From: an archaeon
GTDB taxonomy: Archaea > Hydrothermarchaeota > Hydrothermarchaeia > JALTZZ01
DNA length: 64,000 bases
Direction: 5' to 3'
Assembly (NCBI GenBank): GCA_027051165.1
Contig: JALTZZ010000036.1
Location: 5,050 to 69,049 of the forward strand
Program-made: the position numbers and the translations under genes
Part shown: one piece after another, positions 1 through 64,000 of the stretch
How the letters are laid out: every line of letters begins with the position of its first letter
Position numbering within the stretch: the first letter of the stretch is position 1
Notes under the pieces: generated by a model
Seen by the model: the letters and a program-made list of their open reading frames with translations, nothing else
The model's database searches: none
What the model was told of the DNA's origin: nothing

Positions 1-660
1 TTCAAACCTTTCAAGGTTCTCCTCTACGCTTAGACCTCTGCATTCGCAAGCTTTCTTGGTAAGCTTCAGCTTTTGAAACTTCTCTTGCTCGCACGTGCAT
101 ACGTAGGCTTTGCCAAGCTCTATGAGCTTCCTTGCATGCTCGTAGTATATCTCGAGCCTGTCGCTCTGTATAACCTTTTCGTGATACTCAACCCCGAGCC
201 AAGCCAAGTCCTCTTCTATCATTTCATAAGCTTCTGGCAGTATTCTTGCTGGGTCTGTGTCTTCTATTCTCAAAATAAGCCTGCCTTTATACCTCTTAAC
301 ATATTCATCGTTTAAAATCGCCGCTCTTGCATGTCCTATGTGCAGTGGACCGCTTGGATTAGGTGCGAACCTCATTACAACTCCTTTATCAGCATTTGGC
401 AAATCTTTAAGACCTTTTTCTACTTTCTTTGTAACATACTTAAATCTCTTTACCTCCTCCTCAATTTTCTCCCTTGGTAGCCTGTTAACCTCATCAATGA
501 CTTCCTTAACGATAGGTATTATTTCTTTTGCCCTACTCCTCAACTCTTTTCTCTCGGCAAAAATTTTTCCGAGAACAGCTTTTTCATCAGCTTTTCCATA
601 ATCATAGGCATTTTTAACAGCATACTTGTATATTATTTCCTTTATCTCCTCGATTTCCAT
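1..660 (-). CDS. gltX: Glutamyl-tRNA synthetase, N-terminal part (3' end runs off the window; absent from the ORF track)
   Basis: My minus-strand translation from ATG at 660: MEIEEIKEIIYKYAVKNA...VVMRFAPNPSGPLHIGHARAAILND...LILRIEDTDP...IQSDRLEIYY...AYVCTC. Class I HIGH motif and archaeal GluRS N-terminal extension. Confidence 0.93.
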   Translation of the reverse strand, partial: MEIEEIKEIIYKYAVKNAYDYGKADEKAVLGKIFAERKELRSRAKEIIPIVKEVIDEVNRLPREKIEEEVKRFKYVTKKVEKGLKDLPNADKGVVMRFAPNPSGPLHIGHARAAILNDEYVKRYKGRLILRIEDTDPARILPEAYEMIEEDLAWLGVEYHEKVIQSDRLEIYYEHARKLIELGKAYVCTCEQEKFQKLKLTKKACECRGLSVEENLERFE

Positions 661-662
661 GA

Positions 663-1376
663 TCACACCTCTATTACTGTAGAATATCTAACAAGAGGAT
701 TTCTAACCTTAATAACAACTTTACATCTGCATTTAAATTTTTTTTCAGCATCCCTTTTTATTTCCTTAGCCAATTCTGCCGGAGATATCTCCTTTCTGCA
801 CATATCATTCAGAACTTTTTTTACATTTTCTCTGTCCAAATATAAACTTTTTCTGCTTATTCTTTTTTCTAAAACTTCTATTATATCGAGTATAGATACG
901 TTTGCTTCCTTGAGTATAAGCCAAGCCTCAACCTCCTGCAACACGCTACACCCGTTCATATCGGTATATATTACTCCTTCAAGACATACTCCAATCTCCT
1001 TTTCAACATCGTATTTATCACCGAAAGCTCTTGCAAATATTTTATAATGTTTATTTTTCAAAATAAGCTTACTTATCATTGAAACTTCACTTTTACTTGC
1101 ATACTCGTGCCTCTTTAGTATTTCAAGAACAATGTCTTTGCATAAATCTTCCACCCTATAGATAGGCTTCTTCGTTGCCTGCTCTATTATTTCGTTTATC
1201 GCTTCTAAGTTTCTTGACATGTGAATGCCTTTTTTTATAGCAGGGAGGTCAACAAAGCAGTTAAAAACAGCCAAAAGTGCAAAATTATCGTGAAACTTTA
1301 TAAACTTCTTAACATTTGTAACACCTACCCTCGTTAGGTGAAGCTTTATTTCCGGTATCTGCTCCTGAACATCCAT
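663..1376 (-). CDS. mptA: GTP cyclohydrolase MptA/FolE2-family protein (short, divergent second half)
   Basis: DVQEQIPEIKLHLTRVGVTNVKK and VDLPAIKKGIHMSRN match the MptA N-terminal T-fold. The CPC, HNQR and ESIH motifs are not visible. Confidence 0.72.
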   Translation of the reverse strand: MDVQEQIPEIKLHLTRVGVTNVKKFIKFHDNFALLAVFNCFVDLPAIKKGIHMSRNLEAINEIIEQATKKPIYRVEDLCKDIVLEILKRHEYASKSEVSMISKLILKNKHYKIFARAFGDKYDVEKEIGVCLEGVIYTDMNGCSVLQEVEAWLILKEANVSILDIIEVLEKRISRKSLYLDRENVKKVLNDMCRKEISPAELAKEIKRDAEKKFKCRCKVVIKVRNPLVRYSTVIEV

Positions 1377-1473
1377 ACCCTTTTTCTGATGAATAATATC
1401 TTTAAAAAATTTTTAATATATTTCTAATGTTTTATCCTCAAATATAGCTCTCTGTTTAATGAACTATACACAG

Positions 1474-2652
1474 CTACTCTTTGCTGTCCTTTCCGAAAAA
1501 GAGAAATCCTTTTTTCTTTTCTTTCTTTTTCTTTTCGAACTTCAAATCCTTAACTTCTTCGTAGCAGTTCCCTACACCGCTTGTGTTTCCAACGCCAACA
1601 ACGATTACCTCGTTTCCTTCCGTTCTTCTCACGCTGTCTCTTATAAGCTCGATAGTCTTTTTAAGCGAGTTCTTTACTATATCTTCGGTAAGTGGAGATA
1701 TAGCCTCTTCGATGCTCATCTTTATAATATAAGCCTCAAGCGGTATATCCCTCTTTAATGCACTTTCCTCAATTTTAGCCTTTTCTGGACCCGGATCGCC
1801 TATTGCTGCTCCAATACCCTCGCTCACTTTCCCCGACTTCTCCCCTTCGAGCTTTAACCCAGCATCTATCGTTATTATCTTTCCAATGCTTTTTTCGTCG
1901 CAAAGCTTTTTAACAGCATCTCCAAGCTTTCCCAGCGTTGCACCTTTTCCCTTGGCTTTAAGAACGTAGACCTTTTTTCCTTCCATTTCAACTTCGGCAC
2001 ATATTACATCTTTGGCGATTTCGGTGTAGTTGCACGTTTTAATTAAATGCGCTGCAATCAGCGGTCCAATGCTGTCTCCTATTGGTTTGTTTTCTGCAAT
2101 AGCTTCTATACCTCGCATCTGTGCGTTTGCAATCCTCCTAATCATGGGGAGGTTCATGTGGAGTATCATTGCGAGCTGTATGTTGTTTGTCTTCCTTATA
2201 AGTCCAATGTAGTGTCTAAGGAGCTTTGCTATCATGTTAAGCCCAATGCTTCCTTTTAGCAGGGCAACGATGTTTGCTCTAAGCTCCTCGCTTGCCTTGG
2301 GTGCGATATCCTTTGCGATGTATTCGAATCTGTCCTCAGCTTTATCGAGGAGATGCTCGATCTTCTTCAAAATTCCGTATGGATCAAGGTCTACTGGAGG
2401 TATTATAAAGAAATCGAGGAAATCCTCTATCTTTCTTCTCTTAAGAACGTTGCCGCCGCCCTTTTCAACACAGAGTTTGCATGTTATATCAACAGACTTC
2501 CTTACGTAGTCCTCTACCATCCTCGCGAGCATTTCCATTTCATTTATTATCTTATAAAGAAGATACTTTGGATACAGGAGGAAAAGAAGTAGAATAAGGA
2601 ATATCCCTAACATCTGTCCAAGCAACGACTGCTGGTCAAATATGTTCATCAT
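1474..2652 (-). CDS. DUF1512-family membrane-anchored archaeal protein
   Basis: N-terminal TM helix; GDSIGPLIA, IDAGLKLEGEKSG..EGIGAAIGDPGPEK and GVGNTSGV motifs. Confidence 0.72.
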   Translation of the reverse strand: MMNIFDQQSLLGQMLGIFLILLLFLLYPKYLLYKIINEMEMLARMVEDYVRKSVDITCKLCVEKGGGNVLKRRKIEDFLDFFIIPPVDLDPYGILKKIEHLLDKAEDRFEYIAKDIAPKASEELRANIVALLKGSIGLNMIAKLLRHYIGLIRKTNNIQLAMILHMNLPMIRRIANAQMRGIEAIAENKPIGDSIGPLIAAHLIKTCNYTEIAKDVICAEVEMEGKKVYVLKAKGKGATLGKLGDAVKKLCDEKSIGKIITIDAGLKLEGEKSGKVSEGIGAAIGDPGPEKAKIEESALKRDIPLEAYIIKMSIEEAISPLTEDIVKNSLKKTIELIRDSVRRTEGNEVIVVGVGNTSGVGNCYEEVKDLKFEKKKKEKKKGFLFFGKDSKE

Positions 2653-2698
2653 GCAAAATACCTAAAGGTTTAATAGTATATAAATCTTATTTTCGTAT

Positions 2699-3088
2699 AT
2701 GAGACTTTACGTAAAGGCGAGGGTTTATCCAACAGAGGATAAGGAAAAGGTTAAGATAGCGATACTAAATCTATTCGAAAATGTTGAGGTAGAAGAGGTT
2801 TACGAAAACGGCGAACTCTATATAGTTGCAAGGGGAAAGAAAAAGGAGTGCTTAAACAAAATGAGAGAAGCCATAAGAAGGCAGGCTATACTTGACACTG
2901 TTAGAAGCGTTTTAATGGCAAGCATCGAGGATAATAAAAGAATAAGAGTAAAGCTTAACAAACAAGCTGCTTTTGCTGGTTCTTTAAACTTTTACGAGGA
3001 TTCCATACTCGGCTATATTGAAGTGGTCATCGAAGCTGAAAATATCTACGAAATTATAGACTGGCTTGCACCCTCCACCGTAGATTAG
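2699..3088 (+). CDS. UPF0201/DUF54 putative RNA-binding protein
   Basis: VYPTEDKEKVKIAILNLF, IRRQAILDTVRSVL and LNKQAAFAG motifs. Confidence 0.75.
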   Translation: MRLYVKARVYPTEDKEKVKIAILNLFENVEVEEVYENGELYIVARGKKKECLNKMREAIRRQAILDTVRSVLMASIEDNKRIRVKLNKQAAFAGSLNFYEDSILGYIEVVIEAENIYEIIDWLAPSTVD

Positions 3089-3099
3089 CGGTGAAGCGT

Positions 3100-3519
3100 A
3101 TGAGCGATGAGAAAGAGCTTCTTAAAAAATCTTTTTTTACGGAGAGGCAGTATGAGGTTCTCAAACTAAGGGCTAAAGGACTCACACAAGAAAAAATTGC
3201 AAAAATTTTAAACACTACAAGGGAAAATGTAACAATTTTGGAGAAAAAAGCTAAGGAAAAAATAGAAAAAGCAAGAAATACGCTCCAGCTCTTTGAAATT
3301 CTCGATCCGGTTGAAGTTAAAATAGATGCATATACAGATGTGTTCGAAATACCGAGGATAATTTTTAGAGAAGCAGATAAGCATAATATAAAGGTTTTAT
3401 ACAACACGACATCAATCATCGGGATAGTTAGAAGAAAGGCTGGAGATAAAATAGCTGGGAATTACGTAAGGAAGCCTTTTACGGTTAAAATACTCAGAAG
3501 TGGAAAAATTATAATATAA
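3100..3519 (+). CDS. tfx: Tfx-family DNA-binding protein
   Basis: FTERQYEVLKLRAKGLTQEKIAKILNTTRENV HTH plus Tfx C-terminal domain. ATG at 3100 preferred over GTG at 3091. Confidence 0.8.
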   Translation: MSDEKELLKKSFFTERQYEVLKLRAKGLTQEKIAKILNTTRENVTILEKKAKEKIEKARNTLQLFEILDPVEVKIDAYTDVFEIPRIIFREADKHNIKVLYNTTSIIGIVRRKAGDKIAGNYVRKPFTVKILRSGKIII

Positions 3520-3521
3520 AA

Positions 3522-4412
3522 TCAGATTGCAAGTCCGATTATCTCCTCTATGCTCTCAAATCCTTCTTTCCTTAGATAATCCTCAATTTCGCTGCAGACT
3601 TTTTTAAAGACATCTATACCCCTATAAAGAACTGCGGTTCCTATCTGCACAGCTTTTGCTCCAGCTAAGAAGTATTCAACCGCATCCTCGCCGGTAAACA
3701 CGCCTCCGCACCCTATTATATCTATATCAACTTCCTTGGCTATTTCATATACGCATCTAACCGCTATCGGCTTTAGACATCTGCCGCTTAATCCACCGGT
3801 TTTATTTGCTAAAACGGGCTTCTTCGCATATATGTCTATCTTCATCGCCTTTACGGTATTCGTAACCACTAAGGCATCTACCTTAGCCTCTTCGCATGCC
3901 TTCGCTACGCTAACGATATCCGTAACGTTAGGAGTAAGCTTTGCAAAAACCGGAATTTTTAACTTTGACTTAACAGCCCTAACAGCTTCATAGCTCAGAT
4001 TTTCACTTTGAGCAAAAAGCTTGCCCTCAACATTTGGGCATGAGAGGTTCAATTCCACAGCATCAGCATACTTAGCCACACCACATGCGACTTCGACGTA
4101 TTCTGATATGCTTTTACCAAAAACGCTTGCTACAACGACAACACCGCTCTCTTTAAGATATTTGAGTTCTTTTATAAAATTTTTGTAACCGGGATTTGCA
4201 AGTCCAACAGCGTTGAGCAAACCTTCCTCTATCTCAATCACGGTTGGATTTTTATGCCCTTCCCTTGCTTCTACGCTGAGAGATTTCGTAACGACTGCAC
4301 CGGCACCTCCTTCAAAATATACCCTCTTTAAAGCCGCACCGCTCGCACTTAGCACACCGCTTGCTAAAATTGTTGGATTTCTCATTTGAAGTCCGCCTAC
4401 ATTTATATGCAT
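3522..4412 (-). CDS. pyrD: Dihydroorotate dehydrogenase, family 1 catalytic subunit
   Basis: NPTILASG, VVTKS, ELNLSCPN (catalytic Cys), KLTPN, GGLSG, IGCGG, VQIGTA. Start moved to ATG 4412 because the longer ORF N-terminus is non-homologous. Confidence 0.92.
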   Translation of the reverse strand: MHINVGGLQMRNPTILASGVLSASGAALKRVYFEGGAGAVVTKSLSVEAREGHKNPTVIEIEEGLLNAVGLANPGYKNFIKELKYLKESGVVVVASVFGKSISEYVEVACGVAKYADAVELNLSCPNVEGKLFAQSENLSYEAVRAVKSKLKIPVFAKLTPNVTDIVSVAKACEEAKVDALVVTNTVKAMKIDIYAKKPVLANKTGGLSGRCLKPIAVRCVYEIAKEVDIDIIGCGGVFTGEDAVEYFLAGAKAVQIGTAVLYRGIDVFKKVCSEIEDYLRKEGFESIEEIIGLAI

Positions 4413-4485
4413 GTTATTAAAGAAACATTTAGCATTGATAAGCATTTGGTTATATTTGATTTCGTTAAAACATAACATTGTTTCC

Positions 4486-4734
4486 ATGAAGTTCAGAATT
4501 CTGCTGAAAAGTCTTGTAAAAGGACTTTTAGCCACAGGAAATTTTAGATATGTTGAAGTTTTCAGAGATCCAGATGTAGATGGGCTTGTTGTTGAAACAG
4601 ACTTGGGCAAAGCTGTGGTTACTGCTAATGATCTCAGGATACTGAGAGAGGAAAATCCCAATGTGGAAAAACTTAAAAAGGCTTTGGTTGAAAAAGTTCT
4701 AAAAGATTTAAAGATAAACGAAAATAAAAGTTAA
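4486..4734 (+). CDS. Small hypothetical protein
   Basis: 82-aa ORF divergent from pyrD and convergent with wecC; natural-looking composition; no recognised motif. Confidence 0.4.
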   Translation: MKFRILLKSLVKGLLATGNFRYVEVFRDPDVDGLVVETDLGKAVVTANDLRILREENPNVEKLKKALVEKVLKDLKINENKS

Positions 4735-6029
4735 CATCCTATTCCAAAGTAAATAAATCCGTATTTTTCTGCTTCTTTTTTATTTAAAATTCTCCTTCCA
4801 TCAACAATTATACAGTTCTCATTTACAAGCTTCTTCAGCTCTTTAAGATCGAGCTTCTTGTATTCGTCGTGATCCGTTACTATAACGATGCAGTCTGCAC
4901 TCTTAACCACCTCTTTAAGATTCCTTGAGAAATTGCTCTGAAAATCGCTTTTTGCACGTGGATCGTGAGAAAATACATCGTATTTTCTTTTAAGTGCATG
5001 TATAATATCCTTGGCTGGAGAGTTTCTCGTATCATCGGTATTTCCTTTATATGCTACTCCGAGAACTGCTATCTTTGCTCTTTCTTTTTTAAGCATCTTT
5101 AAGCTGTTTTCAACGATTTCAACCACATGCAGAGGCATGCTTTCGTTTATTTTTCTTGCACTCTCAATAAGCTTAAGCTCCAAGTCGTATTCTCTTGCTT
5201 TGTATATAAGGAAGTATGGATCCTTTGGCAGGCAGTATCCACCAACCCCAGCTCCGGGATAGTGGAGGTTTACCCTTGGATGCTTGTTTGCAAGTTCTAT
5301 AACTTTTAGAACATCCACATTAAGCTTTTCGCACAATAAAGCAATTTCATTTGCGAGTGCAATGTTTACGTCCCTAAATGTGTTCTCAACAAGCTTAACC
5401 ACTTCTGCAGTTGTTGGATCTGTTATATAGATATTTCCTTTAGTTATTTTAGAATAAAAGGCTTTTGCGAGCTCTGCACTATTTTCGTCAAAAGCACCTA
5501 TCACCCTATCATTTTCAACGATTTCTTTAATAGTCCTTGACGGAATTGCCCTCTCAGGGACATATGCATAGAATATATCTCTCCCAACAGTTAAGCTATG
5601 CTCTTTTAGCATGTTCACAATTTTTTTGCTTGTTTCAATGGCTAATGTGCTTTCAACTATCAAAAGCTTTTCTTTATTATAGTTTTCAGCTACTTTTCTG
5701 CAGACATCAAAAACTGCTTGCATACACGCTTTATTTCCTTTTAAAGGCGTAGAAACCACAACTATAACTATATCCGCAGCTCTTACAACACTCTCAACAT
5801 CCGTGGTTGCTGAGATTTTTACCTTTTTTAATAGCTCCTCCAACCCCTTCTCCTTTATATGTGGCTTCCCTTTATTTACGCTCTCAACAACGCTTGGGTT
5901 TATGTCCGCTCCAAAAACCTTATAGCCTCTGCTCGCTATTATGCATGCTAAGGGCAAGCCTATGTATCCTAAGCCAACCACTCCTACAGTAGCACCGCTA
6001 TTCTCTATAATCTCTCTGAGCATGCTCAT
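4731..6029 (-). CDS. wecC: UDP-N-acetyl-D-mannosamine/nucleotide-sugar dehydrogenase
   Basis: GLGYIGLP Rossmann motif, ESTL, PER, KLVENTFRDVNIALANE, PGAGVGGYCLPKDP, LGVAYKGNTDDTRNSP. Confidence 0.85.
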   Translation of the reverse strand: MSMLREIIENSGATVGVVGLGYIGLPLACIIASRGYKVFGADINPSVVESVNKGKPHIKEKGLEELLKKVKISATTDVESVVRAADIVIVVVSTPLKGNKACMQAVFDVCRKVAENYNKEKLLIVESTLAIETSKKIVNMLKEHSLTVGRDIFYAYVPERAIPSRTIKEIVENDRVIGAFDENSAELAKAFYSKITKGNIYITDPTTAEVVKLVENTFRDVNIALANEIALLCEKLNVDVLKVIELANKHPRVNLHYPGAGVGGYCLPKDPYFLIYKAREYDLELKLIESARKINESMPLHVVEIVENSLKMLKKERAKIAVLGVAYKGNTDDTRNSPAKDIIHALKRKYDVFSHDPRAKSDFQSNFSRNLKEVVKSADCIVIVTDHDEYKKLDLKELKKLVNENCIIVDGRRILNKKEAEKYGFIYFGIGC

Positions 6030-6158
6030 AGCTTTTTCTATCTCCTATTTTAACCTTTCTGTTGAAACCCTTTCAAGCACAATTTCCAGAGATTAACAAA
6101 CAGTGTCATGGTGCAGTATAAGATTTTATACCATTTCTTATCGTTTCATAAGGATTTT

Positions 6159-7106
6159 TTATTCCTTTTTCTTAAGATTACGCTTCAAATATATTATTTG
6201 TGTCTTTTTATACGGTTTTTTCTCAATAATTCCCCTCTCAGCTAAGCTCGAAAGTATTCTGCTAATCTTCGGCTTTGAAAAATTCGTTAATTCTGGAAGC
6301 TTATCTTGTCTTATCGAACCTCCGTGCTCCATAATTACTTTTACTATTTTTTCTTCATCTTCTGTAAGAATTTCAAATATAATTTCCTCCTTTTTTCTTC
6401 CAGCCACCTTATAGACTGCATATAAAAGCAAAATCAGGAATGGTATTGCAAACAAGGTAAAGATTATATATCCGTTTTTATTTGATACTTCCTCCAAGCT
6501 TCTTATTCTATGAACGTTAAAACCTCTGAGCTGATCGTATATGCTTTCGTTAATCTCATAGTCAATCACATACACGTCTCTTGCCTCCACAAAGTTGAGT
6601 GCATATAAAACGCTTTCTGGTATTTTATTCTTTTTTACATAAAGTATCGGTGCTTCAAGGTTTATAGCTACTCTCTGTGCAAGAAGAAGAGCTTTTTGCG
6701 ACTCTCCATTCACAAGAACAACGCTGTCTGCTTTTCCAAACATGAACATCGCTATAGCTGCAGATGTGGAGTATCTGTCAACCTCGCTGAATCTATTCGT
6801 AATAAATCCCATGTTTTCAAGCTTCTGCTGAACTGCAAATGATATGGCATCGTAACCTCCGATTATTGCCACCCTCTCGTAGCCAAGCTCTTTGTATCCA
6901 ATGAGGAGTTCTTCGGCAGTTTTATCAAGCTCGTTGCTTGACGTTGAGACTATGGGAACCTTATATTTATAAGCATAAGCCTGTGCAAGTGTATAATCGT
7001 ATGCGAGGTCGTTTCTAACAATTATTACATCAAAGTCGCTTGAATATGCAATGCTTGCATTAAGCACCAGAGAAATGAATATTATTAGTGTAACCAACTT
7101 TTTCAT
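6159..7106 (-). CDS. Signal peptide + cell-wall-binding-repeat-2-like domains + TM helix + C-terminal winged HTH
   Basis: CWB2-like segments (IIGGYDAIS, RFSEVDRYSTSAAIA, APILYV), TM IIFTLFAIPFLILLLYAVY, wHTH LTEDEEKIV..IRQDKLPELTNFSKPKISRILSSLAERGIIEK. Confidence 0.7.
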   Translation of the reverse strand: MKKLVTLIIFISLVLNASIAYSSDFDVIIVRNDLAYDYTLAQAYAYKYKVPIVSTSSNELDKTAEELLIGYKELGYERVAIIGGYDAISFAVQQKLENMGFITNRFSEVDRYSTSAAIAMFMFGKADSVVLVNGESQKALLLAQRVAINLEAPILYVKKNKIPESVLYALNFVEARDVYVIDYEINESIYDQLRGFNVHRIRSLEEVSNKNGYIIFTLFAIPFLILLLYAVYKVAGRKKEEIIFEILTEDEEKIVKVIMEHGGSIRQDKLPELTNFSKPKISRILSSLAERGIIEKKPYKKTQIIYLKRNLKKKE

Positions 7107-7158
7107 GTTAAAACTTATATTCTGCTTTATTAAAAAGTTAACTTTCTTTAGTAGTTTG

Positions 7159-8100
7159 ATGAGATATAGGGTTGGAGCAACAGCTTTAATCCCATGTGAA
7201 GTCGTGTATGCATGCGGTCATGCTTTAGTGGATTTAAATAATTTTGTCCCATTTTCAAACATTAGTCCAGATGATAAACTTTGTGCGTGGACTGCTATAT
7301 GGAGAGACCTTGTTTTAAAAAAATATGTTAAAATAGATAAGCTTGTGGTAGTTGCTTCTGGAGACTGCTACAATGCACTTGTGGACGGAGAAAAAATAGA
7401 ACTGAGCGGAATAAAGACGTTTTACTTCACGTATCCTTTTGACGGCAACGTTGATTACATGAAAGAAACGCTCAGAAATTTTGTCGAATTTCTCGGCGGA
7501 GATATGGATGAGGGTTTAATGAATGAGGTTTACAAGCTTAAGAAGCTTGCACTTGAGATTGATAGAAAGAGGGTTCTCGGTAAGGCAGATAATGCAAGCA
7601 CATTTAAGATTCTTGTTTCATCAAGCGACCTTATGGGAAACATCGAAAAGTATAGAAGAGAGATTGAAAGTTTTGAAGAAGAAGATGTTAACTATGATTA
7701 TAGAGTTGCCTTAATAGGAATTCCCCCAATATATAGAGATTTTCATGAAGTTCTTAAAGAAATAGGTTTTCTTGTTGTTTACGATGAAATGCCGTATGAA
7801 TTTGCAAGATTAAGCGGAAGAAGTCTTGATGAAATCGCCAAAAATTACGTAAACTATACATTTGCAAGAAACATTAAGTTCAGGATTAATTTTATAAAAA
7901 ATGAAATTAAAAAAAGGAAAGCCGAGGCGGTTATACACTTTACACAGTTTGCATGCCACCACAAGCTTGAGGACAGTATATTTAGAAGGGAGCTTGATGT
8001 TCCTTTTCTCACAATCGAAGCAGACCTTCCAAGCAGAACTCCGGAGCAGGCAAGAATAAGATTAGAGGCGTTTGCCGAAAGACTCAGGGAATATATATGA
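7159..8100 (+). CDS. 2-hydroxyacyl-CoA dehydratase subunit D-family (HgdB-like) Fe-S protein
   Basis: LCAW, GDC, IHFTQFACHH and LTIEAD...QARIRLEAFAERL motifs. ATG at 7159. Confidence 0.78.
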   Translation: MRYRVGATALIPCEVVYACGHALVDLNNFVPFSNISPDDKLCAWTAIWRDLVLKKYVKIDKLVVVASGDCYNALVDGEKIELSGIKTFYFTYPFDGNVDYMKETLRNFVEFLGGDMDEGLMNEVYKLKKLALEIDRKRVLGKADNASTFKILVSSSDLMGNIEKYRREIESFEEEDVNYDYRVALIGIPPIYRDFHEVLKEIGFLVVYDEMPYEFARLSGRSLDEIAKNYVNYTFARNIKFRINFIKNEIKKRKAEAVIHFTQFACHHKLEDSIFRRELDVPFLTIEADLPSRTPEQARIRLEAFAERLREYI

Positions 8101-8112
8101 TGGTGATGAAAT

Positions 8113-8790
8113 ATGGGGATTAAAAAGATACTCGACGAATACATGGAAAAAGTTCCGGAAGTTGTAGACTTCAGCGATAGATGCTTGAGAAGCGAGAGGT
8201 GGAACAAAAACGTTGTTCTGATGGTTTTCGATGCCGCTCTAACGTCCATAGGGGTGAACTACTTCAACGCAGTAGTTCCGAAGGTTAGGCTTTTTAAAGA
8301 GGTTTTTATTGATAGCGGAAAGATTAATGGTTTAAAAGACCTCGCAAATATAAACTTGGATGATTTAAAAGTAATATGGAAAAATGAAAGGTCTCTAAGA
8401 GTTGCAAAAGATGTTGCACATGCTTTAAGCAGTTTTGGGAACGATGTTAAAGCTTTAAGGGTGTGGGCTGAAAATTCGAGGCTTGAAAACTGGAAGAGCG
8501 ATGTTGTCGGAAAAATTAAGGGTGTCGGAATAAATACATACCAGTATTTGAGAATGATGGGCGGAGTAGATACCGTTATGCCAGATAAAATTGTTAAAAG
8601 GGTTGTGAATGAAATTTTAAGAAAGGCTGGAGAAAGGGAAATATTTGAAGACATAAAATTTATAAAAAAGGTTCATGAAATTGCAGAAAAAACCGGATAC
8701 AGGGCTATAGATATATGCTTCATGTCATGGCTCGTTCAATACGACGATGAGAAGAGAAAAAAGTATTCGAAGATGCTCAGCGAGATATAA
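8113..8790 (+). CDS. Helix-hairpin-helix (HhH-GPD-like) protein
   Basis: KIKGVGINTYQYLRMMGGVDTVMPDKIV resembles the HhH plus PD motif of DNA glycosylase-like proteins. Confidence 0.5.
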   Translation: MGIKKILDEYMEKVPEVVDFSDRCLRSERWNKNVVLMVFDAALTSIGVNYFNAVVPKVRLFKEVFIDSGKINGLKDLANINLDDLKVIWKNERSLRVAKDVAHALSSFGNDVKALRVWAENSRLENWKSDVVGKIKGVGINTYQYLRMMGGVDTVMPDKIVKRVVNEILRKAGEREIFEDIKFIKKVHEIAEKTGYRAIDICFMSWLVQYDDEKRKKYSKMLSEI

Positions 8791-8796
8791 AATAAG

Positions 8797-9813
8797 CTAT
8801 CCTTCCCTTCCAGTTTCTCTAACAGCTTCAACAGTTCTCCTTAGCAACTCATAGGCAACCTCCTGAGATGGCCAGCTTCCAAGACCGCAATCAGGACCTG
8901 CGAAAAGTATTCTGTTTCCAAACTTCTCTAAAAGCCATTTGAACCTCTTTTTAATAGTTTCCTTATCATCTATTAAATCGTATTCTGTATATTTTACCCC
9001 TTTTTCAACGAGCTCGCCTATAATGGTATCTATATTTGTTCTTGTAATGCCGGCTCTCAAAAATTTATCGTATCTTTCCAGATCTTCCTTCTTTATAAGC
9101 TCAGCGTTTATCGGCGTTGAGGCAAATTCTCCCGTTAGAATTTTAATATTATCGCATTTAACAACAGATTCCGCCATCTTCAGGCTGTGGAGGTGAATCT
9201 GAACGTGTTTATCCTTAACGCTTTCAACACTCTTATCGAGGGCTTTTATTAGGGTTTCCTCATCCAAATTCATTATATCAGCGAGACCCAAGCTCGGCTC
9301 ATCTATCGAGAATACCTCTGCTTTTATATATTTTTTATCAACAAGGGAATTTTTAAGGAATCTGTTGACACTCTCGGCTATGTTCATTAGAACCTCAGGA
9401 TATACGTATGTTCCGAATTCTGTTCTTAAATAGAGCTCAACGGCTCCGGTAACACATACCCTAAGCTTTAATGGCTCTCCCGTTTCTTCGTAATACTCCT
9501 TCGAAAATTCCTCCACAACCTTAACTTCCGGAATTATTGCCTTTTTTTCGTCAATCAGATAAGGTTCAGACTGATATTTTAATATGGGCTCTAAAAACTG
9601 CTTGTGCATGTCAAAATGCTGCGGATATGTTACGTAGTCGAGACCGGCCTTTATTTTATATTTAAGCGATGTAAATATTGATTTTTTGAATATTTCGTCC
9701 GGCTCTTCTCCTCTTAAAATTTTATCGTAGTTTCTAAAATATATCTTTGAGAATTCCTCTTTTTTGATTTCCTTCGGAAGGGGAAAGCTACCTATGTCGT
9801 CTGCATACACCAT
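8797..9813 (-). CDS. metE: Core (half-size) cobalamin-independent methionine synthase, MetE C-terminal family
   Basis: DIGSFPLP, SIDEPSLG, IHLH zinc ligand, AGPDCGLGSW. Confidence 0.8.
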   Translation of the reverse strand: MVYADDIGSFPLPKEIKKEEFSKIYFRNYDKILRGEEPDEIFKKSIFTSLKYKIKAGLDYVTYPQHFDMHKQFLEPILKYQSEPYLIDEKKAIIPEVKVVEEFSKEYYEETGEPLKLRVCVTGAVELYLRTEFGTYVYPEVLMNIAESVNRFLKNSLVDKKYIKAEVFSIDEPSLGLADIMNLDEETLIKALDKSVESVKDKHVQIHLHSLKMAESVVKCDNIKILTGEFASTPINAELIKKEDLERYDKFLRAGITRTNIDTIIGELVEKGVKYTEYDLIDDKETIKKRFKWLLEKFGNRILFAGPDCGLGSWPSQEVAYELLRRTVEAVRETGREG

Positions 9814-9864
9814 AGGTTAATATATTTAAAAATAAATTTAAAAATCTTTTGCAGATATTTTTAT

Positions 9865-10998
9865 ATGGATAAAAAAGTTTATATCGCATATGCGATTGTG
9901 TTCTTTGCGTATTTAGGTTCTTTTTTAAGACTGCCCATAATTCCCCTATATGCAAGCGAACTTGGTGCGGATAAATTTGAAATCGGAATAATAACATTCG
10001 GATTCATGCTAACAGCTTTTATTCTTGCCTTCCCAATGGGTTTTTCTTCTGACAAATTTGGAAGAAAAAAGCTCATTTTGCTTGGTTTATTTCTAAACAT
10101 GGTTTCTTCTCTTATTTTATTCATGTCAGAGAATGTTTTAGAGATTTTCTTTGCAAACATCGTTGGCGGTGCAGGTGTTGCAACGTTTGCACCGAGCTTA
10201 TCCTCATACGTAGGAGATATATCGAAAAGGCTCGGCAAGGCATACGGATACTTCACCGCATGCATGCAGAGCGGAATGGCTGCAGGACCGCTTATGGGTG
10301 GTATTTTAGCAGATGCTCTTGGATATGTTTATAGTTTTCTCATTTCTGCTCTGATTATATTTATATGCATCCCAATTTCACTTTTTATAAGCGAGGTGTA
10401 TATGAGGAGACCTAAGGAAAGCTTTTTCAAGAATCTTTATTTACTTTTAAGGGAGAGAAAAATTTCTGGGAGCTGGATAGCCGTTTTATCAGTCGCATTT
10501 GCATTTGGAGTTTTTATGCCGTTCTTCCCGTTATACGCAAGTGAGGTTGGATATTCAACGTCTATTATAGGTTTGTTCTTCATGATTCAAGCTTTTTTTA
10601 ATGCTTTAAGCAGAATACCGGTTGGATACCTTGCCGATGCTGTGGAAAGAAAGAACTTTATTCCAAGCTTCTCTATGATTGTTTTATCGCTTTTAATTTT
10701 TATTCTACCAAATTTTAAAGATTTTTATTCTTTAGTTCTGATATCTGCATTTATAGGATTTTCGATGGGTTCCTCAACAACCGTCTTAAGCACGATACTT
10801 GCAGAAAACAGCCCTCCGAGGCTGAGAGGATTGACAATGAGCGGATTTAATGCATTTTTATACCTCGGATTTGCTCTGAGCTCTTTTATATGCGGATATT
10901 TCGTAAATGAATACGGATATTTTTACGGCTTCTCCTTAGGAAGCTTAACGTGTCTGCTTGGAGCTTTTATTTTTATAGCATCATTTTTCAACAGATAA
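9865..10998 (+). CDS. MFS transporter
   Basis: About 12 hydrophobic helices; motif A GFSSDKFGRK and its repeat GYLADAVERK. Confidence 0.9.
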   Translation: MDKKVYIAYAIVFFAYLGSFLRLPIIPLYASELGADKFEIGIITFGFMLTAFILAFPMGFSSDKFGRKKLILLGLFLNMVSSLILFMSENVLEIFFANIVGGAGVATFAPSLSSYVGDISKRLGKAYGYFTACMQSGMAAGPLMGGILADALGYVYSFLISALIIFICIPISLFISEVYMRRPKESFFKNLYLLLRERKISGSWIAVLSVAFAFGVFMPFFPLYASEVGYSTSIIGLFFMIQAFFNALSRIPVGYLADAVERKNFIPSFSMIVLSLLIFILPNFKDFYSLVLISAFIGFSMGSSTTVLSTILAENSPPRLRGLTMSGFNAFLYLGFALSSFICGYFVNEYGYFYGFSLGSLTCLLGAFIFIASFFNR

Positions 10999-11028
10999 CC
11001 AAATTTTTTAAGTTTTTGTAGAAGATTT

Positions 11029-11458
11029 TTATATTTCAGAATTTTTCCAAATTCCGGAACCTATAAATCTCTTTTCAAAATCTTCTTTGTCCAAATTACC
11101 ATATTTTATTTCTTTACCGTGCCTTGGTATAAAAACACGATAGTTTCTATTCTTAGTTCCTACAAAAAAATCGCTTAAATCTCTACATGAATTCAATTCA
11201 TCTTCACAAACCGCTGGATAAAAGTATGTTGTTCTTATATCCTTCTTTATATATTCCCCCTATCTTCCTGTAATCTTCGCTACTTGGCTGATCATATAAA
11301 GCCCTTGTTAAATTCGCTGTTATCGCTCCCCAAATTGCTCTCCCAGTTATGTAATATCTCGTTGTCTTCAATATTCCTATCTGCTTGTAGCCTATGTGAA
11401 TAGGAGCTTCTGCTCTAAACACAATTTTATAGCATTTCCAAGTCACTTCAATCACCAA
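11029..11458 (-). pseudogene. CRISPR RAMP (Csx10/Cas5-like) pseudogene, frameshifted and 3'-truncated
   Basis: WKCYKIVFRAEAPIHIGYKQIGILKTTRYYITGRAIWGAITA. Removing one G from the G5 run (C5 at 11256-11260 on +) restores IGEYIKKDIRTTYFYPA...FEKRFIGS, which stops at 11029. Confidence 0.75.
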
Positions 11459-11852
11459 AACTCTTCATAACAACTTTAACGATAAATTTAGCATCTTCTA
11501 TTGCTTTTTTTGCATCTTCTTTATCATACTCTTCAAGGGGTATAAAATCCTCAGCTCCATAAAAGCTTAGCGCTCTTTCTTTTCTTAAACGTTTAGATAT
11601 CCTTTTTATTTTGTCTAAATTCTCTTTGATTTCTTTTGGGAGAATATCCTTATATTTTTCGAGTATTTTCCCAACATCGTGTAGCTTTGGAACTTCAACA
11701 CCTAAATTCCTAAGAACGGCTTTTAGAGACAGTTCAACAATTTCTTGAGCTTCTCTTACGACATCTGGATAATCGCCTTTTTCGTAAAATATTTCTAACA
11801 CTTCAAGCCTTATTTTAGCCCTTTTTAAATAGTCTCTTGCAAGCTTATCCAA
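11448..11852 (-). CDS. HEPN domain protein (toxin of MNT-HEPN pair)
   Basis: DYPDVVREAQEIVELSLKAVL, LHDVG, RLRKERALSFYG; overlaps the upstream MNT gene. Confidence 0.87.
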   Translation of the reverse strand: MDKLARDYLKRAKIRLEVLEIFYEKGDYPDVVREAQEIVELSLKAVLRNLGVEVPKLHDVGKILEKYKDILPKEIKENLDKIKRISKRLRKERALSFYGAEDFIPLEEYDKEDAKKAIEDAKFIVKVVMKSFGD

Positions 11853-12348
11853 GCTTTACTCCTCCAACAAATCTTCCTTTCTTTATTACCCAAATCCAAG
11901 TATCATCTACTTTTTCTTTGTAGCTCCCCCACTCCTTCATTTTTTCCTCAACTTTTTTAAGCAGTTCTTTCATAAAGTTTTCCTTATCATATATAATTAT
12001 GCACGATTGTGTCATGTCCAAGTATATCGGATTGAAATAGCTTGCTTCTTCTTTTGTTAAGATTATAGGAGAGATTTCGGAACTTATCCCTTTTTCAAAA
12101 AGCTCTAAAGCTATATCCTCCAGAGGAATTTCCACATTTTCTACGAAATCTTCTATTCTTTCTCTCATTTTTCCAGCTCTTTCAAGAACAATCAGAATAT
12201 CTATGTCAGATTTTGGTTTGTTTTCTTTTCTCGCATAAGAGCCGAAAATAACAATAGAAACAAGATTATCTTTGTAATGATCCTTTATCCTTTCTATTAG
12301 CTTTTTTATGTATTCCTCCTGCAGCTTAGAGTAAAATTTCATTTTCAT
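11845..12348 (-). CDS. Minimal nucleotidyltransferase (MNT antitoxin)
   Basis: IFGSYARKENKPKSDIDILIV (GS-x10-DxD). Confidence 0.87.
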   Translation of the reverse strand: MKMKFYSKLQEEYIKKLIERIKDHYKDNLVSIVIFGSYARKENKPKSDIDILIVLERAGKMRERIEDFVENVEIPLEDIALELFEKGISSEISPIILTKEEASYFNPIYLDMTQSCIIIYDKENFMKELLKKVEEKMKEWGSYKEKVDDTWIWVIKKGRFVGGVKLG

Positions 12349-12475
12349 AATATTCTAAGCTCATTCTTAACCTCTTTAACAAAAATCTCAACCTCTTTTT
12401 GCAGACAATATGAATACATATAGCCCTCAACATGTCTTTTTCTAAACACATCACTGCTTTCTTAGGCAGTTCTGA

Positions 12476-12808
<333 letters not shown>

Positions 12809-14041
12809 CTAAATTTTTGGGAATTTTACTTTTTCTATCCAAGAATCTATGTCATCGAAAATAATTCTTGCATATTCTAAGACTTTATTGTAAAGGTCTT
12901 CGGCATCGTCTTTTTCTACTGGTGAAAGACCATGAGCCAAAATTGAACTGTTTCTCTTGCTAATTAAATCATGCAGTTTTTTATCTTCTTTGAATTTTAT
13001 TCCTATTTCTTCATTTAAATCTTTTAAAAGCTCATACGTTCCATGCAAGCCTAATTTTACATTTCCTTTTTCATCAACAAATTTCTCATATTTTTCTCTC
13101 AATTCTTCTTCTGGGAGTATAGAAATTAAATCGGCTAAAACTTCTATTTGCCCGTATCTCTTTTTAAGGACAATGTTTCCGATAAATTCTATTGAACGAT
13201 AGAGTCTTGCTACTGCATCGTCATATTTACCTTCTTCAATCCTCCTCTTAGCGTTGCATATAATATCAGCCAGCAATAATTTATCTCTGAGCATTTCATC
13301 TTTTGTATTTAATAGTGTTCCTAAAAATTCCTTGTTTTTATTTATTTGAGAAACATCACATAAGATATCTTCTATATCAGAACCTTTAATGTTTTTCATA
13401 AGGTTGTAGGCTTCTTCGTGCCTAAATAGATCCCAGAAATAATAGAATTTTATAATGTTCTCAAAGACATCTATTTTGAATTCTTTTATAAGTCTATCAT
13501 CCAGTTTGCTTTTTATGTCTTCGATTAATTTTAGACAATCGTAAAATTGATAGTTATTGAACATTTCTTTGATGATATTCTTTTTCATATCTGATGTAAC
13601 CCTTACTGGAGATGGAATTGTATATACACGTTCCGTTCCTGGAATAACTCTTCCAGTTTCAGGATCTCTTTCTCCGGTAACGTATATTAAACCATCAACT
13701 TCTTCGACTATTCCAGCAAGTATAAGTCCTCCAGTCATAGCTTTTGTTCCGCTTGTAAAGTCTATAAAAATCTCTTTATATTTGTTTTTTAATTCTAAAA
13801 TAGATTTTTTAGAAATTTCATAACACTCTTCAGCATCATTTTCATTTTTTATTAATTTTTGCTCATATTTTATTTCTAATCCAAATTTTTCTTTAAGAAT
13901 ATTTTTTACTTTTTCGACAGTTCCCTTACTCTTTTCTGTAACTAAAAATACGACAAAATCTGGTCTTCTATCGTTAATAGATACAGAAATACCGTGTTCT
14001 ACTCCCTTACCAGTCCCTACGGTTATTACCATTGCCCTCAT
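12809..14041 (-). CDS. CRISPR-associated CARF-HEPN protein (TIGR02710/Csm6-like putative cOA-activated RNase)
   Basis: ITVGTG, FLVTEKS, IDFTSGTKAM (CARF); YDDAVARLYRSIE and RNSSILAHG (HEPN R-x-H motif). Confidence 0.85.
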   Translation of the reverse strand: MRAMVITVGTGKGVEHGISVSINDRRPDFVVFLVTEKSKGTVEKVKNILKEKFGLEIKYEQKLIKNENDAEECYEISKKSILELKNKYKEIFIDFTSGTKAMTGGLILAGIVEEVDGLIYVTGERDPETGRVIPGTERVYTIPSPVRVTSDMKKNIIKEMFNNYQFYDCLKLIEDIKSKLDDRLIKEFKIDVFENIIKFYYFWDLFRHEEAYNLMKNIKGSDIEDILCDVSQINKNKEFLGTLLNTKDEMLRDKLLLADIICNAKRRIEEGKYDDAVARLYRSIEFIGNIVLKKRYGQIEVLADLISILPEEELREKYEKFVDEKGNVKLGLHGTYELLKDLNEEIGIKFKEDKKLHDLISKRNSSILAHGLSPVEKDDAEDLYNKVLEYARIIFDDIDSWIEKVKFPKI

Positions 14042-14043
14042 TT

Positions 14044-14337
14044 TTACTCACTATTAATTTTTATGATTTCTCCAACTTTATATTTTACGCTGTGGGATTC
14101 TACTACTACAGCTCCACCCAATCTTGGATCGTATGTTGCTATAAATTTAGTTGGATGGTAATAGTGAACCAAAAAGCAGTAGAGCCATATTGGACCACGA
14201 CCACTTAGTATTACTCCCTTGGTTGGATCTATTTCCGGTGGCTTTAAATTTTTAAGTATATCTGGCTCTATAGTATCGTTAAGTTCAAAGTGTATGAGCG
14301 TATATTCCTTTTTTTCTGTGATTTTGAAGTTTATCAT
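14044..14337 (-). CDS. csx3: Csx3 / Crn3 cyclic oligoadenylate ring nuclease
   Basis: GVILSGRGPIWLYCFLVHYYHPTKFIATYDPRLGGAVVVESH, the Csx3 signature. Confidence 0.92.
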   Translation of the reverse strand: MINFKITEKKEYTLIHFELNDTIEPDILKNLKPPEIDPTKGVILSGRGPIWLYCFLVHYYHPTKFIATYDPRLGGAVVVESHSVKYKVGEIIKINSE

Positions 14338-14348
14338 TATATATTCAC

Positions 14349-15254
14349 CTAAATTTTCTTTATATTTAAGTCTTTTATTAATTCTTCAACATTTTTTGGA
14401 TATTCCCTACCTATTAATGCAGAAATTAATGGTGATTTAATTCTGTTAAGTAAATATTTTCCATCTTCATTTATTTTTATTTTTTCATCATTTTTCTCTA
14501 TACACCAACCGCTCATTATATTTATATAATCCCTTCTAAAAGTTCTTAAATTGAAATTTTCAAATAATATAGGTTGTTTACCCTTTAATCTGCTTAAAAG
14601 CTCTTCGTCTTTTATAAAATCGCCAATATTATTTAATTCCTCAAGAATATAGAAGAATCTCCCATCAAAAGTCGTTTTAAATACATTTATCCTTTTAAAG
14701 TAAAACTCATTTTTATTCCTACTAAAAGGTTTGAGATATTTTCCATCTTCTTTCATGTTTGCTACAAATGTGTAATACATTACTGGAATAAGACCACTTA
14801 AATAAGCCACTTGCACTAAAGCTGAGTTTAATATATTTGTTCCACCTGTTAGATTTGCCCATATATGTTTTCCTACCTCTCCTCGTGGATGAAATTTTAA
14901 TAAAGCTTTTGTAACAGCTTCAAAACATTCGTCAAAATTGTTTACATCAACAATGCATAAATATATCTCCACATCTTTAAATTCTCTATGAATAAATTCT
15001 TTTACAATTTTTACGGAATTATTTAGTTTTTCTGCCCAATTGCACTGAACCTTTCTTTTCATATATTCATTATCAACAGAATAAAAAGCTTTTTCTTTTC
15101 CACTTGCTATTTCTTCAGATGTAAATATAACTACTTTTTCGACAATTTTTCCATATTCTTCTTTTTTATTTCCATATTCATTTTTAAGATAACTTAGAGC
15201 ACATGTCACGGCACCTGGAGATTTTCCCAAACCTGCAAAATGAACGACACCCAT
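14349..15254 (-). CDS. CARF domain protein with C-terminal winged-helix-like region
   Basis: HFAGLGKSPGAV (CARF motif I) and IWANLTGGTNILN (motif II). The C-terminus is helical then beta-hairpin-like, with no visible nuclease motif. Confidence 0.72.
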   Translation of the reverse strand: MGVVHFAGLGKSPGAVTCALSYLKNEYGNKKEEYGKIVEKVVIFTSEEIASGKEKAFYSVDNEYMKRKVQCNWAEKLNNSVKIVKEFIHREFKDVEIYLCIVDVNNFDECFEAVTKALLKFHPRGEVGKHIWANLTGGTNILNSALVQVAYLSGLIPVMYYTFVANMKEDGKYLKPFSRNKNEFYFKRINVFKTTFDGRFFYILEELNNIGDFIKDEELLSRLKGKQPILFENFNLRTFRRDYINIMSGWCIEKNDEKIKINEDGKYLLNRIKSPLISALIGREYPKNVEELIKDLNIKKI

Positions 15255-16268
15255 TTATTTCACCTCAAAGTATCCGTAGCCAGCCGATGTTTTTGCACCG
15301 ATGCCAATTTTTTTGACTGCTTCTTTTAATAGTTTTATCGCTTTCTCTGCAAGCTTTTGATTTTTGGATGCAACAGCAAATCTAAATTTGGTTCCTTTTT
15401 CAACTGCTAAGAAGAATATAGGATTTGGATTCATCCAGTCGCCTGGCGGAGTTTTACTGCTCTTATCTTGATAATAATCCCTATAGTGCACATTCATTAC
15501 ATCAAGAACTACAAAATCTCTATCTCTATCATCTAAAACTGGTGGGGTATCAAAGAATATAACTTTTCCTCTTTGTTTTTGTGTGCCAAAAATTTTAATC
15601 ACATCTTTAAATGTTATTTCATTTACCTTAATTCCTAAATCTTCACCATTTTCAAGAGCTTTATCTACCTCCTTAATAGCAATTTCATAAGATACATCTC
15701 TTTGTTTTTGATATTCTTTGGCAAACTTTTGTATTGTCCAATGCCTCGTAACACCTTTCACTGCACTTCCTGGAATGTAAGGGATTGAGTAATTTCTGTG
15801 GAAAAGTAAAGAGGTTTCATAAACACTTGCGGCACCTAAATTTATAACGAGGCGCCAATTGAGAGGCAAGCCTGAATTCTCGTCAGGTAAGTATTTAATG
15901 TAATAACCCATTCGTTTGAGGTTGTTAAATAGATTATTTACTCTTTTTTCATAGCGTTTATATTCATTTAATGGAAAAAATTCAAAAGATAAACTTTTTC
16001 TAACATTTTCTGTCATTTTTTCTCTGAATTTCTTTCCAGAAGGATTGGGATTTTCTAATAATCTTTTTGCTTCCTGAGGATTATTATAAATAATTCTTAA
16101 AAGAGCTACTTGAACCTCTGGGCTACATTTCAGCTCATTATTTTCCTTCCACCATAATACATATTTATCGAAAAACAGTCCAAGGTTTAGATCTTTAGTT
16201 CTTAAAGCACTAGCTACAACATCAATTACATTTTTTGATAAATCCTTGGAAAGAAAAAAACCTTTCAT
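15255..16268 (-). CDS. cmr6: Type III-B RAMP Cmr6
   Basis: WRLVINLGAASVYETSLLFHRNYSIPYIPGSAVKG, LDVMNVHY, GIGAKTSAGYG. Confidence 0.93.
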   Translation of the reverse strand: MKGFFLSKDLSKNVIDVVASALRTKDLNLGLFFDKYVLWWKENNELKCSPEVQVALLRIIYNNPQEAKRLLENPNPSGKKFREKMTENVRKSLSFEFFPLNEYKRYEKRVNNLFNNLKRMGYYIKYLPDENSGLPLNWRLVINLGAASVYETSLLFHRNYSIPYIPGSAVKGVTRHWTIQKFAKEYQKQRDVSYEIAIKEVDKALENGEDLGIKVNEITFKDVIKIFGTQKQRGKVIFFDTPPVLDDRDRDFVVLDVMNVHYRDYYQDKSSKTPPGDWMNPNPIFFLAVEKGTKFRFAVASKNQKLAEKAIKLLKEAVKKIGIGAKTSAGYGYFEVK

Positions 16269-16732
16269 GTTCCCTCCTCCTTATCTCTTAGCTCTGCTTC
16301 AGCAAATCTTTTCATCCAATTTAAAAGAGCGATTATTTCTTTAGTAACCTGAAAAACTTCGATAGATGATGTATTTTCATCAATTATCCAGTTTAGAATG
16401 TCTTTATTTTGTTTAAATTTTTTATTGAACCAACCGTTTATATGGTCATAGAGCAGCTTATATGCTTTTTTATCATCACCTAATTTTTGAAAAGCCTCTC
16501 TTTCTGGATCTTGTATGTCACTTCGTTTTAATTTATCTAAGTGTTTTTTGAATTCTGCCTCAAATTTTGATTTATAAAAGGCTAATGTATTTCCCAAGCC
16601 GTTTACTTGAATATACGTTGAGGCTTTTTTGACATACGATTTGTATTTATCTTCGAGATTAATGTCCCCCTTCACTTCCTGAATGCATCCCCAAGCATAT
16701 CTTGCCCTTTCCTGTTCAAGACTTCTTAGCAT
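16265..16732 (-). CDS. cmr5: Type III-B small subunit Cmr5
   Basis: LEQERARYAW, IQVNGLGNTLAF, LLNWMKRFAEA. ATG 16732 follows a GGAGG-like RBS. Confidence 0.9.
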   Translation of the reverse strand: MLRSLEQERARYAWGCIQEVKGDINLEDKYKSYVKKASTYIQVNGLGNTLAFYKSKFEAEFKKHLDKLKRSDIQDPEREAFQKLGDDKKAYKLLYDHINGWFNKKFKQNKDILNWIIDENTSSIEVFQVTKEIIALLNWMKRFAEAELRDKEEGT

Positions 16733-17720
16733 GGTTATTCCCTCCTTCAACAAGCTTAATGCTTGCAAAACCTTTTCCAATGGTTTCATCTCCGCCTATA
16801 TGTATTATTTTTTCGCTGTAATTTTCTTTAAAGATAGTCTCTATCTGCTCTGAAAACTCTTTTTTGTTTTTTAATTTTTCTTTTAAGTCTTTCCTCAAAT
16901 TTTCTAAATCTATCTCCTTTGTTCTATTTGGAATTAGAATTAAAGAATACATTATGGTATCTGCTGGTAAATATTCCTCCGTCCACAACGCACCTGTTTT
17001 TACAGTTCCTTTTTCTGGATCTATTCTAATCCTTGTAACAACTTCTGTTGTAAGTGAAACCAAATCTCTGAAAACGTTGTTGGAGACGACTATCAAATCT
17101 TTTTGGAGTTTTTCCCTAAGTTCTTTGTATGCATTGTTGTTTGGCAATGCCTCTACTATATTTTTTGCAATTTTATTTACATTTCCATCTTCACAGCATT
17201 TTAGCTGTAAATCTTCTATATAAACATGTTTATCTGTTACATAAGAATTTTTACAAACTTTAGCCTCTTCATCACTTGTAGGTTCTGGAATTTCCCAATC
17301 AACAGAAATTTTTGCAACATTTAGATCTCTTTTGTATCTATCTAAAACTAAAGGACAGGTTATCCATCCAAAAACCCCTTTTAGAGTTCTAACGGGAAAT
17401 GCAAGAATTTTTGCATCTGTTACTGATATGCCTCCAATACCTTCTTCTGTGCCAAATATTTGGCCGCAAAGAGGACATACTTCATTACCCTCTTTATCTG
17501 GACAATTTTCGCATTCATCGCTCAATGCTATAACACTATTCTTTTTTGCACACTTAGGTGCATTTCTCAGTACTCCTTTCAATGAGGAACCTTGAATTAT
17601 TGGAAATTCTGTGTGCCTTTCTCTCTGTATCGGTAAATCAACCGCTCCTAACGTTGCTCCACTTCCAGCATGTATTGGAGTCTCCGCATAGATATACATA
17701 ACCAAGGTTCTACCAAACAT
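16716..17720 (-). CDS. cmr4: Type III-B RAMP Cmr4
   Basis: YAETPIHAGSG...VDLPIQRERHTEFPIIQGSSLKGVLR, ALWTEEYLP, IGGDETIGKG. Confidence 0.95.
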   Translation of the reverse strand: MFGRTLVMYIYAETPIHAGSGATLGAVDLPIQRERHTEFPIIQGSSLKGVLRNAPKCAKKNSVIALSDECENCPDKEGNEVCPLCGQIFGTEEGIGGISVTDAKILAFPVRTLKGVFGWITCPLVLDRYKRDLNVAKISVDWEIPEPTSDEEAKVCKNSYVTDKHVYIEDLQLKCCEDGNVNKIAKNIVEALPNNNAYKELREKLQKDLIVVSNNVFRDLVSLTTEVVTRIRIDPEKGTVKTGALWTEEYLPADTIMYSLILIPNRTKEIDLENLRKDLKEKLKNKKEFSEQIETIFKENYSEKIIHIGGDETIGKGFASIKLVEGGNNHAKKS

Positions 17721-17722
17721 TT

Positions 17723-18871
17723 CTACCACCTTCCTATAAATGCACACCTCATATCTATGTTATTATTTAAAATTCTTATGGGGATATCAATATCTTCTTT
17801 AATTTTTCCTTTAAATTTATAATAATAAACAGCACCAGCGTTTACCCATCTTCTAAGCGACTTTTCTAAGTTTTTTGCAAAATCATAACCTCCTACATAT
17901 ATAGGCTTTCCCGGCAAGCATGCCACCATTTTTAAGTCTTTTATTTCAAGTTTGTTCTCAAGCACTTTTTCATCTGGTTTGTATCCTCCAAAATATGAAG
18001 GTGCTGCAAGATATAGCTTGAATTTTCCATCTTCATTTATTTTTTTAATTATACCTTTTAAATCTAATTCATCCTCAATATTGATATCTTCTATTTTCCT
18101 AAAAATAGCCCCTCTTCCTTCTCCACCAAGCCTAATTAAGTCACAATCTTTGACAAAATCGTCTATATCACCGTTATACCATAAAACAAAACCCCAGTTT
18201 TCTAAGAGTCTTAGAAATTCAGCTGCATATAAATGTCCCTCTATCGTCTGCTTTTTAACTTTATCTAATTTTATTCCTACCCTAATCTCCTTAGTATATG
18301 GCTTTTCTTTGATTTCTGGAACTCCTCCGTAAAGATATTTTTTTAATCCTTTTAGATCAATATATCCGTCTATAGGTTTTACTTTTGAATACTTCGGTGA
18401 GATGAGGACTTTTAATTCTTCTAAAAATTTAACTTTAACTATATCCCCGTTTTTCTTGTTTTCCTTAACTATATCATTAGGAACTGGGAAATATTCTTTT
18501 TCTTTTTTTGAAAAGAAAACGCCCAAAACGTTGAATCTTGACTTTAAGTTAAGAGGAGTATAGCCAACTATTTCCAGCATTCTTTTAAGCATAGAGTCAT
18601 TTTTTATTTTTTCTTCAACAATTTTTCTTAATTCATTTAAACTTTTCTCAATATCATCTACTGTTTCATTCTTTCTTTTTTTTCTTTGAAAATCACTTAA
18701 ACTGTAATTTTTCTGTAAACAAAAATCAGAAAATATTTTTGATTTTATAGCACCTTCAAATGTTTGAGGTAATATTAAGCCCAGTTTAGCTATGTGCGAT
18801 TCTCTCGCTATAAAAGGTCTCTCACTTCTGAACATGAAAACATCTAAAGGTTCTATAAAAAGTCTTTTCAT
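17723..18871 (-). CDS. cmr3: Type III-B Cmr3
   Basis: IEPLDVFMFRSERPF, EIRVGIKLD, RLGGEGR, VNAGAVYY. Confidence 0.92.
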   Translation of the reverse strand: MKRLFIEPLDVFMFRSERPFIARESHIAKLGLILPQTFEGAIKSKIFSDFCLQKNYSLSDFQRKKRKNETVDDIEKSLNELRKIVEEKIKNDSMLKRMLEIVGYTPLNLKSRFNVLGVFFSKKEKEYFPVPNDIVKENKKNGDIVKVKFLEELKVLISPKYSKVKPIDGYIDLKGLKKYLYGGVPEIKEKPYTKEIRVGIKLDKVKKQTIEGHLYAAEFLRLLENWGFVLWYNGDIDDFVKDCDLIRLGGEGRGAIFRKIEDINIEDELDLKGIIKKINEDGKFKLYLAAPSYFGGYKPDEKVLENKLEIKDLKMVACLPGKPIYVGGYDFAKNLEKSLRRWVNAGAVYYYKFKGKIKEDIDIPIRILNNNIDMRCAFIGRW

Positions 18872-21459
18872 ATTTCCCCACCTCTGTAGGCATCGTAAAG
18901 AATTTTAAGCGATATTCCTATATCTTTTAACGGTAAGTCTTTTTCAAGATATTTACCGAGTAAATTGCAGAACACTTCTCTATGCAATTTTTCAATTTCA
19001 TCTTTTTTAAGCCTATTCTTGTAATTTCTTCTCTTTAAAAGTCTCTTAATTTCTGCTTTTAGCATGCTTATAAATGGTTCTTCCCATTTATCATCATTCT
19101 TCTTTAGACGTTCAATAATATCAATAAGATCATAGATAAATCTGTGAGAAAGTTTTCTTTTCTTTTCTTCTTTTGGACTTAACGCATCTATTATTTGATC
19201 AAAAAATTCTTTAAATTCCCATTTTCCACCAGCCGTTAAAATCTCGCCAGAACGCTTTATGAAAGTCATGCAGAATGCATTTCTTTCATACTCATTTTTA
19301 GCTTTTTTCTCAGCTTCTCTAACTCTTTCCATGGCATCATACAATGGCCACTTGTAGTGAGCAAAAACTATGCCAGCACTCATGCTTGCTCTATTCCCAA
19401 GGCCTATCATTCCTACTCTCTCATCATGGATTCCAATTTTTTGGAGATCTTCTTTTGTATAAAAATCTTTCTTGAAATACTCTTGAATTTCATAAGCTGC
19501 ATCAAGAACTTTATCTGCAGGGAATAAAGCTAAAACATCATCTCCACCCGCATATACAAGAAAACCTTTATATTTTTCAACAATCTTCGGAACAACATGA
19601 AGTGAGAAGTCTTTCATTGCTCTGCTTATCGCTATATGGTGAGAAGGTGTAAGGATTCTTTCTGTTTCCTTTATAGCAGGCTTATATTTAACAACTTCAT
19701 TTTTAAATTCATCGTGCAGATAATTATCAAAGTTTAAAAGCTTTTCCCCAGATAAAGTTTTTCCTATTTCATCTCCATCCATCATTAAAATTGCGTAGTA
19801 TTTATTCGGTTTGCCATATTTTTCATATAAATTTTTAAGATAATTCTTTGCTTCCTCCTCATCGGAATACAATTTTTTCGCCCAGTTTTCTAAATATATA
19901 TTTTCTATGTCAAGTTTTAATATTCCTTTTAAATTTTCATGTTTCTTTATATGCTCTTCAGCTTTTTCAATAAAGTCTCTTGCCGCAATATGAACAACAG
20001 ATTCAGATTTTGGTGGCTTATCTCCAAAAATTTTTTCGAAAACACTTTTTGCTCGGTATCCATACAATCTCTTAGTTAAACAAACAGCACATAACCTCTC
20101 GTTTTCTTTGAGGATATCTTTATTTAATTTTGCTTCTTTCCAACCATTGTTCCAATAATAATAAATTTCTTTTCTTTCAATTACCGCATTTCTTCTTCCA
20201 CACATCAAGCATTTTTTTCCTGTTATGGGTTTTTCTTCCCAAGCATTCCAGAACCTTGATTTCTGAGCTAAAGATATGCCAAGAATTTCATAGGTTAGCG
20301 AATAAAAGTGTGCTTCATTAGGATTATTTATTAATTCTAACCATCTCTCTTGTATATCCTTCAAATCTTCTGGCAAATCATCTTTTATATTATTAAATTT
20401 ATTTTGGTCAAAAAATTTAATATATGCACAGGTTACTTCAACAGCTTTTTCTATCTGCTTATTCCAAATATTTACATCTATATCTATATGCATTTCTTTA
20501 AGAATTTCTCTCGCTTTATTGCTAATTTCTTTCCATTCGTTCATTATGCTTTTCTTTATTTCTCTACATAGTCCTTCAGCTTCTGAATATTTAGCAAAGG
20601 CTAAAAAAACATTTGGTATATTTGCTATCAACAATCTTTTCCCTAAATCATCTTTATTAACGAACTCAGAAAACTCATAGAAATCTACTAAGGGATTTCC
20701 TCTAAGCTGAGGATATATTATGGTATCGTATCCATATTTATCGGCTATTGCCCTTATTCCAGCAAAAATTATCGTTGAATATATATGGCTACCAGCCCAT
20801 AAATCGCTTAGCTTCCTTGCATGGGAAATAAACTCTTGCACAGCTGGAAGCTTAACAGCAATTAGGCTAAGCTCGTCTAAGAAAGGAAAAACCGCACTTG
20901 AAACGTCTAAGTGATCCCAAATACTGTGGTCTGGTATCCTTGTATCTGCTGGAAGGAAGTATGCATGAGAATACTCCTCTGGCAGAAATCTCCAAAGTAT
21001 AAGGAAAACTTTCTTATAATCCTTATCTTTCAGCTTATATTTATCTATAAATTTCTTCATTTCTTTCTTGTTAAAACCATATTTTTCCACAGTTTTTCCA
21101 TAGTCCTTAATATATTCAATGTATTTCTTTATTTCTCTTAAATCGTTTACTTTTCCAGAAAGAGTATGTTTAAAAACTACTTTCTTATCTTTAAAATATA
21201 TTGGATAACTCCATAGCTCTTGTGGTAAGTCTAATCTTTGCATTGCGGATGATATAGTATCAGCTTTATGAATATTATTAAAAGCTCTTAATTTACTTCT
21301 CCTAAGCCTTTCAGCATCTTCTTTAAATCCAATTTCGTACCATAACTCTGATGCTCTTTCTATATGATCCATATAACCCAATATCAAAGCTTTATCTGGA
21401 GGATCATGTAGAAAAGCTTTGATTTTGTTTTTCCAACGTTCATTCATATCGTTATCCAC
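18868..21459 (-). CDS. cmr2: Cas10/Cmr2 large subunit
   Basis: FLHDPPDKAL (HD), PADTRIPDHSIWDHL, ARKLSDLWAGS, CLMCG/CAVC zinc cysteines, MMDGDEIGK, VYAGGDDVLA (Palm2 GGDD). Confidence 0.95.
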   Translation of the reverse strand: MDNDMNERWKNKIKAFLHDPPDKALILGYMDHIERASELWYEIGFKEDAERLRRSKLRAFNNIHKADTISSAMQRLDLPQELWSYPIYFKDKKVVFKHTLSGKVNDLREIKKYIEYIKDYGKTVEKYGFNKKEMKKFIDKYKLKDKDYKKVFLILWRFLPEEYSHAYFLPADTRIPDHSIWDHLDVSSAVFPFLDELSLIAVKLPAVQEFISHARKLSDLWAGSHIYSTIIFAGIRAIADKYGYDTIIYPQLRGNPLVDFYEFSEFVNKDDLGKRLLIANIPNVFLAFAKYSEAEGLCREIKKSIMNEWKEISNKAREILKEMHIDIDVNIWNKQIEKAVEVTCAYIKFFDQNKFNNIKDDLPEDLKDIQERWLELINNPNEAHFYSLTYEILGISLAQKSRFWNAWEEKPITGKKCLMCGRRNAVIERKEIYYYWNNGWKEAKLNKDILKENERLCAVCLTKRLYGYRAKSVFEKIFGDKPPKSESVVHIAARDFIEKAEEHIKKHENLKGILKLDIENIYLENWAKKLYSDEEEAKNYLKNLYEKYGKPNKYYAILMMDGDEIGKTLSGEKLLNFDNYLHDEFKNEVVKYKPAIKETERILTPSHHIAISRAMKDFSLHVVPKIVEKYKGFLVYAGGDDVLALFPADKVLDAAYEIQEYFKKDFYTKEDLQKIGIHDERVGMIGLGNRASMSAGIVFAHYKWPLYDAMERVREAEKKAKNEYERNAFCMTFIKRSGEILTAGGKWEFKEFFDQIIDALSPKEEKKRKLSHRFIYDLIDIIERLKKNDDKWEEPFISMLKAEIKRLLKRRNYKNRLKKDEIEKLHREVFCNLLGKYLEKDLPLKDIGISLKILYDAYRGGEI

Positions 21460-22619
21460 CTCCCAGATAACCGATTAAGGAAGTCCTCAAGATAGCTATA
21501 TGATGGAATATTTACATCAGCTTTTATGTTAGGATTTCTTATATCAGAAATTCTTAACCTATTTTCTGGGAGAAATAGTGACTTAAATAGCTGTAATCCG
21601 ATAGCAAATTGATTATTATCTAATTTCCATATCTTTATGTGTAGAGGTGATGCTCGTCTGTCATGTCTTATACCTTTTACCATAGCTTTTGGTCTATCTG
21701 GAAGGGATTGAAACTGAAACTGATGAGGCAGACCAAAAATTGATCCTTGAGGTGTTGATGGAGAACCTTTAGTATAAATACTTTTTACAGAGTGATAATC
21801 TTTTGTAACCCAGTATGAAAAAGTTCCTCTTCGAGTATGGCGTGTATGTCTTGCAGATGGATTACCTCTATCTTCTCTATATTCCCTTATTTTCTCACCG
21901 ATATAATTGATTGCATCAATTGCAGAATTATGTGTGTTACTTAAAATTTTCATCCTCCAGTAATGAGGAGCAATAATTGAGTATTGAGGAAGAGAGGTGC
22001 TTCTCGATATACTCCCGTTCCATCCAAAAATTCTGAGACACTTTTTGAGATTATTTCTAATATATCTCTCTAGCTCGTCTAAACTTTTTGGATTTATAAA
22101 CTCCATTTCGTCTATTGTTATATCTTTTCTTATTCTTAAACTTCCAAATCCCTTTCTGCTTTTACTTCCTATATTCCCTAAATTTAATAGCAACCACAAA
22201 GCAGCTATTACCTTTTTCTTATCTTCATTAGATATTGAGCGTTTAAAGATGACATGTAATTTAAATTGGCTTCCTAAATCTATATACGGTCTGTCGGATG
22301 CACCATAAGAGAGATATTTTATTCCTCTTCCTCTAATATTCTGAAAAGTTGATATCTTTAAGCTTATTGGAAAAATTTTTAGAGATACTTTACTTTGATT
22401 TTTTGTACTACCCCAAATTTTTTCTTCCTCTTCTTTAACACTTTTTAAATTTAAATCTCCCGTAGAGAATTTAACACCCCCCATTATTGCCCTAAACCAC
22501 CACCTTAGCAATCCTCTCAAACTCGGAGTTCGTAAACCCTCATTTTCTATATATCTTTGATCTGCACCAGCAATAAATAAGGGAGTTATATTTTCAATTT
22601 CTAATGTTACCTCTTCCAT
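21444..22619 (-). CDS. cmr1: Type III-B RAMP Cmr1
   Basis: ITPLFIAGA, LRTPSLRGLLRWWFRA, GNIGSKSRKGFGS, IFGLP, RRASPL. ATG 22619. Confidence 0.92.
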   Translation of the reverse strand: MEEVTLEIENITPLFIAGADQRYIENEGLRTPSLRGLLRWWFRAIMGGVKFSTGDLNLKSVKEEEEKIWGSTKNQSKVSLKIFPISLKISTFQNIRGRGIKYLSYGASDRPYIDLGSQFKLHVIFKRSISNEDKKKVIAALWLLLNLGNIGSKSRKGFGSLRIRKDITIDEMEFINPKSLDELERYIRNNLKKCLRIFGWNGSISRSTSLPQYSIIAPHYWRMKILSNTHNSAIDAINYIGEKIREYREDRGNPSARHTRHTRRGTFSYWVTKDYHSVKSIYTKGSPSTPQGSIFGLPHQFQFQSLPDRPKAMVKGIRHDRRASPLHIKIWKLDNNQFAIGLQLFKSLFLPENRLRISDIRNPNIKADVNIPSYSYLEDFLNRLSGRWITI

Positions 22620-22748
22620 AGCACAATAACCTCCTATAAGTCTATACTTGCACATCAAAGTATAAAAATTTTACTTTTAAATTATTAAACAAATTCAAAT
22701 TAATTATAAATAAATGATAAAAATGGGTTTAAAATTAAAAATATAATA

Positions 22749-23765
22749 TCAATATTCCCTCTCTATCAGGAACTCTGCAAGCGTTTTTATCTTCTCTATG
22801 GGTTCGTTTTTTATTCCGGTTTTTTCAAGCTCCTCTAATGCAATTTTCTTGAATTTTTCTGCCTCCTTTTTGCAGACTTCTAATATGTTGAGTTCATTTA
22901 AAATATTTAGGACTTTTTCAATGTCCTCCTCGCTCAGCTTCTCTTTTCTGTATATCTCCACTATCTCATCTCTTCTATCACTTTCGAAAACGCATACAAT
23001 CGGCATGCTCTTCTTCTTGTTCCTTATGTCGCTTGCAACCGGCTTACCAGTTTTTTCCTCCTTTCCCCATATACCTATTATATCGTCAACTATCTGGAAC
23101 GCCAACCCAATATTCCTTCCAAAGCTTGAGAAGCGATTTACTATTTCCTCATCATCCGTAGCGAGTATTGCACCTATTTTGCAAGAGGCTTCTATAAGGG
23201 AGGCTGTCTTTTTATATATCATCTCCATATACTCCTGCATCGTTATTGTATCTCTATCCTGAAAGCTCATGTCGAGGAATTGACCCTCGCAGAGGTTCAT
23301 TACAGCGTTGTTGAGAATTTCAAGGACGTCGAGAATCTTATCGCTGCTCACATACCTCTCCCTAAGCTTTAAAGCTGCTATGTTTGCGAGGACGTGCATT
23401 CCATCTCCAGCGTTTATTGCATGGGGAATTCCAAAAAGCTTCCATACAGTAGGTCTGTGCCTCCTCTCTTCGTCCATATCCTCAATATCGTCGTGAATCA
23501 AGCTGAAGTTGTGTATGAGCTCTATGGCTACAGCCGCTGGAAGGGCTTTATCGTAAACCCCAGCTATTGAACTGTAAACGAGCAAGCATAATGTAGGTCG
23601 AAACCTCTTTCCCCTATACTGCTCCACCTTTCTTAAATTCTCGTCGAGCCAGCCGAGGTGATACCTCATCATGTCGTAGAGCAGATATCTCCTGTTCTCA
23701 AAAAGCTTCTCCATTTCCTTATCAACAACCTCAGCATATTCTTTAAGGATATCCTCAGCCCTCAA
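22749..23765 (-). CDS. idsA: Short-chain isoprenyl diphosphate (GGPP) synthase
   Basis: GKRFRP, IHDDIED (FARM), RRHRPT, GQFLD, FQIVDDII (SARM). Confidence 0.92.
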   Translation of the reverse strand: MRAEDILKEYAEVVDKEMEKLFENRRYLLYDMMRYHLGWLDENLRKVEQYRGKRFRPTLCLLVYSSIAGVYDKALPAAVAIELIHNFSLIHDDIEDMDEERRHRPTVWKLFGIPHAINAGDGMHVLANIAALKLRERYVSSDKILDVLEILNNAVMNLCEGQFLDMSFQDRDTITMQEYMEMIYKKTASLIEASCKIGAILATDDEEIVNRFSSFGRNIGLAFQIVDDIIGIWGKEEKTGKPVASDIRNKKKSMPIVCVFESDRRDEIVEIYRKEKLSEEDIEKVLNILNELNILEVCKKEAEKFKKIALEELEKTGIKNEPIEKIKTLAEFLIEREY

Positions 23766-23766
23766 A

Positions 23767-24990
23767 CTACTTCCTCCAGAAGTCTATAAGAGTTTTCTGC
23801 TTTCTTTCTTCCACGTGCTCATCTCCAAATACGACCTTGCCGTATCTGCCACCGCCACCTTCTATTACCTTAAATAACCCATGCCTAAAATATTTTACCC
23901 CTTCGGCAATTCTTCCATCGCTCACCTTTGCTATGTCGTCTATATCCGCATCAACAAGAACCTTGATTTCGCTTCCAAAATGCTCAACAAGGCTGTGCCA
24001 TAGGCTCTTTACTCTATATGAGTAAACACTCTTAACGTTTATAACTATTGAGATTATCTCGGCTAAAGGAACTATTCTCAAATACCTCGGTCTGTGCTTG
24101 GGCTTCTTAGGCTTCTCGTATGTGGCAAGCTCGTTTATCCTGTCAATGACACCCTTTTTTATTCTCCCCCCGCAGAGCTTGCACCTAAATTTAAGCCTCT
24201 CAGCGGCATCTATGCTATACTTATGGTAGCACCTCGTGCAAGCGGTTCTGTGGTATTTTCCGAGCCTCGGATCAAGCCCAACGTTCAGGATTACTCTATT
24301 TCCTCCTCTTCTCTCAAAAGCTTTTCTTATGTTTTCAAAATCAAGCTCTTCAAGAAGAATTCTGTTGAACTCCCTTCCAAGCCTGTGAGGCTGAGGGGAA
24401 TGTGCATCTGAGTTGCTTAAAAAGGTTATATTTTCGAGCTCCTTTATTCTGTCGGCAAGATCGCTATCCGCACTTAATCCGAGCTCAAGGAAGTCAACAT
24501 CTAAGCTGCCGTAGCACTCTCTAAGGCTATTGAACTCCTTGTATATGCTTGTCCAGGGAACAAAAGCATGGCTTGGACCTATTAAGCCGTTTACATCTCT
24601 AACAGCATCGAGGATTTCTGCACCACTTAGATTTAGCCTTGGTCTTCCGTCGTTGAGATTTCCATATCTTGAAAAGTAGCTCCTGAGCTCCTCAACAGAA
24701 TCGAAGTCTGGGAGAAGGATAAGGTGGTGAACCCTGTTCTCATCTTCTACCTCGGTTGAAAGAACGAACTTGCAGGAATCGTATTCATATATCCCGTAGC
24801 TGAATTCCCTGAGCTTGACCTTAACCTCCTTCAGCCATGTTTTATGAAGAATATCCCCGGTGGCAACCAAGTCTAAGCCCTTAACCTTGGAATACCTCGC
24901 AATATTCTCAACATTCATCTCCTTTGAAACTCCGCCAGAAAATCTGCTGTGTATGTGAAGATCGCAGTCAATTTTCAGCATTATCTGCAC
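23767..24990 (-). CDS. TIGR00375 PHP-domain nuclease (endonuclease Q homolog)
   Basis: DLHIHSRFS, SNSDAHS, LGREFN, LGKYHRTACTRC..CKLCGG zinc finger. Confidence 0.85.
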   Translation of the reverse strand: MQIMLKIDCDLHIHSRFSGGVSKEMNVENIARYSKVKGLDLVATGDILHKTWLKEVKVKLREFSYGIYEYDSCKFVLSTEVEDENRVHHLILLPDFDSVEELRSYFSRYGNLNDGRPRLNLSGAEILDAVRDVNGLIGPSHAFVPWTSIYKEFNSLRECYGSLDVDFLELGLSADSDLADRIKELENITFLSNSDAHSPQPHRLGREFNRILLEELDFENIRKAFERRGGNRVILNVGLDPRLGKYHRTACTRCYHKYSIDAAERLKFRCKLCGGRIKKGVIDRINELATYEKPKKPKHRPRYLRIVPLAEIISIVINVKSVYSYRVKSLWHSLVEHFGSEIKVLVDADIDDIAKVSDGRIAEGVKYFRHGLFKVIEGGGGRYGKVVFGDEHVEERKQKTLIDFWRK

Positions 24991-25906
24991 CTTCGTCGTT
25001 AAGCTCCGAGATTTTTTCCAAGATCTTCTCTACGTCTATGTGCTCAAGAACGGTAGCACCGCTTGCCACTCTGTGCCCACCGCCGCCGAACTTTAAAGCC
25101 AAGCTTAAGACGTCTTTATTCGTATGAGTTCTGAACTCAAGCTTTGTCATGCTCTTGTTCTTAAAAACCTTATAAGTCATTACGCATATATAGTCAAAGG
25201 GAGCTTCTTCATGCTCCTTCAGCTTGTTTGTAATATAGTATATGGGCAAATCTGTTATTGTCTTTAAAACAGCCACCTTCCTCCCGTTTACATCAAAAAT
25301 CTTAACATCCTTTATCCTTTCGTCAAGCTCCTTGAGCCACGTTCTGTATTTCTCGACGAGCTCCTTATATTCCTCCTTGTTCTTAACTCCGTCGAGACCC
25401 TCTAAGGCAAGCTCCTTTGCGAGCTTCCTCAAGTTGAATGCAAGCTGAACTCCGCTGAACTCCTTCTTTATAGAGCCGATTAAATTTCTGAAGAACTCCG
25501 CATCCTCACTTTGAACGTTGTTCTTGTCTATCTCGTTTGCTATGTCAACGAGCTGTGATTCTATTCCAAAATACTCAGCCACAACCTTGCTCGCACTCTC
25601 GCTGTCGCTGTCGAAGTATATTTCCACATTCTTTGGAACTTCGAAGTCTATTTTCCAGATGTGATGATCTATCCAAACCGCTTTGTCGTATATTGCACTC
25701 GCATAGACACTCTGCCGGTTACCGCTCAGATCAACTATATAAACTATATCGAGAACGCTTTTGCCAGAGATAGATGAGCATATAGTATCTCTAAGCCTTG
25801 CCGGAGATGTGAAGTATATATATGCTTTCTGCTCTCCGAGAACTCTCAGTATGAGGCTTGCAGAAATTACGCCATCTGCATCTCCGTGTGCTATTATTGT
25901 TGGCAT
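24968..25906 (-). CDS. DHH/DHHA1 phosphoesterase
   Basis: HGDADG, IVDL, WIDHH, FGGGGH. Confidence 0.85.
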   Translation of the reverse strand: MPTIIAHGDADGVISASLILRVLGEQKAYIYFTSPARLRDTICSSISGKSVLDIVYIVDLSGNRQSVYASAIYDKAVWIDHHIWKIDFEVPKNVEIYFDSDSESASKVVAEYFGIESQLVDIANEIDKNNVQSEDAEFFRNLIGSIKKEFSGVQLAFNLRKLAKELALEGLDGVKNKEEYKELVEKYRTWLKELDERIKDVKIFDVNGRKVAVLKTITDLPIYYITNKLKEHEEAPFDYICVMTYKVFKNKSMTKLEFRTHTNKDVLSLALKFGGGGHRVASGATVLEHIDVEKILEKISELNDEGADNAEN

Positions 25907-25938
25907 GTATATTATTTAACACAAAAAAATAAATATAA

Positions 25939-26520
25939 TTATTTCCAAAAGTTCCCTCTGTAGAACCCTAAGGATGGGCAGCCCAAGCACCTCTCAGCCT
26001 TGTAGTATGAGCAGTCGCCGCAGTTTCCGTTTGAGCCGCATGGAGCATGTTCCGTTTTTTCAAAGCTCATTTTTACTGGCAGAACAAAGCTCATTGCTGG
26101 CGTTATAATTATGTTTATCTCAACATCATCAACGTTAGGATCGTTTCTCAGATGAACGTCAACTATGCTGTCTATTGTAGAGATATCTTCGCTCATGAAG
26201 AAGAGGCAGAGATTGTTCTTTCCAGAGGTTATAAGACCATTTATGAAGTATGGGCAGTTCTTAAACTTTTCCACGATTTCAGCAGTGTTCTTTGCGGTAA
26301 GCTCGACCTTTGCCAAATAAAGCCCAACTCTTTTAAAGTCCATGCCTACAACGAAAGAAATAGCACCCTTTTGCTTCAGTTTTTTGAGTCTAACACCAAC
26401 GGATGGCTGACTAATCCCTATTTTTTCCGCTATTTCGCTCTGACTCATCTCTGGATTCTCTACGAGGAGTGATATTATCTGTCTATCCTTCTCGTCGAGC
26501 TCAAGGTTCTCCTTTGGCAT
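25939..26520 (-). CDS. Lrp/AsnC transcriptional regulator with Cys-rich C-terminal tail
   Basis: LDEKDRQII..SQSEIAEKIGISQPSVGVRLKKL HTH, AsnC ligand domain, tail CGSNGNCGDCSYYKAERCLGCP. Confidence 0.85.
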   Translation of the reverse strand: MPKENLELDEKDRQIISLLVENPEMSQSEIAEKIGISQPSVGVRLKKLKQKGAISFVVGMDFKRVGLYLAKVELTAKNTAEIVEKFKNCPYFINGLITSGKNNLCLFFMSEDISTIDSIVDVHLRNDPNVDDVEINIIITPAMSFVLPVKMSFEKTEHAPCGSNGNCGDCSYYKAERCLGCPSLGFYRGNFWK

Positions 26521-26685
26521 ACTAAACCCACCTATAAATTATAACTGATTATACAATGCTGTTTCATATTTATAAATTTTTTTATTGATATAGTAATAAT
26601 TGTTTCATGCATGACAAACAATGGTATCCCATATATTATCATGCCCATTCAGCAAGCCTAATAAAACATAACGTATTGACGAAAA

Positions 26686-27345
26686 TTAGAAAACGTCTAA
26701 AATTCCAAGAAAAATTCCAAAAAATGCTGCAAGTGCTGCTAATATAATCTTTATATGAAGTGTATAGCAGATATAGCTTTCGCCATCTGCCCTTAGGTTG
26801 TAGAGCTCTATATAGGGTATGATAGTCCTTCTATACCATCCCAAAACTTTGCACTTCCTTCCTATAAGTCTCTCTACGTGCTCAACTGCAAAAATCCATT
26901 TAAATATAAAGATGATGTCCTCTGAAATGGTATTCTCCTACCAATCTATTATCTTAACGGGCATTTCCCTAACCGGATGCACATCTGCACTTCTTCTCGT
27001 ATCTAATTATCAATTCATTTTTATCAGCCATCCTTGGAATCCCCTCGTTAGAACGATTCTTGTGTTTCCCCTAAAGTGTCCGTATGTGAATGCGTTTGGA
27101 TGGTCGTCCTCGATTATACCCTTTCTTGGAATTTTAAATCTGTATATCCACCTAATTTTAAAAAATTTATCTATAAGTATTGGCGAAATTAAATATTCAA
27201 GAAAGACAAATAAAATCCCGAGGGGAAGGGCGATGATGTAGTCTATTTTGAAGTAATATGCGAGTGCCAAGAGGAAGGCAAACACAACCGCAAACAGCCA
27301 TGTCAGTATAGCTATGGAGTGAACTAAAAGAATGTTGACTTTCAT
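26686..27345 (-). pseudogene. htpX: Long-form HtpX/M48 zinc protease pseudogene
   Basis: N-part EYLISPILID..IIEDDHPNAFTYGHFRGNTRIVLTRG, then frameshift/deletion with no HExxH. C-part in another frame: VHPVREMPV..VLGWYRRTIIPYIELY..CYTLHIK, ending TAA at 26686. Confidence 0.7.
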
Positions 27346-27436
27346 GCTATTTTGTTCTCTTGGAGCTCCAAGATAAATCTTATGATGCTGCAAAGCTTAG
27401 GAAATGTTATTAAGCCCGCGGGTATATATTAGAAGT

Positions 27437-28333
27437 ATGGTAAGGGTTAGGCTGCTGAGCTGGCACAACGACCCAAGCTTCGTTGCAAGAAGTGCGAGAG
27501 TAAGCGGAGTTGGCAAGGTTAAATGCGAAAAATGCAAAGGAGCTGGAAGGATAAACGGAGAAATTTGCAAAGATTGCAATGGGGAAGGTAAGAGGGAGCC
27601 TACGGATAAGGAAATCGTTGAGATGATAGTTCTAAACGACTACAGCTCCGCACTTGAGCACATAGTTATGAGCTTTGAGATAACGGAGCTGAGCAAGGGA
27701 AACGCATGCGAGTTCCTTGAGCACAGGATAGCGAGCCACACTGGAAGAAGCACGAGGTATCACAAGGAGATAGGCTTTGGTTTCGTAATACCGCCGAAAA
27801 TAAGAAAAATTATGGAAAAGTATGGAATAAAGGACTACACAGAAATTGATAAAGCCTCGGGAGAAGATAAGGAAATTTTAAGGCTGTTCTTCGACGAAAT
27901 GCTTAAGAGCAGAGAGGTTTACGAGAGGCTCGTTGAGATAATCGGCAAAGAAAATGCGAGATACGTTTTGCCCTTCGCAGCTCACACGGCTTATATATGG
28001 ACTATAAACATGAGAAGCCTTATAAACTTCTTGGGTTTGAGGCTATGCGTTAGAGCGAGTCCGGAGATGCAGGAGTTCGCAAAGAAGGTTTACAAGGAAG
28101 TTTACAAGGTATTTCCAGAGATTCTCGAGCACGTGTGGTGCAGAGGGTTTAACCTTGGTGCATGTCCGGAAAACGAGGTTAGGGATTCCCCTCAAGCTAA
28201 GGACTGCCCGTTCAAGAATCCGAATTCAAAGCTCTTCATACCAACGAAAAAGCAGGTGTTTAGAGGAATTGGTGCAAAATTCGATTTTGATGAATTTAGG
28301 AAGTTAAGGGAGAAAATTTTATCAGAGGTTTAA
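27437..28333 (+). CDS. thyX: ThyX-like flavin-dependent thymidylate synthase with zinc-finger insertion
   Basis: SALEH, EHRIASHTGRSTRY (variant of RHRx7SxR), NARYVLP, WTINMRSLINFLGLRLC. ATG 27437. Confidence 0.82.
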   Translation: MVRVRLLSWHNDPSFVARSARVSGVGKVKCEKCKGAGRINGEICKDCNGEGKREPTDKEIVEMIVLNDYSSALEHIVMSFEITELSKGNACEFLEHRIASHTGRSTRYHKEIGFGFVIPPKIRKIMEKYGIKDYTEIDKASGEDKEILRLFFDEMLKSREVYERLVEIIGKENARYVLPFAAHTAYIWTINMRSLINFLGLRLCVRASPEMQEFAKKVYKEVYKVFPEILEHVWCRGFNLGACPENEVRDSPQAKDCPFKNPNSKLFIPTKKQVFRGIGAKFDFDEFRKLREKILSEV

Positions 28334-28334
28334 A

Positions 28335-28787
28335 ATGGAGAAGAATAAGAAGGGATTTGAAATACTTCCAAATGTAGAGATAGATGTAAAGGGATCTCAT
28401 AGAGTTAAAAAGATTATTTTTGAATTTTTATCTAAAAAAGACAGAGCATCTTTAAATGAGATAATAGAGCTTGCTGAAAAAGAGGGATTTAGCATCAATC
28501 AAGTTAAGTATGCTTTGATATCAATGCTTTCGGATGGAACAATTTTCATGCCGGAGAGGAACCTCTTCTCGATATATAAAAAGGGTAGAGGGGTGTTCAG
28601 GATATACGTTGAGAGGGTTTACAGGGGCGGTGCCACCGTTTTAGTTAACGATAGATTCCGTGCAAGGGTTGAGGAAACAGATTCGTGCATAGTTCTTAAG
28701 AAGGGTGCAAGACTCGTCGTTAGGGGCTCGCTCGTTAGAGATCGTGTTATGAGGTTAAAAATTTACGATATAGTGGCGTATGAATAG
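28335..28787 (+). CDS. Hypothetical protein, putative wHTH + beta-barrel
   Basis: Helical N-half ending LSDGTIFMP (wHTH wing-like), beta-rich C-half; overlaps the xpb start. Confidence 0.5.
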   Translation: MEKNKKGFEILPNVEIDVKGSHRVKKIIFEFLSKKDRASLNEIIELAEKEGFSINQVKYALISMLSDGTIFMPERNLFSIYKKGRGVFRIYVERVYRGGATVLVNDRFRARVEETDSCIVLKKGARLVVRGSLVRDRVMRLKIYDIVAYE

Positions 28788-30111
28788 AGTTCTGCTCTTC
28801 TACGAGAAGGGCACTGTTGTCGTTAAAGGAAGCGTTGCGGTGCCACATGCAAGGTTCGATGATAGAATAAACGCTTTTAGAGCCCTTGCCATGTATTATA
28901 GGGATATCGTTGACTTTCTAAAAAGCTCAAGAATAAGCTTTGTTGACAAAGTTCTTAAAACAAAAAAGCCAAGAATAAAGCATCACGGATATATGCTTAG
29001 GGATTATCAAAAAGAATGCGTTGACAGGTGGTTTTTGAGCGGTAAAAGGGGTATAGTTGTTCTCCCCACCGGTGCGGGAAAAACTGTTGTTGCCCTTGAA
29101 ATTATATACAGGCTTGGGTGCTCAACGCTTGTTGTGGTTCCAACCATCGAGCTTCTTGAGCAGTGGTTTAGAGTGCTTAAAAAGGTGAGCGAAGATGTTG
29201 GCAGATATGGCGGCGGTTATAAGGAAATAAAGCCGATCACGGTAATAACATACGACTCCGCCTACTTAAACGTTCAGAATTTTGGGAACAGGTTTGAGCT
29301 CGTGATCTTTGATGAGGTGCACCACCTCCCGGCACCGAGCTATGCAACGATAGCTGAGATGCTTGCAAGTCCGTATAGGCTTGGACTTACCGCAACCCTT
29401 GAGAGGGAAGACGGCTTGCACGTTGAGCTCTATAGGCTTATTGGCGGTAAGGTTTATGAGGCGAAAATAGAGGAGCTTAAAGGAAGGTATCTGTCGGAGT
29501 TTGACATAGAGGTTGTGAGGGTAAGGCTCAGCAGGGAGGAAAAGAAGATATACAACGAGCTCAGGGAAAAATATTTAAAATTTTTAGAGAAGCACGATCT
29601 AAAAATGCCGGAGGATTTTGAAAAACTTGTGATGATGTCTGCGAGAAATAAAGAGGCAAGGGAAGCCTTAATTGCGAGAAATAAGGCAAGAAAAATTGCT
29701 TTCTGTGCGGAGAGGAAGATGGAGAAGCTTAAGGAGATTTTGAAGAAGCATAGAAATGACAGAATTATTATATTTACGGAGCATAACGATATAGTCTATG
29801 AAATATCGAGGAGGTTCCTCATACCCTTTATAACGCATAAAACTAATAAAAATGAAAGAAGGGAGGTTCTTGAAAAATTTAGGAGAGGAATATATAAAGC
29901 GATAGTTACATCCAAGGTTCTCGATGAAGGTATAGACGTCCCCGAGGCTAACATCGGTGTTATAATAAGCGGTAGCGGAAGCAGAAGAGAATTTAGGCAG
30001 AGATTAGGAAGGATATTGAGGAAAAAAGAAGGTAAGAGGGCGATACTATATGAGATAGTTTCAAGCGGAACGAGCGAAACGTTCACGCACAGAAAGAGGC
30101 ACAGAGATTAA
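28780..30111 (+). CDS. xpb: XPB/Rad25-family SF2 helicase
   Basis: PTGAGKT, DEVHH, GLTATLEREDG, LDEGIDVP, QRLGRILR; N-terminal ARFDDRINAFRA damage-recognition-like domain. Confidence 0.88.
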   Translation: MNRVLLFYEKGTVVVKGSVAVPHARFDDRINAFRALAMYYRDIVDFLKSSRISFVDKVLKTKKPRIKHHGYMLRDYQKECVDRWFLSGKRGIVVLPTGAGKTVVALEIIYRLGCSTLVVVPTIELLEQWFRVLKKVSEDVGRYGGGYKEIKPITVITYDSAYLNVQNFGNRFELVIFDEVHHLPAPSYATIAEMLASPYRLGLTATLEREDGLHVELYRLIGGKVYEAKIEELKGRYLSEFDIEVVRVRLSREEKKIYNELREKYLKFLEKHDLKMPEDFEKLVMMSARNKEAREALIARNKARKIAFCAERKMEKLKEILKKHRNDRIIIFTEHNDIVYEISRRFLIPFITHKTNKNERREVLEKFRRGIYKAIVTSKVLDEGIDVPEANIGVIISGSGSRREFRQRLGRILRKKEGKRAILYEIVSSGTSETFTHRKRHRD

Positions 30112-31133
30112 GATTTTGTTTCCCTTACCACTATGTTTTCGAGCCTGTTCATATCGTCTATGGAGCTGTTGAACTCTTCCGCAAGATTTTTCAGTCTTTC
30201 ATACTCTCTTCTCCTTACATCATCAACATAGCTCCAGTCAAAGCTCTTTCTAAACTCCCAGTATACCTTTTCAATCTCTTTCAGCAGTATTTTTCTGTAT
30301 CCATGCAAGCCGGCTATAAAGAAGCTGAAAGATCCAGCTCTCTTTTTCTTTATTATAAAGCTCAATCTTCCTTTATCGTTTAAATCTGCTAATGAATCGT
30401 ATAAAGCTGTTGCAAACATCTCTATTTTTGTCTTGGGATACATTTTTGCAATATTTTTATACGCCTCCAAACTCTCTTTTTCATGAAACTCTCCTATTTC
30501 GTGCCATATATAGCTCTCTATCTCCATGTCCACGATCCTCTCTACATCCTCTATGCTTGTGAGATCTGCATTGTAGTCCTTAAAAGCGAGCTTTAGGGCG
30601 TTTTCGAACATTAAGCTTTTTGCCTCCTCGACCTTGCTCCATATATAGAAGCTTGCAACCTCTCTCCTAACGTAGACCTCTCTGCTCTGAAGCATTGCTG
30701 TAGGGGCTAAGAGATCTCTTGCAAGCTCCCTCCCGCAGATGTAAACATCCAAGCCCTCTATGTTCTTTGTTTCTATTACCTCAGCCAAGAAGAACGACGG
30801 TTTGAGGGAGCCTAAGAAGCCGGCTCCGTATATATAGCCCTTTTCGAGATTCTCATTTATTTCCTTTACATCAAAGGGTTCGTATTCTTTTTTTCCTATT
30901 CTTATTTTTTCAAAGTTTTTGCTCATTAGAGAGTTCCAAAGCTTTTCTTTTTCTTTTATCCATGCAGAAACACTATCAAAATCAGCTTTTTCCCAAGGTT
31001 TAATTCCTTTTTCCCATTTATAAAGTTCAATAGCCCTTATTATAAAAGTGCAGAGAGATAAAGCCCCCCAGTTGTGAGCGTTTGCTATTTCGCAGTTTCT
31101 TTTAACAGCTTCAGCAACGTCTTTTATAGTCAT
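30108..31133 (-). CDS. Sfum_1244-like uncharacterised protein
   Basis: NCEIANA..SLC..YKWEKG..PW, PFDV..IN, YGAG..KPSFFLA, GRELARDL, HEIGE. Family recalled from motif pattern. Confidence 0.62.
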   Translation of the reverse strand: MTIKDVAEAVKRNCEIANAHNWGALSLCTFIIRAIELYKWEKGIKPWEKADFDSVSAWIKEKEKLWNSLMSKNFEKIRIGKKEYEPFDVKEINENLEKGYIYGAGFLGSLKPSFFLAEVIETKNIEGLDVYICGRELARDLLAPTAMLQSREVYVRREVASFYIWSKVEEAKSLMFENALKLAFKDYNADLTSIEDVERIVDMEIESYIWHEIGEFHEKESLEAYKNIAKMYPKTKIEMFATALYDSLADLNDKGRLSFIIKKKRAGSFSFFIAGLHGYRKILLKEIEKVYWEFRKSFDWSYVDDVRRREYERLKNLAEEFNSSIDDMNRLENIVVRETKS

Positions 31134-31460
31134 GATATTATAGTTATGTGACTTACGGTTTAATAAATTTATGCTCAAATTACTTTCATGGCTATAAAGT
31201 TGAGGGTTTAATTCTGTTCTTTAAATCAAAATCACGCTTGATGGTGAGCTCGAAACCTTTATTTAGCCTTGTGCTAACGGAAACCCTGCACTTATGCAGC
31301 TCTACGACACGCTTGACCTACTGTTCTTTATTGCAAAATTATTGCGAGAATGTAGCAGAGCTCTTTCTAAGAGAAAAAATTGTGTAAAGATGAATTAACT
31401 TTTTGTTTATAAAAATTAACAGATAATAATTTAAATAATAATATTAAAATATAGGTTATT

Positions 31461-32411
31461 ATGAAAAAATATTTTGTGGTAATGCTTCTAATTTCGATAA
31501 GTCTTTCATGCCTGAGAGGGGGTGCAGAAAGTTCTGAACAACTGCCGCATCAGAAAGCTTTTTTCAGCATAAATAATAAAGGGAAATATATTTTTGTAGG
31601 AACAGACAGCGGCATTGAAGTTTATAAATTTCAAAACGGAACATTGATTCGTATTTGCTCTAAGGAGTTAAATGCAACCGTGCACGATATAGAAATTTTT
31701 AGTGACTATGCTGTATTGTCCCTTGGTAGCAGCGGCATTGCAATAGGGAATATAAGCATGTTTATTGAAAATCCATATAACTACAGCTTCAAAATAATAA
31801 ATATAAATAACAACATACTTGACGCGGAGATTTATAAAAATTACATACTTGCTGGCGGGTTTATAGGAAATAAGATATATGTTTTTGATTTTGGTGGAAG
31901 AAACATTCTAAACATAACAATACCAGAGTATGGGTATGTGAGGAGGATAAAATCTATAGACGATGAAATATATGTGGCTGATTTTACTGGCGGTGTTTAT
32001 AAGCTGAATATATTTACAGACTACGGATTTTATTTTATGATAACAAAGCATTTTGAAACAAGCGGTGTAGCATATGATGTCGAAAAATTTGATGATAGAA
32101 GAATTATTGTTGCATGTTCATTAAAAGGTTTGGATGTTGTTAACAGCGAAAACGGGTCTCTGGAAAAGAATATTCCGGTAAACGGGTATGCAATACTAAT
32201 AAAGAGATACGGAGATAAGTTCTACATAAGCTTGGCTACTGGAGGACTGCTTGTAATAGATAGGGACATGTTTAAAATCTATAAAACAAAAGGAAATATA
32301 CTTGACTTTGTAGTTTTAGAAAATAAAACAGCTATAATTGCTGATTATTACCACCTTTCACTTCTTGATTTAACAACGGGGGAGGTGAGGAGTTATGAAT
32401 GTAAGGTGTAA
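31461..32411 (+). CDS. Exported (probable lipoprotein) beta-propeller, LVIVD-like repeats
   Basis: Signal peptide with Cys (ISLSCLRG); repeated units IFVGTDSGIEVY, IYVADFTGGVYKL, FYISLATGGLLVID, IIADYYHLSLLD. Confidence 0.65.
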   Translation: MKKYFVVMLLISISLSCLRGGAESSEQLPHQKAFFSINNKGKYIFVGTDSGIEVYKFQNGTLIRICSKELNATVHDIEIFSDYAVLSLGSSGIAIGNISMFIENPYNYSFKIININNNILDAEIYKNYILAGGFIGNKIYVFDFGGRNILNITIPEYGYVRRIKSIDDEIYVADFTGGVYKLNIFTDYGFYFMITKHFETSGVAYDVEKFDDRRIIVACSLKGLDVVNSENGSLEKNIPVNGYAILIKRYGDKFYISLATGGLLVIDRDMFKIYKTKGNILDFVVLENKTAIIADYYHLSLLDLTTGEVRSYECKV

Positions 32412-33828
32412 AATAATAATCATAATAGCATTGGTTGTTTATATCACGATTTTTGGAATATTTTACTATATCGCTAAATCGCAGGAGAAGCAGCTTACAA
32501 ACGTTTTAAAAGAGCAGGCAAAGGGAATTGCACAGTCAATTAAACTTGTAAGATACTGGGCTGCGGAAAATAGGGAACTTATAGTTCCAGTTCCAGCTAA
32601 GCTGACGTATGAACTTGCAGAGCTTTCCAACAAAAAATACAACTACAAAATTGGACTTAAATCGAATAAAATAAGGAATTATAAAAATGCTTTGAGTTCT
32701 GAGTTCGACTACAGAAGCTACTATGCATTTATGAATGGAAGAGATGAATACTACATGTTTTCGGATGGAAAATTTATGTATGCGGTTCCGTTGAAGGTAG
32801 AGGAGCCATGTTTATACTGTCATATAGATCAGGGGTATCGTGCAGGCGATCTACGAGGCATTCTCGTGGTTGAGCTTCCTATTGATGAAATAGAAAGGCT
32901 TAAACAGGAAAATAAGAGAAAAATCTTCCTTTTAGCTCTTTTCTCAGCTCTAATAGTTTCCGCATTTCTATATATACTTCTAAGCAGATTTGTTATTGAC
33001 CCGGTGTATAAGCTGAAAGATGTTGCGGAGGAAGTTATGAGGGGAAATTATGATGTTAGAATTAAAAAGAAAAGCGAAGATGAGTTTGGCATGGTATTTG
33101 AAGCCTTTGATAAAATGGTTAGAGAAATAAAGAAAAGAGAAGATGCTATAGTTAGAGCGGAGAAGCTTGCAACGATAGGGAAGATAACATCGGGAATCTC
33201 CCACCAGATAAACAATCCGCTTGCTAACATAATGCTCTACGCCCAGCTTCACAAAATGGAATGCAAGGATAAAAATACAATAAAGGTTCTTGACATAATT
33301 GAAAAAGAAGCAGAAAGAATAGCGAAAGTTGTTAGAAGCCTTTTGGAATATGCTAAAGAGAGGAAAATCAAAAAGAAAATAGTAAAGCTGAGCGACGTAA
33401 TAAACAGTGCATTGGAAATTTTAAGTCCGCTGATGAAGAATATTACTCTCGTAAAAGATTTGAACGACAAAATATATGTGAATGCGGACTTTATAAAGCT
33501 CAGAGAAGCTATTTTAAACATTGTAATTAACGCAATAGAAGCTGTTTCTAATAAAAAAGATGCAAAAATCGTTATAAAGACCTATGTTGATGCATCAAAC
33601 AGCTCGCAGAGGGCAGTGATAGAAGTATCGGACAACGGAATTGGAATTCCGGAGAGCCACTTATCAAAGATTTTTGATCCTTTATTCTCAACGAAAAAAG
33701 ATGGAACTGGTTTAGGATTGGCTATAACTTACGAAATAATAAAGGATCATGGGGGAAATATTAAGGTTGAAAGCAAGGTTGGTGCGGGAACGAAATTTAT
33801 AATAGAACTTCCGATGGTGGTATTATGA
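32395..33828 (+). CDS. Membrane sensor histidine kinase with extracytoplasmic heme-c (DUF3365-like) sensor, HAMP, HisKA and HATPase_c
   Basis: Two TM helices flank PLKVEEPCLYCH..GYRAGDLRG; HAMP KSEDEFGMVFEAF; H-box ISHQINNPL; N, G1 (DNGIGI), F and G2 (GTGLGL) boxes. Confidence 0.9.
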   Translation: MNVRCKIIIIIALVVYITIFGIFYYIAKSQEKQLTNVLKEQAKGIAQSIKLVRYWAAENRELIVPVPAKLTYELAELSNKKYNYKIGLKSNKIRNYKNALSSEFDYRSYYAFMNGRDEYYMFSDGKFMYAVPLKVEEPCLYCHIDQGYRAGDLRGILVVELPIDEIERLKQENKRKIFLLALFSALIVSAFLYILLSRFVIDPVYKLKDVAEEVMRGNYDVRIKKKSEDEFGMVFEAFDKMVREIKKREDAIVRAEKLATIGKITSGISHQINNPLANIMLYAQLHKMECKDKNTIKVLDIIEKEAERIAKVVRSLLEYAKERKIKKKIVKLSDVINSALEILSPLMKNITLVKDLNDKIYVNADFIKLREAILNIVINAIEAVSNKKDAKIVIKTYVDASNSSQRAVIEVSDNGIGIPESHLSKIFDPLFSTKKDGTGLGLAITYEIIKDHGGNIKVESKVGAGTKFIIELPMVVL

Positions 33829-34451
33829 CCAAGAAGATTTTGGTTGTGGAGGACGATCAGAATCTTAGGAATGGGTTGGAGATGCTGCTTAAAACAAGAG
33901 GTTATGAAGTAAAGACCGCAGAAAATGGTGCAAAGGCTTTGGATATGCTAAGGAAAGAGGATTTCGATTTAATAATTGCAGACTTAATAATGCCAGAGCT
34001 TGACGGCATGGAGCTATTAAGAATTGCAAGGAAGATGTGTCCGCATACAAGTTTCATCGTAATAACGGCTTATGGAACTGTGGAGAGTGCAGTTGAAGCT
34101 ATGAAGCTTGGTGCATGTGACTATATTCTTAAACCGTTTAAAATAGACGAGGTCTATTCGAAGGTTCTAAAAGCACTTGAGGAGGTAAAAATAAGATCCG
34201 AGAGAAGAGTTATTGACGAGTGTTCTTTTAAGTGTCTTTCAAATTCCATAAGAAGGTCTATTATAAGATTTTTATCGAAGAACGAGAAGGCACGCTTCGT
34301 GGATATAATGAACGCGGTTAACATTAAAGATTCAGCGAAGCTGAGTTTTCATTTAAAATTTTTAAAGAAGCACGGTGTTATAGATAAAGATGAAACCAAA
34401 TTTTATTATTTAACATCAAGAGGAAAAATGTTAGCAGAGCTTTTATCATAG
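33825..34451 (+). CDS. Response regulator, receiver + winged-HTH output domain
   Basis: ILVVEDD, DLIIADLIMP (phospho-Asp), ITAYG, KPF; C-terminal LSNSIRRSIIRFL..SAKLSFHLKFLKKHGVI..YYLTSRG. Confidence 0.88.
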   Translation: MTKKILVVEDDQNLRNGLEMLLKTRGYEVKTAENGAKALDMLRKEDFDLIIADLIMPELDGMELLRIARKMCPHTSFIVITAYGTVESAVEAMKLGACDYILKPFKIDEVYSKVLKALEEVKIRSERRVIDECSFKCLSNSIRRSIIRFLSKNEKARFVDIMNAVNIKDSAKLSFHLKFLKKHGVIDKDETKFYYLTSRGKMLAELLS

Positions 34452-34495
34452 TCTCTTTATTTTTATGCTTTTATTCGATATTTAATAAAAAGTTA

Positions 34496-34567
34496 TTTAC
34501 AAACTTGTAAATGCGGATTTCAAAAAAGAATATAAATAACTTTTATTAAAATTTAAAGTGGGGATGT
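34496..34567 (+). promoter_or_regulatory. Palindromic operator + BRE/TATA + RBS upstream of the octaheme nitrite reductase
   Basis: TTTACAA-AC-TTGTAAA (34496-34511), AAAAAAG followed by AATATAAATA, then AGTGGGGATG; paralogous to 37263-37333. Confidence 0.6.
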
Positions 34568-34570
34568 GGT

Positions 34571-36451
34571 ATGAGATACGGTGTGGTTGTTGTTTCTATG
34601 CTCTTGGCTATGGTAGTGATGCTTGGAACAGTAAGTGCAGCAGTTAAGGAACAGTGTAAAACATGTCATAGCGATATGTATGGCTTCTTGCAGGAGGGTA
34701 AGCACAAGACTCATGATTGCAGTCTATGCCATGGAGATTCTACAAAGCAGCTGCAGGATCACATGTCAAATCCAAAGAAAACAAAGCCTTCAATAAAACC
34801 GCTGGAAGAAGGACCTAAATTCTGTGGGCAGTGTCATGAAAAATACTATGAGCAGTACAAAGATATAAACTGGAAGTCTATTGCAAAAATTGAGAAGGCT
34901 AGCCCAGTAGGTAGAGCACCAGCATTTGATCTATTACTCCACAGATACGGATTCGTGTTCGAGCATGCTGAGCCAAGAAGCCATGTATTCATGCTACTCG
35001 ATCATGTGATCGTTGACAGGGGTTACAAAGGAAGATTTAGACTTAAGGACTACAGTCTATTTGTTCCGCCAGAAGGATGGGACGGTGACATAACACCGCT
35101 AATTGTTGATACAAAGAAGAACAATCCTTACAGTGGTAGAGCTGATGTGAAGGGTCTGAAACCATGGGTCGCTGGAGCTGGGAGCACTATATGTCTGCAG
35201 TGTAAGACAACTGATATGGTAGTTGGCTGGGAAACGATAAGCAAAGGTGGAAACAAGACCGGTTATGCAAAGTTCATGAGGTGGGGTAATGCAAAAACCG
35301 CGGAGCTTATAGCAGCGGGTAAGATAAAGAGATCTCTAAACTGCGTCCACTGCCACGATCCACACATGACAAAGATGAGAGTTATAAGAGATGCACTTAT
35401 AGAAGCGGTAAAGAAGAAAGGTCCATTCCCATACGATAAAGAAAAGAATGAAAAAGCTAAGAAGCTTTACAAGATAGTGGCATTCCCAAGCGTAAAGAAC
35501 AACTACAGAGAAATTATTGTATGGGATGCCGATGCTAAGGATCCAAAGCTAAACTGGCTAACGTGTGCGCAGTGCCACGTAGAGTATGAGTGCAACCCAG
35601 TTACAGATGTGAAGACGGATAAGAAAGTAAAGCATGAGGAAGATCCAAGGACAAACATATTCCCATGGGTAAACGTCAACGAAGTCTACGACTACTACCT
35701 CAAGGAAGTCGGTATCTACACATTTAAGCATGGTATCACAAAAGCTAAGCTTATAAAAGCCCAGCATCCAGAGGTTGAGGTATGGTGGGAAAGCAAGCAC
35801 GAAAAGAACAACGTTGACTGTATAGACTGCCACATGCCAGAGATCGATGGCATAGCGTTCCACTCGCCAAGAAGCCCACAAGATATAGGTGTTGATAAAA
35901 CATGTTTGAAGTGCCACAAAGAGTGGGATGTGGAGCAAGCTAACTACGTAATTGAGTCAATACAGGAATACAGTAAGGGTAAGATGAGAGACGCTGAGTT
36001 CCACCTATCAAGACTTGTTGACAGGATAAAGCTTGCCGAGCAGATAGGAGTTGATCCAGCGAAGATAGAAGAAGCGAGAGAATTGCATGCAAGAGCACAT
36101 ATACTATGGGAGTGGTGGACCGCTGAAAACAGCGACGGATTCCACGATCCAGATGAAGCTTGGCTAACGCTTGGCGAGGCTTCAAGACTCGCAGAGAAAG
36201 GCTGGAAGATGCTTGACGAAGAGATAAAGAAAAAGATGGAGGAGCTGCAGGCTAAAATAGAAAAAGCACCAGCTGAGAAGGTTCCAAAGGCTGAGGAAGT
36301 CGTTCCAAAAGTTGAGAAGCCGGCTCCAGAAAAGCCAGCAGAGGTAAAGCCACCAGCAGAAGAGAAGAAAGGCATCTGCGGTCCAACAGCTATTATAGCA
36401 CTTGCAATGCTACCTCTGGCTGGATACCTTGCTCTAAAGAGAAGAAGATAA
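34571..36451 (+). CDS. nrfA: Octaheme cytochrome c nitrite reductase (NrfA/TvNiR-type) with CGP-CTERM anchor
   Basis: Signal peptide; CKTCH, CSLCH, CGQCH, CLQCK (Lys-ligated active-site heme), CVHCH, CAQCH, CIDCH, CLKCH; LIKAQHPEVE; AENSDGFH; Pro/Glu/Lys linker then GICGPTAIIALAMLPLAGYLALKRRR. Confidence 0.9.
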   Translation: MRYGVVVVSMLLAMVVMLGTVSAAVKEQCKTCHSDMYGFLQEGKHKTHDCSLCHGDSTKQLQDHMSNPKKTKPSIKPLEEGPKFCGQCHEKYYEQYKDINWKSIAKIEKASPVGRAPAFDLLLHRYGFVFEHAEPRSHVFMLLDHVIVDRGYKGRFRLKDYSLFVPPEGWDGDITPLIVDTKKNNPYSGRADVKGLKPWVAGAGSTICLQCKTTDMVVGWETISKGGNKTGYAKFMRWGNAKTAELIAAGKIKRSLNCVHCHDPHMTKMRVIRDALIEAVKKKGPFPYDKEKNEKAKKLYKIVAFPSVKNNYREIIVWDADAKDPKLNWLTCAQCHVEYECNPVTDVKTDKKVKHEEDPRTNIFPWVNVNEVYDYYLKEVGIYTFKHGITKAKLIKAQHPEVEVWWESKHEKNNVDCIDCHMPEIDGIAFHSPRSPQDIGVDKTCLKCHKEWDVEQANYVIESIQEYSKGKMRDAEFHLSRLVDRIKLAEQIGVDPAKIEEARELHARAHILWEWWTAENSDGFHDPDEAWLTLGEASRLAEKGWKMLDEEIKKKMEELQAKIEKAPAEKVPKAEEVVPKVEKPAPEKPAEVKPPAEEKKGICGPTAIIALAMLPLAGYLALKRRR

Positions 36452-36482
36452 ATTCTCCAATTTTTTCTTTTTATTATTTTGT

Positions 36483-37226
36483 ATGAGTTTTAAACTTAAA
36501 CTAATAATAATCCTAATATCCTTTTCTATACTGCTGGTAGCATGCAATCTTTTCGAGAAAAATTCTAAGAAGAATTTTTATGAGGGATTCTACGAAGGAT
36601 ACATGCAGGGGTTATCTCAGGGTTATAAAGAGGGTTATGAACTTTCGTGCACAGAAAAAATATTTCCGGAGATCGTGAGAAAAGAAGGTGTAATAGTGAG
36701 AAAATTTGACGTTGGCGACTACATAGTAAATGTTAGAATAAGCACGAGAAAATACTTCTACTACAAATTTAAAGAAGAGGAAAATCTTTCCGAATACATT
36801 ACCCCAAATGAAAGCGAGATAAAGGAGCTTGCCTTAATTCTAAGAAAGCTCTATCCAGATGATGAGGATTTCGCAAGGATTTGCTTAAAAATAGTCCAGC
36901 AGATAAAGTATGAGGATGATATAACGGCTTTTAATGTGAAATTTCCGGTAGAAACGCTTGCCGAGGGAAGCGGAGACTGCGAGGACTTGGCAATACTCCT
37001 TGCCTCGTTGCTTAGAGCTGGTGGACTAAACGCAAGCCTCGTAGTTTTCGATGCCCATGTAGGGGCTGCTGTAAACCTTAAAAATTTAAGAAAAATACCA
37101 AAAGATGGAGCTTTCTTTCTTGAATACAATGGAAAAAAATTTTACTACTGTGAGCCACAGGAAAATTTCGATATCGGTGAAATGCCCAAAAAATATATAA
37201 ACAGCACTGCCAAGCTTTTGTTTTAA
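36483..37226 (+). CDS. Lipoprotein with transglutaminase-like cysteine protease domain
   Basis: LLVACN lipobox-like; GSGDCEDLAILLASLL, AHVGAAV, YYCEP (Cys-His-acid triad order). Confidence 0.68.
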   Translation: MSFKLKLIIILISFSILLVACNLFEKNSKKNFYEGFYEGYMQGLSQGYKEGYELSCTEKIFPEIVRKEGVIVRKFDVGDYIVNVRISTRKYFYYKFKEEENLSEYITPNESEIKELALILRKLYPDDEDFARICLKIVQQIKYEDDITAFNVKFPVETLAEGSGDCEDLAILLASLLRAGGLNASLVVFDAHVGAAVNLKNLRKIPKDGAFFLEYNGKKFYYCEPQENFDIGEMPKKYINSTAKLLF

Positions 37227-37262
37227 AAATTTCGGTAGCAAAGCTTTTTATGTTAACTATTG

Positions 37263-37333
37263 TTTACAAATTGTTAATTTTTATTTTAAAAAAGCATATA
37301 TATTACTTATTTATAAAAAATAGAGTGGGGATG
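37263..37333 (+). promoter_or_regulatory. Second copy of the upstream module, in front of the Reeler-nap operon
   Basis: TTTACAAATTGTTAA, AAAAAAG followed by CATATAT, AGTGGGGATG, with spacing within 1-2 nt of the 34496 copy. Confidence 0.55.
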
Positions 37334-37337
37334 GTGG

Positions 37338-37898
37338 ATGAAGTTCAAAGTATTGGTGTTCTATGTTTTATTAGCCGTGTGTGTTGCGATGGGTAGTGCC
37401 TTCGCTCTGAGCAACGGTGCACCAGACTTAAAGTGTGCAAAGTGTCATAAGAACGTTGTTGGCACCGCTGATATAAAGATTTCTGGACTTCCAGAAAAAT
37501 ACAAGCCGGGCAAAGAGTATACAATTGAAATAGAGATTTTGAGTAGTGTAAAGAGCACGGGCTTTTCTCAGGGAGGTTTTGCCATAGAAGCCAGTGCTGG
37601 AGAGCTGAAAGTTGTTGATGAAAAAAATACACTAAAAAGTGGAAAATACGTTACCCATACTACTGAAGGTGCAGGAAAAAGAAAGTGGAAAGTTGTCTGG
37701 CAAGCTCCAGATAAGCCCGTTGAAGTTACGATAAGCGTTTCAGCCATAGCCTCTAACGGTGATGCATCTCCAGCAAACGATGCTATGGGAATGAAAACAG
37801 TAAAGATAAAGCCAGAGCTTCCATCAAAAACTCTGGGCTATCTTCTGATAATAATAGGAATAGGATTGCTTGTTTTTGCGATATTATATAAGGGGTGA
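37338..37898 (+). CDS. Membrane-anchored monoheme cytochrome c with Reeler-like (choice-of-anchor V-like) domain
   Basis: Signal peptide, CAKCH, GLPEKYKPGKEYTI, GGFAIEASAG, YVTHT, WKVVWQAP, ASNGD, C-terminal TM helix. Confidence 0.72.
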   Translation: MKFKVLVFYVLLAVCVAMGSAFALSNGAPDLKCAKCHKNVVGTADIKISGLPEKYKPGKEYTIEIEILSSVKSTGFSQGGFAIEASAGELKVVDEKNTLKSGKYVTHTTEGAGKRKWKVVWQAPDKPVEVTISVSAIASNGDASPANDAMGMKTVKIKPELPSKTLGYLLIIIGIGLLVFAILYKG

Positions 37899-37903
37899 TA
37901 TAG

Positions 37904-40900
37904 ATGGGTTTGACGAGAAGAGATTTTATTAGAGCAAGTGCCTTAGCTGCAGCTGCTGCGTGCATCGGTGCTGGTGGTTATTTAGCAACCAGAAAAGAGG
38001 AGATTGCAAAAGTGCTACCGATAAGAACGAAGGACTTTCCAGTTGGACAGTGCAGATTCTGTGCGGTTGGATGCACAACCGTAGCAGAGGCTGAGGTTGA
38101 TGAGTCTGGAAAGATAGTCAAGGTCATTGCAATAAAGGGAGACCCTACAAGTCCAGTTAATAGGGGTGTTCTCTGCACGAAAGGATTTTATTTGAACAAA
38201 GCCTTAGCCTATGAAAAAAGACCAAAGAAGCCACTTATAAGAAAGGAATGGATAAATCCAGCAACAGGAAAACCTGATTTGAAAAATTCACCGAGAGTAA
38301 CTAAAGGAGTAACAACAAAAGACCCAGAGGGATTAAAGCCGAGCGAAGTTGACCTTCAGGAGAACTTCGTTGAGGTTGACTGGGAAACAATACTTGAGTT
38401 TATAGCGGATGCAATGGAAATGTGCATAAATGAATACGGAATCTTCTCGATAGGCTACTACGGAAGCGGTCAGCTTGGAACCGAGGAAACCTATGTTATG
38501 AACAAGGCTTTAAAAGGTGGCTTGCCCAACAACCACATAGAAGGTCAGCCAAGGATGTGCATGGCAAGTGCCGTTGTTGCCTATCTTCAAACGTTTGGCA
38601 GAGACGAGCCTTATGGATGCTTTGACGATATAGATGTCCCAGACCCGGATTATGGAGTTCATGCAGATACGTTCTTTATAATGGGAAACAATACCGCAGA
38701 AGCGCATCCAGTTCTTTTCAACAGAATTGCAACTCTAAAACATAAAAATCCAGAAAAAATAAAAATAATACTTGCAGATCCGAGAAAAACGAGAAGCGGA
38801 ACAGTAGCTGATTTATGGCTGCCGTTCATGTCGGGCTCCAATCTAAGCCTGCTGAACGCAATGCTGCACTACATAGTCCTTGAGGCGAACAATATAAAGC
38901 GTGTTGTTGATGTAGATAATGCAAAAGTTGAGCTCAACGACGGCAGAGTAGTTCATCTAAAGGATATAAACTGGAAGTATGTTGATATAAAATTCATAAA
39001 AAGACACTGTAACTTTGGAATAGTAACTCAGGTTCAGAAGGTATGGGTTTTAAACAAGTATGGCGGAACGAGAGGAGAAGTTTGGGATCCAGCATATAAA
39101 TTAGGAACAAAAGCACAGTTCTTCCCGGATCCGAGAAAAGCGGATAAATATAAATCAGAAGAAGAAATAGAAAAGGACTGGTGGAAAGGATTCGCAATGT
39201 ATATAAAGTTCTTAGAAGACTATAAGCCGGAGAAAGTTGCTGATATTGTATTCAGGGGAGAAACTCCGCTGAAGTATGACAGGGCAAAGGGTGAATGGGT
39301 GGAAATAGATCAGGCAGAGGCTATCAGGCTTGCGGCTAAGTGGTTCGCAGAGGGATATACAGTTAGCCTATGGTGCATGGGCGTAAACCAAAATGTTCAG
39401 GGTGTCTGGATAAACAGGGCTATACATGCTCTGCATCTAATAACTGGAAAAGCTGTAAAGCCGGGTAGACATGCGTTTAGCCTAACTGGTCAGCCAAACG
39501 CGTGCGGCGGTATAAGAGCTCCCGGAGCTCTCTGCCATGCACTGCCCTATGGAAGGGTAGTCTTCGATGGTGTAAACAGAAAAGAGGTTGAGGACATCTG
39601 GAAAAAGAACCTTGCAAACTATCTAAGAAAGAAGGGATACAGCGAAGCTGAGATTCAGAAAGAAATTGAAAAGATAAAGATACACGGAAAACCGGGACCG
39701 CATACAATAGAGATGTTCAGAAGATATGGTGCAGGGCAGATAAAGATAATGTTCATTTCTACCGTGAACCCCGGGCAGAGCCTTCCTTATGCGTATGTAT
39801 ATAGAAAGGCAATGGCAGGTGCAGAGAAGAGTAAACCATGGCCTCTTACAATAACTCTCGAAGCATTCCCGAGCACAACTACGCTTGTTAGCGACATTGT
39901 TCTACCAGCTGCAAGCTGGTATGAGAAATCGTTTACATATGGAAATACGGAAAGAAGATATCAGTATATAAGGAAGATCATGGATCCACCATCCAAGGAA
40001 ATGCTTCCGGATTCAGTGATATTTGCAATGATATGGAGAAAAATGGAAGAAAGAGGAATAATACCAAAAGGCTTTATATCAATGTTCTGGCCTGAGGAAT
40101 ATGGAGAAGACTGGATTAAAAAGACGATAGAAAACTGCCACAAGCCTGAGTGGATAGATAAGTTCACAGAGAACCTGTGGAACGAGCTTAGAGAGTTGAG
40201 CAATGAAACACCATACGATCTCAGCGGAATAACAAGAAAGAGACTCAAAGAAAAGGTATCTGGATACAGAATGCCGATGCCAGAAGAATACGACACGGAT
40301 CCTGATGTAAGGGCAAGATATGACAAATATCAGTCAAGAATCACCTATGCATATCCATACGATCCGCATATAGAGAAGCATACAAAAAGGGCTCTTGAAA
40401 ACTTGAAGAAGTGGGCACCGCTATATGCAAGATGGGTTGAGAAAAATATAGAAGAAACTAAGAACGATTTAGAATATAAGAGAAAAGAAAAGCTTCCAGA
40501 TAACTACTGGATAAGCTTCTATGCAGCATGCAAGCCAGTATATAAACGTAAACAGCTTCCAGATGGAAGCAAGGTTCCTATAATAGACTGCAGAGCTATA
40601 ATATGGTCAAATCCGCATTGGGCTACATATTACGATGAGAAGGAGCAGAAATTCAAGATATTTAAGAAAGTGAAGATAATAAAGAAGAAGTTCAATCCCG
40701 AAAAGGCATACAAAGGTCTCTCAGCAGGACCGCTTCCATTTGACAAAATTGAGGAGTTTGAAGCAGATGTTATAGGAGATCCAGAGAGAGACCTAAATGC
40801 AATGTTTACCCTTGTTCTAAGTCCGCCAGAAGTGCCTGGAGTTAAAATTGCCTACAGAAAGCCAGATGGAAGCGAGATCGTAATAATGGATGCGAGAGAC

Positions 40901-41311
40901 TATCCATACGGCGTATGCACGGGCAGAGTAATAGAGCACTGGCACACAGCAACGATGACTAATAGGGTGCCGGAGATAAACAGAGTCCTACCAGAAGCTT
41001 ATGTCGAAATAAACGTGAAACTTGCAGAAAAGCTTGGAATAAAGGATGGGGATCCAGTTATACTCGAATCACCGAGAGCAAAAATAGAGCTTAAAGCTAA
41101 GGTTCTCGATCCAAAGAAGGCATTAGGTGGTCCAAGATACGATTACCTCTTTGTTCCGTGGTTCGATGAGAAGAAGCTTATAGGATTCCTACTAAGGGAT
41201 AACTTCGATCCATTCAGCTTCCAAGCGGACTACAAGATGGCAGCAGTTAAGCTATACAAAGGAACCCTTCAGAGAAAACAGGCTATAGCAAAGCCCTTAA
41301 CGGTAGCTTAA
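37904..41311 (+). CDS. napA: Periplasmic-type nitrate reductase catalytic subunit (NapA-like molybdoenzyme, 1135 aa)
   Basis: Tat signal TRRDF; CRFCAVGC...C [4Fe-4S]; PRMCMASAV (Mo-ligating Cys); NTAEAHP; SLTGQPNACG; CTGRVIEHWHT. Confidence 0.88.
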   Translation: MGLTRRDFIRASALAAAAACIGAGGYLATRKEEIAKVLPIRTKDFPVGQCRFCAVGCTTVAEAEVDESGKIVKVIAIKGDPTSPVNRGVLCTKGFYLNKALAYEKRPKKPLIRKEWINPATGKPDLKNSPRVTKGVTTKDPEGLKPSEVDLQENFVEVDWETILEFIADAMEMCINEYGIFSIGYYGSGQLGTEETYVMNKALKGGLPNNHIEGQPRMCMASAVVAYLQTFGRDEPYGCFDDIDVPDPDYGVHADTFFIMGNNTAEAHPVLFNRIATLKHKNPEKIKIILADPRKTRSGTVADLWLPFMSGSNLSLLNAMLHYIVLEANNIKRVVDVDNAKVELNDGRVVHLKDINWKYVDIKFIKRHCNFGIVTQVQKVWVLNKYGGTRGEVWDPAYKLGTKAQFFPDPRKADKYKSEEEIEKDWWKGFAMYIKFLEDYKPEKVADIVFRGETPLKYDRAKGEWVEIDQAEAIRLAAKWFAEGYTVSLWCMGVNQNVQGVWINRAIHALHLITGKAVKPGRHAFSLTGQPNACGGIRAPGALCHALPYGRVVFDGVNRKEVEDIWKKNLANYLRKKGYSEAEIQKEIEKIKIHGKPGPHTIEMFRRYGAGQIKIMFISTVNPGQSLPYAYVYRKAMAGAEKSKPWPLTITLEAFPSTTTLVSDIVLPAASWYEKSFTYGNTERRYQYIRKIMDPPSKEMLPDSVIFAMIWRKMEERGIIPKGFISMFWPEEYGEDWIKKTIENCHKPEWIDKFTENLWNELRELSNETPYDLSGITRKRLKEKVSGYRMPMPEEYDTDPDVRARYDKYQSRITYAYPYDPHIEKHTKRALENLKKWAPLYARWVEKNIEETKNDLEYKRKEKLPDNYWISFYAACKPVYKRKQLPDGSKVPIIDCRAIIWSNPHWATYYDEKEQKFKIFKKVKIIKKKFNPEKAYKGLSAGPLPFDKIEEFEADVIGDPERDLNAMFTLVLSPPEVPGVKIAYRKPDGSEIVIMDARDYPYGVCTGRVIEHWHTATMTNRVPEINRVLPEAYVEINVKLAEKLGIKDGDPVILESPRAKIELKAKVLDPKKALGGPRYDYLFVPWFDEKKLIGFLLRDNFDPFSFQADYKMAAVKLYKGTLQRKQAIAKPLTVA

Positions 41312-41340
41312 CTCTATTTTTATTTTTTTAAGGTGTAGGA

Positions 41341-42087
41341 ATGAAAAAAGGAATAAAAAGAAGAGATTTTCTAAAATTTTATATTCTTTCTCCGCTTTTA
41401 TTTGGATTTAACACTAAAAAAGATGAAGAGCTTGAAGATGTTGTAAGACCACCTGGTGCAAGCAGAGGATTCTCAAGAAAGTGCGTAAGGTGCTCCGCAT
41501 GTGTCAGCACATGCAGGAATGTCGGCAGATACGCCATAACGCTTGCAGGGCTTTCAAAAGGCATAAGGAACCTTGGAACGCCAGTTGTAGAGAACATGAG
41601 GGAATACCCATGCGATCTCTGCATGGAGTGCACAAAAATTTGTCCAACAGGGGCTTTAAAAGAGATACCAAAGGAAAAGGTGAAGATGGGCGTTGCGGTT
41701 ATAGATATAGACCTGTGCTTGGGGTGGAACTCCGATGTCTGCCTCTCGTGTAGCAAGGTTTGCCCATTTGCAAACGATGTTTTTGAATTTAGAAGCTCAG
41801 AATGGGGAAATCAGCCATATATAAAGCCAGATAAATGTGTAGGCTGCGGTTTGTGTGTTAAAGCGTGTATTGTGAGGAAAACAGCCGTAGTTGTATATCC
41901 GCCCAAAAAATACAGAGAAATAGAGAGGGAGTATCTGATGTATCTTGACTATATTGAAAGCCTTCCCAATCTAAACAGATACAAGGTTGTATACGAGGAC
42001 AACCTGCCGAGAATACTTGAAATAGGTATAGAAAGGGAAAGGGAGGAAAGGGTTCTGAGAGAGCTAAAAAAGAGGAAGGTGAAGTAA
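41341..42087 (+). CDS. napG: NapG/MauM ferredoxin-type protein
   Basis: RRDF, VRPPGA, CVRCSACVSTC, CDLCMECTKICPTGAL, GVAVIDIDLC, CVGCGLC. Confidence 0.9.
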   Translation: MKKGIKRRDFLKFYILSPLLFGFNTKKDEELEDVVRPPGASRGFSRKCVRCSACVSTCRNVGRYAITLAGLSKGIRNLGTPVVENMREYPCDLCMECTKICPTGALKEIPKEKVKMGVAVIDIDLCLGWNSDVCLSCSKVCPFANDVFEFRSSEWGNQPYIKPDKCVGCGLCVKACIVRKTAVVVYPPKKYREIEREYLMYLDYIESLPNLNRYKVVYEDNLPRILEIGIEREREERVLRELKKRKVK

Positions 42088-42830
42088 TGATCAGCAGAGC
42101 AAGAAGGCTTGTGCTTGCCTTAATATTAGCTCTATTTATCCTTCAGTTCTTTGGTATAGAAATTTTGAAGGGAAACCTTGTAAGCTCGATATTTTTAAAT
42201 AAAATCTATCTTTTTGATGTTTTTTCTGGTATAGAAACAATTTTATCTTCTAAACGATTGGAGATTAATATAATCCTCGGAATACTCACGGTAACCTTCA
42301 TATACGTTATATTCGGAAGAGCGTTCTGTGGATGGATATGTCCGCTTGATGCGGTTTTTTCATATATAAAAGGAAGGGAGAAAAATAGAAAAACCTTAAA
42401 TCCAGCCTATCCAGCGGTATTTTTTCTCACAGCTTCGCTACTGCTCTCACAACCGATATTTGCATCATATATCTCACCAGTATCGAACTTCTTTAGAATA
42501 ATATACTCCCCATTTCTTGGAAGCATTTCTCTGCTCATTTTCTCTGGAGCAATGATCCTTCCGATAATTCTTATGGAAATTCTTGAAAAAAGATTTTGGT
42601 GCAAAAATATTTGTCCAATAGGATTTATCTATGGAAAATTTAATAAAATAAGCTTAATAGGAATAAAAATAGATAAAAATGCATGCATAGACTGCAAAGC
42701 CTGCGTGCAAGCATGCCCTATGGATGTTGAGATAAAAAAATACAGCACCAGAATAAGATCATCGAACTGCATTCTCTGCGGGATATGTGTCGAAAAATGC
42801 GAGAAAAATGCACTAAAATTTGGGGGGTGA
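42087..42830 (+). CDS. napH: NapH membrane polyferredoxin (quinol dehydrogenase)
   Basis: GRAFCGWICP, RFWCKNICPIG, CIDCKACVQACP, CILCGICVEKC; several TM helices. Confidence 0.9.
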   Translation: MISRARRLVLALILALFILQFFGIEILKGNLVSSIFLNKIYLFDVFSGIETILSSKRLEINIILGILTVTFIYVIFGRAFCGWICPLDAVFSYIKGREKNRKTLNPAYPAVFFLTASLLLSQPIFASYISPVSNFFRIIYSPFLGSISLLIFSGAMILPIILMEILEKRFWCKNICPIGFIYGKFNKISLIGIKIDKNACIDCKACVQACPMDVEIKKYSTRIRSSNCILCGICVEKCEKNALKFGG

Positions 42831-42833
42831 ATA

Positions 42834-43055
42834 ATGGTTGTGGTGAGCGGATATTTTGTCGTTAGACCTGAGTGCAAAGTTGAAGATGCAATAAGCAAAG
42901 CAAAGGAGATCGGTGTAGAGATTCACTACGTAAAGGAAAACAAAGTCCTAATTTTGATAGAGGACGATCCAAAAACGGTTAAAAGAAAACTAAATAGATT
43001 AAAGAAAATTGAAGAGATCGAAAACGTCTTTATAGCATACTACTCTCTTGAATAA
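42834..43055 (+). CDS. napD: NapD-like Tat proofreading chaperone
   Basis: 73 aa, ferredoxin-like pattern (SGYFVVRPE, GVEIH, KVLILIE, VFIAY); last gene of the nap operon. Confidence 0.75.
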   Translation: MVVVSGYFVVRPECKVEDAISKAKEIGVEIHYVKENKVLILIEDDPKTVKRKLNRLKKIEEIENVFIAYYSLE

Positions 43056-43087
43056 TTTCAAACGTTAGCTAAGCTGAGATAACCAAG

Positions 43088-44230
43088 ATGATAAAAATCA
43101 TAGGTGTAGCCCACGTAAGTGAGGAAAGTGTAAGAGAAGTAGAAGAGACTATAGAAACTCTAAAACCAGATGTTGTTGCTGTTGAGCTCTGTGAAACAAG
43201 ATATAGAGGGTTATTAGAAAATGAAAGAAAAATACCTGTTTTTGATTTAATAAAGAAAGGAGAATCAACAACACTGCTTGTTAACATCCTCCTTTCATAC
43301 TTTCAGAAGAAAATAGGTAGAGAGCTTGGAACAAAGCCGGGCAAGGAAATGCTTGCCGCAATAGAAGCAGCTAAGAGGGTTAATGCAGAAGTTGCACTGA
43401 TAGATAGAGATATAAAGATCACGCTTAAAAGAGCTTTGGCAAAAATGGGTTTTTTAGAGAAAATAAAGATTTTATTTGATTTGTTTGCATCAATGGGAAT
43501 AAGCAGGGAGGAAATTGAGAAGGAACTGAAAAAAATAAAGTCAGAGGACTACATAGCAAAGCTCCTACAAGAGCTTAAAAACATCTCTCCAAATGTTTAC
43601 AAGGTGATCGTTGATGAGAGGGATATGTTCATGGCATACAGGCTTCTTGAGCTGAGCAGAAAATATGAAAAGATAGTTGCAGTAGTTGGTGCCGGGCATA
43701 AAGCAGGAATAGAGTTCTATTTAAATAATCCTGATAAAATAAATGAAAAAAAGATAAAGGAGATTGTAGAAGTCCCTAAAAGAAAAATTACATTCACAAA
43801 AATGATAAAATATGGTTTTCCGTTGGCAATTTTAGCTATATTTATACTTGCATTCATTAAAGGTGTGGACATGAAAACGCCAATGAAATACTGGATTATA
43901 AACAACTTTGTCCCAACATTCATAGCAGTAGTTGCTGCGAGGGGACACATATTCTCAGCCCTTGCCGGAGCTCTCTCCTCCCCCATTACTTCTCTTTTAC
44001 CGTTTATAGGTGCTGGATGGGTAGCTGGAGCAGTTGAGCTTAAGGTTGGCAAAGCTACGGTTGAAGATGTGGTAAAGGTTTTTAATGTTGAAAGCTTTAA
44101 GGAACTTTATTCAAACAAAGCATTTAGGGTTGTGCTTGTAACAGCGCTCGGCAACTTAGGCTCATTAATAGGAACGCTCATATCTATACCAACGGTAATA
44201 CTACCGCTTATAAAGGCATTGGGTGGTTAA
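43088..44230 (+). CDS. TraB/GumN-family protein
   Basis: IIGVAHVSEES, VAVELC, PGKEM, IDRDIKITLKR, IVDERDMFMA, VVGAGH; C-terminal TM helices. Confidence 0.88.
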   Translation: MIKIIGVAHVSEESVREVEETIETLKPDVVAVELCETRYRGLLENERKIPVFDLIKKGESTTLLVNILLSYFQKKIGRELGTKPGKEMLAAIEAAKRVNAEVALIDRDIKITLKRALAKMGFLEKIKILFDLFASMGISREEIEKELKKIKSEDYIAKLLQELKNISPNVYKVIVDERDMFMAYRLLELSRKYEKIVAVVGAGHKAGIEFYLNNPDKINEKKIKEIVEVPKRKITFTKMIKYGFPLAILAIFILAFIKGVDMKTPMKYWIINNFVPTFIAVVAARGHIFSALAGALSSPITSLLPFIGAGWVAGAVELKVGKATVEDVVKVFNVESFKELYSNKAFRVVLVTALGNLGSLIGTLISIPTVILPLIKALGG

Positions 44231-44612
44231 AATGCGTGTTGAAGTATTCATAAAAACGTATCTGTTGTGTGTAGCAATAATGTTTATAATATTCACGATA
44301 TTCGACCTTAAGCTTAACAGAGCAATCTTTTTATTTTTGGCAATGACTTTTTTATATCCATTCATATTTAAAATAGGAATAAGGCTGAGAGGGATAAGAA
44401 AAGGTGATATTGTAGTGGTTAGTATAGAAAATAAGGATAAATATGGAATATTTATACAGAAAACTCTTGCAAAAGCCCTTAGCAATGCAAAGCTTAATGA
44501 AATTGTGGAGATTGAAATAAACGGAAGTAGAGGAAAAGCTGTAGTTAAAAACTTGGGTGGAATATTGATGCCTCCTATAGTTGAGCTGCTATACACAGAG
44601 GTGAAGAAATGA
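44223..44612 (+). CDS. NfeD-like membrane protein with OB-fold
   Basis: Two TM helices plus a beta-rich C-terminal domain; coupled to traB and the M50 protease. Confidence 0.5.
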   Translation: MVKMRVEVFIKTYLLCVAIMFIIFTIFDLKLNRAIFLFLAMTFLYPFIFKIGIRLRGIRKGDIVVVSIENKDKYGIFIQKTLAKALSNAKLNEIVEIEINGSRGKAVVKNLGGILMPPIVELLYTEVKK

Positions 44613-45175
44613 GGTTTACATTTAGGGAGATTAAGGAGCTTCTGATATCAACAATTATAATAACGTTCTGCTTTGCATGGGTTCACAGAGATTTACCAAT
44701 AAACTTTGGTGTGCTCTACATTTACATGTTCATAGTAGTTGGCAGTGCTTTTGCTCTTCACGAGCTTGGGCACAAGATAAGTGCTCAGAGATTTGGACAC
44801 TACGCAGAGTATAGAATGTGGGAGTTTGGCTTGCTGATAGCATTTGTCCTTGCGGTAACGGTAAACTGGTTCTTCATAGCTCCGGGCGCTGTCTATATTA
44901 TACCGAGCTATAGGGGAATGTCGAGAGAGGAGAACGGAATAATCTCCGTAAGTGGTATTATTGTAAACATAAGCCTTTCTCTGCTCTTCTATATAGGATA
45001 TCAATTAACAGGGCTGTGGTTCCTTGGATATGGGGCGATGATAAATGCATTCTTAGCTTTCCTAAACCTCTTGCCAATACCCCCATTAGATGGATCAAAG
45101 GTTCTTACATGGAATCCAATTGCGTGGATCGTTCTAATTGCAGTATCCTTTATGATAACATCAAAGCTCTGGTAA
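44609..45175 (+). CDS. Site-2 protease (M50) family
   Basis: HELGH zinc motif, APGAV, FLNLLPIPPLDG. Confidence 0.9.
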   Translation: MRFTFREIKELLISTIIITFCFAWVHRDLPINFGVLYIYMFIVVGSAFALHELGHKISAQRFGHYAEYRMWEFGLLIAFVLAVTVNWFFIAPGAVYIIPSYRGMSREENGIISVSGIIVNISLSLLFYIGYQLTGLWFLGYGAMINAFLAFLNLLPIPPLDGSKVLTWNPIAWIVLIAVSFMITSKLW

Positions 45176-45182
45176 GCGGTGT

Positions 45183-45275
45183 GCTGACCTCCTCCCCGCC
45201 CTAAAGGGCGAGGGTTCTCATAGGGAACATCTCACTCAGCCGCCTCACGACGGCTTCACGAGGCAGGTTGGTGTC
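45183..45275 (-). mobile_element. Isolated IS200/IS605-family (tnpB-type) right end, omega-RNA-like 3' scaffold
   Basis: Minus strand reads ...CCTGCCTCGTGAAGCCGTCGTGAGGCGGC...GAACCCTCGCCCTTTAGGGCGGGGAGGAGGTCAG; hairpin CGCCC-TAAA-GGGCG at 45197-45210. Confidence 0.65.
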
Positions 45276-45768
45276 ATCGGGCTGGGTCAGAGCAGCCGAA
45301 AAAGCCGGGATAAAGAAGAGGATTCATCCCCACATATTCAGACACTCCAGAGCCACCTTCTTGGCTAATCATTTCACAGAGGCACAGATGTGCGAATATC
45401 TTGGCTGGGTTAAAGGGTTACCAATGCCACAGGTTTATGTTCATCTGAGCGGTAGGGATGTTGACAAGGCAATTTTAAAGCTTCACGGCATTGAGATAGA
45501 GGAAGAAGACAAGCCAAAGCCAAAGAAGTGTCCAGGGTGCAGATTGGCAAATCCGAGCATCGCAAGATTTTGCATAAGGTGCGGAGCAATCTTGGATATG
45601 GAAACTGCCTTAGAGCTTGAGGTTAAGGAGAACGAAATGACTAAGATATTCTTAGAAAATCCAAAGCTTATGGACAAAGCCATTAAGCTCGCTCAGATGC
45701 TTGAACTGATAGAGAAGATTGGCTGGGATAAGGTTAAGCAGTTAGCGGAGCAGATGGGAGGAAAATGA
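45268..45768 (+). pseudogene. Tyrosine recombinase/integrase, C-terminal fragment
   Basis: AAEKAGIKKRIHPHIFRHSRAT, LGW, YVHLS (catalytic Tyr), zinc ribbon CPGC..CIRC. The N-terminal domains and first Arg are missing. Confidence 0.8.
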
Positions 45769-45772
45769 GAGT

Positions 45773-46075
45773 ATGTTTATAGCAATTTCAAAGAACAATG
45801 TTCCGATAAGGTTAACTGAGGAGAGATTGAACCATATCATTAGGAGACATCCTGAAATGCTTAATCAAATAGATAAGATACTAACAACTATTGAAAACCC
45901 AGATTTTATTCAGAAAGGAGATATGGACGAGTTATTAGCTGTGAAATTCTTTGATGAAACACCTTTAACAAAAAAGTATTTAGTTGTTGTTTATAGGGAA
46001 TTAAGTAAAGAAGATGGATTTGTGATAACGGCATACTTTACAAGTAAACCTTCAAAGAGGAGAGAAATCCTATGA
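45773..46075 (+). CDS. Putative RelE/barnase-like toxin-type nuclease
   Basis: IRLTEERLNHIIRRHPEM, IENPD, YLVVVY, GFVITAY; overlaps the DUF2283 gene. Confidence 0.6.
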   Translation: MFIAISKNNVPIRLTEERLNHIIRRHPEMLNQIDKILTTIENPDFIQKGDMDELLAVKFFDETPLTKKYLVVVYRELSKEDGFVITAYFTSKPSKRREIL

Positions 46076-46287
46076 AAAGCTTGAAAATATTGAAAAAGGA
46101 GAATTTAAATTGGGAATATGATAAAGAAGCTGATGTTTTGTATATCTCAGTAGGTGAGCCAAGACCAGCTGAAGGCATAGACATAGGCGAAGGCGTTATT
46201 GTTAGAATTGATCCCAAGACAAAAGAGGTTGTCGGCTTAACGATTATAAACTTTGCAAGGAGAATATTAGAGGAAGTGAAGGGATGA
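46072..46287 (+). CDS. DUF2283-family protein (putative antitoxin)
   Basis: YDKEADVLYI, GVIVRIDPKTKEVVGLTI. Confidence 0.8.
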   Translation: MKSLKILKKENLNWEYDKEADVLYISVGEPRPAEGIDIGEGVIVRIDPKTKEVVGLTIINFARRILEEVKG

Positions 46288-46336
46288 GGGTTAGAATTTT
46301 CTACTGCAAGGAGGACGAGGGGTTAACTGGGTTAGA

Positions 46337-46612
46337 ATGATGCTTCAGAGATGGAGCTATGCGGATTTAATCCAGAAAATCAAATACAAAGCAGGGTTTG
46401 AGGGTGTTCCAGTTATAGAAGTTTCGCCAAGAAATACATCAAAAACATGTTCAAGATGCGGACATGTTAATAAGAAATTTAAAGATGAAAGGATGTTTAC
46501 TTGTCCAAAATGTGGGTTAAAATTGGATAGAGATTTGAACGCATCCATAAATATAGCTAAAAAAGGTATGGAAAAGTTCAAACTCTCCGCCTTAAAAGGC
46601 GAAGCTTCTTAA
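46337..46612 (+). pseudogene. tnpB: TnpB C-terminal fragment (IS200/IS605) with element end
   Basis: WSYADLIQKIKYKA, VSPRNTSKTCSRCG, FTCPKCG, DRDLNASINI; hairpin CGCCT-TAAA-AGGCG at 46588-46601. Confidence 0.85.
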
Positions 46613-46624
46613 AGAGGTGGTGAA

Positions 46625-47113
46625 ATGTTTATAGCAAGGGATGAAATAATAAGGAGAATAAAGGAAGAAAAGCTGATTGAAAATGTGAGCATGGATGCTA
46701 TACAGCCAAGCGGGGTGGATTTGAGCATAGATAGACTCTATATAATGAAATCCCATTCAGCACTCTATAAAGATAAAAAAGAAATGCCAGAAATAGAAGA
46801 AGTAGTCTCCGACAGTTATGTTATAAAACCCAAAGAATATTATCTCTTCAGAACAAAGGAATGGATAAACATGCCGAAAGATCTTGTTGCGTTTATATTT
46901 CCAAGATCAACGATATTTAGGTGCGGTGTTTCGCTGAGAACTGCGGTGGTTGACCCAGGTTATAAAGGATATCTAACTGTAGGAATAAAAAATGAGGGTA
47001 ATCATGTATTTAAACTTGAAAGACATGCAAGAGTTGCACAGATAGTTTTTGCAAAGGTTTTCGGAAATGCGAGCCTTTACAACGGTAGCTATCAGTTTGG
47101 AAAAATTGTATAA
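46625..47113 (+). CDS. Trimeric dUTPase / dCTP deaminase family protein
   Basis: IQPSGVDL, PRSTIFRCG, VVDPGYKG, RVAQIVF, YNGSYQ. Confidence 0.85.
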   Translation: MFIARDEIIRRIKEEKLIENVSMDAIQPSGVDLSIDRLYIMKSHSALYKDKKEMPEIEEVVSDSYVIKPKEYYLFRTKEWINMPKDLVAFIFPRSTIFRCGVSLRTAVVDPGYKGYLTVGIKNEGNHVFKLERHARVAQIVFAKVFGNASLYNGSYQFGKIV

Positions 47114-47123
47114 TGGTGGTGAA

Positions 47124-47723
47124 ATGAAGGTTGCAATAATAGACTATGGATTGGGAAACCTGATGAGTGTTAAAAAAGCTTTTGAACATTTTAATATTGA
47201 AGTATTGATAACAAAGGAAGAAAAAGTAATTAAAGAATGTGATGCAATCGTTCTGCCAGGGGTAGGTGCATTTTCCGATGCTGTTAAAAATATATCCCCG
47301 CTAAAGGATGTTGTCATAAGCGAAGCTGAAGAAAAGCCTATTTTGGGCATATGCTTAGGTTTACAGCTCTTATTTACATTAAGCGAGGAAGATGGACTGC
47401 ACAGAGGATTAAACCTAATAAAAGGTATTGTTAAGAGGCTTCCAGAAGGAATAAAGGTTCCTCATATGGGATGGAACAGCATAACCATAGAAAAGCAGAA
47501 CGAAATAGTTGATGGAATAAAAAGCGGAGATTACTTCTACTTCGTTCATTCTTACTATGCAGAGCCAGAGGAAAGCGTTGTTGTTGCATCCTGCGAATAT
47601 GGAGTTAAGTTCCCAGCAATTATAGCGGATAGAAACATATACGCTACGCAATTTCACCCAGAAAAGAGCGGTAAAAAGGGGCTAAAAATTATTGAAAACT
47701 TTATAAAAATTGCAAGAAAATGA
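47124..47723 (+). CDS. hisH: Imidazole glycerol phosphate synthase, glutamine amidotransferase subunit
   Basis: IDYGLGNL, LPGVGAF, LGICLGLQ, VPHMGWN, YFVHSY, QFHPEKSG. Confidence 0.96.
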   Translation: MKVAIIDYGLGNLMSVKKAFEHFNIEVLITKEEKVIKECDAIVLPGVGAFSDAVKNISPLKDVVISEAEEKPILGICLGLQLLFTLSEEDGLHRGLNLIKGIVKRLPEGIKVPHMGWNSITIEKQNEIVDGIKSGDYFYFVHSYYAEPEESVVVASCEYGVKFPAIIADRNIYATQFHPEKSGKKGLKIIENFIKIARK

Positions 47724-47735
47724 GAGGTATACGCT

Positions 47736-48071
47736 ATGAAAATTATATTTTTAAAAAAAGCACTTCCAAAGCCAGATGGATGTTGCGGGATAGAAGTTGA
47801 GGATGAAAGTATAGACATCGAGAAGAATATTCTTGATTTTTTAAGAAAAACAAGCGAAGAAGGAAGATTGTGGGTTAATACTATAAATGTATACGAGGAG
47901 CTCGGTGGAAGAAGGAAGCTGATCGTTTACAACTTTCCAAACAACATAAAAATCGCAGAGAAATATAAGATTAAGCTACCAGCTTTAATTATTGAGGATG
48001 AAGTTATAGAGGAAATAGATGAGAAAAAGCTTAAAGCTGTTTATAAAAAAATCGAAAAACCCGAGCGTTAA
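47736..48071 (+). CDS. Small thioredoxin-fold protein with vicinal CC (ArsD-like)
   Basis: DGCCG and KLPALIIEDEV. Confidence 0.45.
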   Translation: MKIIFLKKALPKPDGCCGIEVEDESIDIEKNILDFLRKTSEEGRLWVNTINVYEELGGRRKLIVYNFPNNIKIAEKYKIKLPALIIEDEVIEEIDEKKLKAVYKKIEKPER

Positions 48072-48083
48072 AAGGGATCGAAA

Positions 48084-48848
48084 ATGAAAAAAATAGAAGA
48101 ATATGTTAAAAACATTAAAAATGCAATTATAGAAGCTGTGAGACTTGACACAGAAGGTATCGAAAGAGTAGGGGTGCTGTTTTCCTCCGGATTGGATAGC
48201 TCAATTATAGCAAAAGCCTGTGAGCTTATTGGCAAGAAGACAACACTTTACTGCGTTGGAACGGTTAAGTCAAAAGATTTTGAGTATGCTACAAAAGCAG
48301 TTGCATACATAAATGCGGATTTAAAGATAATAGAACTTCGCGAAGAAGACATAGAAAAACTTTCTCGGGAAGTTTTAAAATTTATACCTAAAAAAACACC
48401 AATGGATATCTCCATAGCACTTGGTGTTTATGCATCCTGTAAGGTTGCAGATGAGAAGCTCATGCTTTCTGGACAAGGTGCAGATGAGCTTTTTGCTGGC
48501 TACTATAGATATTTAAGAGCTGATTTAAAAGGTTTAAATGAAATCCTCAGGAAAGATTTTGAAAAACTGATAAACGATGATTTGGTGAGAGATAGACTCG
48601 CAGCTGAACATGCGGGCAAGATACTGAAAGCACCGTATACGAGAATATCAGAAGTAGCTTTTAACATTCCTCCAGAATATAAGATATTTGACGGAAAAAG
48701 GAAATATATATTGAGGCTTGTTGGAAAAGATTTGGGATTGCCTGAGTTTATATACGAGAGGGAGAAAAAAGCCATGCAATATTCTACGGGGATTGAAAAA
48801 ATTGTTAAAAAACTTATAAAAACTGGAAAATTAAATGCTCTGTTGTAA
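48084..48848 (+). CDS. Asparagine synthetase C-terminal (ATP-pyrophosphatase) domain protein
   Basis: VLFSSGLDSS, LSGQGADELFAGY, REKKAMQYSTG; no N-terminal glutaminase domain. Confidence 0.82.
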   Translation: MKKIEEYVKNIKNAIIEAVRLDTEGIERVGVLFSSGLDSSIIAKACELIGKKTTLYCVGTVKSKDFEYATKAVAYINADLKIIELREEDIEKLSREVLKFIPKKTPMDISIALGVYASCKVADEKLMLSGQGADELFAGYYRYLRADLKGLNEILRKDFEKLINDDLVRDRLAAEHAGKILKAPYTRISEVAFNIPPEYKIFDGKRKYILRLVGKDLGLPEFIYEREKKAMQYSTGIEKIVKKLIKTGKLNALL

Positions 48849-48888
48849 GTTTAATATCTTTATGATGTTATTTCATTGATAAATTTTT

Positions 48889-49416
48889 ATGGAAATCATC
48901 GAAGCACTTGAAAGAGATGAGGAGCTCAGGAAAAGACTTACAAAGCTCATAGTTTCAGAGATCGTTTTGGACCCCGAGCTCAAGCTTCTTCTTGTTGAAA
49001 AAAGCCTTAAAACCCTTGCAACGAAAAACGATATCAAAGATCTGAGAAATGAGATTAAAGATGTAGAAGAAAGACTTAGAAAAGAGATCAATGAAGCGGA
49101 AAACAGATTAAGAAATGAGATTAAAGATGTAGAAAACAAATTAAGAAACGAGATTAAAGAAGTGGAAAACAGATTAAGAAACGAAATCAAAGACGTAGAA
49201 AACAAATTAAGAAATGAAATAAAAAATACGGAGGAAAGGCTTAAAAGTTATGTAGATGCGAGATTCGATGCTTTGAACAAGAGGATTGATGATATGAACA
49301 AGAGGATGGACGATTTGAACAAGAGGATAGATGATCTCTTCAAGGTTGTTTCGGCAACGCTTATCGCTATAGTTGTTGGGATAGTTGGCTTGTTTGTTTC
49401 GAAAATTTTCATTTAA
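48889..49416 (+). CDS. Coiled-coil 11-residue repeat protein with C-terminal membrane anchor (DUF1640/Bdr-like)
   Basis: LATKNDIKDL followed by LRNEIKDVENK-type repeats, DARF..RIDD heptads and a hydrophobic tail. Confidence 0.65.
   Translation: MEIIEALERDEELRKRLTKLIVSEIVLDPELKLLLVEKSLKTLATKNDIKDLRNEIKDVEERLRKEINEAENRLRNEIKDVENKLRNEIKEVENRLRNEIKDVENKLRNEIKNTEERLKSYVDARFDALNKRIDDMNKRMDDLNKRIDDLFKVVSATLIAIVVGIVGLFVSKIFI
49042..49239 (+). repeat. Six imperfect 33-bp coding tandem repeats
   Basis: Units such as ttaagaaatgagattaaagatgtagaaaacaaa and ttaagaaacgagattaaagaagtggaaaacaga. Confidence 0.85.
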
Positions 49417-49433
49417 TGAAAACTTGCAGCATA

Positions 49434-49599
49434 GAGGTTTGTTGAGAAATCGTAATTGTGTTATAATTAAGTTTTCCTTGCTTTCATCTTTCCTTAATCT
49501 CTACTATCTATCAATGAAAAGTTAAAAATTTTATAGTTATTTAAAAATCATGATAATTCATGATTATGCCATAATTGTAATTATTTCTCAACAAACCTG
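49434..49599. mobile_element. MITE-like element (~166 bp) with 16-bp terminal inverted repeats
   Basis: AGGTTTGTTGAGAAAT (49435-49450) is the exact reverse complement of ATTTCTCAACAAACCT (49583-49598). Flanked by (C/T)AGCATA; AT-rich non-coding interior. Confidence 0.75.
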
Positions 49600-49647
49600 T
49601 AGCATAGCAGAAATTAAAAATAAACGTTAATGTTTAACAGTTTCTTG

Positions 49648-50931
49648 ATGAGACTCTACGTAGGCTTGGATGACACAGATTCAAGCAAGGGGATGTGCAC
49701 AACATACATAGCGACACTAATAGTTGAGAGAACGTCTAAATATGCTGATCTTGTTGAAGCAAGGCTTATCAGGCTTAATCCCAACATAAAATTTAAAACA
49801 AGGGGAAATGGTAGTATTTGCTTAATTTTTGATGTAAAAAAGAAGAATATTGATAAAATAAAAGAAATAGTTATAGAAACTGTTAAAGAATATGCAATGC
49901 TTGATGATGAAAACACAAATCCGGGAATAGCTTTTTATACTGGTGAAATTACTGAAGAACTAAGAAAATTTTATGAAAAAGCATTAAAAGATGTCGTTGA
50001 TATTAAGGAAGCTGAAAAAATTGCGAAAAAGCATGGAATAGAGATTCACAAGTTTAAAAAGGGTTTAGGAATTATAGGAGCAATAGCTGCAATAGGTAGC
50101 GATCTAAGGGATTATACCTATGAGCTTATCGCATACAGAAAAAAAGAAAACTGGGGGAAACCAAGAAAAATTGATGAAGAGAGTGTTTACAGAATGGATT
50201 CTCTAACGTTTCCTTTAACGTTTAACAATGTTGACAGGGAAAACGAAACCGTTTTGATAGCTCCCCACACGCCATGTCCGGTTTTATATGGTATAAGAGG
50301 AGAAAATGTCGAAATATTAAAAATAGCGAGTGAAATGGTAAAAGTTTATGAAGATATTGATAGAGTAATGATATTTAAGACGAATCAGGGGACAGATGCA
50401 CATATAGCAGAGGTAAAAATAAAGGATGCAAAGCCCTATAGCTCGGTAGCTGTTGTGGGCTTTGTTGAAGAAGAACCTAAAACCATTGAGGGCGGGCATG
50501 TTATATTTAAGATAAGAGATGAGACTGGTAGCATATATTGTGCTGCATACGAACCAACAAAAAGCTTTAGAAAAATTGTAAAAAAACTTTTTGTAGGGGA
50601 TAAAGTAAAGGTATATGGAGGAGTGAGAAATTTAAACGGAAAATTAACAATAAATCTCGAAAAAATTGAAATTTTAAAAGTTTCAGATGTTTATGAATAC
50701 AGGAACCCCAAGTGCCCAATATGCGGAAAAAGAATGAAGTCGGCTGGAAAAAATCAAGGATATAGATGCAAGAGATGCAAAACAAAGGCTTATGAAAAGG
50801 AAAAAATAAAAATTAAGAGAGATCTGAAAGAAGGAATATACTCGGTGCCGCCAGTGGCTATGAGACATCTGAGCAAGCCCCTCTATAGATTTAGTAAAGG
50901 TGAGCTTGGTGATAACGATATATCCCATTAG
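49648..50931 (+). CDS. tiaS: tRNA(Ile2) agmatinylcytidine synthetase
   Basis: GLDDTDSSKGMCTTY, RLNPNIKFKTRGNG, PHTPCPVLYGIRG, TNQGTDAH, CAAYEPT, zinc ribbon CPICG..CKRC. Confidence 0.94.
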   Translation: MRLYVGLDDTDSSKGMCTTYIATLIVERTSKYADLVEARLIRLNPNIKFKTRGNGSICLIFDVKKKNIDKIKEIVIETVKEYAMLDDENTNPGIAFYTGEITEELRKFYEKALKDVVDIKEAEKIAKKHGIEIHKFKKGLGIIGAIAAIGSDLRDYTYELIAYRKKENWGKPRKIDEESVYRMDSLTFPLTFNNVDRENETVLIAPHTPCPVLYGIRGENVEILKIASEMVKVYEDIDRVMIFKTNQGTDAHIAEVKIKDAKPYSSVAVVGFVEEEPKTIEGGHVIFKIRDETGSIYCAAYEPTKSFRKIVKKLFVGDKVKVYGGVRNLNGKLTINLEKIEILKVSDVYEYRNPKCPICGKRMKSAGKNQGYRCKRCKTKAYEKEKIKIKRDLKEGIYSVPPVAMRHLSKPLYRFSKGELGDNDISH

Positions 50932-51691
50932 AGGAGTCCCACTAATTAAAGCTGGCGACAATATTGCGGAGATTATACTAAACTCTATTAATAAAAACGG
51001 TGTAGAGATCAGAGACAACGATATAATAGCGGTTACTGAAAAGATCGTTTCAAAAGCCGAAGGAAGGCTTGTAAAAATAAGCGAGATAGTTCCATCAAAA
51101 AAGGCTATAAAAATTGCAGAAAAACTTGACAAAGACCCAAGAATCGTTGAGCTTATTTTGAGGGAGAGCAAAAACATAGTTGCTCTGACGGAAAACTTTA
51201 TAATTGTTGAAACGAAGCACGGGTTTATATGTGCAAATGCCGGAATAGATGAGAGCAACGTGGAGCACGGATATGTAAAACTCCTGCCAAAAGATCCGGA
51301 TAGAAGTGCAGACAACATAAGAAGATATATCGAAAAAAATACGGGAAAAAAAGTGGGTGTTATAATTGTTGATTCCTTTGGAAGACCGTTCAGAAACGGT
51401 AGCGTAGGCGTTGCACTCGGTGCAAGCGGAATAATAACGCTGTGGGATAGAAGAGGAGATAAGGATCTTTACGGAAAAGTCCTGAAGGTTACGAGAGTAG
51501 CTGTTGCAGATTGCTTAGCCAGCATTGCCTGCTTAGTTTTTGGAGAAGCCAATGAAAAAATTCCAGTTGCGGTTATTAGGGGTTTCAGATTTTTAGGTAG
51601 AGGAAAGGCTAAGGATCTGATAAGAGAAAAAAATGATTTTTTCAAAGAAGTTGCACTAAATTTCACGAAAGAACTTGATATCAAAAAATAA
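50900..51691 (+). CDS. cofE: Coenzyme F420-0:L-glutamate ligase
   Basis: EKIVSKAEGR, ICANAGIDESN, LLPKDPDRSA, DSFGRPFR, GDKDLYG. Confidence 0.93.
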   Translation: MSLVITIYPIRGVPLIKAGDNIAEIILNSINKNGVEIRDNDIIAVTEKIVSKAEGRLVKISEIVPSKKAIKIAEKLDKDPRIVELILRESKNIVALTENFIIVETKHGFICANAGIDESNVEHGYVKLLPKDPDRSADNIRRYIEKNTGKKVGVIIVDSFGRPFRNGSVGVALGASGIITLWDRRGDKDLYGKVLKVTRVAVADCLASIACLVFGEANEKIPVAVIRGFRFLGRGKAKDLIREKNDFFKEVALNFTKELDIKK

Positions 51692-51724
51692 CCCTCTTGC
51701 AGAGTCATGACTCAGCAAGGGATT
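51683..51724. repeat. Palindromic repeat, copy A
   Basis: AAAAAATAACCCTCTTGCA is identical to 52835-52853; it continues GAGTCATGACTC (perfect palindrome) AGCAAGGG and contains the cofE stop codon. Confidence 0.65.
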
Positions 51725-52694
51725 GAAGCTTTTCCTTTGTATTAAATCCCATAGATACGAGCATGCCCAATAAAAGGACGCATAAAGCTGTGAACTTTGC
51801 TACGGAACGTTTAGAATATCTGTGTAAGTTCTTTAAAGAGAGAGAATTTTTGAGAACCTTGAACAGATCTTTGATAACGCTTTTAACAGCTTTAAATTCC
51901 TTCCAAGAGCTCAAGAAGCTCTTAAAAGAGGAAAAGAATCTATCATAAAGCCTCTTTATCCTTAAGGGCTTTAAAGGGGTAAGTAAATCTTCCCTTAATC
52001 CTTTTAACGTTAAGATTTCTCTTAGGAAATATGAAAGGGAGAATTTTATAGTGCATAATGCTCCTCCAGTAGTTTTTCTGAGCACAGAATCCTTTATCTG
52101 CTATTATCTTGTCTCCTTTTCTCAGAATTCTCCTTCTCTTAAGGTCTTTAACGATTTTAAGGAAGAGCTTTGAGTCGTTTGGCGAGCCTTCGTATAGATA
52201 AAAGCCTACTGGTTTTAAGGAAGGATATTCTACGACTAAAGCTAATTTATAGTCTTTATAGAACCCTTTGCCTGGAGCATAGCCCCATTTATACTCAATT
52301 TTTTGCTCTCTGAACAGATTTAAGTCAAGCTTTATATCGGTAGTATCGAGGAGCTTTACCGAGCTCCTCGTCCTTCTTTTGCTTAACCTGTTTATAACTG
52401 ATAAAAGCTTTATGAACTGATCTTCGCTGAATCTGCTGAGGAAGCTGTATATCTCATCTGCAGAAGGAATCTCTGCAACTCTAACGACTCTTCTAAGCTC
52501 TTCATTCCTTTTAAGCTCCTCTATCAGTTACGCTTCTCTCAAAGAATATCGCTGTTATCGTTACTCTAAGCATCATCTTCAGGTTTTATCCCTGCTTTAG
52601 CCAGCTCTTTCTTTACAACTCTTCTGTCAAAAAGATTTGTTTGAAATTCCTCCATGTTGAATGTCTTAAATCTGGGATTAGAGGTTGTTTCATG
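51705..52694 (-). pseudogene. IS4/IS5-superfamily DDE transposase pseudogene (multiple stops and frameshifts)
   Basis: Minus-strand pieces: KLLDTTDIKLDL, KWGY..KGFYKDYKLALVVEYPSLKP..GSPNDSK, IIADKGF, KDLFKVLKNSLSLKNLHRY. Confidence 0.8.
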
Positions 52695-52834
52695 CCTATC
52701 ACCGGAGAAAGGGTTAATATCCCTTCCCCTATATAAATCTTTCTGCGTTCCGTCTGGAAAATTTTGCTTTGTTTCTAATGTAAACGTCCTTTTATAAGAA
52801 TGAAGAGTTTCTCTTGGAAAATTTGTTTTTATAG

Positions 52835-52880
52835 AAAAAATAACCCTCTTGCATCACTCATCTCACAAGGGGGGTTATTA
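52835..52880. repeat. Palindromic repeat, copy B
   Basis: TAACCCTCTTGCATCACTCATCTCACAAGGGGGGTTATTA; near-identical to the reverse complement of 58261-58300. Confidence 0.75.
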
Positions 52881-53134
52881 TCCCTTATAAAAAGACTTCT
52901 TATCCCAAGAGACTCTACCCCTTCGATGAAAAGAAATACAGGCAGAGAGGTGTTGGCGAAGGTGTATTTAGCGCCTTAAAGAGGAAAAAGATCAAGAACA
53001 TGCTGAAAAGGATTTCCCCGTCGCCTATAACTTAATGAGAGTTAAAATCTTTGTCTCGCCAGCTTGCTGCCCTGCAAGCTGGCATAATATCTATGTGTAT
53101 GTTTGTGTCAAAATCTTGATTTCTCAACAAACTC
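52881..53134 (+). mobile_element. IS5-like transposase 3' remnant with terminal inverted repeat
   Basis: LYPFDEKKYRQRGVGEGVFSALKR; 10-bp hairpin GCCAGCTTGC/GCAAGCTGGC at 53058-53083; ATTTCTCAACAAAC at 53119-53132 matches the MITE TIR. Confidence 0.65.
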
Positions 53135-53337
53135 CTTCGCTCCAATGCTTTATGTTGCAGCTCAACAGAAGTAAATTTCTCCCATATTTCTGATAAACCA
53201 TCCTCCCAGTCGAATTTAAATTTCTTGGTTTTTTTACTCTTATACTTCTTTAATAGAAACTCTATATAATCTAAAACTTCCCTCTTTAAATCTTCTGGAA
53301 GCTCTCTTATTTTCAATTCAATTTCTTTTTCATACAT
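53032..53337 (-). pseudogene. DUF2281-family antitoxin-like gene whose 3' end runs into the IS terminus
   Basis: MYEKEIELKIRELPEDLKREVLDYIEFLLKK..FDWEDGL..SVELQHKALE; the frame continues into TIR sequence at about 53134. Confidence 0.7.
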
Positions 53338-53478
53338 AGTTGATACATTAAGCTTGCCCTCGGCAAAAATATTCACTTTGATATGAAAACATTTGCAGAA
53401 AATAAAGTAAAGGTATAGAATGCAAAAAAGTAGGATAATAAGCGATTCCACTGCCGACAAGCATTCACATGTTGTTAG

Positions 53479-55824
53479 TCATGTAGTAAGCTTTCTGTAT
53501 ATCTCTGGGAGCTTTCTCGGAAGCTTTTCAACGTTGTCAAGGATTATGTAGCCTACTTCGCCGAACATTCTATGTATGTATTTGTTGGCTTCTTTATCAA
53601 TCGTTATGCAGAAGGGCTTTATTCCCTTTTGCTTGGCTTCTATTAAGGCTTTTCTTGTATCTTCTATGCCGTGGTCTCCCTTATATTCATCGTAGTCCTC
53701 CGGTTTTCCGTCTGTTATAAGTATGAGAAGCTTAAGTCTCGCATCTGTTTCATCAAGGAGCTTTGTAACGTGCCTTATTGCCGGACCCATCCTCGTGTAG
53801 TCTAAAGCATCCATGCCAGCTATTCTTCTCTTAACATCATCGTTAAAGTCTTCATCAAACTTCTTTATTATATAAAATTCGCACTGCTTCCTTGTCTTTG
53901 ATGTAAATCCGAATATTCCGTATTTATCTCCGAGAATTTCGAGGGCTTCGCAGAGAAGAATTAGTGCCTCCTTTTCGGTTTCTATAACCCAGCCAGCAGT
54001 AGAGCCGCTCATGTCAACGAGAAAGGCTACAGCTATATCCCTTTCCCTCTTAAAGTTCCTTATGTATATATCTTCTCTTGGCGAAATACCTGCCTTCATA
54101 TCGGTAAAAGCCTCAACAAATGCATCTATATCTATTACATCTCCATCTTTCTGTTTTTTAAGCTTTTTATAGTCCATTCTGAGCATTTCAAACTGCTTCT
54201 TTATGTTTTCAACCAAGGCTCTGTGCTTCTTTATTGTCCTTTCGTAGAAGCTTAAAGAACCCTTCTTCATTTCCATCTCCTTTAAAGCACACCACTTAAC
54301 TCTGTAGCTGTTTAACTTGTAGTCCCACTCATCGTAGAGGATTGCATTTTCGATATCTTCTTTAGTTAAGCTTACTTGGATGTTGTTCTCAGGAGTTTTT
54401 ATGTTTGCCCTTATTTTTCTCCCAGTATCGTGGAGAACTTTTATAAACATGTTTGGATCAAGCTTCTTTCCAGCAAGCTTCTTCTCTATCTCCTTTATAA
54501 CTTCATCTATCATTTCATCGTCAAATTCCATCTTTATTCTAAAAAGGAAGTCTGTTATTCCCTCTGTATAGTAGAGCGGGTCTATAAGCTTATCCATATC
54601 GCTCTGTATTTGGGAATTTATCTCAGGCAATTCCTTTATATCAAAATCCTCAAATATCTCCTCTAAAGCTTCTTTCAAATCATTTTTAAGCTCTCTAATT
54701 CCTATAGTAACTTTTTCTGGCATTATTTCACCTCTGTATGAAAACTTGAAGACATTTGTATATCCTTGGCTGTATTTGTCAAGTATCTCGTATATTCTCG
54801 CAGTTGCTCTTAAAACATCATATACATTTCCTTTTATAGCTTTTTTTGCAATTTCATAGATTTTTTCAAAATCTTCCTCCAATTTATCATTTATAAAATC
54901 CTTTACAGCCCTCTTTCCAAAGGTCAATGCTAAAAAGAGCATATATAATAGGCTTTCAACCTCATTCCTCGGAGTAAAACTTATCTTTTTAAACTCAAGC
55001 CTCTGTATCTCCTCCAAATCCCTCTTCAATCCCTTAAAATCCTTTTTGAGATTTCTCTCTATTCTCGCATCTTCAACTATGCTGAATATGTTTAAAGCAA
55101 GGTTTTTGTTTGGGAAAAGGTTAAAAAAGTTCTCAAAATCGCTTGCATCTTCCCTTAAGCCGTTACCATATTTTTTCTTCAGCTCATTTACCAAATCTTC
55201 AACATTTTCTAATCTAAAGAAGAATGTTCCGTAGACAAGCTGAGCATACTTATGGCTCGCCATAACCTTGTATAGCTTGAAGTTCAGCTCCTCATTTTCA
55301 AATAGGTCTATTCTTTTAGGAAGAAATATTGTTTTTCCGTTTGTATAGCAACCGTCAACACTCTCACTTATATTAAGCTCGTAACCGCTTAGTGCTTGGA
55401 GGTATAGGCTTAGGATATTCGATATTTCCTCGAGCTTTAATCCACAGGCAACCTTTTTAACGATTTCTTTTGTTAATCCCTTAAAATAATTTTTTCCTTC
55501 TTTTAAGTCTTTTTTTAGAATTTCATATCCTAAATCAACCCATTTTTTAAAATCTTCCTTTCCAAACACCTTAAGTGCTTGAGGAGCTGTTAAAAAATAA
55601 TAGAAGCCAGCATCACTATCCACTTCAGCTATCTTCTTTCCATGCTCGCATATAAAATCTATATCAATATCTTTCAGCTCTTTTAGTCCCGGAATAAGCT
55701 CTTCAATTGTTCTCTCGCCTTCTTTATATTGCTCACCAGCGTAACCAAGCTGATAAACAGGCTTTCCAAAGAAATTCTTTTTAAGTATTTTGAAAAGCTT
55801 CTGCCTAATCTCATCGGATTCCAT
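53479..55824 (-). CDS. NorD/CbbO-type von Willebrand A domain protein
   Basis: YTNGKTIFLP, EDARIE, LYDEWDY, MIDAS LVDMSGST, YTRMGPAIRH, LITDGKPED. Confidence 0.87.
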   Translation of the reverse strand: MESDEIRQKLFKILKKNFFGKPVYQLGYAGEQYKEGERTIEELIPGLKELKDIDIDFICEHGKKIAEVDSDAGFYYFLTAPQALKVFGKEDFKKWVDLGYEILKKDLKEGKNYFKGLTKEIVKKVACGLKLEEISNILSLYLQALSGYELNISESVDGCYTNGKTIFLPKRIDLFENEELNFKLYKVMASHKYAQLVYGTFFFRLENVEDLVNELKKKYGNGLREDASDFENFFNLFPNKNLALNIFSIVEDARIERNLKKDFKGLKRDLEEIQRLEFKKISFTPRNEVESLLYMLFLALTFGKRAVKDFINDKLEEDFEKIYEIAKKAIKGNVYDVLRATARIYEILDKYSQGYTNVFKFSYRGEIMPEKVTIGIRELKNDLKEALEEIFEDFDIKELPEINSQIQSDMDKLIDPLYYTEGITDFLFRIKMEFDDEMIDEVIKEIEKKLAGKKLDPNMFIKVLHDTGRKIRANIKTPENNIQVSLTKEDIENAILYDEWDYKLNSYRVKWCALKEMEMKKGSLSFYERTIKKHRALVENIKKQFEMLRMDYKKLKKQKDGDVIDIDAFVEAFTDMKAGISPREDIYIRNFKRERDIAVAFLVDMSGSTAGWVIETEKEALILLCEALEILGDKYGIFGFTSKTRKQCEFYIIKKFDEDFNDDVKRRIAGMDALDYTRMGPAIRHVTKLLDETDARLKLLILITDGKPEDYDEYKGDHGIEDTRKALIEAKQKGIKPFCITIDKEANKYIHRMFGEVGYIILDNVEKLPRKLPEIYRKLTT

Positions 55825-55838
55825 ACCAAGGGCTGAAA

Positions 55839-56924
55839 CTATATCATCTGTAATTTTATAAATTTTATCATGGGTTTGATGCTTTTAAACAGAATCCTCT
55901 TATGCCTTCTCAGTCTCCTCGCTATAGGTCTTGGAAAATTTTTCATATACCCTTCTACATACATACCTGTTTTTATGAGCTCCTTAAACAAAGTTTCTAA
56001 ATCCTCTTCTTTGGCTTTTTCGATTTTATCAAGCCTCCAATCAAATACATCAAGAATCTCCCTTAAAGTAATCCTCTTCAAACAGCTTTCAAGAAAGTGC
56101 ATGCCGCAGCAATTTTTTGCAGTATGTAGGTTAAAAAATCCTTCCTTACATGTTGAAAACTCTAAACCAAGCTTATCTGCAATTTTTTTAATATACTCTG
56201 CAGTTTTATACCTATACTCGTATATTGGGCTAATTAGGTTATCCGATTCGTAGTAGCTTTCAAATTCAACGTTTTTAACATACTTCAAAAATTCATCGTT
56301 TTTTGCAAGCCTTATATTTTCAACTATAACGAGCTTTGCACCGCAGTCTTTTGCATTTCTCAAAATTTCTTCAGCTTCTTCCTCCACAACTCCGGGAATT
56401 GCTGGCTGGAGCCTCAGCACCGTTGTAATTCCTTCACTGCCAACTTTTTCCATAGCATCAAGTCTTTCGTATGCTCTTGGAGAGTGAGGCTCGAAGATTT
56501 TATCTTTTTTCAGCGTTGTAATTGTGAACTGAACTATTGTATTTTCGTGCAGATTTTCTATCCAAGGTTTTTCGGAAATCTTTGTTGACTTCGTTGAGAT
56601 TATTAGCGGTATCCTAAATTTTTTAGAAATTTTTAGCACCTTTAAGCTAAGTTTATACTTCTCCTCTAAGTGGCTAAAAGGGTCTGTGAGCGTTGATAGT
56701 CTAAAGGGAAGTGTTCTGTCTTTTAAATATTTAGAAATTTTTTCAAAAGCTCTTACGTGATTTGTTATAATTTCTCTTTCTTCTGCAACCCATCTTCTGT
56801 AGCAGTAGAGGCATGCGTGTGGACATGTGGAATAAGGCTCTATTCTCAGAATGGAATAGCAAAGAGTGCTTACCACATAGTTTGGATTTATTACAAGTTC
56901 TTCTAGCTTTCTTTTCATTTTCAT
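55839..56924 (-). CDS. Radical SAM protein (SPL-like family)
   Basis: EPYSTCPHACLYC (CxxxCxxC), STLTDP, ISTK, FEPHSP..ERL, RLQP. Confidence 0.83.
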   Translation of the reverse strand: MKMKRKLEELVINPNYVVSTLCYSILRIEPYSTCPHACLYCYRRWVAEEREIITNHVRAFEKISKYLKDRTLPFRLSTLTDPFSHLEEKYKLSLKVLKISKKFRIPLIISTKSTKISEKPWIENLHENTIVQFTITTLKKDKIFEPHSPRAYERLDAMEKVGSEGITTVLRLQPAIPGVVEEEAEEILRNAKDCGAKLVIVENIRLAKNDEFLKYVKNVEFESYYESDNLISPIYEYRYKTAEYIKKIADKLGLEFSTCKEGFFNLHTAKNCCGMHFLESCLKRITLREILDVFDWRLDKIEKAKEEDLETLFKELIKTGMYVEGYMKNFPRPIARRLRRHKRILFKSIKPMIKFIKLQMI

Positions 56925-56928
56925 CTAT

Positions 56929-57141
56929 TTAAATTTCCTCAAGCTTCTTTTTTATATCATTTACAACAGCTTTTATACCATTTATTTCGCTTTCAAGTTT
57001 GTTTATTCTTTCATTCATCTTCATCTGCATTAGAAGCAGTAAAACGAGAAGTATTATTATAACAGCCATAATTATGATTTCATATGCCCCTATTGTTGTA
57101 GAATTCGCCCTATACCAATGCATCATCTGAAACAGCATCAC
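56929..57141 (-). CDS. Small single-TM coiled-coil protein
   Basis: Hydrophobic helix IIIMAVIIILLVLLLLM followed by a heptad tail; ATGA-type overlap with arsR. Confidence 0.55.
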   Translation of the reverse strand: MMLFQMMHWYRANSTTIGAYEIIIMAVIIILLVLLLLMQMKMNERINKLESEINGIKAVVNDIKKKLEEI

Positions 57142-57470
57142 TCACCACCCTTTTCAAACAGTTTTTTTATAATTTCCAAATTTATAACTACTTCAAAATT
57201 TTTAGCCCTATAATACTTTTTTGCCCTTGGATCACCTTCTTCCAACCTAAGATCACTTTCAACCAATCCGGCTTTTTCAAGCTTTCTTAGGTGCAGATAT
57301 AGAAGCTGTCTTGATATTTTAAACTCCTTCGCAAGCTCATATATATACCATTCTTTCTCAGCCAAGGTGGCTAACAGCTTTACTCTTAACGGATTGCTCA
57401 ATGCATCACATATTTCAACCAGCCTCTTCAGTGTAATCTTCTCCATAGTGCCAGCGGATATTTTTCCCAT
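57138..57470 (-). CDS. ArsR-family winged-HTH regulator
   Basis: ALSNPLRVKLL, YIYELAKEFKISRQLLYLHLRKLEKAGLVES, KKYY. Confidence 0.88.
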   Translation of the reverse strand: MGKISAGTMEKITLKRLVEICDALSNPLRVKLLATLAEKEWYIYELAKEFKISRQLLYLHLRKLEKAGLVESDLRLEEGDPRAKKYYRAKNFEVVINLEIIKKLFEKGGE

Positions 57471-57957
57471 ATATTTTTATTTAACGTGCTAAAATTATAT
57501 TAGTTTTGCTCGGAAAATTTACTTGAACTTCTTATGTTTAAGCTTAAAAATATGAAATCAGAAACAGAAGATGGTTCATGAATTTTCATGATGCCCCATA
57601 ATTTTTCTTAGATGATCCATTGAAAATCCATATTCATTTTTTAAGCTCTCGAATTCCTACATTCTTAGGCAGATTTGGGAATTATATATAGTCCGCAGGC
57701 TGTTTTTCTTTTCTGCTGTTTTTTGTTAGATATTCTTCTATGTTGTTCTCAATACTCTTAATAGCATGATTATATTCTTTTTTCAGCTCTTTTATCTTAC
57801 TATCTACTTCGGTGTAGATATATGTGAACTGTCAAAAAGATAAAGGAGATACAAGCTTCTCTGTGTATCTGTTGGATCATTAATTTAGATCACACTATAA
57901 CAAGCTCATCCATACTCCGCTTGGGTTTATAAATCCTCACCTTCACAGCTGTGAGGA

Positions 57958-58260
57958 AATGAGTTTAAAAGCTCAAGGTTTGTTATGTATGCCGGGGAGA
58001 TTATAATATTTGACGTGCACCCACGAAATTGGTATGAGAGGGGCTTGAAGGAAAGCACGACTGCGTTATGGTAGGGTTCGGCAGGGAAGATAAAGTTCTG
58101 GAAGTTCTCGACAGATACACAGAGCTTCTGAGCAAAAACATCATCATAGACTTCGACAAAGTCAGAGAGTTGCTCAAAAAATACGGAAAATCTACGAAAA
58201 GCCTCGATCTGATTTTCACAGTTGGGGCAACGCTCAACGGAATACACTTCGATTCCTACT
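57958..58260 (+). pseudogene. Frameshifted gene fragment of unknown family
   Basis: Two frames join as FVMYAGEIIIFDVHPRNWYERGLK / KHDCVMVGFGREDKVLEVLDRY..., cut off by palindrome copy C. Confidence 0.4.
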
Positions 58261-58300
58261 ATAACCCCCTTGCGGGATGGGTGATGCAAGGGGGTTATTA
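58261..58300. repeat. Palindromic repeat, copy C (inverted relative to B)
   Basis: ATAACCCCCTTGCGGGATGGGTGATGCAAGGGGGTTATTA. Confidence 0.75.
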
Positions 58301-58420
58301 TTTATAACTACCTAACAACCGCTTTATAAACGTTTCGCTTACCGTTGCTCCTCCAAACCTCCCCGTTTGCAAGCCTAATTCATCCCGCCCTAAAGGGTGG
58401 GGCTTTCTTAGCGACGTTTT
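58301..58420 (-). mobile_element. IS200/IS605-family end with promoter-like sequence, no transposase
   Basis: Hairpin CCCGCCC-TAAA-GGGTGGG at 58384-58401; minus strand carries GAAACGTTTATAAAG (BRE/TATA-like) pointing to palindrome C. Confidence 0.55.
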
Positions 58421-58482
58421 GTAATAATTTTATTACATAAAAATTTGATCTGAAAAAACAAATTCTAACGGTTGATATTTCT

Positions 58483-59301
58483 TTAAGTAAGCTCTTCATC
58501 TCTGAGAACAAGCTTTGAAGTTCTGTGTGCGTAGCACTGAATATTAACCGCCACTGGTAGAGAGGCTATATGGCATGGCTTGACCTCGATGTTTACAGCT
58601 AAGCACGTTACTCCTTTTTTTATCCCCATAATCCCTATACCAAGGTTGTTTATCTCTTCTAAGAGTTCTTCTTCAAGCCTTGCTATATCAGGATTCTTAT
58701 TCCTTTCTTTTATCCCTCTGAGCAGTGCTTTTTTTGAAAGCTTACAAGCTATGTCAAAGCTTCCTCCAATCCCAACGCCGACTATTATAGGCGGACACGG
58801 CTTTGCACCTGCTTTTTTAACGACTTCCAAAACGAAGTCCTTTATTCCCTCGATACCTTCGTTTGGGTTCAGCATCTTAAATGCACTAACGTTCTCTGAA
58901 CCAGCCCCCTTTGGCAGGAAGATTATCTCTGCACCGCTCTCAGCAGGCTCATAGTATATAAAAACTTTTTTAATTTTTTTCCTTGTTATCGGATCAACGG
59001 TGTTGTATCTCAGAATCCCTTCATCTAAAAGCTCATAAAAAGCTTCCTCTATATACTTCTTTAATTTTTCGAAGTAAATACATCTGCATTTAACAAAAAA
59101 AAGCGGCAAGCCCGTGTCTTGACATAGCGGATACTTAAGATCCCTTGCAAGTTTTATGTTTTTTATCATGTTTTCAAGCTGTATTTTTGCTATTTCATCC
59201 TTTTCTTTTTTATAGAGCTCTCTAAGCGTATGTTCAACATCTTCATCTACTTCAGTTACACCTCTTAAAATAAGCTCTTTAATCTTTTCTTTTAGGTTCA
59301 T
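58483..59301 (-). CDS. Class I fumarate hydratase / tartrate dehydratase alpha subunit
   Basis: [56 protein letters not shown]. Confidence 0.9.
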
Positions 59302-59843
59302 GGCACAAAAACAGCAGCAGCTATAACCGTAGTCCAGAGACCGTCTTTAGCTACCACTGCAGTTTGCGTAATGTTGAAAGTTTTAACGATCTTTCCGCTC
59401 ATGAGCCATATCTGTCTCCTCTCGTCCCAAGCTTCGTCTGGGTCGAAGTCTATGCCAAGCGTTGTTGCGAGCATCGTTGCGGCTAAGTCTTCAGCATAGT
59501 CCCCAGCTTCTTTTTCATCCTTACCAAAGCAGTGATATTCGCTTAAATAGCCGTAGTGGCTTCTATCGCTTGGTATAGCACAGCCAACGCTTGCAGCTAT
59601 AAGTCTGTGAGGCTCGTTGCTTGAGTTTTCGCTCATAACGCAGAAAACTATCTGCCCGGGCTTTAAAAGCTTTAATCCCTCTTCTTTGCTTACAATTTCG
59701 CAGTTTGGCGGGAGTATGCTGCTAACCTTTACTATGTTAAACTGTGCTATTCCAGCATCTCTAAGTGCAAGCTCAAAGCTTGCAAGCTTGTCCTTGTGCC
59801 TTCCAACTCCTTTCGTAAAGAAAACCTTCCTCGGAACGAACAT
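59298..59843 (-). CDS. pdaD: Pyruvoyl-dependent arginine decarboxylase
   Basis: [25 protein letters not shown] (SS autocleavage site), GYLSEYH. Confidence 0.93.
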
Positions 59844-59883
59844 ACATTTTTAATTTAATGTAAAACATCTAAAAATATTTTTG

Positions 59884-60570
59884 TCAGATAGAATTATCCT
59901 TGGCTGAAGCTTTAAAAGACTCTTTAATTTTTTTAATTAGAACATTTCCTTTTCTGCTTAGGCTTTCTATTTTTAGGATTACAATATTATTTTCTTTATC
60001 TTTATCGTAATATATAACAACATCTCCACTTGGAATCTCTCTCGCAATTTTCTCCTTTTCCTCATAAGTTTTAGGCTTTATGGAAATGGCATATTCATCA
60101 ATAAAACCATCAATTCCTCTAGATTCCTCCTCAGGTTCAGCAAGTCGGTATTTCATATTCAATCTACGAGCAAAAAAAGATAATATGGGTTCTTGAACTC
60201 TCAAACCTATATAAGTTTTAACTAAAACTAAATCTTCAACCCACTTTCTTACTTTATCTCTGTCAAGTCCCTCTATCACACTTTTAAAATTTTCAAGCAT
60301 ATTCATAATCTTGTCTGTCGCCTCTTCAATTGCTGTTGGGTATCTGCTTAGATACCACTTCTTCCAACCTTCGAAATCCCTATACGGACATTCCTTTATT
60401 AGTTCACTCATTTTTCCAACAATTTTGGGACGTGTAGCTTGTGAAAATCTGTTTGCAAGGTTTATTAGAGGCATGGCATATTTTGGAAAATCAGATTCAC
60501 TTTCAATTTTTAGCAATTTCTTAATTTCATCAATCTTCAATACTATTTCTTCATCAAATATTAGTTCCAT
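59884..60570 (-). CDS. MjaI-family type II restriction endonuclease
   Basis: FPKYAMPLINLANRFSQATRPKIVGKMSELI, WVEDLVLVKTYIGL, EESRGIDGFI..ISIKP (PD-(D/E)xK). Confidence 0.85.
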   Translation of the reverse strand: MELIFDEEIVLKIDEIKKLLKIESESDFPKYAMPLINLANRFSQATRPKIVGKMSELIKECPYRDFEGWKKWYLSRYPTAIEEATDKIMNMLENFKSVIEGLDRDKVRKWVEDLVLVKTYIGLRVQEPILSFFARRLNMKYRLAEPEEESRGIDGFIDEYAISIKPKTYEEKEKIAREIPSGDVVIYYDKDKENNIVILKIESLSRKGNVLIKKIKESFKASAKDNSI

Positions 60571-60656
60571 AGGAGTAATTTTTATTCATCAGTATATAAC
60601 TTTATTTTATTTTTTATTTTGTTAATATAGTAGAAGTAATAATAGGTGGAAATGTT

Positions 60657-60914
60657 ATGGGTGGTGTTGTTAGAAGTAGTATTGGAAATAGGAACTTTAC
60701 AATATCAAGAAAAGATGTTGAAAATGTATTGGAGACTATAGAACCAGAGCCTTTAAAGGGAAGAGCAAAGTATTACATAGAATATAAAGGCAAAAAGTAT
60801 CCAATTAAGCAGATTATTGCTGAAGTAACCGGATTACCGAGAGTAGCCTTTACAGCTAAGCATGCCTACGATATACTAACAAAGCTTGGTTTTACTGTTA
60901 AAGAGCTAAGATAG
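60657..60914 (+). CDS. Small protein resembling the ScoMcrA N-terminal head domain
   Basis: ISRKDVENVL, YYIEYKGKKYPIKQII, AYDILTKLGFTV. Confidence 0.55.
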   Translation: MGGVVRSSIGNRNFTISRKDVENVLETIEPEPLKGRAKYYIEYKGKKYPIKQIIAEVTGLPRVAFTAKHAYDILTKLGFTVKELR

Positions 60915-60923
60915 GTTAAAAGT

Positions 60924-61856
60924 ATGATGGAAAAAGTAGCTATTAAAACTGAGAAAACATATCACAGAATAGTGATTGGCGATTCGAGAAAAATGGAGGA
61001 TATTGAGGATGAAAGTGTTCATTTAGTTGTTACCTCTCCACCATATCCAATGATAGAGATGTGGGATAGCTTGTTTAAAAAAATCGATGAAAAAATTGAG
61101 AAATTATGGGAAAGAATGGAATTAGAAAGAAATAAGAAGAAAAAACAAAGATATATTATGGAAATATATGAGCTAATGCATGAAAATCTTGCAAAAGTAT
61201 GGAAGGAATGCTATAGGGTTCTCGTAGATGGAGGAATTGCCTGCATAAACATAGGGGATGCAACAAGAAGTATTAATGGAATGTTTAAATTGTTTCCAAA
61301 CCATGCGAAAGTAATAGAACATTGTGAAAAAATAGGATTTGTAACACTACCCTATATTCTTTGGAAGAAGCCTACAAACAAACCAAAATATAAGGGTAAA
61401 GGAGCTTTTCTTGGCTCTGGTTTTTTGCCCCCTAACGCTTATGTAACACTTGATTGTGAGTTTATACTCATATTTAGAAAAGGAGAGACAAGGAAATTTA
61501 AGCCAAAAGATCCCCTAAGATATGCAAGTTCATACACAAAAGAAGAAAGAGATAGATGGTTTACCCAAATTTGGGAAATTACTGGAGCAAGACAAACAGT
61601 TGAAGAAAGAAGAGTAGCCGCTTTTCCGGAAAAAATACCATACAGACTTATTAGAATGTTCTCGGTAATAGGTGATACTGTTCTTGACCCATTCTTAGGA
61701 ACTGGAACTACGGTAAAAGTTGCAATAACACTTAAAAGAAACTCTATTGGCTACGAAATTGATGAATCTCTGTTACCAATAATAAAAAAGAAAGTTGGAA
61801 TATCGCAAAAACTTTTAACAGACAGCTATTCAGTAGAAATCATAAAACAGACCTAA
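60924..61856 (+). CDS. N4-cytosine/N6-adenine DNA methyltransferase (beta class)
   Basis: VVTSPPY (motif IV) precedes VLDPFLGTGT (motif I); AFPEKIP, GYEID. Confidence 0.92.
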   Translation: MMEKVAIKTEKTYHRIVIGDSRKMEDIEDESVHLVVTSPPYPMIEMWDSLFKKIDEKIEKLWERMELERNKKKKQRYIMEIYELMHENLAKVWKECYRVLVDGGIACINIGDATRSINGMFKLFPNHAKVIEHCEKIGFVTLPYILWKKPTNKPKYKGKGAFLGSGFLPPNAYVTLDCEFILIFRKGETRKFKPKDPLRYASSYTKEERDRWFTQIWEITGARQTVEERRVAAFPEKIPYRLIRMFSVIGDTVLDPFLGTGTTVKVAITLKRNSIGYEIDESLLPIIKKKVGISQKLLTDSYSVEIIKQT

Positions 61857-63199
61857 ACTTTTTTCAGTTTTGCAATAAAAAAGGCTGTGCAGTCATGTAA
61901 ATGAGGATATGTTCTCACAACTCTCTTCCAGTGCTTAAAGTATTTCCCGTTAAATTTCTTTATTCCATGGGTTCCTATTTTTCTGTCAATTTTTTGAACG
62001 GAAAAAAAGTTGCTCGCAAAATCAACGTTTTCCTCGTTTTCTTCAAAAAGTATTGAGCAAGTTGAATATACAGCTATGCCTTGAGGCTTTAAATTTGCAT
62101 AAGCATTTACGAGCATTTTTCTCTGCAACTTAACAATGCCTTTAACCTTATTTATATTAAACTTCCACTTAACACATGGAAACTGCCTTAACGTTCCCGT
62201 AGATGAGCATGGAACGTCTAAGAGAACCTTGTCCACCTCTTCTTCATATCTGAACTTTGCTCCATCTGCAACAACATATTCGATATTTTTCACTCCAAGA
62301 ATCTTCATATTTTCCTTCATTCTTCTCATTCTACTCTTTGATATGTCAACAGCTATTATTTTTCCCTTATTTTCCATAAGCTGAGCTATGTGGGATGCTT
62401 TTGATCCGGGTGCAGATGCTAAGTCCAAAATTGTTTCATCGGGCTCTGGATCTAAAACGTGTGCAACGTAGCTTGAGGCTAAATCCTGAACTACAAAAAA
62501 TCCTTTTTTATAAAGCTCAAGTCTTGTAAGCGGTTTTTTGTAATCTAAAACTTTAAAGACATCGAAGAGGGGAGTTTCTTCTAACGAGACACCCTCTTTC
62601 TCAAGCCTCTTAATCAAATTTTCCGGGGATATTTTTAGGGTGTTTACCCTTATATAATATCTCTGCTCTTCATTATTAGCTTTAAGTAGTTTTACAGCTT
62701 CCTCTTTACTGAAAATTTTCAAAACATATTCAACGAACCATTCTGGATGAAAGTATTTGTATGCTAAATATTTTATCTCATCTTTTTCGTATTTTTTTAG
62801 TATGTCCTCTATCTTTATTTTTTCAATTTTTCTGAGGAGAGCATTTACAAGTTTTGCCTTTTTTTCGCTCTTATTTTTTACTATTCTAACTGCGGCATCT
62901 GTTGCGAGCGGGGGAGGCACACTTTTAAATTTCATTTCATATACTGCCACTCTTAAAACGTTTCTTGTAAATGGGTCTATTGTGTCTATTTTTCCTTTAT
63001 CTAAAGCTAAATTTAATAATTTATCTATAATATTCTTCCTTTTAAGAGTTTCATAAACGTAAGCATGAACTACCGCTCTTATTTTTACATCATCTATTTT
63101 TCTTTTGTCAAAAATCCTCTTTAAAGACTCTTTTATTGAAACAGATTTTTCTTCTATATATTCAAGAGTCTCCGCAGCTACTTCTTGGTTGACTATCAT
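61853..63199 (-). CDS. RsmB/NOP2-family RNA m5C methyltransferase with NusB-like N-terminal domain
   Basis: RNVLRVAVYEM, VQDLAS, LDLASAPGSK, LLDVPCSSTG, VYSTCS. Confidence 0.9.
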   Translation of the reverse strand: MIVNQEVAAETLEYIEEKSVSIKESLKRIFDKRKIDDVKIRAVVHAYVYETLKRKNIIDKLLNLALDKGKIDTIDPFTRNVLRVAVYEMKFKSVPPPLATDAAVRIVKNKSEKKAKLVNALLRKIEKIKIEDILKKYEKDEIKYLAYKYFHPEWFVEYVLKIFSKEEAVKLLKANNEEQRYYIRVNTLKISPENLIKRLEKEGVSLEETPLFDVFKVLDYKKPLTRLELYKKGFFVVQDLASSYVAHVLDPEPDETILDLASAPGSKASHIAQLMENKGKIIAVDISKSRMRRMKENMKILGVKNIEYVVADGAKFRYEEEVDKVLLDVPCSSTGTLRQFPCVKWKFNINKVKGIVKLQRKMLVNAYANLKPQGIAVYSTCSILFEENEENVDFASNFFSVQKIDRKIGTHGIKKFNGKYFKHWKRVVRTYPHLHDCTAFFIAKLKKV

Positions 63200-63257
63200 C
63201 CCTTGCTTTTAAAACAGTATTAACTTTTGCCAATGTTATAGTTCTTTTCCATACTCA

Positions 63258-63330
63258 GCCGGGGTAGGGTAGTTGGTCATCCTACGGGACTGTGGATCCC
63301 GTGAGCCGGGTTCAAATCCCGGCCCCGGCC
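63258..63330 (+). tRNA. tRNA-His (GUG)
   Basis: Acceptor GCCGGGG/CCCCGGC, anticodon arm CGGGA-CTGTGGA-TCCCG (GTG at 63292-63294), T arm CCGGG-TTCAAAT-CCCGG, discriminator C; CCA not encoded, no intron. Confidence 0.96.
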
Positions 63331-63337
63331 TATTGTT

Positions 63338-63500
63338 TTACTTGTTTATACTTTCTTTAATCTTCATTTTTATAACTTTAACAATTCTTTCTTTACGAGA
63401 ATCATTATAAACAATTCTATATTTTCCGATTCTACATTTAAAAATATCTTCTAAATCTTCAAGTCTTCTAATATCATATAACACTTTGTTAAAAAGGTAT
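63338..63500 (-). pseudogene. RelE/ParE-like toxin C-terminal remnant
   Basis: LYDIRRLEDLEDIFKCRIGKYRIVYNDSRKERIVKVIKM; no start codon, in-frame stop just upstream. Confidence 0.6.
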
Positions 63501-64000
63501 TATAAGCATAGTTAGTCGGAGATTTGTAAAACTCTCTGATATGATGACCTATCCAACAAACAAAAGTTAAATGATCTTATACATAGAAAAGGGATGCAAA
63601 TTCATATAAAAACTTCCACTAAATCTTATTTATACGAGGAATTGTTAAGTGGTTCCTTGGAATCATCAAAGACCTTGGGAAAACTTTAAAGAAAAGATAA
63701 CAACGATAAAACTTTAAAGTCCTAGAAAATATAGGGTAAAGAGGTTATATAATAGGTTATCTATTTTCTTCAAGAACTTTTTGAACTATTGGGAAAATTT
63801 AAAGCGTTAAGAGCGTTATTGAAGATTTATTCAGAGTTCCCAAAAATTCTCTTTCTAAAATCTACTAAATAGACATTCTAAATGTTCTGCTACGAAGTTT
63901 TGTAGTTTTGTGAATTCTTTTATTTGAGTTACTCATATCTATGGAGTTAAACAATAAAAAACTACAAGCACTTTCTATGTCAGAATTCCTCAGCAAAAAG

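Follow-up and report, generated by a model that had tools for sequence, protein, structure and literature searches.

Does a set of nitrate and nitrite reductase genes in an uncultured hot-vent member of the Hydrothermarchaeota constitute a genuine archaeal nitrate-to-ammonium system, and is its wiring new? The question concerns a block at positions 30108-43055 of the window, the whole 64-kb stretch of DNA analyzed here, which a sequence-only reading had described as a self-contained respiratory island with novel wiring and components. The block is a real, bacterial-type nitrate-to-ammonium gene set adapted to an archaeal cell, and its wiring is not new. All listed genes were found at the expected coordinates with family assignments (Pfam and NCBIfam profiles) far above chance, including the divergent Sfum_1244/DUF6866 gene on the reverse strand (30108-31178; 316 bits, cut-off 150). 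The other genes lie on the forward strand and form two modules. The first comprises a propeller lipoprotein, a histidine kinase, a REC-wHTH regulator, an octaheme nitrite reductase (ONR), and a transglutaminase-like lipoprotein, and the second comprises a Reeler-fold monoheme cytochrome c, a long NapA, NapG, NapH, and NapD. Nap (Carr 2019) and onr (Saghai 2023, Suppl. Table 1) have each been reported in Hydrothermarchaeota already.

Archaea are nearly devoid of sCache_haem sensors such as the one encoded here, and the NapA is 56%-61% identical to NapA of Nitrospirota and Thermodesulfobacteriota; both observations would fit bacterial DNA misjoined to an archaeal contig, in which case the system would not be archaeal at all. 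We regard such an assembly chimera as extremely improbable. One NCBI genome and two Logan read sets independently yielded the block flanked by the same archaeal genes (TraB, M50, and dCTP deaminase), its GC content matches that of the flanks, and the ONR clade, the membrane anchors, and the wHTH regulator are all archaea-specific. Moreover, archaeal NapA forms its own branch, which is sister to the bacterial branch rather than nested inside it. The full island is kept in GCA_054046405.1, and the archaeal origin of the contig is supported by TiaS, XPB, and F420 ligase genes that it also carries.

The NapA (37904-41311) is a long-form periplasmic-type protein of 1135 aa with a Tat signal, approximately 400 aa longer than canonical NapA and carrying four conserved insertions. 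NapA models match it at E=2e-128, the Mo-Cys motif (PRMCMASAV) and the Arg motif (GQPNACGGIR) are conserved, and its closest match among solved structures is the NapA of Desulfovibrio desulfuricans, a monomer that works without NapB (E=2.5e-125). NapG (41341-42087), which is syntenic in bacteria and Crenarchaeota, is a Tat-exported ferredoxin with an RRDFLKF Tat motif and four [4Fe-4S] motifs (NF007012, E=2e-30), and NapH (42087-42830) is a membrane quinol-dehydrogenase subunit with two CX3CP motifs (CGWICP and CKNICP) and two [4Fe-4S] motifs (TIGR02163, E=1e-40); the scores of NapA, NapG, and NapH all lie under the NCBIfam equivalog cut-offs. NapGH is a recognized substitute for NapC. The NapD-like Tat chaperone for NapA (73 aa; 42834-43055) matches Pfam NapD weakly (E=0.002), while its orthologues match in eight of eight cases (best 1.2e-7) and the top structural matches of the family profile are to E. 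coli NapD.

Just upstream of napA lies the gene for the Reeler-fold (choice-of-anchor V) monoheme cytochrome c (37338-37898), which has one CAKCH motif and a C-terminal TM helix and scores 94.9 bits against NF041895 (cut-off 42) and 22.2 bits against Pfam Reeler (cut-off 21). Residues C33, C36, H37, and H107 are invariant across 66 sequences. The AF2 model is a beta-sandwich (pLDDT 91), with which Foldseek found no cytochrome-like structural relative. The cytochrome is no novelty of archaea. Its pairing with long NapA is conserved in bacteria too, where its gene immediately precedes the one for long NapA in every locus compared (42 of 42). The published Desulfurivibrio operon (napAGHD) leaves this cytochrome out and calls the NapA donor unknown, and the pairing offers a useful lead on that donor. 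Synteny, the invariant heme ligands, and one low-abundance proteomic detection suggest that the cytochrome is probably the missing electron donor of NapA.

The ONR (34571-36451) is of the TvNiR type and possesses a signal peptide, a Pro/Glu/Lys-rich linker, and a C-terminal membrane anchor. Its heme motifs run in the order three CxxCH, CLQCK, and four CxxCH (seven CxxCH and one CxxCK), and it matches Cytochrom_C552 (E=4e-48), TvNiR (E=1e-105), and the octaheme nitrite reductase of PDB entry 8rv0 (E=8e-97), while scoring below the NCBIfam equivalog cut-offs of the NrfA models. With TvNiR of Thioalkalivibrio nitratireducens (PDB 2ot4 and others) it shares eight hemes in the same motif order, a Lys-ligated catalytic heme, the Arg/Tyr/His triad, the Tyr-x-Cys pair, and the Ca site; the catalytic and Ca-site residues R131, Y303, C305, H361, E302, and Q360 are all conserved. 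Identity to TvNiR is approximately 40%, and the archaeal protein adds a C-terminal linker of approximately 70 aa and the membrane anchor. The anchor is present in five of five archaeal and none of 24 bacterial proteins. The sorting signal that had been proposed at the C-terminus only resembles CGP-CTERM (17.5 bits, cut-off 21).

NapAGHD together with ONR is a reported nitrate-ammonifying module in Desulfurivibrio alkaliphilus and D. dismutans (Thorup 2017, PMC5516251; PMC12142623). In D. alkaliphilus, napAGHD and an ONR are expressed during nitrate ammonification (Thorup 2017, PMC5516251), and this ONR is described as membrane-anchored, as is that of the window. In D. dismutans culture, nitrate raises the level of NapA 64-fold and ONR is very abundant (rank 78), while only nitrate-grown cells yielded NapG, NapH, and the choice-of-anchor V cytochrome (RS11650) (PMC12142623). 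The D. dismutans locus (L211) has the window's order of Reeler cytochrome, long NapA (1111 aa, 55% identical to the window NapA), NapG, and NapH. Desulfurivibrio, whose system is nitrate-induced, also resembles the window in its CxxCK-containing ONR and in having no NapB, NapC, or NrfH. Unlike the window, it is bacterial, its ONR is encoded elsewhere in the genome, propeller and transglutaminase-like partners are absent, and its cytochrome is soluble, without the C-terminal TM helix.

The complete order of ONR, Reeler cytochrome, long NapA, NapG, NapH, and NapD is found again in dozens of genomes of Nitrospirota and Thermodesulfobacteriota, with the same sensor type nearby. Cassettes in MAGs of Nitrospirota/Thermodesulfovibrionales, Dissulfurispiraceae, and Thermodesulfobacteriota have these six structural genes ordered as in the window, adjoined by an sCache_haem kinase and a response regulator. 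Of the 43 loci with enough upstream sequence, 32 have ONR immediately before the cytochrome, and in bacteria the same cytochrome is followed by orthologous long NapA (53%-61% identical), NapG, NapH, and NapD. In contrast with the window, the MAG cassettes encode an OmpR-type regulator, ONR and cytochrome without anchors, and no transglutaminase between the two; their ONR is only 40%-45% identical to that of the window and falls in a separate clade. Our literature search found no published description of the Nitrospirota/Thermodesulfobacteriota cassettes.

Several better-known systems share parts of this architecture. In Trichlorobacter ammonificans, Nap and ONR (TaNiR) are reported (Sorokin 2023, as cited in later papers) to form a "novel DNRA module" without pentaheme NrfA, with ONR as the in vivo ammonifying enzyme partnered with Nap; to that extent it resembles the window. 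Geobacterales loci (L145 and L115) differ from the window in their normal-length NapA (approximately 770-810 aa), in having ONR downstream of napAGH, and in that no Reeler cytochrome was seen. Monomeric NapA systems (napCMADGH of Desulfovibrio desulfuricans; napMADGH of Thermosulfurimonas/Dissulfuribacter) share a NapB-less NapA with NapG, NapH, and NapD and place a small cytochrome gene (NapM) just upstream of napA, and three cassettes (L007, L057, and L064) combine ONR with a tetraheme NapM-like protein and a short NapA. In the window, however, the upstream cytochrome is a monoheme beta-sandwich rather than a tetraheme c3-like NapM, NapA carries the four insertions, and NapC is absent. Canonical DNRA by NapAB(C) and NrfA with NrfH or NrfBCD (E. 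coli and Wolinella) has the same chemistry and extracytoplasmic location, and NapGH is predicted to act as quinol dehydrogenase as in Epsilonproteobacteria; ONR replaces pentaheme NrfA here, NrfH/NrfBCD, NapB, and NapC are lacking, and a heme-Cache two-component system stands in place of NarXL/NarQP/FNR.

Among archaea, nitrate supports growth of Pyrodictium delaneyi, which uses NapADFGH (PMC5556600), and Reeler-like hypothetical monoheme cytochromes were described in Ignicoccus, Pyrolobus, and Hyperthermus, with a C-terminal TM helix in the latter two (Kletzin 2015, PMC4429474). Loci of Pyrodictiaceae and Ignicoccus share long NapA (41%-42% identical), NapG, and NapH with the window, although Ignicoccus pacificus has enlarged forms of the latter two. 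Those of Pyrodictiaceae and Hyperthermus share a Reeler-type cytochrome, with a C-terminal TM helix in the aligned one (L084), but usually encode it near NapA rather than directly upstream. Unlike the window, no ONR or other nitrite reductase was recognized in Pyrodictiaceae, Ignicoccus, or Hyperthermus loci.

The accessory genes are syntenic in other genomes, so the sequence-only reading is not refuted on that count. The claim of novel wiring yields to the NapAGHD and ONR module of Desulfurivibrio, to Nap with ONR as reported for T. ammonificans, and to the gene order of many bacterial MAGs; the reading is partly refuted in that essentially this architecture had already been described from bacteria. 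Lineage-specific features are the joining of the modules under two near-identical promoters with a common palindrome, the C-terminal anchors on ONR and cytochrome, and the archaeal DNA-binding domain of the regulator. CxxCH occurs in only three ORFs (kinase, ONR, and Reeler cytochrome) across the 64 kb, and there is therefore no NapB, NapC, or NrfH in the window; this absence had been read correctly, but it is normal for NapAGHD and ONR modules. Nor do the data bear out a self-contained block: no genes for cytochrome c maturation (including the lyase for CxxCK heme), Mo-cofactor, or the quinone pathway were found in the window, and none for Tat in the block.

The combination of Nap with a CxxCK octaheme reductase points to conversion of nitrate to nitrite and ammonium, as had been proposed, and we assign a probability of about 0.7 to a nitrate-to-ammonium system acting outside the cytoplasmic membrane. 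Membrane NapH and Tat-exported NapG would draw electrons from the quinol pool and pass them, most likely through the membrane-tethered Reeler-fold cytochrome, to Tat-exported NapA carrying Mo-bisMGD and a [4Fe-4S] cluster, with NapD presumably chaperoning NapA export. Nitrite formed by NapA would then be reduced to ammonium at the lysine-ligated heme of ONR, tethered by its long linker and CGP-type anchor; its electron donor may be the Reeler cytochrome or NapG. Other substrates are conceivable given that sulfite is a further substrate of cytochrome c nitrite reductases, that the phylum is described in the literature as sulfate-reducing, and that NapA falls under the equivalog cut-off with its extra residues: ONR might be a sulfite or sulfur-compound reductase and the long molybdoenzyme might reduce selenate, chlorate, arsenate, or another oxyanion. 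The fully conserved nitrite-reductase active site, NapA-specific motifs and exclusively NapA best matches, nitrate induction of the Desulfurivibrio orthologue, and the recurrent co-location of nitrate and nitrite reductases make this quite improbable.

Regulation of the nitrate-to-ammonium genes appears to be dedicated, as claimed. The sensor kinase (32395-33828) is arranged as TM, sCache_haem (Tll0287-like, CLYCH), TM, HAMP, HisKA, and HATPase, with 45.5 bits for Pfam Tll0287-like (cut-off 24.1) and matches to HAMP, HisKA, and HATPase_c. The Tll0287-like family is characterized as a heme-c Cache domain, and a signaling-type member binds NO and behaves as an NO sensor; the kinase contains heme rather than sensing it, contrary to the "heme-sensing" label. 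Its signal may be a nitrogen oxide or redox, most plausibly NO, perceived through the covalent heme c of the extracytoplasmic Cache domain. The response regulator (33825-34451) joins REC to an archaeal winged helix (DUF7347/ArsR-like; Pfam), whereas regulators of bacterial cassettes, adjoined by a kinase of the same sensor type, share REC alone and have an OmpR-type Trans_reg_C output domain.

A perfect palindrome, TTTACAAACTTGTAAA (34496-34511), lies approximately 20 nt upstream of the BRE/TATA-like AAAAAAGAATATAAATA of the ONR promoter, and a second copy, TTTACAAATTGTTAA (37263-37277), lies upstream of the BRE/TATA-like box of the nap promoter. The pattern TTTACAA-N1-2-TTGTWAA (also written TTTACAA-N2-3-TGTWAA) has only these two sites in 64 kb, against 0.01 expected, and an 82-nt alignment of the promoters scores 38 against 12 +/- 1.9 for shuffles. 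In the relative L165 (NapA 94% identical) the ONR-promoter palindrome is conserved and the nap-promoter copy identical; in the sister lineage L167/L085 the nap-promoter copy is absent upstream of the orthologous gene. The palindrome is a candidate operator common to both structural operons. The kinase would phosphorylate the regulator, which probably binds just upstream of BRE/TATA, with one promoter driving ONR-transglutaminase and the other cytochrome-NapAGHD.

ONR may also serve on its own, because other Hydrothermarchaeota have the sensor-ONR module with no nap genes beside it. The same enzymes could act mainly in detoxification, with ONR clearing nitrite, NO, or hydroxylamine toxic to sulfate- or CO-based metabolism, or as an electron sink in which Nap disposes of reductant and no energy is conserved. 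The probable NO sensor in control, the nanomolar nitrate reported in crustal fluids inhabited by relatives, and a literature that calls the role of ONR in respiration or detoxification unclear are compatible with this, yet Nap and ONR are joined under matching promoters, nitrate ammonification supports growth of bacteria with the orthologous system, and ONR is among the very abundant proteins of nitrate-grown D. dismutans. We therefore consider it unlikely that energy-conserving respiration is not the main role.

Two lipoproteins accompany the nitrate-to-ammonium genes. The transglutaminase-core (cysteine-protease-like) lipoprotein (36483-37226; Transglut_core E=8e-7, 29.7 bits, cut-off 23; LapG match weak) comes after ONR both in the window and in L165, L002, and L004, and not in L003, L005, or any bacterial locus examined. 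The first gene of the sensor operon (31461-32411) encodes an exported 316-aa lipoprotein with a lipobox-like N-terminus and a degenerate LVIVD-type beta-propeller. The window copy has no family match of its own beyond a weak CPSF_A; its positional orthologues in archaeal L003, L004, and L005 are beta-propellers built of LVIVD repeats, with E-values as low as 2e-50, and protein clustering (cluster 15) restricts it to archaeal ONR loci.

The genes found at 30108-43055 match exactly the list proposed by the sequence-only reading. All plus-strand genes of this block are co-oriented and tightly spaced. The first five, referred to here as module 1, encode a 316-aa lipoprotein, a histidine kinase with a Tll0287-like extracytoplasmic domain carrying CLYCH, a regulator that joins REC to a winged helix, a cytochrome of 626 aa whose haem motifs are seven CxxCH and one CxxCK, and a transglutaminase-core lipoprotein. 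Module 2 follows with a 186-aa Reeler/choice-of-anchor V protein containing one CxxCH, a molybdoenzyme of 1135 aa with a Tat signal, matched best by NapA models (E=2e-128), and NapG-like, NapH-like, and finally NapD-like (73 aa) genes. The opposite strand carries a Sfum_1244/DUF6866 gene (30108-31178, minus strand, 316 bits). This gene lies outside the conserved module, and its position in three other Hydrothermarchaeota loci (L003, L004, and L005) is taken by another conserved gene, the unannotated cluster c26.

The best-supported reading of this block, to which we assign a probability of roughly 70%, is an extracytoplasmic chain that converts nitrate to nitrite and then to ammonium and is switched by the kinase. 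Electrons from quinol would pass through NapH and NapG, probably by way of the Reeler cytochrome, to NapA, and the octahaem protein would reduce nitrite to ammonium. Expression would be turned on by the haem kinase, acting as an NO or redox sensor.

The haem motifs in the translated octahaem protein (CKTCH, CSLCH, CGQCH, CLQCK, CVHCH, CAQCH, CIDCH, and CLKCH; 7 + 1) follow the published signature of octahaem nitrite reductases (ONRs), in which three CXXCH motifs precede one CXXCK and four further CXXCH (Saghai 2023). The protein aligns with the Thioalkalivibrio nitrite reductase, which has eight haems (E=1e-105), and with another ONR of solved structure (E=8e-97); pentahaem NrfA structures align to its C-terminal half only, at about 1e-21. 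Aligned to 2ot4, it keeps VDR (R131), VEYEC (E302, Y303, and C305), and QHPE (Q360 and H361); the conserved residues are the catalytic Arg, Tyr, and His, the Tyr-x-Cys pair, and the Glu and Gln of the Ca site, with the His located between haem sites 6 and 7. Judged by its sequence, it is a TvNiR-type ONR. Five archaeal homologues (68-88% identical) form a clade of their own, and every bacterial ONR sampled (about 40% identical) falls outside it. In all five, a Pro/Glu/Lys-rich linker leads into a C-terminal CGP[TS]A, a hydrophobic helix, and RR(K/R), a tail found in none of 24 bacterial ONRs. This tail resembles CGP-CTERM (TIGR04288), at 17.5 bits against a cut-off of 21.

NapA carries a Tat motif (RRDFIRAS), the invariant cysteines C50, C53, C57, and C91 of the N-terminal [4Fe-4S] motif, the Mo-ligand segment PRMCMASAV, and SLTGQPNACGGIR with a conserved Arg. 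Set beside the residues retained in both reductases, the alternative that these enzymes act on other substrates appears quite improbable. In its translation, NapG shows a Tat signal and four [4Fe-4S] motifs, and its best family is NapG (E=2e-30, under the curated cut-off). NapH is a membrane protein with two CX3CP and two [4Fe-4S] motifs whose best family is NapH/MauN (E=1e-40, also under the curated cut-off). The NapD copy of the window matches Pfam NapD weakly (18.5 bits; cut-off 28). All eight of its orthologues match that family, the best at 1.2e-7, a profile of the family retrieves E. coli NapD at E=0.006, and the position 3' of napH is conserved.

The absence of NapB, NapC, and NrfH from the block, as first noted, extends to the whole 64-kb window. 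A six-frame scan of the window found only three CxxCH-containing ORFs, those of the kinase, the octahaem protein, and the monohaem protein, and Pfam scans found no NapB, NapC, NrfH, or cytochrome-maturation gene among 30 flanking ORFs. Pentahaem NrfA, NrfH, NrfBCD, dihaem NapB, and tetrahaem NapC are all missing from the window, whose ONR carries eight haems. Within these 64 kb, the gene complement is that of the NapAGHD plus ONR module, with a CxxCK octahaem reductase and no napB, napC, nrfH, or nrfBCD. Such a module has been described in D. dismutans, where NapAGHD occurs with a CxxCK octahaem enzyme homologous to TaNiR of Trichlorobacter ammonificans (PMC12142623). That paper reports the in vivo role of TaNiR in T. 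ammonificans as proven, and citing papers describe Nap and ONR as partnered and adjacent in T. ammonificans and T. lovleyi. Since the missing NapB, NapC, and NrfH are typical of this known module, they give no sign of new wiring.

The gene order is likewise common in bacteria. The Reeler cytochrome gene lies directly 5' of long NapA in 42 of 42 bacterial loci, and the ONR gene lies directly 5' of the cytochrome in 32 of the 43 bacterial loci with enough upstream sequence, so that ONR, cytochrome, NapA, NapG, NapH, and NapD constitute a common bacterial cassette. The earlier claim of a novel wiring is not supported: the block represents, in an archaeon, a module that is already known, and the finding is real, coherent, and useful without being a new kind of wiring. 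Module 2 is present in Nitrospirota, Thermodesulfobacteriota, Desulfurivibrio, and Ca. Kryptonium, and in a looser arrangement in Pyrodictiaceae and Ignicoccus. A kinase with the Tll0287-like (sCache_haem) domain and a regulator are often found alongside the bacterial ONR-cytochrome-Nap cassette.

Hydrothermarchaeota, Ca. Pyrohabitans JdFR-17, and a 'Methanobacteriota' MAG share a conserved module 1, in which the transglutaminase-like gene is only sometimes included and downstream of which glyA lies instead of nap. In these genomes, orthologues of the first lipoprotein are LVIVD beta-propellers (E down to 2e-50), of which the window copy is degenerate. Such stand-alone ONR modules in related genomes, together with the nanomolar nitrate of the habitat of related genomes, favour the main rival explanation, in which the enzymes serve detoxification or electron disposal instead of respiration. 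We consider this rival unlikely and retain respiratory reduction of nitrate to ammonium as the preferred reading. Between response regulator and ONR, L003 (9214-9762), L004 (9305), and L005 contain a thioredoxin/glutaredoxin-fold gene that is not present in the window or in its relative L165.

When the same gene set was sought in other genomes, as the sequence-only reading had proposed, the full fused island with identical flanks was recovered from GCA_054046405.1 (NapA 94% identical) and from two Logan read sets. Contamination or a chimeric assembly is rejected on the basis of this recurrence and is extremely improbable. The genes flanking the block are archaeal (an XPB helicase with a damage-recognition domain, TiaS, and an F420 ligase), and the nearest named relatives of the locus are Hydrothermarchaeota and Ca. 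Pyrohabitans. In a sister lineage, whose NapA is 79% identical, the nap genes lie between MoeA/FmdE and RadA/MoaC (locus L167, 8127-17401; MoeA and MoaC are Mo-cofactor genes) with no ONR nearby, and an ONR-transglutaminase pair is located on a separate contig. No NapD gene was called 3' of NapH in L167.

The fused arrangement is accompanied by a shared candidate regulatory sequence. Two near-identical promoter regions are located 5' of the ONR gene and 5' of the cytochrome gene; their 82-nt local alignment scores 38, as compared with 12 +/- 1.9 for shuffles (maximum 21), and 164 other AT-rich segments score 17 or less. Both promoters contain a TTTACAA-N2-3-TGTWAA palindrome, followed by a BRE/TATA-like AAAAAAG(A/C)ATATA(A/T)AT and then by the same Shine-Dalgarno-like AGTGGGGATG. 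In 64 kb, the palindrome pattern is confined to the ONR and nap promoters (0.01 matches expected), and it occurs at both promoters in the relative whose NapA is 94% identical. It was not found upstream of the kinase operon, and with three mismatches allowed the number of matches is at chance level. Because the nap and ONR loci of the sister lineage, which are unlinked, lack the palindrome, we claim it for the lineage of the window alone. This pattern suggests that fusion of the modules was accompanied by the placing of nap under the operator of the ONR gene, and the palindrome is a candidate binding site for the regulator. An inverted match (I3) between the promoter of the propeller gene and the nap promoter is AT-rich.

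Residues 32-162 of the kinase match PF11845 (45.5 bits; cut-off 24.1) and contain CLYCH, and HAMP, HisKA, and HATPase domains come after them. According to a 2026 preprint, DUF3365/Tll0287 has been redefined as sCache_haem, a domain with covalently bound haem c, of which a representative signalling-type member acts as an NO sensor; only one archaeal RefSeq genome with this domain was reported there. The archaeal regulator combines REC with a DUF7347/ArsR-like winged helix and those of the bacterial cassettes are of the OmpR type, the REC domain being common to both.

At 1135 aa, NapA exceeds the canonical length of about 720-830 aa. Among solved structures it comes closest to a monomeric NapA that works without NapB, from Desulfovibrio desulfuricans (E=2.5e-125), and it scores 430 bits with NF010055, below the equivalog cut-off of 904. 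Four insertions are present (about 115-156, 328-429, 699-754, and 809-983), and because many of their residues are invariant across archaeal and bacterial homologues, they are probably functional parts and not junk. In a neighbour-joining tree drawn without bootstrap support, the long NapAs form one clade within Nap, in which Pyrodictiaceae, Ignicoccus, and Hyperthermus diverge first and the lineage of the window is then sister to the bacterial group. On this topology, which carries no support values, the long-NapA class may have arisen in archaea and then moved to bacteria. Pyrolobus reduces nitrate to ammonium. In the cultured Ignicoccus pacificus DSM 13166 (L086, 9980-16369), a long NapA of 1240 aa precedes enlarged forms of NapG (334 aa) and NapH (521 aa, with an extra TM region); Ignicoccus is not known to be a nitrate reducer. 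A genome scan places the Desulfurivibrio and Kryptonium systems in the same long-NapA subtype as the window. The nap operon of D. alkaliphilus is induced by nitrate (Thorup 2017, PMC5516251), and the D. dismutans orthologue of NapA (55% identity) is 64-fold higher on nitrate (log2 S8/(F+NO3-) = -6.0; PMC12142623).

The Reeler cytochrome scores 94.9 bits with NF041895 (cut-off 42), and its residues C33, C36, H37, and H107 do not vary among 66 sequences. An AlphaFold2 model built with these 66 sequences is a beta-sandwich with an all-beta core (pLDDT 91). A Foldseek search of the model against the PDB returned no cytochrome-like neighbour; all matches were generic Ig-like, cohesin, and YcnI beta-sandwiches at TM 0.3-0.4, and the fold is thus uninformative about the partner of the cytochrome. 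A word-based search with the single sequence retrieved three proteins only, and a profile query retrieved a family of 143 clusters at 90% identity, annotated solely as 'hypothetical' or 'choice-of-anchor V'. A C-terminal TM helix is present in the aligned archaeal members (the window, L085 from the sister lineage, and L084 from the Pyrodictiaceae and Hyperthermus loci), but not in the aligned bacterial ones. Members from Ignicoccus, Pyrolobus, and Hyperthermus were noticed earlier as hypothetical cytochromes with a single haem and were modelled with the F-spondin reeler domain as template, with no function assigned (Kletzin 2015, PMC4429474). We found no link between such a cytochrome and Nap in the searchable literature.

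In D. dismutans, the cytochrome orthologue RS11650 is encoded immediately 5' of NapA (RS11645, 1111 aa). The published proteome table detects RS11650, NapG, and NapH solely in cells grown on formate and nitrate, and the paper names NapAGHD only (PMC12142623). Given its conservation, its position, and this proteome, we propose the cytochrome as the electron donor of NapA, at roughly even odds. Somewhat more tentatively, it could serve a separate 'long NapA' class as its dedicated redox subunit, replacing NapB or NapM and also feeding ONR where the ONR gene directly precedes it. If so, a minimal chain would start at quinol and lead by way of NapGH and the cytochrome to NapA as well as ONR, and the class would be common to hyperthermophilic archaea (Pyrodictiaceae, Ignicoccus, and the Hydrothermarchaeota-like lineage) and to Nitrospirota, Desulfobulbales, and Kryptonia. 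Bacterial cassettes L007 (11701-12093), L057, and L064 encode ONR, a tetrahaem NapM-like cytochrome (130-160 aa), a NapA of normal length (about 772 aa), a short NapG, and NapH. The Reeler cytochrome and the NapM-like protein are positional analogues, since both occupy the slot upstream of NapA, and these cassettes show that the linkage of ONR and Nap arose with two different small cytochromes. For the 'unknown electron donor' of Desulfurivibrio's novel-type NapA, the Reeler cytochrome is likewise the obvious candidate, an idea that can be tested in cultured strains; this by-product of the analysis matters for bacteria as much as for archaea.

The enzymology of nitrate ammonification in Archaea is almost undocumented. 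NapADGH has been reported in Hydrothermarchaeota (Carr et al. 2019), onr has been tabulated in two Hydrothermarchaeota assemblies (Saghai et al. 2023), and Kato et al. (2019) detected no NirS/K-type nitrite reductase and did not mention nrfA. Pyrodictium delaneyi grows on nitrate and has Nap genes and no recognised nitrite reductase (PMC5556600). On a single archaeal contig, the present locus brings together a complete and probably co-regulated set of genes for turning nitrate into ammonium, joins the previously separate reports of Nap and onr, and shows how a bacterial-type periplasmic pathway has been refitted to a cell without an outer membrane. Its added value has three parts, namely the evidence for this 'archaealisation' (C-terminal membrane tethers on exported enzymes, an archaeal DNA-binding domain on the response regulator, and a duplicated candidate operator), the link of Nap and onr within the phylum, and a testable hypothesis for the cytochrome.

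Several other features of the window were recorded. A type III-B CRISPR-Cas module (12809-22658, minus strand) encodes Cmr2/Cas10, Cmr3, and several RAMP proteins, plus a Csm6 HEPN ribonuclease; this stretch is GC-poor (about 0.31, as compared with 0.36-0.43 in other parts of the window), and Tandem Repeats Finder detected no CRISPR array in the window. The ThyX thymidylate synthase at 27404-28333 has an N-terminal CxxC...CxxC zinc-finger-like segment, unusual for ThyX, with a weak DnaJ_CXXCXGXG match (E=7e-4). An archaeal ncRNA of the HgcC family (97 bits, 45171-45300, minus strand) adjoins several small ORFs and a fragmentary tyrosine integrase, of which the C-terminal part is present (45268-45768). 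As the M50 peptidase directly precedes dCTP deaminase in L165, the roughly 1.4 kb at 45171-46600 appears to be an insertion or what remains of an integrated element. Finally, the ORF at 48889-49416 holds 33/66-nt and 21-nt tandem repeats (49045-49335), and its product is Lys/Glu-rich, repetitive, and coiled-coil-like.

Follow-up and report, generated by a model that had tools for sequence, protein, structure and literature searches.

Which signal governs the nitrate- and nitrite-reducing enzymes of an uncultured archaeon from hot vents, and by what route does it reach their genes? The question is raised by a 64,000-nucleotide stretch of DNA (the window) in which a sensor kinase gene and a response regulator gene directly precede genes for a nitrite and a nitrate reductase. 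Signal-dependent transcription in archaea is poorly understood, and there are few archaeal two-component systems for which input, output and target are known. An earlier note on this locus had described a kinase with an extracytoplasmic haem c sensor, paired with a DNA-binding regulator and responsive perhaps to NO; its observation is confirmed here and, as far as analysis of sequence can tell, its interpretation is largely supported.

The locus and its conservation

The window encodes TiaS, XPB with a DRD domain, CofE, ThyX and HgcC RNA, which mark its host as archaeal, and by sequence the genome is that of a Hydrothermarchaeota-like archaeon. The genes that concern us are as follows.

31461-32411, + strand: LVIVD-like beta-propeller protein, 316 aa, secreted or anchored (ORF; N-terminal hydrophobic segment, aa 4-22)
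32395-33828, + strand: sensor histidine kinase, 477 aa, with TM1, sCache_heme ectodomain, TM2, HAMP, HisKA and HATPase_c (Pfam and NCBIfam matches)
33825-34451, + strand: response regulator, 208 aa, in which a long alpha-5 linker joins a receiver (aa 5-114) to an ArsR-type winged helix (aa 134-205)
34571-36451, + strand: NrfA-like octahaem nitrite reductase, 626 aa, predicted target (PF02335, E=4e-48)
36483-37226, + strand: transglutaminase-core-like membrane protein (PF01841), kept after nrfA in loci L156 and L167
37338-37898, + strand: monohaem (CAKCH33) membrane-anchored protein of choice-of-anchor-V/Reeler-like type, which opens the nap unit (NF041895, E=4.6e-27; TM segments)
37904-41311, + strand: NapA-like TAT-exported molybdoenzyme, 1135 aa (NCBIfam NapA, E=2e-128; TAT signal)
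41341-42087, + strand: NapG-like protein (NCBIfam NapG, E=2e-30)
42087-42830, + strand: NapH-like protein (Fer4_5, NapH-type)

All are read in this order on the + strand. Both two-component ORFs lie exactly where the earlier note had put them, directly upstream of the reductase genes as it had said, and the catalytic residues of kinase and receiver are intact; what it had overlooked is the first gene of the unit, the conserved beta-propeller gene, whose end overlaps the kinase start by 17 nt. The regulator ATG in turn overlaps the kinase stop by 4 nt, which fits translational coupling. The propeller gave only faint to moderate LVIVD matches and none to a ligand-binding family; it may be a co-sensor or an accessory protein acting with the sensor ectodomain.

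The same three-gene module (secreted beta-propeller, kinase, regulator) is found in about eight Hydrothermarchaeota genomes, and a homologous gene of 300-340 aa with LVIVD matches directly precedes the kinase, overlapping it, in L156-L162 and L163-L175. The usual state is two paralogues of the module, one directly upstream of napA and the other upstream of nrfA; the window holds a single module, ahead of both nrfA and napAGH, and in a neighbour-joining tree (without support values) its copy branches before the paralogues split. Every sufficiently long Hydrothermarchaeota locus examined has napA or nrfA as a neighbour of the module, napA in L157, L158, L159, L160, L162, L164, L165, L166 and L168 and nrfA in L156, L167, L169, L170 and L172, and the NrfA that adjoins paralogue-2 modules is 70-73% identical to the window's NrfA-like protein. 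Since this neighbourhood is kept in archaea, and bacterial sensors of the family are likewise placed, the regulatory link is stronger than adjacency in a single genome would make it, and the napAGH operon (37904-42830) and nrfA are the module's predicted targets. In a set of 185,579 species representatives the subfamily occurs in Hydrothermarchaeota only, in most cases as two paralogues per genome, and the kinase orthologue group comprises about 11 clusters at 41-84% identity. The nap clusters of Pyrohabitans type also hold a COX1/NnrS-like gene, of a family linked to NO handling.

The predicted nitrite reductase has seven CxxCH motifs and a catalytic CxxCK (CLQCK208), that is, three extra N-terminal haems in addition to the five of NrfA, and a C-terminal membrane anchor (TM 602-622). 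Its NCBIfam equivalog score of 99 is below the cut-off of 595, so it is best regarded as a divergent, extended form of NrfA.

The predicted haem sensor and its kinase

Three features of the kinase bear on what it might sense and how the signal might be passed on.

32488-32880, + strand: sCache_heme (DUF3365/Tll0287-like) ectodomain, aa 32-162 (PF11845, E=1.3e-11)
32809-32823, + strand: CLYCH (C139, C142, H143), predicted haem c attachment site and proximal His ligand (invariance, alignment)
33202-33204, + strand: H270, predicted autophosphorylation site in the H-box ISHQINNPL (HisKA match, aa 263-322)

Hydrophobic segments at aa 1-29 and 174-205 flank an ectodomain of about 145 aa, and on hydropathy this domain is predicted to be extracytoplasmic, with a cytoplasmic HAMP following TM2. 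Its match to PF11845 (Tll0287-like) spans positions 2-144 of the 144 in the profile and scores 45.5 bits, where 24.1 is the cut-off. CLYCH is the only CxxCH of the kinase and H143 the sole histidine of the ectodomain, which has no further Cys or His, and C139, C142 and H143 are invariant in three alignments of relatives (A1, A2 and A6); this invariance and the PF11845 score rule out a fortuitous occurrence of the motif. The claim of an extracytoplasmic sensor of the haem c type is thus borne out, with the correction that the CxxCH ectodomain belongs to a named and characterised family, sCache_heme, and is not an unclassified domain. In that family, 1,393 representative clusters of which match at E<=1e-3, a CXXCH in a helix inserted before the last beta-strands is 99% conserved.

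Comparison with structures leads to the same assignment. When the sequence profile was run against the PDB, the top match was Tll0287 (5B82, E=4e-10), and the kinase CxxCH aligns to those of Tll0287 and GSU0582 (3B47). An AF2 model of the ectodomain again retrieved 5B82 first in Foldseek (E=3.6e-5, TM 0.64), then 3B42 (GSU0935), 3B47 and ordinary Cache sensor domains, a fold test whose weight is limited by a model of only moderate confidence (pLDDT 70, with residues 36-56 below 50). By HMM, profile and modelled fold, then, the ectodomain is a member of sCache_heme, and attachment of haem c to it is predicted. No cytochrome c maturation genes were found in the scanned parts of the window, so the only pointer to a capacity for haem maturation is the presence of neighbouring c-type cytochromes.

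The distal side of the haem is where members of the family differ. The invariant Pro67 of the kinase aligns, in the profile alignment, to Cys68, the distal ligand of Tll0287, which would leave the sixth haem position without an obvious protein ligand. Absence of the distal Cys and fusion to signalling domains are what define Cluster 2, the signalling, NO-binding class of the family, and both are found here, the sensor being followed by HAMP-HisKA-HATPase_c. The cytoplasmic part is complete, with HAMP, HisKA (aa 263-322, E=9e-13) and HATPase_c (E=3e-25) recognized by Pfam and with intact N, G1 and G2 boxes (N375, DNGIG413, GTGLGL437); together with the receiver of the regulator, this kinase core is NtrB/NtrC-like.

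The regulator and its candidate operators

The regulator and the two promoters that it might serve contribute the following features.

33981-33983, + strand: D53, predicted phospho-acceptor of the regulator (conserved residue)
34224-34439, + strand: ArsR-type winged helix of the regulator, aa 134-205 (Pfam)
34496-34511, unstranded: candidate operator 1, TTTACAA-AC-TTGTAAA, a perfect inverted repeat lying 9 nt ahead of the nrfA A-run/TATA
34522-34538, + strand: putative BRE/TATA-like element of the nrfA promoter, AAAAAAGAATATAAATA (read from sequence)
37263-37277, unstranded: candidate operator 2, TTTACAA-A-TTGTTAA, 9 nt upstream of the nap A-run/TATA; identical in L156
37289-37305, + strand: putative BRE/TATA-like element of the nap promoter, AAAAAGCATATATATTA

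The receiver is complete (D10, D11, D53, T81 and K103; PF00072, E=3e-30), and in an AF2 model of the regulator (pLDDT 91.7) it is closest to NtrC1 (1ZY2; about 40% identity, rmsd 1.2 A). The output domain was expected to be a winged helix, and it is one, matching PF24038 (DUF7347, 40.9 bits against a cut-off of 27.6) and HTH_5 (ArsR, 27.2 bits against 22), but of the ArsR type rather than the OmpR type. In the model, helices at 132-138, 141-152, 158-165 and 170-182 are followed by strands at 186-188 and 194-196 and a helix at 198-207, the alpha-alpha-alpha-alpha-beta-beta-alpha topology of the ArsR/SmtB type, and the domain profile matches the ArsR-family structures 1Y0U, CadC, PH1061 and BigR. 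DUF7347 is matched by all 23 of 23 regulator relatives.

Assignment to the metal-sensing ArsR/SmtB repressors was considered and rejected, as the position of the CadC CVC motif is occupied by F-T/V-D/E and the winged-helix core has no conserved Cys; the receiver domain is where control is to be expected. Nor did Pfam and NCBIfam detect the Trans_reg_C domain of OmpR/PhoB, the GerE/LuxR-type HTH of NarL/FixJ or the sigma-54 AAA+ and Fis-type HTH domains of the NtrC class; only the receiver is NtrC/AtoC-like, and the regulator therefore lies outside the major bacterial classes. That DNA-binding response regulators are rare in archaea, as had been remarked of this pair, agrees with the census of Galperin 2018 (PMC5847659), from which the REC-DUF7347 architecture is absent. 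Other archaeal receiver proteins with helix-turn-helix outputs in that census differ in domain order and family from the window regulator, with its N-terminal NtrC-like receiver and C-terminal ArsR-type winged helix, and none of the papers searched mentions DUF7347.

The nrfA and nap promoters resemble one another closely, with an alignment score of 79 compared to 29.7 +/- 5.1 (maximum 54) for shuffled sequences. Candidate operator 1, which is the window's only zero-mismatch match and is retained at the orthologous L156 promoter, has its centre 67 nt ahead of the nrfA ATG; for the centre of candidate operator 2 the distance to its downstream ATG, at 37338, is 68 nt. The consensus TTTACA-N3/4-TGTWAA occurs at just two sites in 64 kb, the nrfA promoter and 37263, against 0.08 expected, a statistic that is optimistic because the consensus was defined after the sites were seen. 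AAAAAG-N-ATATA is likewise confined, on the + strand of the window, to the nrfA and nap promoters. The shared inverted repeat is conserved in the 84% relative; the consensus is absent from promoters of Pyrohabitans type, among which there is only a look-alike with one mismatch at L172.

Signal, target and known counterparts

We consider it somewhat probable, from sequence and genomic context, that the module couples an extracellular N-oxide-related signal, most likely NO, to transcription of the adjacent nrfA and napAGH genes. The cell's cytochrome c maturation system would attach haem c through C139 and C142, H143 serving as proximal ligand. NO, which arises as nitrite is turned over, would bind there, or the haem would change its state, and either event would be relayed through TM2 and HAMP to alter autophosphorylation at H270. 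The phosphate would then be transferred to D53 in the receiver of the regulator, which would dimerise and set two ArsR-type winged helices on TTTACA-N3/4-TGTWAA, and from there, just upstream of BRE/TATA at the nrfA and nap promoters, the regulator would most likely help to recruit TBP/TFB and so activate transcription. The propeller would probably work alongside the ectodomain, as an accessory protein or as a co-sensor. Most members of the ArsR family act by repression, and the regulation may therefore have that sign instead.

The case for NO, which the earlier note had named as a plausible signal, has been strengthened by biochemistry reported in 2026: members of the sCache_heme signalling subclass, lacking the distal Cys, bind NO with a slow off-rate and form no stable O2 complex, although NO binding was shown for a single Pseudomonas protein (P. 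azotoformans) that is at most distantly related to the window kinase (10.64898/2026.02.01.703092). Like the window kinase, that Cache_heme-HAMP receptor has an extracytoplasmic domain of single-Cache fold in which the CxxCH lies on an inserted helix; it too lacks the distal Cys, and its domain is bracketed by TM helices and followed by HAMP in the cytoplasm (10.64898/2026.02.01.703092; 10.64898/2026.05.25.727664), but it acts with a separate Ser/Thr kinase, whereas the HAMP of the window protein feeds an intrinsic HisKA/HATPase and its host is an archaeon. The authors of the sCache_heme preprints found a kinase of this kind in only one archaeal RefSeq genome (10.64898/2026.02.01.703092), and neither preprint discusses a nap/nrf genomic context (10.64898/2026.02.01.703092; 10.64898/2026.05.25.727664). 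Off-rates for NO in the signalling class are comparable to those of the bacterial NO-responsive H-NOX/HnoK and NosP/NahK systems (10.64898/2026.02.01.703092), where a histidine kinase is likewise governed by a gas sensor that contains haem; there the sensors are separate cytoplasmic haem b proteins, while the haem of the window kinase is predicted to be c-type, covalently held and extracytoplasmic within the kinase polypeptide.

The closest non-archaeal relatives of the sensor, at about 30-33% identity, are kinases of Deferribacterota (L182, L183, L184), which have the same architecture and lie beside NrfA, NapADGH or NrfH-like and multihaem cytochrome genes. They differ in the regulator, a REC plus Trans_reg_C (OmpR/PhoB) protein whose gene precedes that of the kinase, in an H-box of the HEIRTPL rather than the HQINNPL type, and in having no adjoining propeller gene. 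The regulatory logic proposed for the module is also that of E. coli NarX-NarL and NarQ-NarP, in which a periplasm-facing sensor kinase and a DNA-binding regulator control the nap and nrf operons. However, NarX/Q sense nitrate or nitrite by direct binding to a four-helix bundle that holds no haem, the regulators carry a NarL/FixJ-type HTH, and neither input nor output domains are homologous, such families being unmatched in the window pair (Pfam, NCBIfam). The counterpart of the regulator is found instead in Methanoperedens (L005, L009), where a REC-DUF7347 protein is 44-50% identical over both domains, the kinase core is 38-41% identical, and the module, which starts with a gene for a secreted accessory protein, lies upstream of a TAT-exported respiratory molybdoenzyme; the differences are a haem-free sCache_3-HAMP-PAS kinase, a PhnD-like binding protein and a target enzyme of Psr/Ttr type. 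Some Methanoperedens copies of the regulator adjoin unrelated genes, for example Fic or an ABC permease. The components at the window locus are of known kinds, and it is their combination that is rare and undescribed in archaea. The haem sensor would be of bacterial origin, its closest kin being those of Deferribacterota, which are already wired to nap/nrf through OmpR-type regulators, and in archaea it would have been joined to an NtrB/NtrC-like kinase core and to a receiver with an archaeal ArsR-type output, a winged helix that can presumably work with the archaeal transcription machinery.

To the possibility that the haem domain reads redox state or electron flux rather than NO we give appreciable, though minor, weight. 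The oxidation state of the c-haem, set by an extracytoplasmic electron-transfer chain, oxygen or ambient potential, would then control the kinase, and nap and nrf would be turned on when other acceptors are exhausted. Tll0287 and P. putida members of the family do behave as redox proteins and a signalling-class protein autoxidises quickly (10.64898/2026.02.01.703092), vent habitats have steep redox gradients, and the fold relatives GSU0582 and GSU0935, haem c sensors of Geobacter, have been discussed as sensors of redox or of small ligands. Yet the redox-type members are of the stand-alone Cys/His class, whereas in the window protein Pro takes the distal position and the sensor continues into HAMP and a kinase; and that such sensors are tightly linked to N-oxide reductases, in archaea as in bacteria, speaks for a cue related to N-oxides. 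We think it quite unlikely that the ligand is nitrate, nitrite or another solute bound by the propeller, alone or with the haem domain, in a three-component system where the haem is structural or modulatory: bacterial relatives sit beside nap/nrf with no adjacent propeller gene, the invariance of CxxCH argues that the haem is central, and the propeller matches no ligand-binding family. In favour of this reading are the place of the propeller gene, which leads every archaeal module and overlaps the gene that follows, the periplasmic binding protein gene that stands first in Methanoperedens modules of the same regulator family and suggests that accessory binding proteins recur, and the general ability of ferric haems to bind nitrite.

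The slimmest chance belongs to a module that is functional but not the direct controller of its neighbours, having itself or distant genes as targets, or acting by repression, with the repeat bound by another factor. The post hoc operator motif, not conserved in distant orthologues, would be accounted for in this way, as would the usual repressor role of the ArsR family and the Methanoperedens regulator copies beside Fic and ABC permease genes; but napA or nrfA remains the neighbour in both paralogues, through changes of gene order and on either side of the divide between archaea and bacteria, and a site upstream of BRE/TATA is, judging from Ptr2 and TrmBL1, the position of an archaeal activator and not that of the usual occluding repressor. 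For the NO-responsive module that we favour, the locus offers a candidate input, output and target together and in testable form: a sensor family that binds NO, an output domain modelled with high confidence, two candidate operators and enzymes of known chemistry.

It is tempting to speculate further, tentatively and with more doubt than conviction, that REC-ArsR (DUF7347) proteins are an unrecognised class of archaeal regulators for anaerobic respiratory molybdoenzyme and cytochrome operons, onto which varied sensors have been grafted, that the propeller is obligatory, and that the one copy in the window coordinates both steps of ammonification. If so, the class would be the archaeal functional counterpart of the NarL or OmpR-type respiratory regulators, its grafted sensor being a bacterial c-haem Cache in Hydrothermarchaeota but, in Methanoperedens, sCache_3 together with binding proteins; the unit here would be a three-component sensor of extracellular NO or N-oxides, and a single copy would coordinate nitrate ammonification in the window's lineage, a task that Pyrohabitans-type genomes would divide between two paralogues. 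The locus would show how a bacterial extracytoplasmic sensor can be plugged anew into archaeal transcription, its OmpR-type partner exchanged for an ArsR-type winged helix, and its genomic context would give sCache_heme kinases, archaeal and bacterial alike, a first function, namely to control nitrate ammonification by Nap/Nrf. It also suggests how the uncultured Hydrothermarchaeota of vents and ocean crust may decide when to respire nitrate.

A predicted haem-sensor kinase and its three-gene module

The earlier note had described a histidine kinase with a c-type haem sensor and a cognate regulator, and both open reading frames lie exactly where it placed them. They form a module with a third gene, absent from that note, which encodes a secreted beta-propeller protein:

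31461-32411, forward strand: propeller gene, 316 aa; overlaps the start of the kinase gene by 17 nt
32395-33828, forward strand: sensor histidine kinase, ORF of 477 aa
33825-34451, forward strand: response regulator, 208 aa; 4 nt are shared between its ATG and the end of the kinase gene at the stop codon

A gene for a DUF6866 two-domain protein of unknown function points in the other direction from the module (30108-31178, reverse strand; E=1e-51 and 3e-33).

Hydropathy places hydrophobic segments of the kinase at aa 1-29 and 174-205, and its sole CxxCH, C139-L-Y-C142-H143, falls in the ectodomain between them, which otherwise has neither Cys nor His. The extracytoplasmic position claimed for this CLYCH motif is thereby borne out, and the ectodomain scores 45.5 bits with the profile of Pfam PF11845 (Tll0287-like, previously called DUF3365), for which the cut-off is 24.1; judged by this match it is a member of a named family rather than an orphan CxxCH domain. 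Used alone as query, the sensor region had no matches in a word-indexed homology search, and phmmer with the single sensor sequence found none in the PDB, but exhaustive HMMER searching of 1.84 billion representative proteins recovered 1,393 sensor relatives at E<=1e-3. A profile built from 24 sensor domains picked out the crystal structure of Tll0287 (5B82, E=4e-10); it also gave a weak match to the Geobacter GSU0582 sensor (3B47), and the CxxCH motifs line up in both. The AlphaFold model of the ectodomain is of moderate confidence only (pLDDT 70); with it, Foldseek also ranked 5B82 best (E=3.6e-5, TM 0.64), followed by GSU0935, GSU0582 and then ordinary Cache sensor domains. As the CxxCH is invariant across all of the sensor alignments that we built (A1, A2 and A6), a chance motif can be ruled out.

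The family has recently been renamed sCache_heme, with CXXCH conserved in 99% of members (Deshpande et al., 2026, preprint, 10.64898/2026.02.01.703092). One part of it comprises stand-alone, Cys/His-ligated, redox-type proteins, and its signalling class comprises fusions to HAMP, kinase, MCP or GGDEF domains in which the distal Cys is absent; the one signalling-class member tested bound NO with an off-rate like those of H-NOX and NosP and formed no stable complex with O2 (same preprint). In the kinase here, the ectodomain is followed by HAMP, HisKA and HATPase_c domains (Pfam), and in the profile alignment the distal Cys68 of Tll0287 aligns with its invariant Pro67. By architecture and ligand set, the kinase is therefore assigned to the signalling class. 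Its H270 lies inside an ISHQINNPL H-box, the N, G1 and G2 boxes are intact, and the core resembles AtoS and ZraS (NCBIfam). Of the proteins searched with Pfam in the part of the window from 12.8 to 57 kb, none belongs to a cytochrome c maturation system.

A receiver joined to an ArsR-type winged helix

The receiver of the regulator is complete (D10, D11, D53, T81 and K103), and the winged helix claimed in the earlier note lies C-terminal to it; Pfam identifies this output domain as DUF7347 and HTH_5. The AlphaFold model of the regulator is confident (pLDDT 91.7) and consists of a (beta-alpha)5 receiver and a winged helix of alpha-alpha-alpha-alpha-beta-beta-alpha order, with the long alpha-5 helix of the receiver connecting the two. 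The nearest receiver structures belong to the NtrC class (NtrC1, 1ZY2, ~40% identity, rmsd 1.2 A), and AtoC and NtrC are the best NCBIfam matches. Receiver domains dominated the Foldseek results for the full model and left the output domain uninformed, which was instead placed with a sequence profile from 23 relatives, all 23 of which match DUF7347. This profile matches structures of the ArsR/SmtB family (A. fulgidus 1Y0U, CadC, PH1061 and BigR); the CXC with which metal-sensing ArsR proteins bind metal is absent from the output domain in the profile alignment. Neither Pfam nor NCBIfam detected a Trans_reg_C, GerE-type or sigma-54 module in the regulator, and without a Trans_reg_C match an OmpR-type winged helix is ruled out.

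The rarity that the earlier note had attributed to archaeal DNA-binding response regulators is supported by a 2018 archaeal census (PMC5847659), in which HTH-containing receiver proteins are rare and are listed only in Bat, LtrR and FilR1-type arrangements, REC-ArsR not being included. We found no mention of DUF7347 in the literature searched.

Nitrite and nitrate reductase context and candidate operators

Directly downstream of the pair are the nitrite and nitrate reductase genes expected from the earlier note, NrfA-like and then NapA-, NapG- and NapH-like. The NrfA-like octahaem cytochrome has seven CxxCH motifs, a catalytic CLQCK208 and a C-terminal anchor; it is followed by genes for a transglutaminase-like protein and a monohaem choice-of-anchor-V protein, and then by the NapA-like enzyme (1135 aa, with a TAT signal) and the NapG-like and NapH-like proteins. 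The NrfA (34571-36451, forward strand) carries a fused N-terminal trihaem (c3/NrfH-like) segment and ends in an Ala/Pro/Glu/Lys-rich linker, a hydrophobic tail and RRR, resembling an archaeal PGF-CTERM-type anchor; if the tail acts as such, the protein would be a surface-tethered octahaem nitrite reductase. The NapA-like protein (37904-41311, forward strand) is ~300 aa longer than its Pyrohabitans-type counterparts (807-826 aa). The additional residues fall partly within the molybdopterin domain and partly after it, and L156, an 84%-identical related locus, shares the long form.

That the locus is archaeal, as the earlier note had it, is upheld by several markers in the window, namely CofE, ThyX and the following:

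28780-30111: XPB with a DRD domain
45171-45300, reverse strand: HgcC-family RNA, 97 bits
49630-50931: TiaS

Bacterial contamination or a chimeric contig is ruled out, since archaeal markers flank both sides and the gene order recurs on an independent contig (L001) and in L156; the arrangement is therefore no assembly artefact. Among 185,579 species representatives, TiaS has no closer matches than 57% identity (a vent MAG) and 54% identity (a Hydrothermarchaeota MAG). RNA evidence was sought, and the only runs that contain the locus are DNA metagenomes, from hydrothermal vents.

Elsewhere in the window are a type III-B, Cmr-type CRISPR-Cas effector module (12809-22658, reverse strand; RAMP proteins, Cmr5, Cmr3 and Cas10/Cmr2) with a Csm6-like HEPN ribonuclease (12809-14041); the window has no CRISPR array that Tandem Repeats Finder picks up at score >=80. 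An ORF at 45268-45768 (forward strand), adjoining and partly overlapping the HgcC RNA, encodes a zinc ribbon and a phage-integrase domain of which only the C-terminal portion is present; an integrated element may have left this remnant or used the site for attachment. A coiled-coil protein gene (48889-49416, forward strand) contains 33-nt (11-aa) tandem repeats at 49045-49335 (5.5 copies, 80% match), with a 21-nt repeat next after them.

In a full-length search the kinase orthologues fall into ~11 clusters at 41-84% identity, one labelled Candidatus Pyrohabitans, a Hydrothermarchaeota genus; outside this group matches weaken from E-99 to E-50 and the transmitter alone matches. The broad sensor alignment, A2, had too few conserved stretches, and species representatives were scanned with the orthologue-only A6, which found the archaeal range of the subfamily to be only Hydrothermarchaeota-labelled or unclassified vent MAGs, JdFR-16 and JdFR-17 among them, most genomes having two copies. 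By tblastn, copy 1 (kinase 44-46% identical to that of the window) is always directly upstream of napA, and copy 2 (40-42%) precedes a thioredoxin-fold gene and an nrfA with 70-73% identity to that of the window. Five loci (L157, L158, L159, L160 and L162) run propeller, kinase, regulator, NapA, (NapG, NapH), NapD and a multihaem cytochrome, and two of them also have a COX1/NnrS-like gene. A neighbour-joining tree, without support values, makes the archaeal kinases monophyletic relative to Deferribacterota outgroups, and has the window and L156 diverging before the copy-1/copy-2 split. On this gene order, the window lineage has one module before a merged nrfA-nap cluster and Pyrohabitans-type genomes have one module per operon. 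NapADGH and c-type cytochromes were reported in Hydrothermarchaeota by Carr et al. (2019; PMC6775978), where no two-component system is mentioned.

The same five loci carry, upstream on the opposite strand, a second, divergent REC-DUF7347 regulator with no adjacent kinase, which faces away from the module and adjoins TatA and molybdenum-cofactor genes (MoeA, MobB, MoaE and FmdE-like); L162 has a third copy adjoining a Nar-like molybdoenzyme with a NarJ-like chaperone. In the nrfA-linked paralogue modules of L169, L170 and L172 a thioredoxin/glutaredoxin-fold gene with a CxxC (~5970-6620), absent from the window, lies between regulator and nrfA, and may encode a thiol-disulfide helper in cytochrome maturation.

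T-rich tracts lie downstream of both the regulator gene and the transglutaminase-like gene, and therefore nrfA and the nap genes appear each to be under their own promoter, at each of which there is a candidate operator:

34496-34511: nrfA promoter, inverted repeat TTTACAA-AC-TTGTAAA
37263-37277: nap promoter, inverted repeat TTTACAA-A-TTGTTAA

The centre of each repeat lies 67-68 nt before the ATG, with AAAAAAG-N-ATATA, a probable BRE/TATA-like element, 9 nt downstream; judging by known cases, a position just upstream of BRE/TATA is typical of archaeal activators. Both also lie inside the windows that the earlier note had proposed for EMSA (34490-34530 and 37250-37300). The motif TTTACA-N3/4-TGTWAA, derived from these two sites, occurs nowhere else in the 64 kb (expected 0.08), and in L156 only at the two orthologous promoters. 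The nrfA and nap promoters align with a score of 79 (shuffles 29.7 +/- 5.1, maximum 54), and AAAAAG-N-ATATA and AGTGGGGATG occur on the forward strand only at these promoters. The exact motif is absent from Pyrohabitans-type promoters, among which only that of L172 comes close, with a single mismatch and a similar location; A/T-rich look-alikes (TGTAAA or TATAAA) at similar distance were too ambiguous to count. It is also absent from the module's own promoter (31340-31460), and any autoregulation would therefore need a different site; two possible AATTAAC direct repeats ~21 nt apart are conserved there between the window and L156.

Counterparts in other lineages and a proposed signalling path

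Beyond the archaeal group, the closest sensors (~30-33% identity) are labelled Deferribacterales and Flexistipes. In all three Deferribacterota loci examined, an OmpR-type regulator (REC and Trans_reg_C) is immediately upstream of the kinase, which adjoins NrfA and ResB/CcsA in L182, a c7-type cytochrome with NapA-D-G-H in L183, and an NrfH-like and multihaem cytochrome pair in L184. The link from sensor to target is therefore found in both domains, whereas the output module differs. Proteins related to the regulator along its full length (41-50% identity across both domains) come almost only from Methanoperedens and related MAGs, the exception being one Deltaproteobacteria-labelled MAG, and each has directly upstream a kinase that matches that of the window in the transmitter half only. 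In the Methanoperedens loci L005 and L009 the kinase instead carries a haem-free sCache_3 domain and PAS, is preceded by a PhnD-like binding-protein gene, and lies upstream of a Psr/Ttr-type operon (TAT molybdoenzyme, FeS, NrfD and chaperone); other copies adjoin unrelated genes. We infer that an NtrB/NtrC-like kinase-receiver core, with an ArsR-type winged helix as its archaeal output, was combined with a haem sensor of bacterial origin. OmpR- and sigma-54-type outputs need features of bacterial RNA polymerase that are missing from archaea.

Domain memberships, catalytic residues, topology (from hydropathy), gene overlaps, synteny and the shared promoter motif are direct readings of the sequence, and the path proposed here is set upon them. 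Haem would be attached covalently to C139 and C142, with H143 as the probable proximal ligand, and a distal site that is open or occupied by water or hydroxide would bind NO made during nitrite turnover. Alternatively, the haem might sense redox state or electron flux, or the propeller might be what recognizes a ligand. Under the proposed NO-sensing path, the signal would pass through TM2 and HAMP to H270 and by phosphotransfer to D53 of the regulator, which would dimerize on the inverted repeats and activate transcription of nrfA and nap; the module could also regulate other targets, or act with the opposite sign.

All of the parts (sCache_heme sensor, HisKA kinase, receiver and ArsR-type winged helix) are of known kinds, and control of nap and nrf by sensor kinases is familiar from NarXL and NarQP. 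What is new or unusual is that an archaeal phylum has an sCache_heme kinase clade, monophyletic and duplicated, the family having been reported as almost absent from archaea, with only one archaeal RefSeq genome, that of Methanohalophilus levihalophilus, encoding such a kinase (10.64898/2026.02.01.703092). So too are the REC-ArsR (DUF7347) architecture, which appears neither in the archaeal census nor in the literature searched, the conserved three-gene module with its secreted propeller, and the consistent Nap/Nrf context of the sensor subfamily in both domains, a point on which the sCache_heme papers are silent. For those working on archaeal signalling and the regulation of the nitrogen cycle, the module would be useful and moderately surprising, and it is directly testable, but it is not new in category.

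What the first reader, a model, noticed from the sequence alone, without database searches (positions are those of the whole stretch)
34496..37333. Duplicated upstream module predicts the operator of the island
The ~75 bp before nrfA and before the Reeler-nap operon align. Each has TTTACAAA(C)TTGT(A/T)AA, then 25-26 nt from its start an AAAAAAG BRE-like tract with a TATA-like element, and an identical AGTGGGGATG RBS. The first copy is a perfect 7-bp inverted repeat located just upstream of BRE, where archaeal activators bind. A weaker similar tract (TTAACTTTTTGTTTATAAAAATTAA) lies upstream of 31461.
Basis: seen in the sequence. Interest (0 to 1): 0.62.

Follow-up and report, generated by a model that had tools for sequence, protein, structure and literature searches.

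The report
Shared palindromic operator before nrfA and nap
Two neighbouring operons for nitrate and nitrite respiration in an uncultured vent archaeon carry near-duplicate promoters with a rare, conserved 15-16 bp palindrome, most likely the docking site of the adjacent two-component regulator, though binding is untested.

Summary
The ~80 bp before nrfA (34571) and before the choice-of-anchor-V/"Reeler"-napAGH operon (37338) are by far the most similar pair of upstream regions in the window: local score 41, next best 21.

Each module has four parts:
- a palindrome: TTTACAA-AC-TTGTAAA (nrfA) or TTTACAA-A-TTGTTAA (nap);
- exactly 10 nt of spacer;
- an AAAAAAG A-tract plus a TATA box;
- a GGGGATG Shine-Dalgarno sequence.

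The palindrome occurs nowhere else in the 64 kb. It is also absent from 20.7 kb that is probably the same genome.

The organism is an archaeon (Hydrothermarchaeota relatives, HgcC RNA), so the BRE/TATA reading fits.

In a syntenic relative (L096), third codon positions are only ~50% identical. Yet the nap promoter is identical over 63 nt, the longest identical run in 16 kb. In the nrfA promoter the half-sites and the BRE/TATA are kept while the spacer and flank diverged. A distant relative (Ca. Pyrohabitans, L005) has TTTATAA-A-ATGTAAA at the same place before nrfA.

The best reading is an upstream activating operator that co-regulates nitrate-to-ammonium respiration. It is probably bound by the adjacent REC-wHTH response regulator, whose kinase has a heme-c Cache (NO-sensor-type) domain.

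Binding, transcription start sites and the sign of regulation are untested. The proposed autoregulatory site before 31461 is only a single half-site.

The parts
34496..34511 (+). nrfA-promoter palindrome TTTACAA-AC-TTGTAAA (8-2-8 with flanks 34495-34512); candidate operator/UAS
   Evidence: In L096 the left half is 10/10 conserved, the right half keeps TGTwAA, and the spacer and next 6 nt diverged.
34522..34537 (+). A-tract (BRE-like AAAAAAG) plus TATA box ATATAAAT of the nrfA promoter
   Evidence: TTTCAAAAAAGAATATAAA is 19/19 identical in L096. The same frame, 32-34 nt before the ATG, is seen in L004, L005 and L006. The consensus is enriched in the window.
34557..34566 (+). Shine-Dalgarno region AGTGGGGATG (conserved core GGGGATG) 5 nt before the nrfA ATG
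   Evidence: Orthologues have GGGGAT or GGTGAT at the same place.
34571..37226 (+). nrfA operon: NrfA-type nitrite reductase (CLQCK plus 7 CXXCH motifs) and a transglutaminase-like protein
   Evidence: Pfam and NCBIfam; translation.
37263..37277 (+). nap-promoter palindrome TTTACAA-A-TTGTTAA (7-1-7, 6/7 pairs)
   Evidence: It lies inside a 63-nt run (37261-37322) identical in L096, the longest identical run in the 16-kb alignment.
37288..37303 (+). A-tract AAAAAAG plus TATA box ATATATAT of the nap promoter
37324..37333 (+). Shine-Dalgarno region AGTGGGGATG before the first gene of the nap operon
37338..43055 (+). nap-like operon: choice-of-anchor-V ('Reeler') monoheme protein, TAT-signal NapA-like molybdoenzyme, NapG-like and NapH-like proteins, and a 73-aa ORF
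   Evidence: Pfam and NCBIfam; the best hits are NapA, NapG and NapH, below the equivalog cut-offs.
31461..34451 (+). Candidate regulator operon: 316-aa secreted protein, histidine kinase (Tll0287-like/sCache_heme with CLYCH, HAMP, HisKA, HATPase), and response regulator (REC with D53 plus ArsR-type wHTH/DUF7347)
   Evidence: The synteny of this two-component system with nrfA is kept in five species.
31410..31437 (+). Promoter of the two-component-system operon: a conserved 27-nt block with one half-site ATTAACAG directly before a TTTAAATA TATA box (leaderless geometry)
   Evidence: Identical run 31410-31436 against L096. Positions 31409-31421 are a 13/13 reverse-complement match to nap 37272-37284. 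It is not a palindrome.

Best explanation
The two ~80-bp modules are paralogous archaeal promoters that put nitrite reduction (nrfA) and nitrate reduction (napAGH-like) under one control.

Each has a core promoter (A-rich BRE, TATA, short leader with a GGGGAU Shine-Dalgarno sequence). Exactly 10 bp upstream of the BRE lies a 15-16 bp palindrome, TTTACAA-N1-2-kTGTwAA. If the TATA centre is taken as about -27, the palindrome is centred near -57.

The palindrome is the binding site of a dimeric transcription factor. The most likely factor is the REC-wHTH response regulator encoded immediately upstream. Its partner kinase has an extracytoplasmic heme-c Cache domain of the kind reported to behave as an NO sensor.

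Proposed mechanism: a signal at the kinase leads to phosphorylation of D53. The regulator dimer then binds the palindrome and helps TBP/TFB recruitment, switching on both operons together.

Shown here:
- the sequence architecture;
- the rarity of the motif;
- purifying selection on it;
- the domain make-up of the kinase and the regulator;
- conserved linkage of the two-component system with nrfA.

Inferred:
- the transcription start sites;
- which protein binds;
- activation rather than repression;
- the nature of the signal.
For: Rarity and recurrence:
- The motif is found only at the two promoters in 64 kb.
- There is none in L083, 20.7 kb that is probably the same genome (GC 0.362, tetranucleotide r 0.985).
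- The relaxed pattern hits nothing else in 1.52 Mb of held loci except the orthologous promoters.
- The promoter pair is a >9 sd outlier in the all-against-all comparison.

Selection (window against L096):
- Third-codon identity is 0.47-0.58.
- The nap promoter has a 63-nt perfect run.
- In the nrfA promoter the left half is 10/10, the right half keeps TGTwAA, the spacer is 0/2, the next 6 nt are 1/6, and the BRE/TATA is 19/19.
- L005 (NrfA 68% identical, GC 52%) has TTTATAAAATGTAAA 11 nt before its A-tract.

Core promoter: the A-tract+TATA consensus is enriched and its frame is conserved in five species.

Regulator:
- REC domain E 3e-30, plus DUF7347/HTH_5.
- The model has pLDDT 91.7 and a canonical wHTH after a long linker helix.
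- The best solved relative of the DNA-binding domain is the SurR wHTH.
- D53 and K103 are present.

Linkage and kinase:
- The HK-RR-nrfA order is kept in five Hydrothermarchaeota species.
- The kinase sensor has CLYCH within a Tll0287-like domain. Such fused domains behave as NO sensors (PMC12889525).

DNA-level element: RNA folding gives z -1.3 to +1.1, so nothing suggests an RNA structure.

Weak family-level support: other REC-DUF7347 genes are followed by AT-rich inverted repeats next to the next promoter. L088 has TTGAAAT-TC-ATTTCAA, L087 has TTGAA-N6-TTCAA, L083 has GTTCATATGAAC.
Against: - There are no binding data and no RNA data; no RNA runs hold this locus.
- The two copies differ in half-site spacing (2 against 1 bp), and each keeps its own spacing in L096. 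That is awkward for a rigid symmetric dimer.
- L004 and L006 have the same two-component system and the same recognition helix as L005. They keep only the left part (TTTATAAAAT), about 10 bp further upstream, and have no inverted right half.
- L003 (NrfA 81%) shows no motif in the 140 nt available.
- The two-component-system operon's own promoter has only one half-site.
- A paralogous regulator (P0002, 53% identity, similar recognition helix) probably exists in the same genome and could be the binder.
- The whole nap promoter is invariant, not just the palindrome, so the constraint is not specific to the motif there.
Confidence: 0.5

Rival explanations
1. The palindrome is a genuine operator but is bound by a different transcription factor. 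Candidates are the orphan paralogue P0002 (REC-DUF7347 lacking the phospho-acceptor Asp) or an unlinked global redox/nitrogen-oxide regulator. The adjacent two-component system would then act elsewhere or only indirectly.
For: - P0002 sits on a contig of matching composition from the same run, next to another molybdoenzyme operon.
- Its recognition helix (NSAKLSFH) is close to that of the adjacent regulator (DSAKLSFH).
- L004 and L006 keep the two-component system but not the inverted repeat.
- There is no palindrome at the two-component-system operon's own promoter.
Against: - Regulator-target adjacency is conserved in five species.
- The P0002 locus carries its own, different palindrome (GTTCATATGAAC) in its own duplicated module.
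- L005 has both the two-component system and the motif.
Confidence: 0.2
2. The palindrome is a repressor or dual-function site, or works architecturally by DNA bending or positioning, rather than recruiting TBP/TFB. The regulator would hold the promoters off until the signal arrives.
For: - ArsR-type wHTH proteins are classically repressors (general knowledge).
- SurR, the closest solved relative of the DNA-binding domain, both activates and represses depending on site position (general knowledge).
- The sequence from TATA to SD is also strongly conserved, so further sites may exist there.
Against: The site ends 10 bp upstream of the BRE and does not overlap BRE, TATA or the predicted start. 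That is the usual place for archaeal activators and an ineffective one for simple occlusion (established knowledge of Ptr2-, GvpE- and SurR-type regulation).
Confidence: 0.15
3. There is no specific operator. One promoter was copied when the nap cluster was placed next to nrfA. The similarity is common descent plus selection on a strong core promoter, and the inverted repeat is incidental.
For: - The similarity runs through the whole 80 bp, including the stretch from TATA to SD.
- The nap cluster is absent next to nrfA in L004-L006.
- 16-bp near-palindromes are common.
- The module is not a dispersed repeat.
Against: - In the nrfA promoter the half-sites are conserved while the 2-bp spacer and the 6 nt between motif and BRE were almost completely replaced.
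- The A-to-T change in the right half reproduces the nap variant.
- L005 keeps the motif at the same distance from the BRE despite 52% GC and 68% NrfA identity.
- Neutral sites are near saturation.
Confidence: 0.12
4. It is an RNA-level element: a terminator hairpin of the upstream operon or a 5'-UTR structure.
For: The inverted repeat could form an 8-bp AU-rich hairpin, and it follows T-rich tracts after the regulator gene's stop codon.
Against: - Folding energies are -4.6 and -1.7 kcal/mol, with z -1.27 and +0.78. The leaders give z +1.1 and +0.35.
- Archaeal termination needs oligo-T, not hairpins (established knowledge).
- There is no Rfam match here.
Confidence: 0.03

Closest known systems
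[quoted passage not shown]
   Same: A two-component system whose regulator binds a 16-bp 7-2-7 inverted repeat upstream of the core promoter of both the nitrite-reductase (nrf) and the periplasmic nitrate-reductase (nap) operons, co-inducing nitrate-to-ammonium respiration (review PMC12285233).
   Different: - The consensus differs. NarL/NarP sites are TACYYMT-N2-AKRRGTA, with TAC...GTA 10 bp apart; here they are 6 bp apart.
- The regulator has an ArsR-type wHTH, not a GerE/LuxR HTH.
- The kinase has a heme-c Cache sensor, not the NarX nitrate-binding P-box domain.
- The target is an archaeal TBP/TFB promoter, not a sigma70/FNR promoter.
NrfS-NrfR of Desulfovibrio vulgaris (sigma54-type two-component system next to nrfHA)
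   Same: A dedicated two-component system encoded beside nrfA. The REC domain here is most similar to NtrC-family receivers: 39-54% identity, and the best structural match is NtrC1.
   Different: No AAA+ sigma54-activator domain and no Fis-type HTH. Archaea lack sigma54. The output is a wHTH (DUF7347).
Archaeal upstream-binding activators (Ptr2 of M. jannaschii, GvpE, and SurR when activating mbh)
   Same: A site immediately upstream of BRE/TATA, dimeric wHTH or HTH proteins, and presumed recruitment of TBP/TFB. The DNA-binding domain's best solved relative is SurR.
   Different: - The motif differs; SurR binds GTTn3AAC.
- The regulator is phosphorylation-controlled through a REC domain rather than by a ligand or a redox disulfide.
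- Nothing has been tested biochemically.
Known archaeal DNA-binding response regulators (FilR1 of Methanosaeta, LtrR of Methanococcoides, Bat of haloarchaea)
   Same: Rare archaeal response regulators that carry an HTH output (PMC5847659).
   Different: - The domain order differs: REC at the N-terminus and wHTH at the C-terminus, against wHTH-DUF1724-REC (FilR1) or HTH-REC (LtrR).
- It comes from a different phylum (Hydrothermarchaeota).
- Its targets are respiratory nitrogen-oxide reductases.

Membership tests
Archaeal TBP/TFB promoter with upstream activating site | A TATA box with a purine-rich BRE directly upstream, at a fixed distance from the start codon or transcription start | tested here: met
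   AAAAAAG plus ATATAAAT/ATATATAT lies 33-34 nt before the ATG. The same frame is seen in five species. The consensus is enriched 15 against 3.4. The host is archaeal.
Archaeal TBP/TFB promoter with upstream activating site | The regulator site lies upstream of the BRE and does not overlap the BRE, TATA or transcription start | tested here: met
   The palindrome ends 10 bp before the A-tract in both copies and 11 bp before it in L005.
Archaeal TBP/TFB promoter with upstream activating site | Mapped transcription start and factor-dependent stimulation of transcription | not testable with these tools
NarL/NarP 7-2-7 heptamer operator | Consensus TACYYMT-N2-AKRRGTA, bound by a GerE/LuxR-type HTH regulator | tested here: not met
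   The sequence is TTTACAA-AC-TTGTAAA. The regulator has HTH_5/DUF7347 and no GerE domain.
ArsR/SmtB-type winged-helix DNA-binding domain | Sequence and fold of the wHTH (helix-turn-helix plus beta wing) | tested here: met
   PF01022 HTH_5 scores 27.2 bits (cut-off 22) and DUF7347 40.9 bits (cut-off 27.6). The AlphaFold model shows H158-165, H170-182, b186-188 and b194-196, with pLDDT >90. PDB relatives are SurR, ArsR, CadC and HlyU.
ArsR/SmtB-type winged-helix DNA-binding domain | Binds an imperfect inverted repeat as a dimer | not testable with these tools
   The candidate site is an inverted repeat, but binding was not measured.
Two-component phosphorelay | A kinase with HisKA plus HATPase_c, and a regulator REC domain with the acidic pocket, phospho-acceptor Asp and conserved Lys | tested here: met
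   Pfam. D10/D11, D53 and K103 are present. The genes overlap by 4 bp (33825-33828).
sCache_heme (Tll0287-like/DUF3365) gas-sensor kinases | A Tll0287-like domain with a CXXCH heme-c motif, outside the membrane, fused to a transmitter | tested here: met
   PF11845 E 1.3e-11 over residues 32-162. CLYCH lies between an N-terminal and a second hydrophobic segment, followed by HAMP. NO binding itself is not testable here (PMC12889525).
SurR-type operator | A GTTn3AAC core | tested here: not met
   No GTT-N3-AAC lies inside either palindrome. A conserved GTTAAC lies 5 nt upstream of the nap motif only.

The most novel reading that the evidence does not exclude
A bacterial-type NO/heme-c sensor kinase and an NtrC-like receiver were acquired by Hydrothermarchaeota together with nrfA. 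They were rewired to the archaeal basal transcription machinery by fusing the receiver to an archaeal ArsR-type wHTH. The 16-bp palindrome near -57 is that regulator's activating operator. This would be the first definable operator and regulon of a DNA-binding two-component regulator outside methanogens and haloarchaea, and the first regulatory circuit described for archaeal nitrate-to-ammonium respiration.
Probability: 0.35. Interest if true: 0.7.

Novelty: new variant of a known kind. Interest (0 to 1): 0.5.

Why it matters
DNA-binding response regulators are rare in archaea, and heme-Cache sensor kinases are almost absent from them (PMC5847659, PMC12889525). Regulation of nrfA/nap has been described only in bacteria (PMC12285233).

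This locus offers a compact, testable circuit: one kinase, one regulator, and two promoters with a defined 16-bp site and natural variants in spacing and half-site sequence. It could show two things:
- how a horizontally acquired bacterial signalling module is coupled to TBP/TFB promoters;
- how uncultured vent archaea switch on nitrate and nitrite respiration.

If the site is not bound by the regulator, what remains is an ordinary pair of duplicated, co-evolving promoters.

Tried and rejected
- **Transcription start mapping.** No RNA run holds the locus. DNA runs only showed near-identical strains.
- **Metagenome scan with the NapA-like protein.** It gave only 41-63% relatives, useless for footprinting.
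- **Shared-k-mer search.** Run across nrfA and two-component-system promoters of the high-GC species L004-L006, it gave only BRE/TATA-like words. A common operator there is unresolved.
- **Third site at 63479 (TAACACTTTGTTA).** It has no promoter architecture and was dropped.
- **Bacterial -35/-10 reading (TTTACA...TATAAA).** The spacing is 29 nt and the host is archaeal, so it was rejected.
- **Dispersed repeat or mobile element.** There are no further copies.
- **RNA hairpin, terminator or leader structure.** There is no signal.
- **Foldseek on the regulator model.** The results were dominated by the REC domain and added nothing on the wHTH beyond the sequence search.
- **TTTCAAAAAA as part of the operator.** It resembles the arm ATTTCAA of palindromes in other family loci. 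It is better explained as the general BRE/T-tract consensus.
Full report
**What is there**

Window 34452-34570 and 37227-37337 are the intergenic regions before two operons.
- The first is an NrfA-type nitrite reductase gene. The protein has the CLQCK active-site heme motif and seven CXXCH motifs.
- The second operon encodes a choice-of-anchor-V ('Reeler') monoheme protein, a TAT-signal NapA-like molybdoenzyme, and NapG-like and NapH-like proteins.

Directly upstream lies a three-gene operon:
- a 316-aa secreted protein;
- a histidine kinase with a Tll0287-like domain carrying CLYCH, followed by HAMP, HisKA and HATPase domains;
- a response regulator with REC and an ArsR-type wHTH (DUF7347).

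**Check of the observation**

The palindrome pattern TTTACAA-N1-2-TTGTWAA hits only these two sites in 64 kb, against 0.01 expected. I compared 29 upstream 83-mers of the window all against all. The nrfA/nap pair scores 41, the next pair 21, with mean 10 and sd 3.2. The module is not a dispersed repeat.

The right half-site ends exactly 10 nt before the AAAAAAG tract in both copies. The two copies differ by one base in the palindrome centre (AC against A).

Near-perfect 16-bp palindromes as such are frequent, 20 in the window. So palindromy alone carries little weight.

**Host and promoter type**

The closest NrfA relatives are MAGs labelled Hydrothermarchaeota, Ca. Pyrohabitans and 'archaeon'. 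The window also carries an HgcC RNA, an archaeal family. An archaeal promoter reading is therefore appropriate.

AAAAAAG-N-ATATAWAT with up to two mismatches occurs 15 times against 3.4 expected, so it is the general promoter consensus of this genome. In five species an A-tract plus TATA lies 32-34 nt before the nrfA start codon, followed by GGGGAT or GGTGAT.

If the TATA centre is at about -27, transcription would start near G34560 and G37327. The palindrome centres would then be at about -57. This is inference: no RNA run holds the locus.

**Conservation**

L096 (GCA_054046405.1) is fully syntenic, with NrfA 88% identical. Third codon positions are only 47-58% identical, so neutral sites are close to saturation.

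Against that background, the nap promoter is identical over 63 nt (37261-37322). This is the longest identical run in the whole 16-kb alignment; the next longest is 44 nt, inside napA.

In the nrfA promoter the pattern is more telling:
- TTATTTACAA is 10/10 conserved.
- The 2-bp spacer is 0/2.
- The right half changes from TTGTAAA to GTGTTAA. This keeps TGTwAA and reproduces the nap variant.
- The next six bases are 1/6.
- TTTCAAAAAAGAATATAAA is 19/19.

It hits only these promoters, their orthologues in L096, and one more place: TTTATAAAATGTAAA in L005 (Ca. Pyrohabitans JdFR-17, NrfA 68% identical, GC 52%), 11 nt before the A-tract of its nrfA promoter.

L083, a 20.7-kb contig from the same run with matching composition, has no hit.

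Conservation has limits:
- L004 and L006 keep only TTTATAAAAT, inside a conserved 20-nt block about one helical turn further upstream.
- L003 shows nothing in its 140 available bases.

**Who binds**

This is the inferred step.

For the adjacent regulator:
- It has a complete receiver (D10/D11, D53, K103) and a confidently modelled wHTH after a long linker helix.
- Its DNA-binding domain is closest to the SurR N-terminal wHTH among solved structures.
- The kinase-regulator-nrfA order is kept in all five species.
- Other members of this small family are also followed by AT-rich inverted repeats next to the neighbouring promoter. Only five further full-length homologues were found among 5.8 billion proteins.

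Against it:
- The half-site spacing differs between the two copies.
- The right half is missing in L004 and L006 although their recognition helix equals that of L005.
- The regulator operon's own promoter has only a single half-site. That half-site lies in a 27-nt conserved block and matches the nap right half and its flank 13/13 in reverse.
- A paralogue (P0002), lacking the phospho-acceptor Asp, probably sits in the same genome.

**Mechanism proposed**

The kinase's sensor is a heme-c Cache domain. A 2026 preprint reports that such domains behave as NO sensors, not O2 sensors, when fused to signalling modules. It also reports that they are almost absent from archaea (PMC12889525).

The receiver is most like NtrC-family receivers. 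DNA-binding response regulators are rare in archaea (PMC5847659).

The most economical model has four steps. A nitrogen-oxide or redox signal acts at the kinase. The regulator is phosphorylated. The dimer binds the palindrome. This helps TBP/TFB recruitment at both promoters.

The position upstream of the BRE favours activation, by analogy with established archaeal regulators. RNA-level readings are disfavoured.

**Comparison with known systems**

In function this resembles NarQ-NarP/NarX-NarL control of nrf and nap through 7-2-7 inverted repeats, and the NrfS-NrfR system next to nrfHA in Desulfovibrio (PMC12285233). Membership in those families fails on motif and on output domain.

It fits the class of archaeal upstream activating sites, but as an untested new instance with a phosphorylation-controlled wHTH regulator.

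**Verdict**

The promoter and shared cis-element reading is well supported by comparative evidence. The assignment to the adjacent regulator and the sign of regulation are plausible but unproven. The suggested third site is weak. Overall this is moderately interesting: a new variant of a known kind.

Noticed in passing
window 45171-45300 (-): HgcC-family non-coding RNA (Rfam RF00062, 97 bits). It is an archaeal marker and overlaps the start of a mechanical ORF at 45268.
   Followed up: no
L083 9362-9433 and 9920-9991: A contig that is probably from the same genome carries a paralogous REC-DUF7347 regulator (P0002, 53% identical, phospho-acceptor Asp replaced by Asn). It lies divergent from a molybdoenzyme/NarJ-like operon. 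The 628-bp gap holds its own duplicated ~85-bp module, with GTTCATATGAAC/GTTTATATGAAG next to TATATATA.
   Followed up: partly
L088 4651-4666; L087 ~10697-10712; L104 4846-4905: Other REC-DUF7347 regulator genes are followed by inverted repeats with TTGAA(AT)/(AT)TTCAA arms before the next promoter. L088 has TTGAAAT-TC-ATTTCAA overlapping the stop codon. L087 has TTGAA-T6-TTCAA. L104 has TTGAAAT...ATTTCAA 37 nt apart, plus CTAAAATTTTTAG.
   Followed up: partly
window 34571-36451: NrfA has three extra N-terminal CXXCH motifs ahead of the CLQCK pentaheme core. It also has a C-terminal Pro/Glu/Lys-rich linker ending in GICGP-hydrophobic-KRRR, which looks like a C-terminal sorting or anchor signal. 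No nrfH gene is nearby.
   Followed up: no
window 37338-37898: The 'Reeler' protein is an NCBIfam choice-of-anchor V domain protein (E 5e-27). It has a CAKCH heme motif and a C-terminal transmembrane segment, so it may be the electron-transfer partner of the NapA-like enzyme.
   Followed up: no
window 37904-41311: The NapA-like protein is 1135 aa, against ~830 aa for NapA. It scores well below the NapA equivalog cut-off (430 against 904 bits), so its substrate is not certain.
   Followed up: no
window 37304-37322 and 34538-34556: The stretch between TATA and Shine-Dalgarno (ACTTATTTATAAAAAATAG / ACTTTTATTAAAATTTAAAG) is similar in both promoters and conserved in L096. The nap copy contains a second TATA-like TTTATAAAA that would fit a leaderless start. 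It could be a second regulatory site.
   Followed up: no
L004 9214-9762, L005 9305-9886, L006 9318-9839: The high-GC relatives have an extra thioredoxin/glutaredoxin-like gene between the regulator and nrfA, and no adjacent nap cluster. The nap cluster and its copied promoter seem specific to the low-GC lineage.
   Followed up: partly
window 37252-37257: A GTTAAC hexamer 5 nt upstream of the nap palindrome is conserved in L096 while its flanks diverged. It may be an additional half-site.
   Followed up: no
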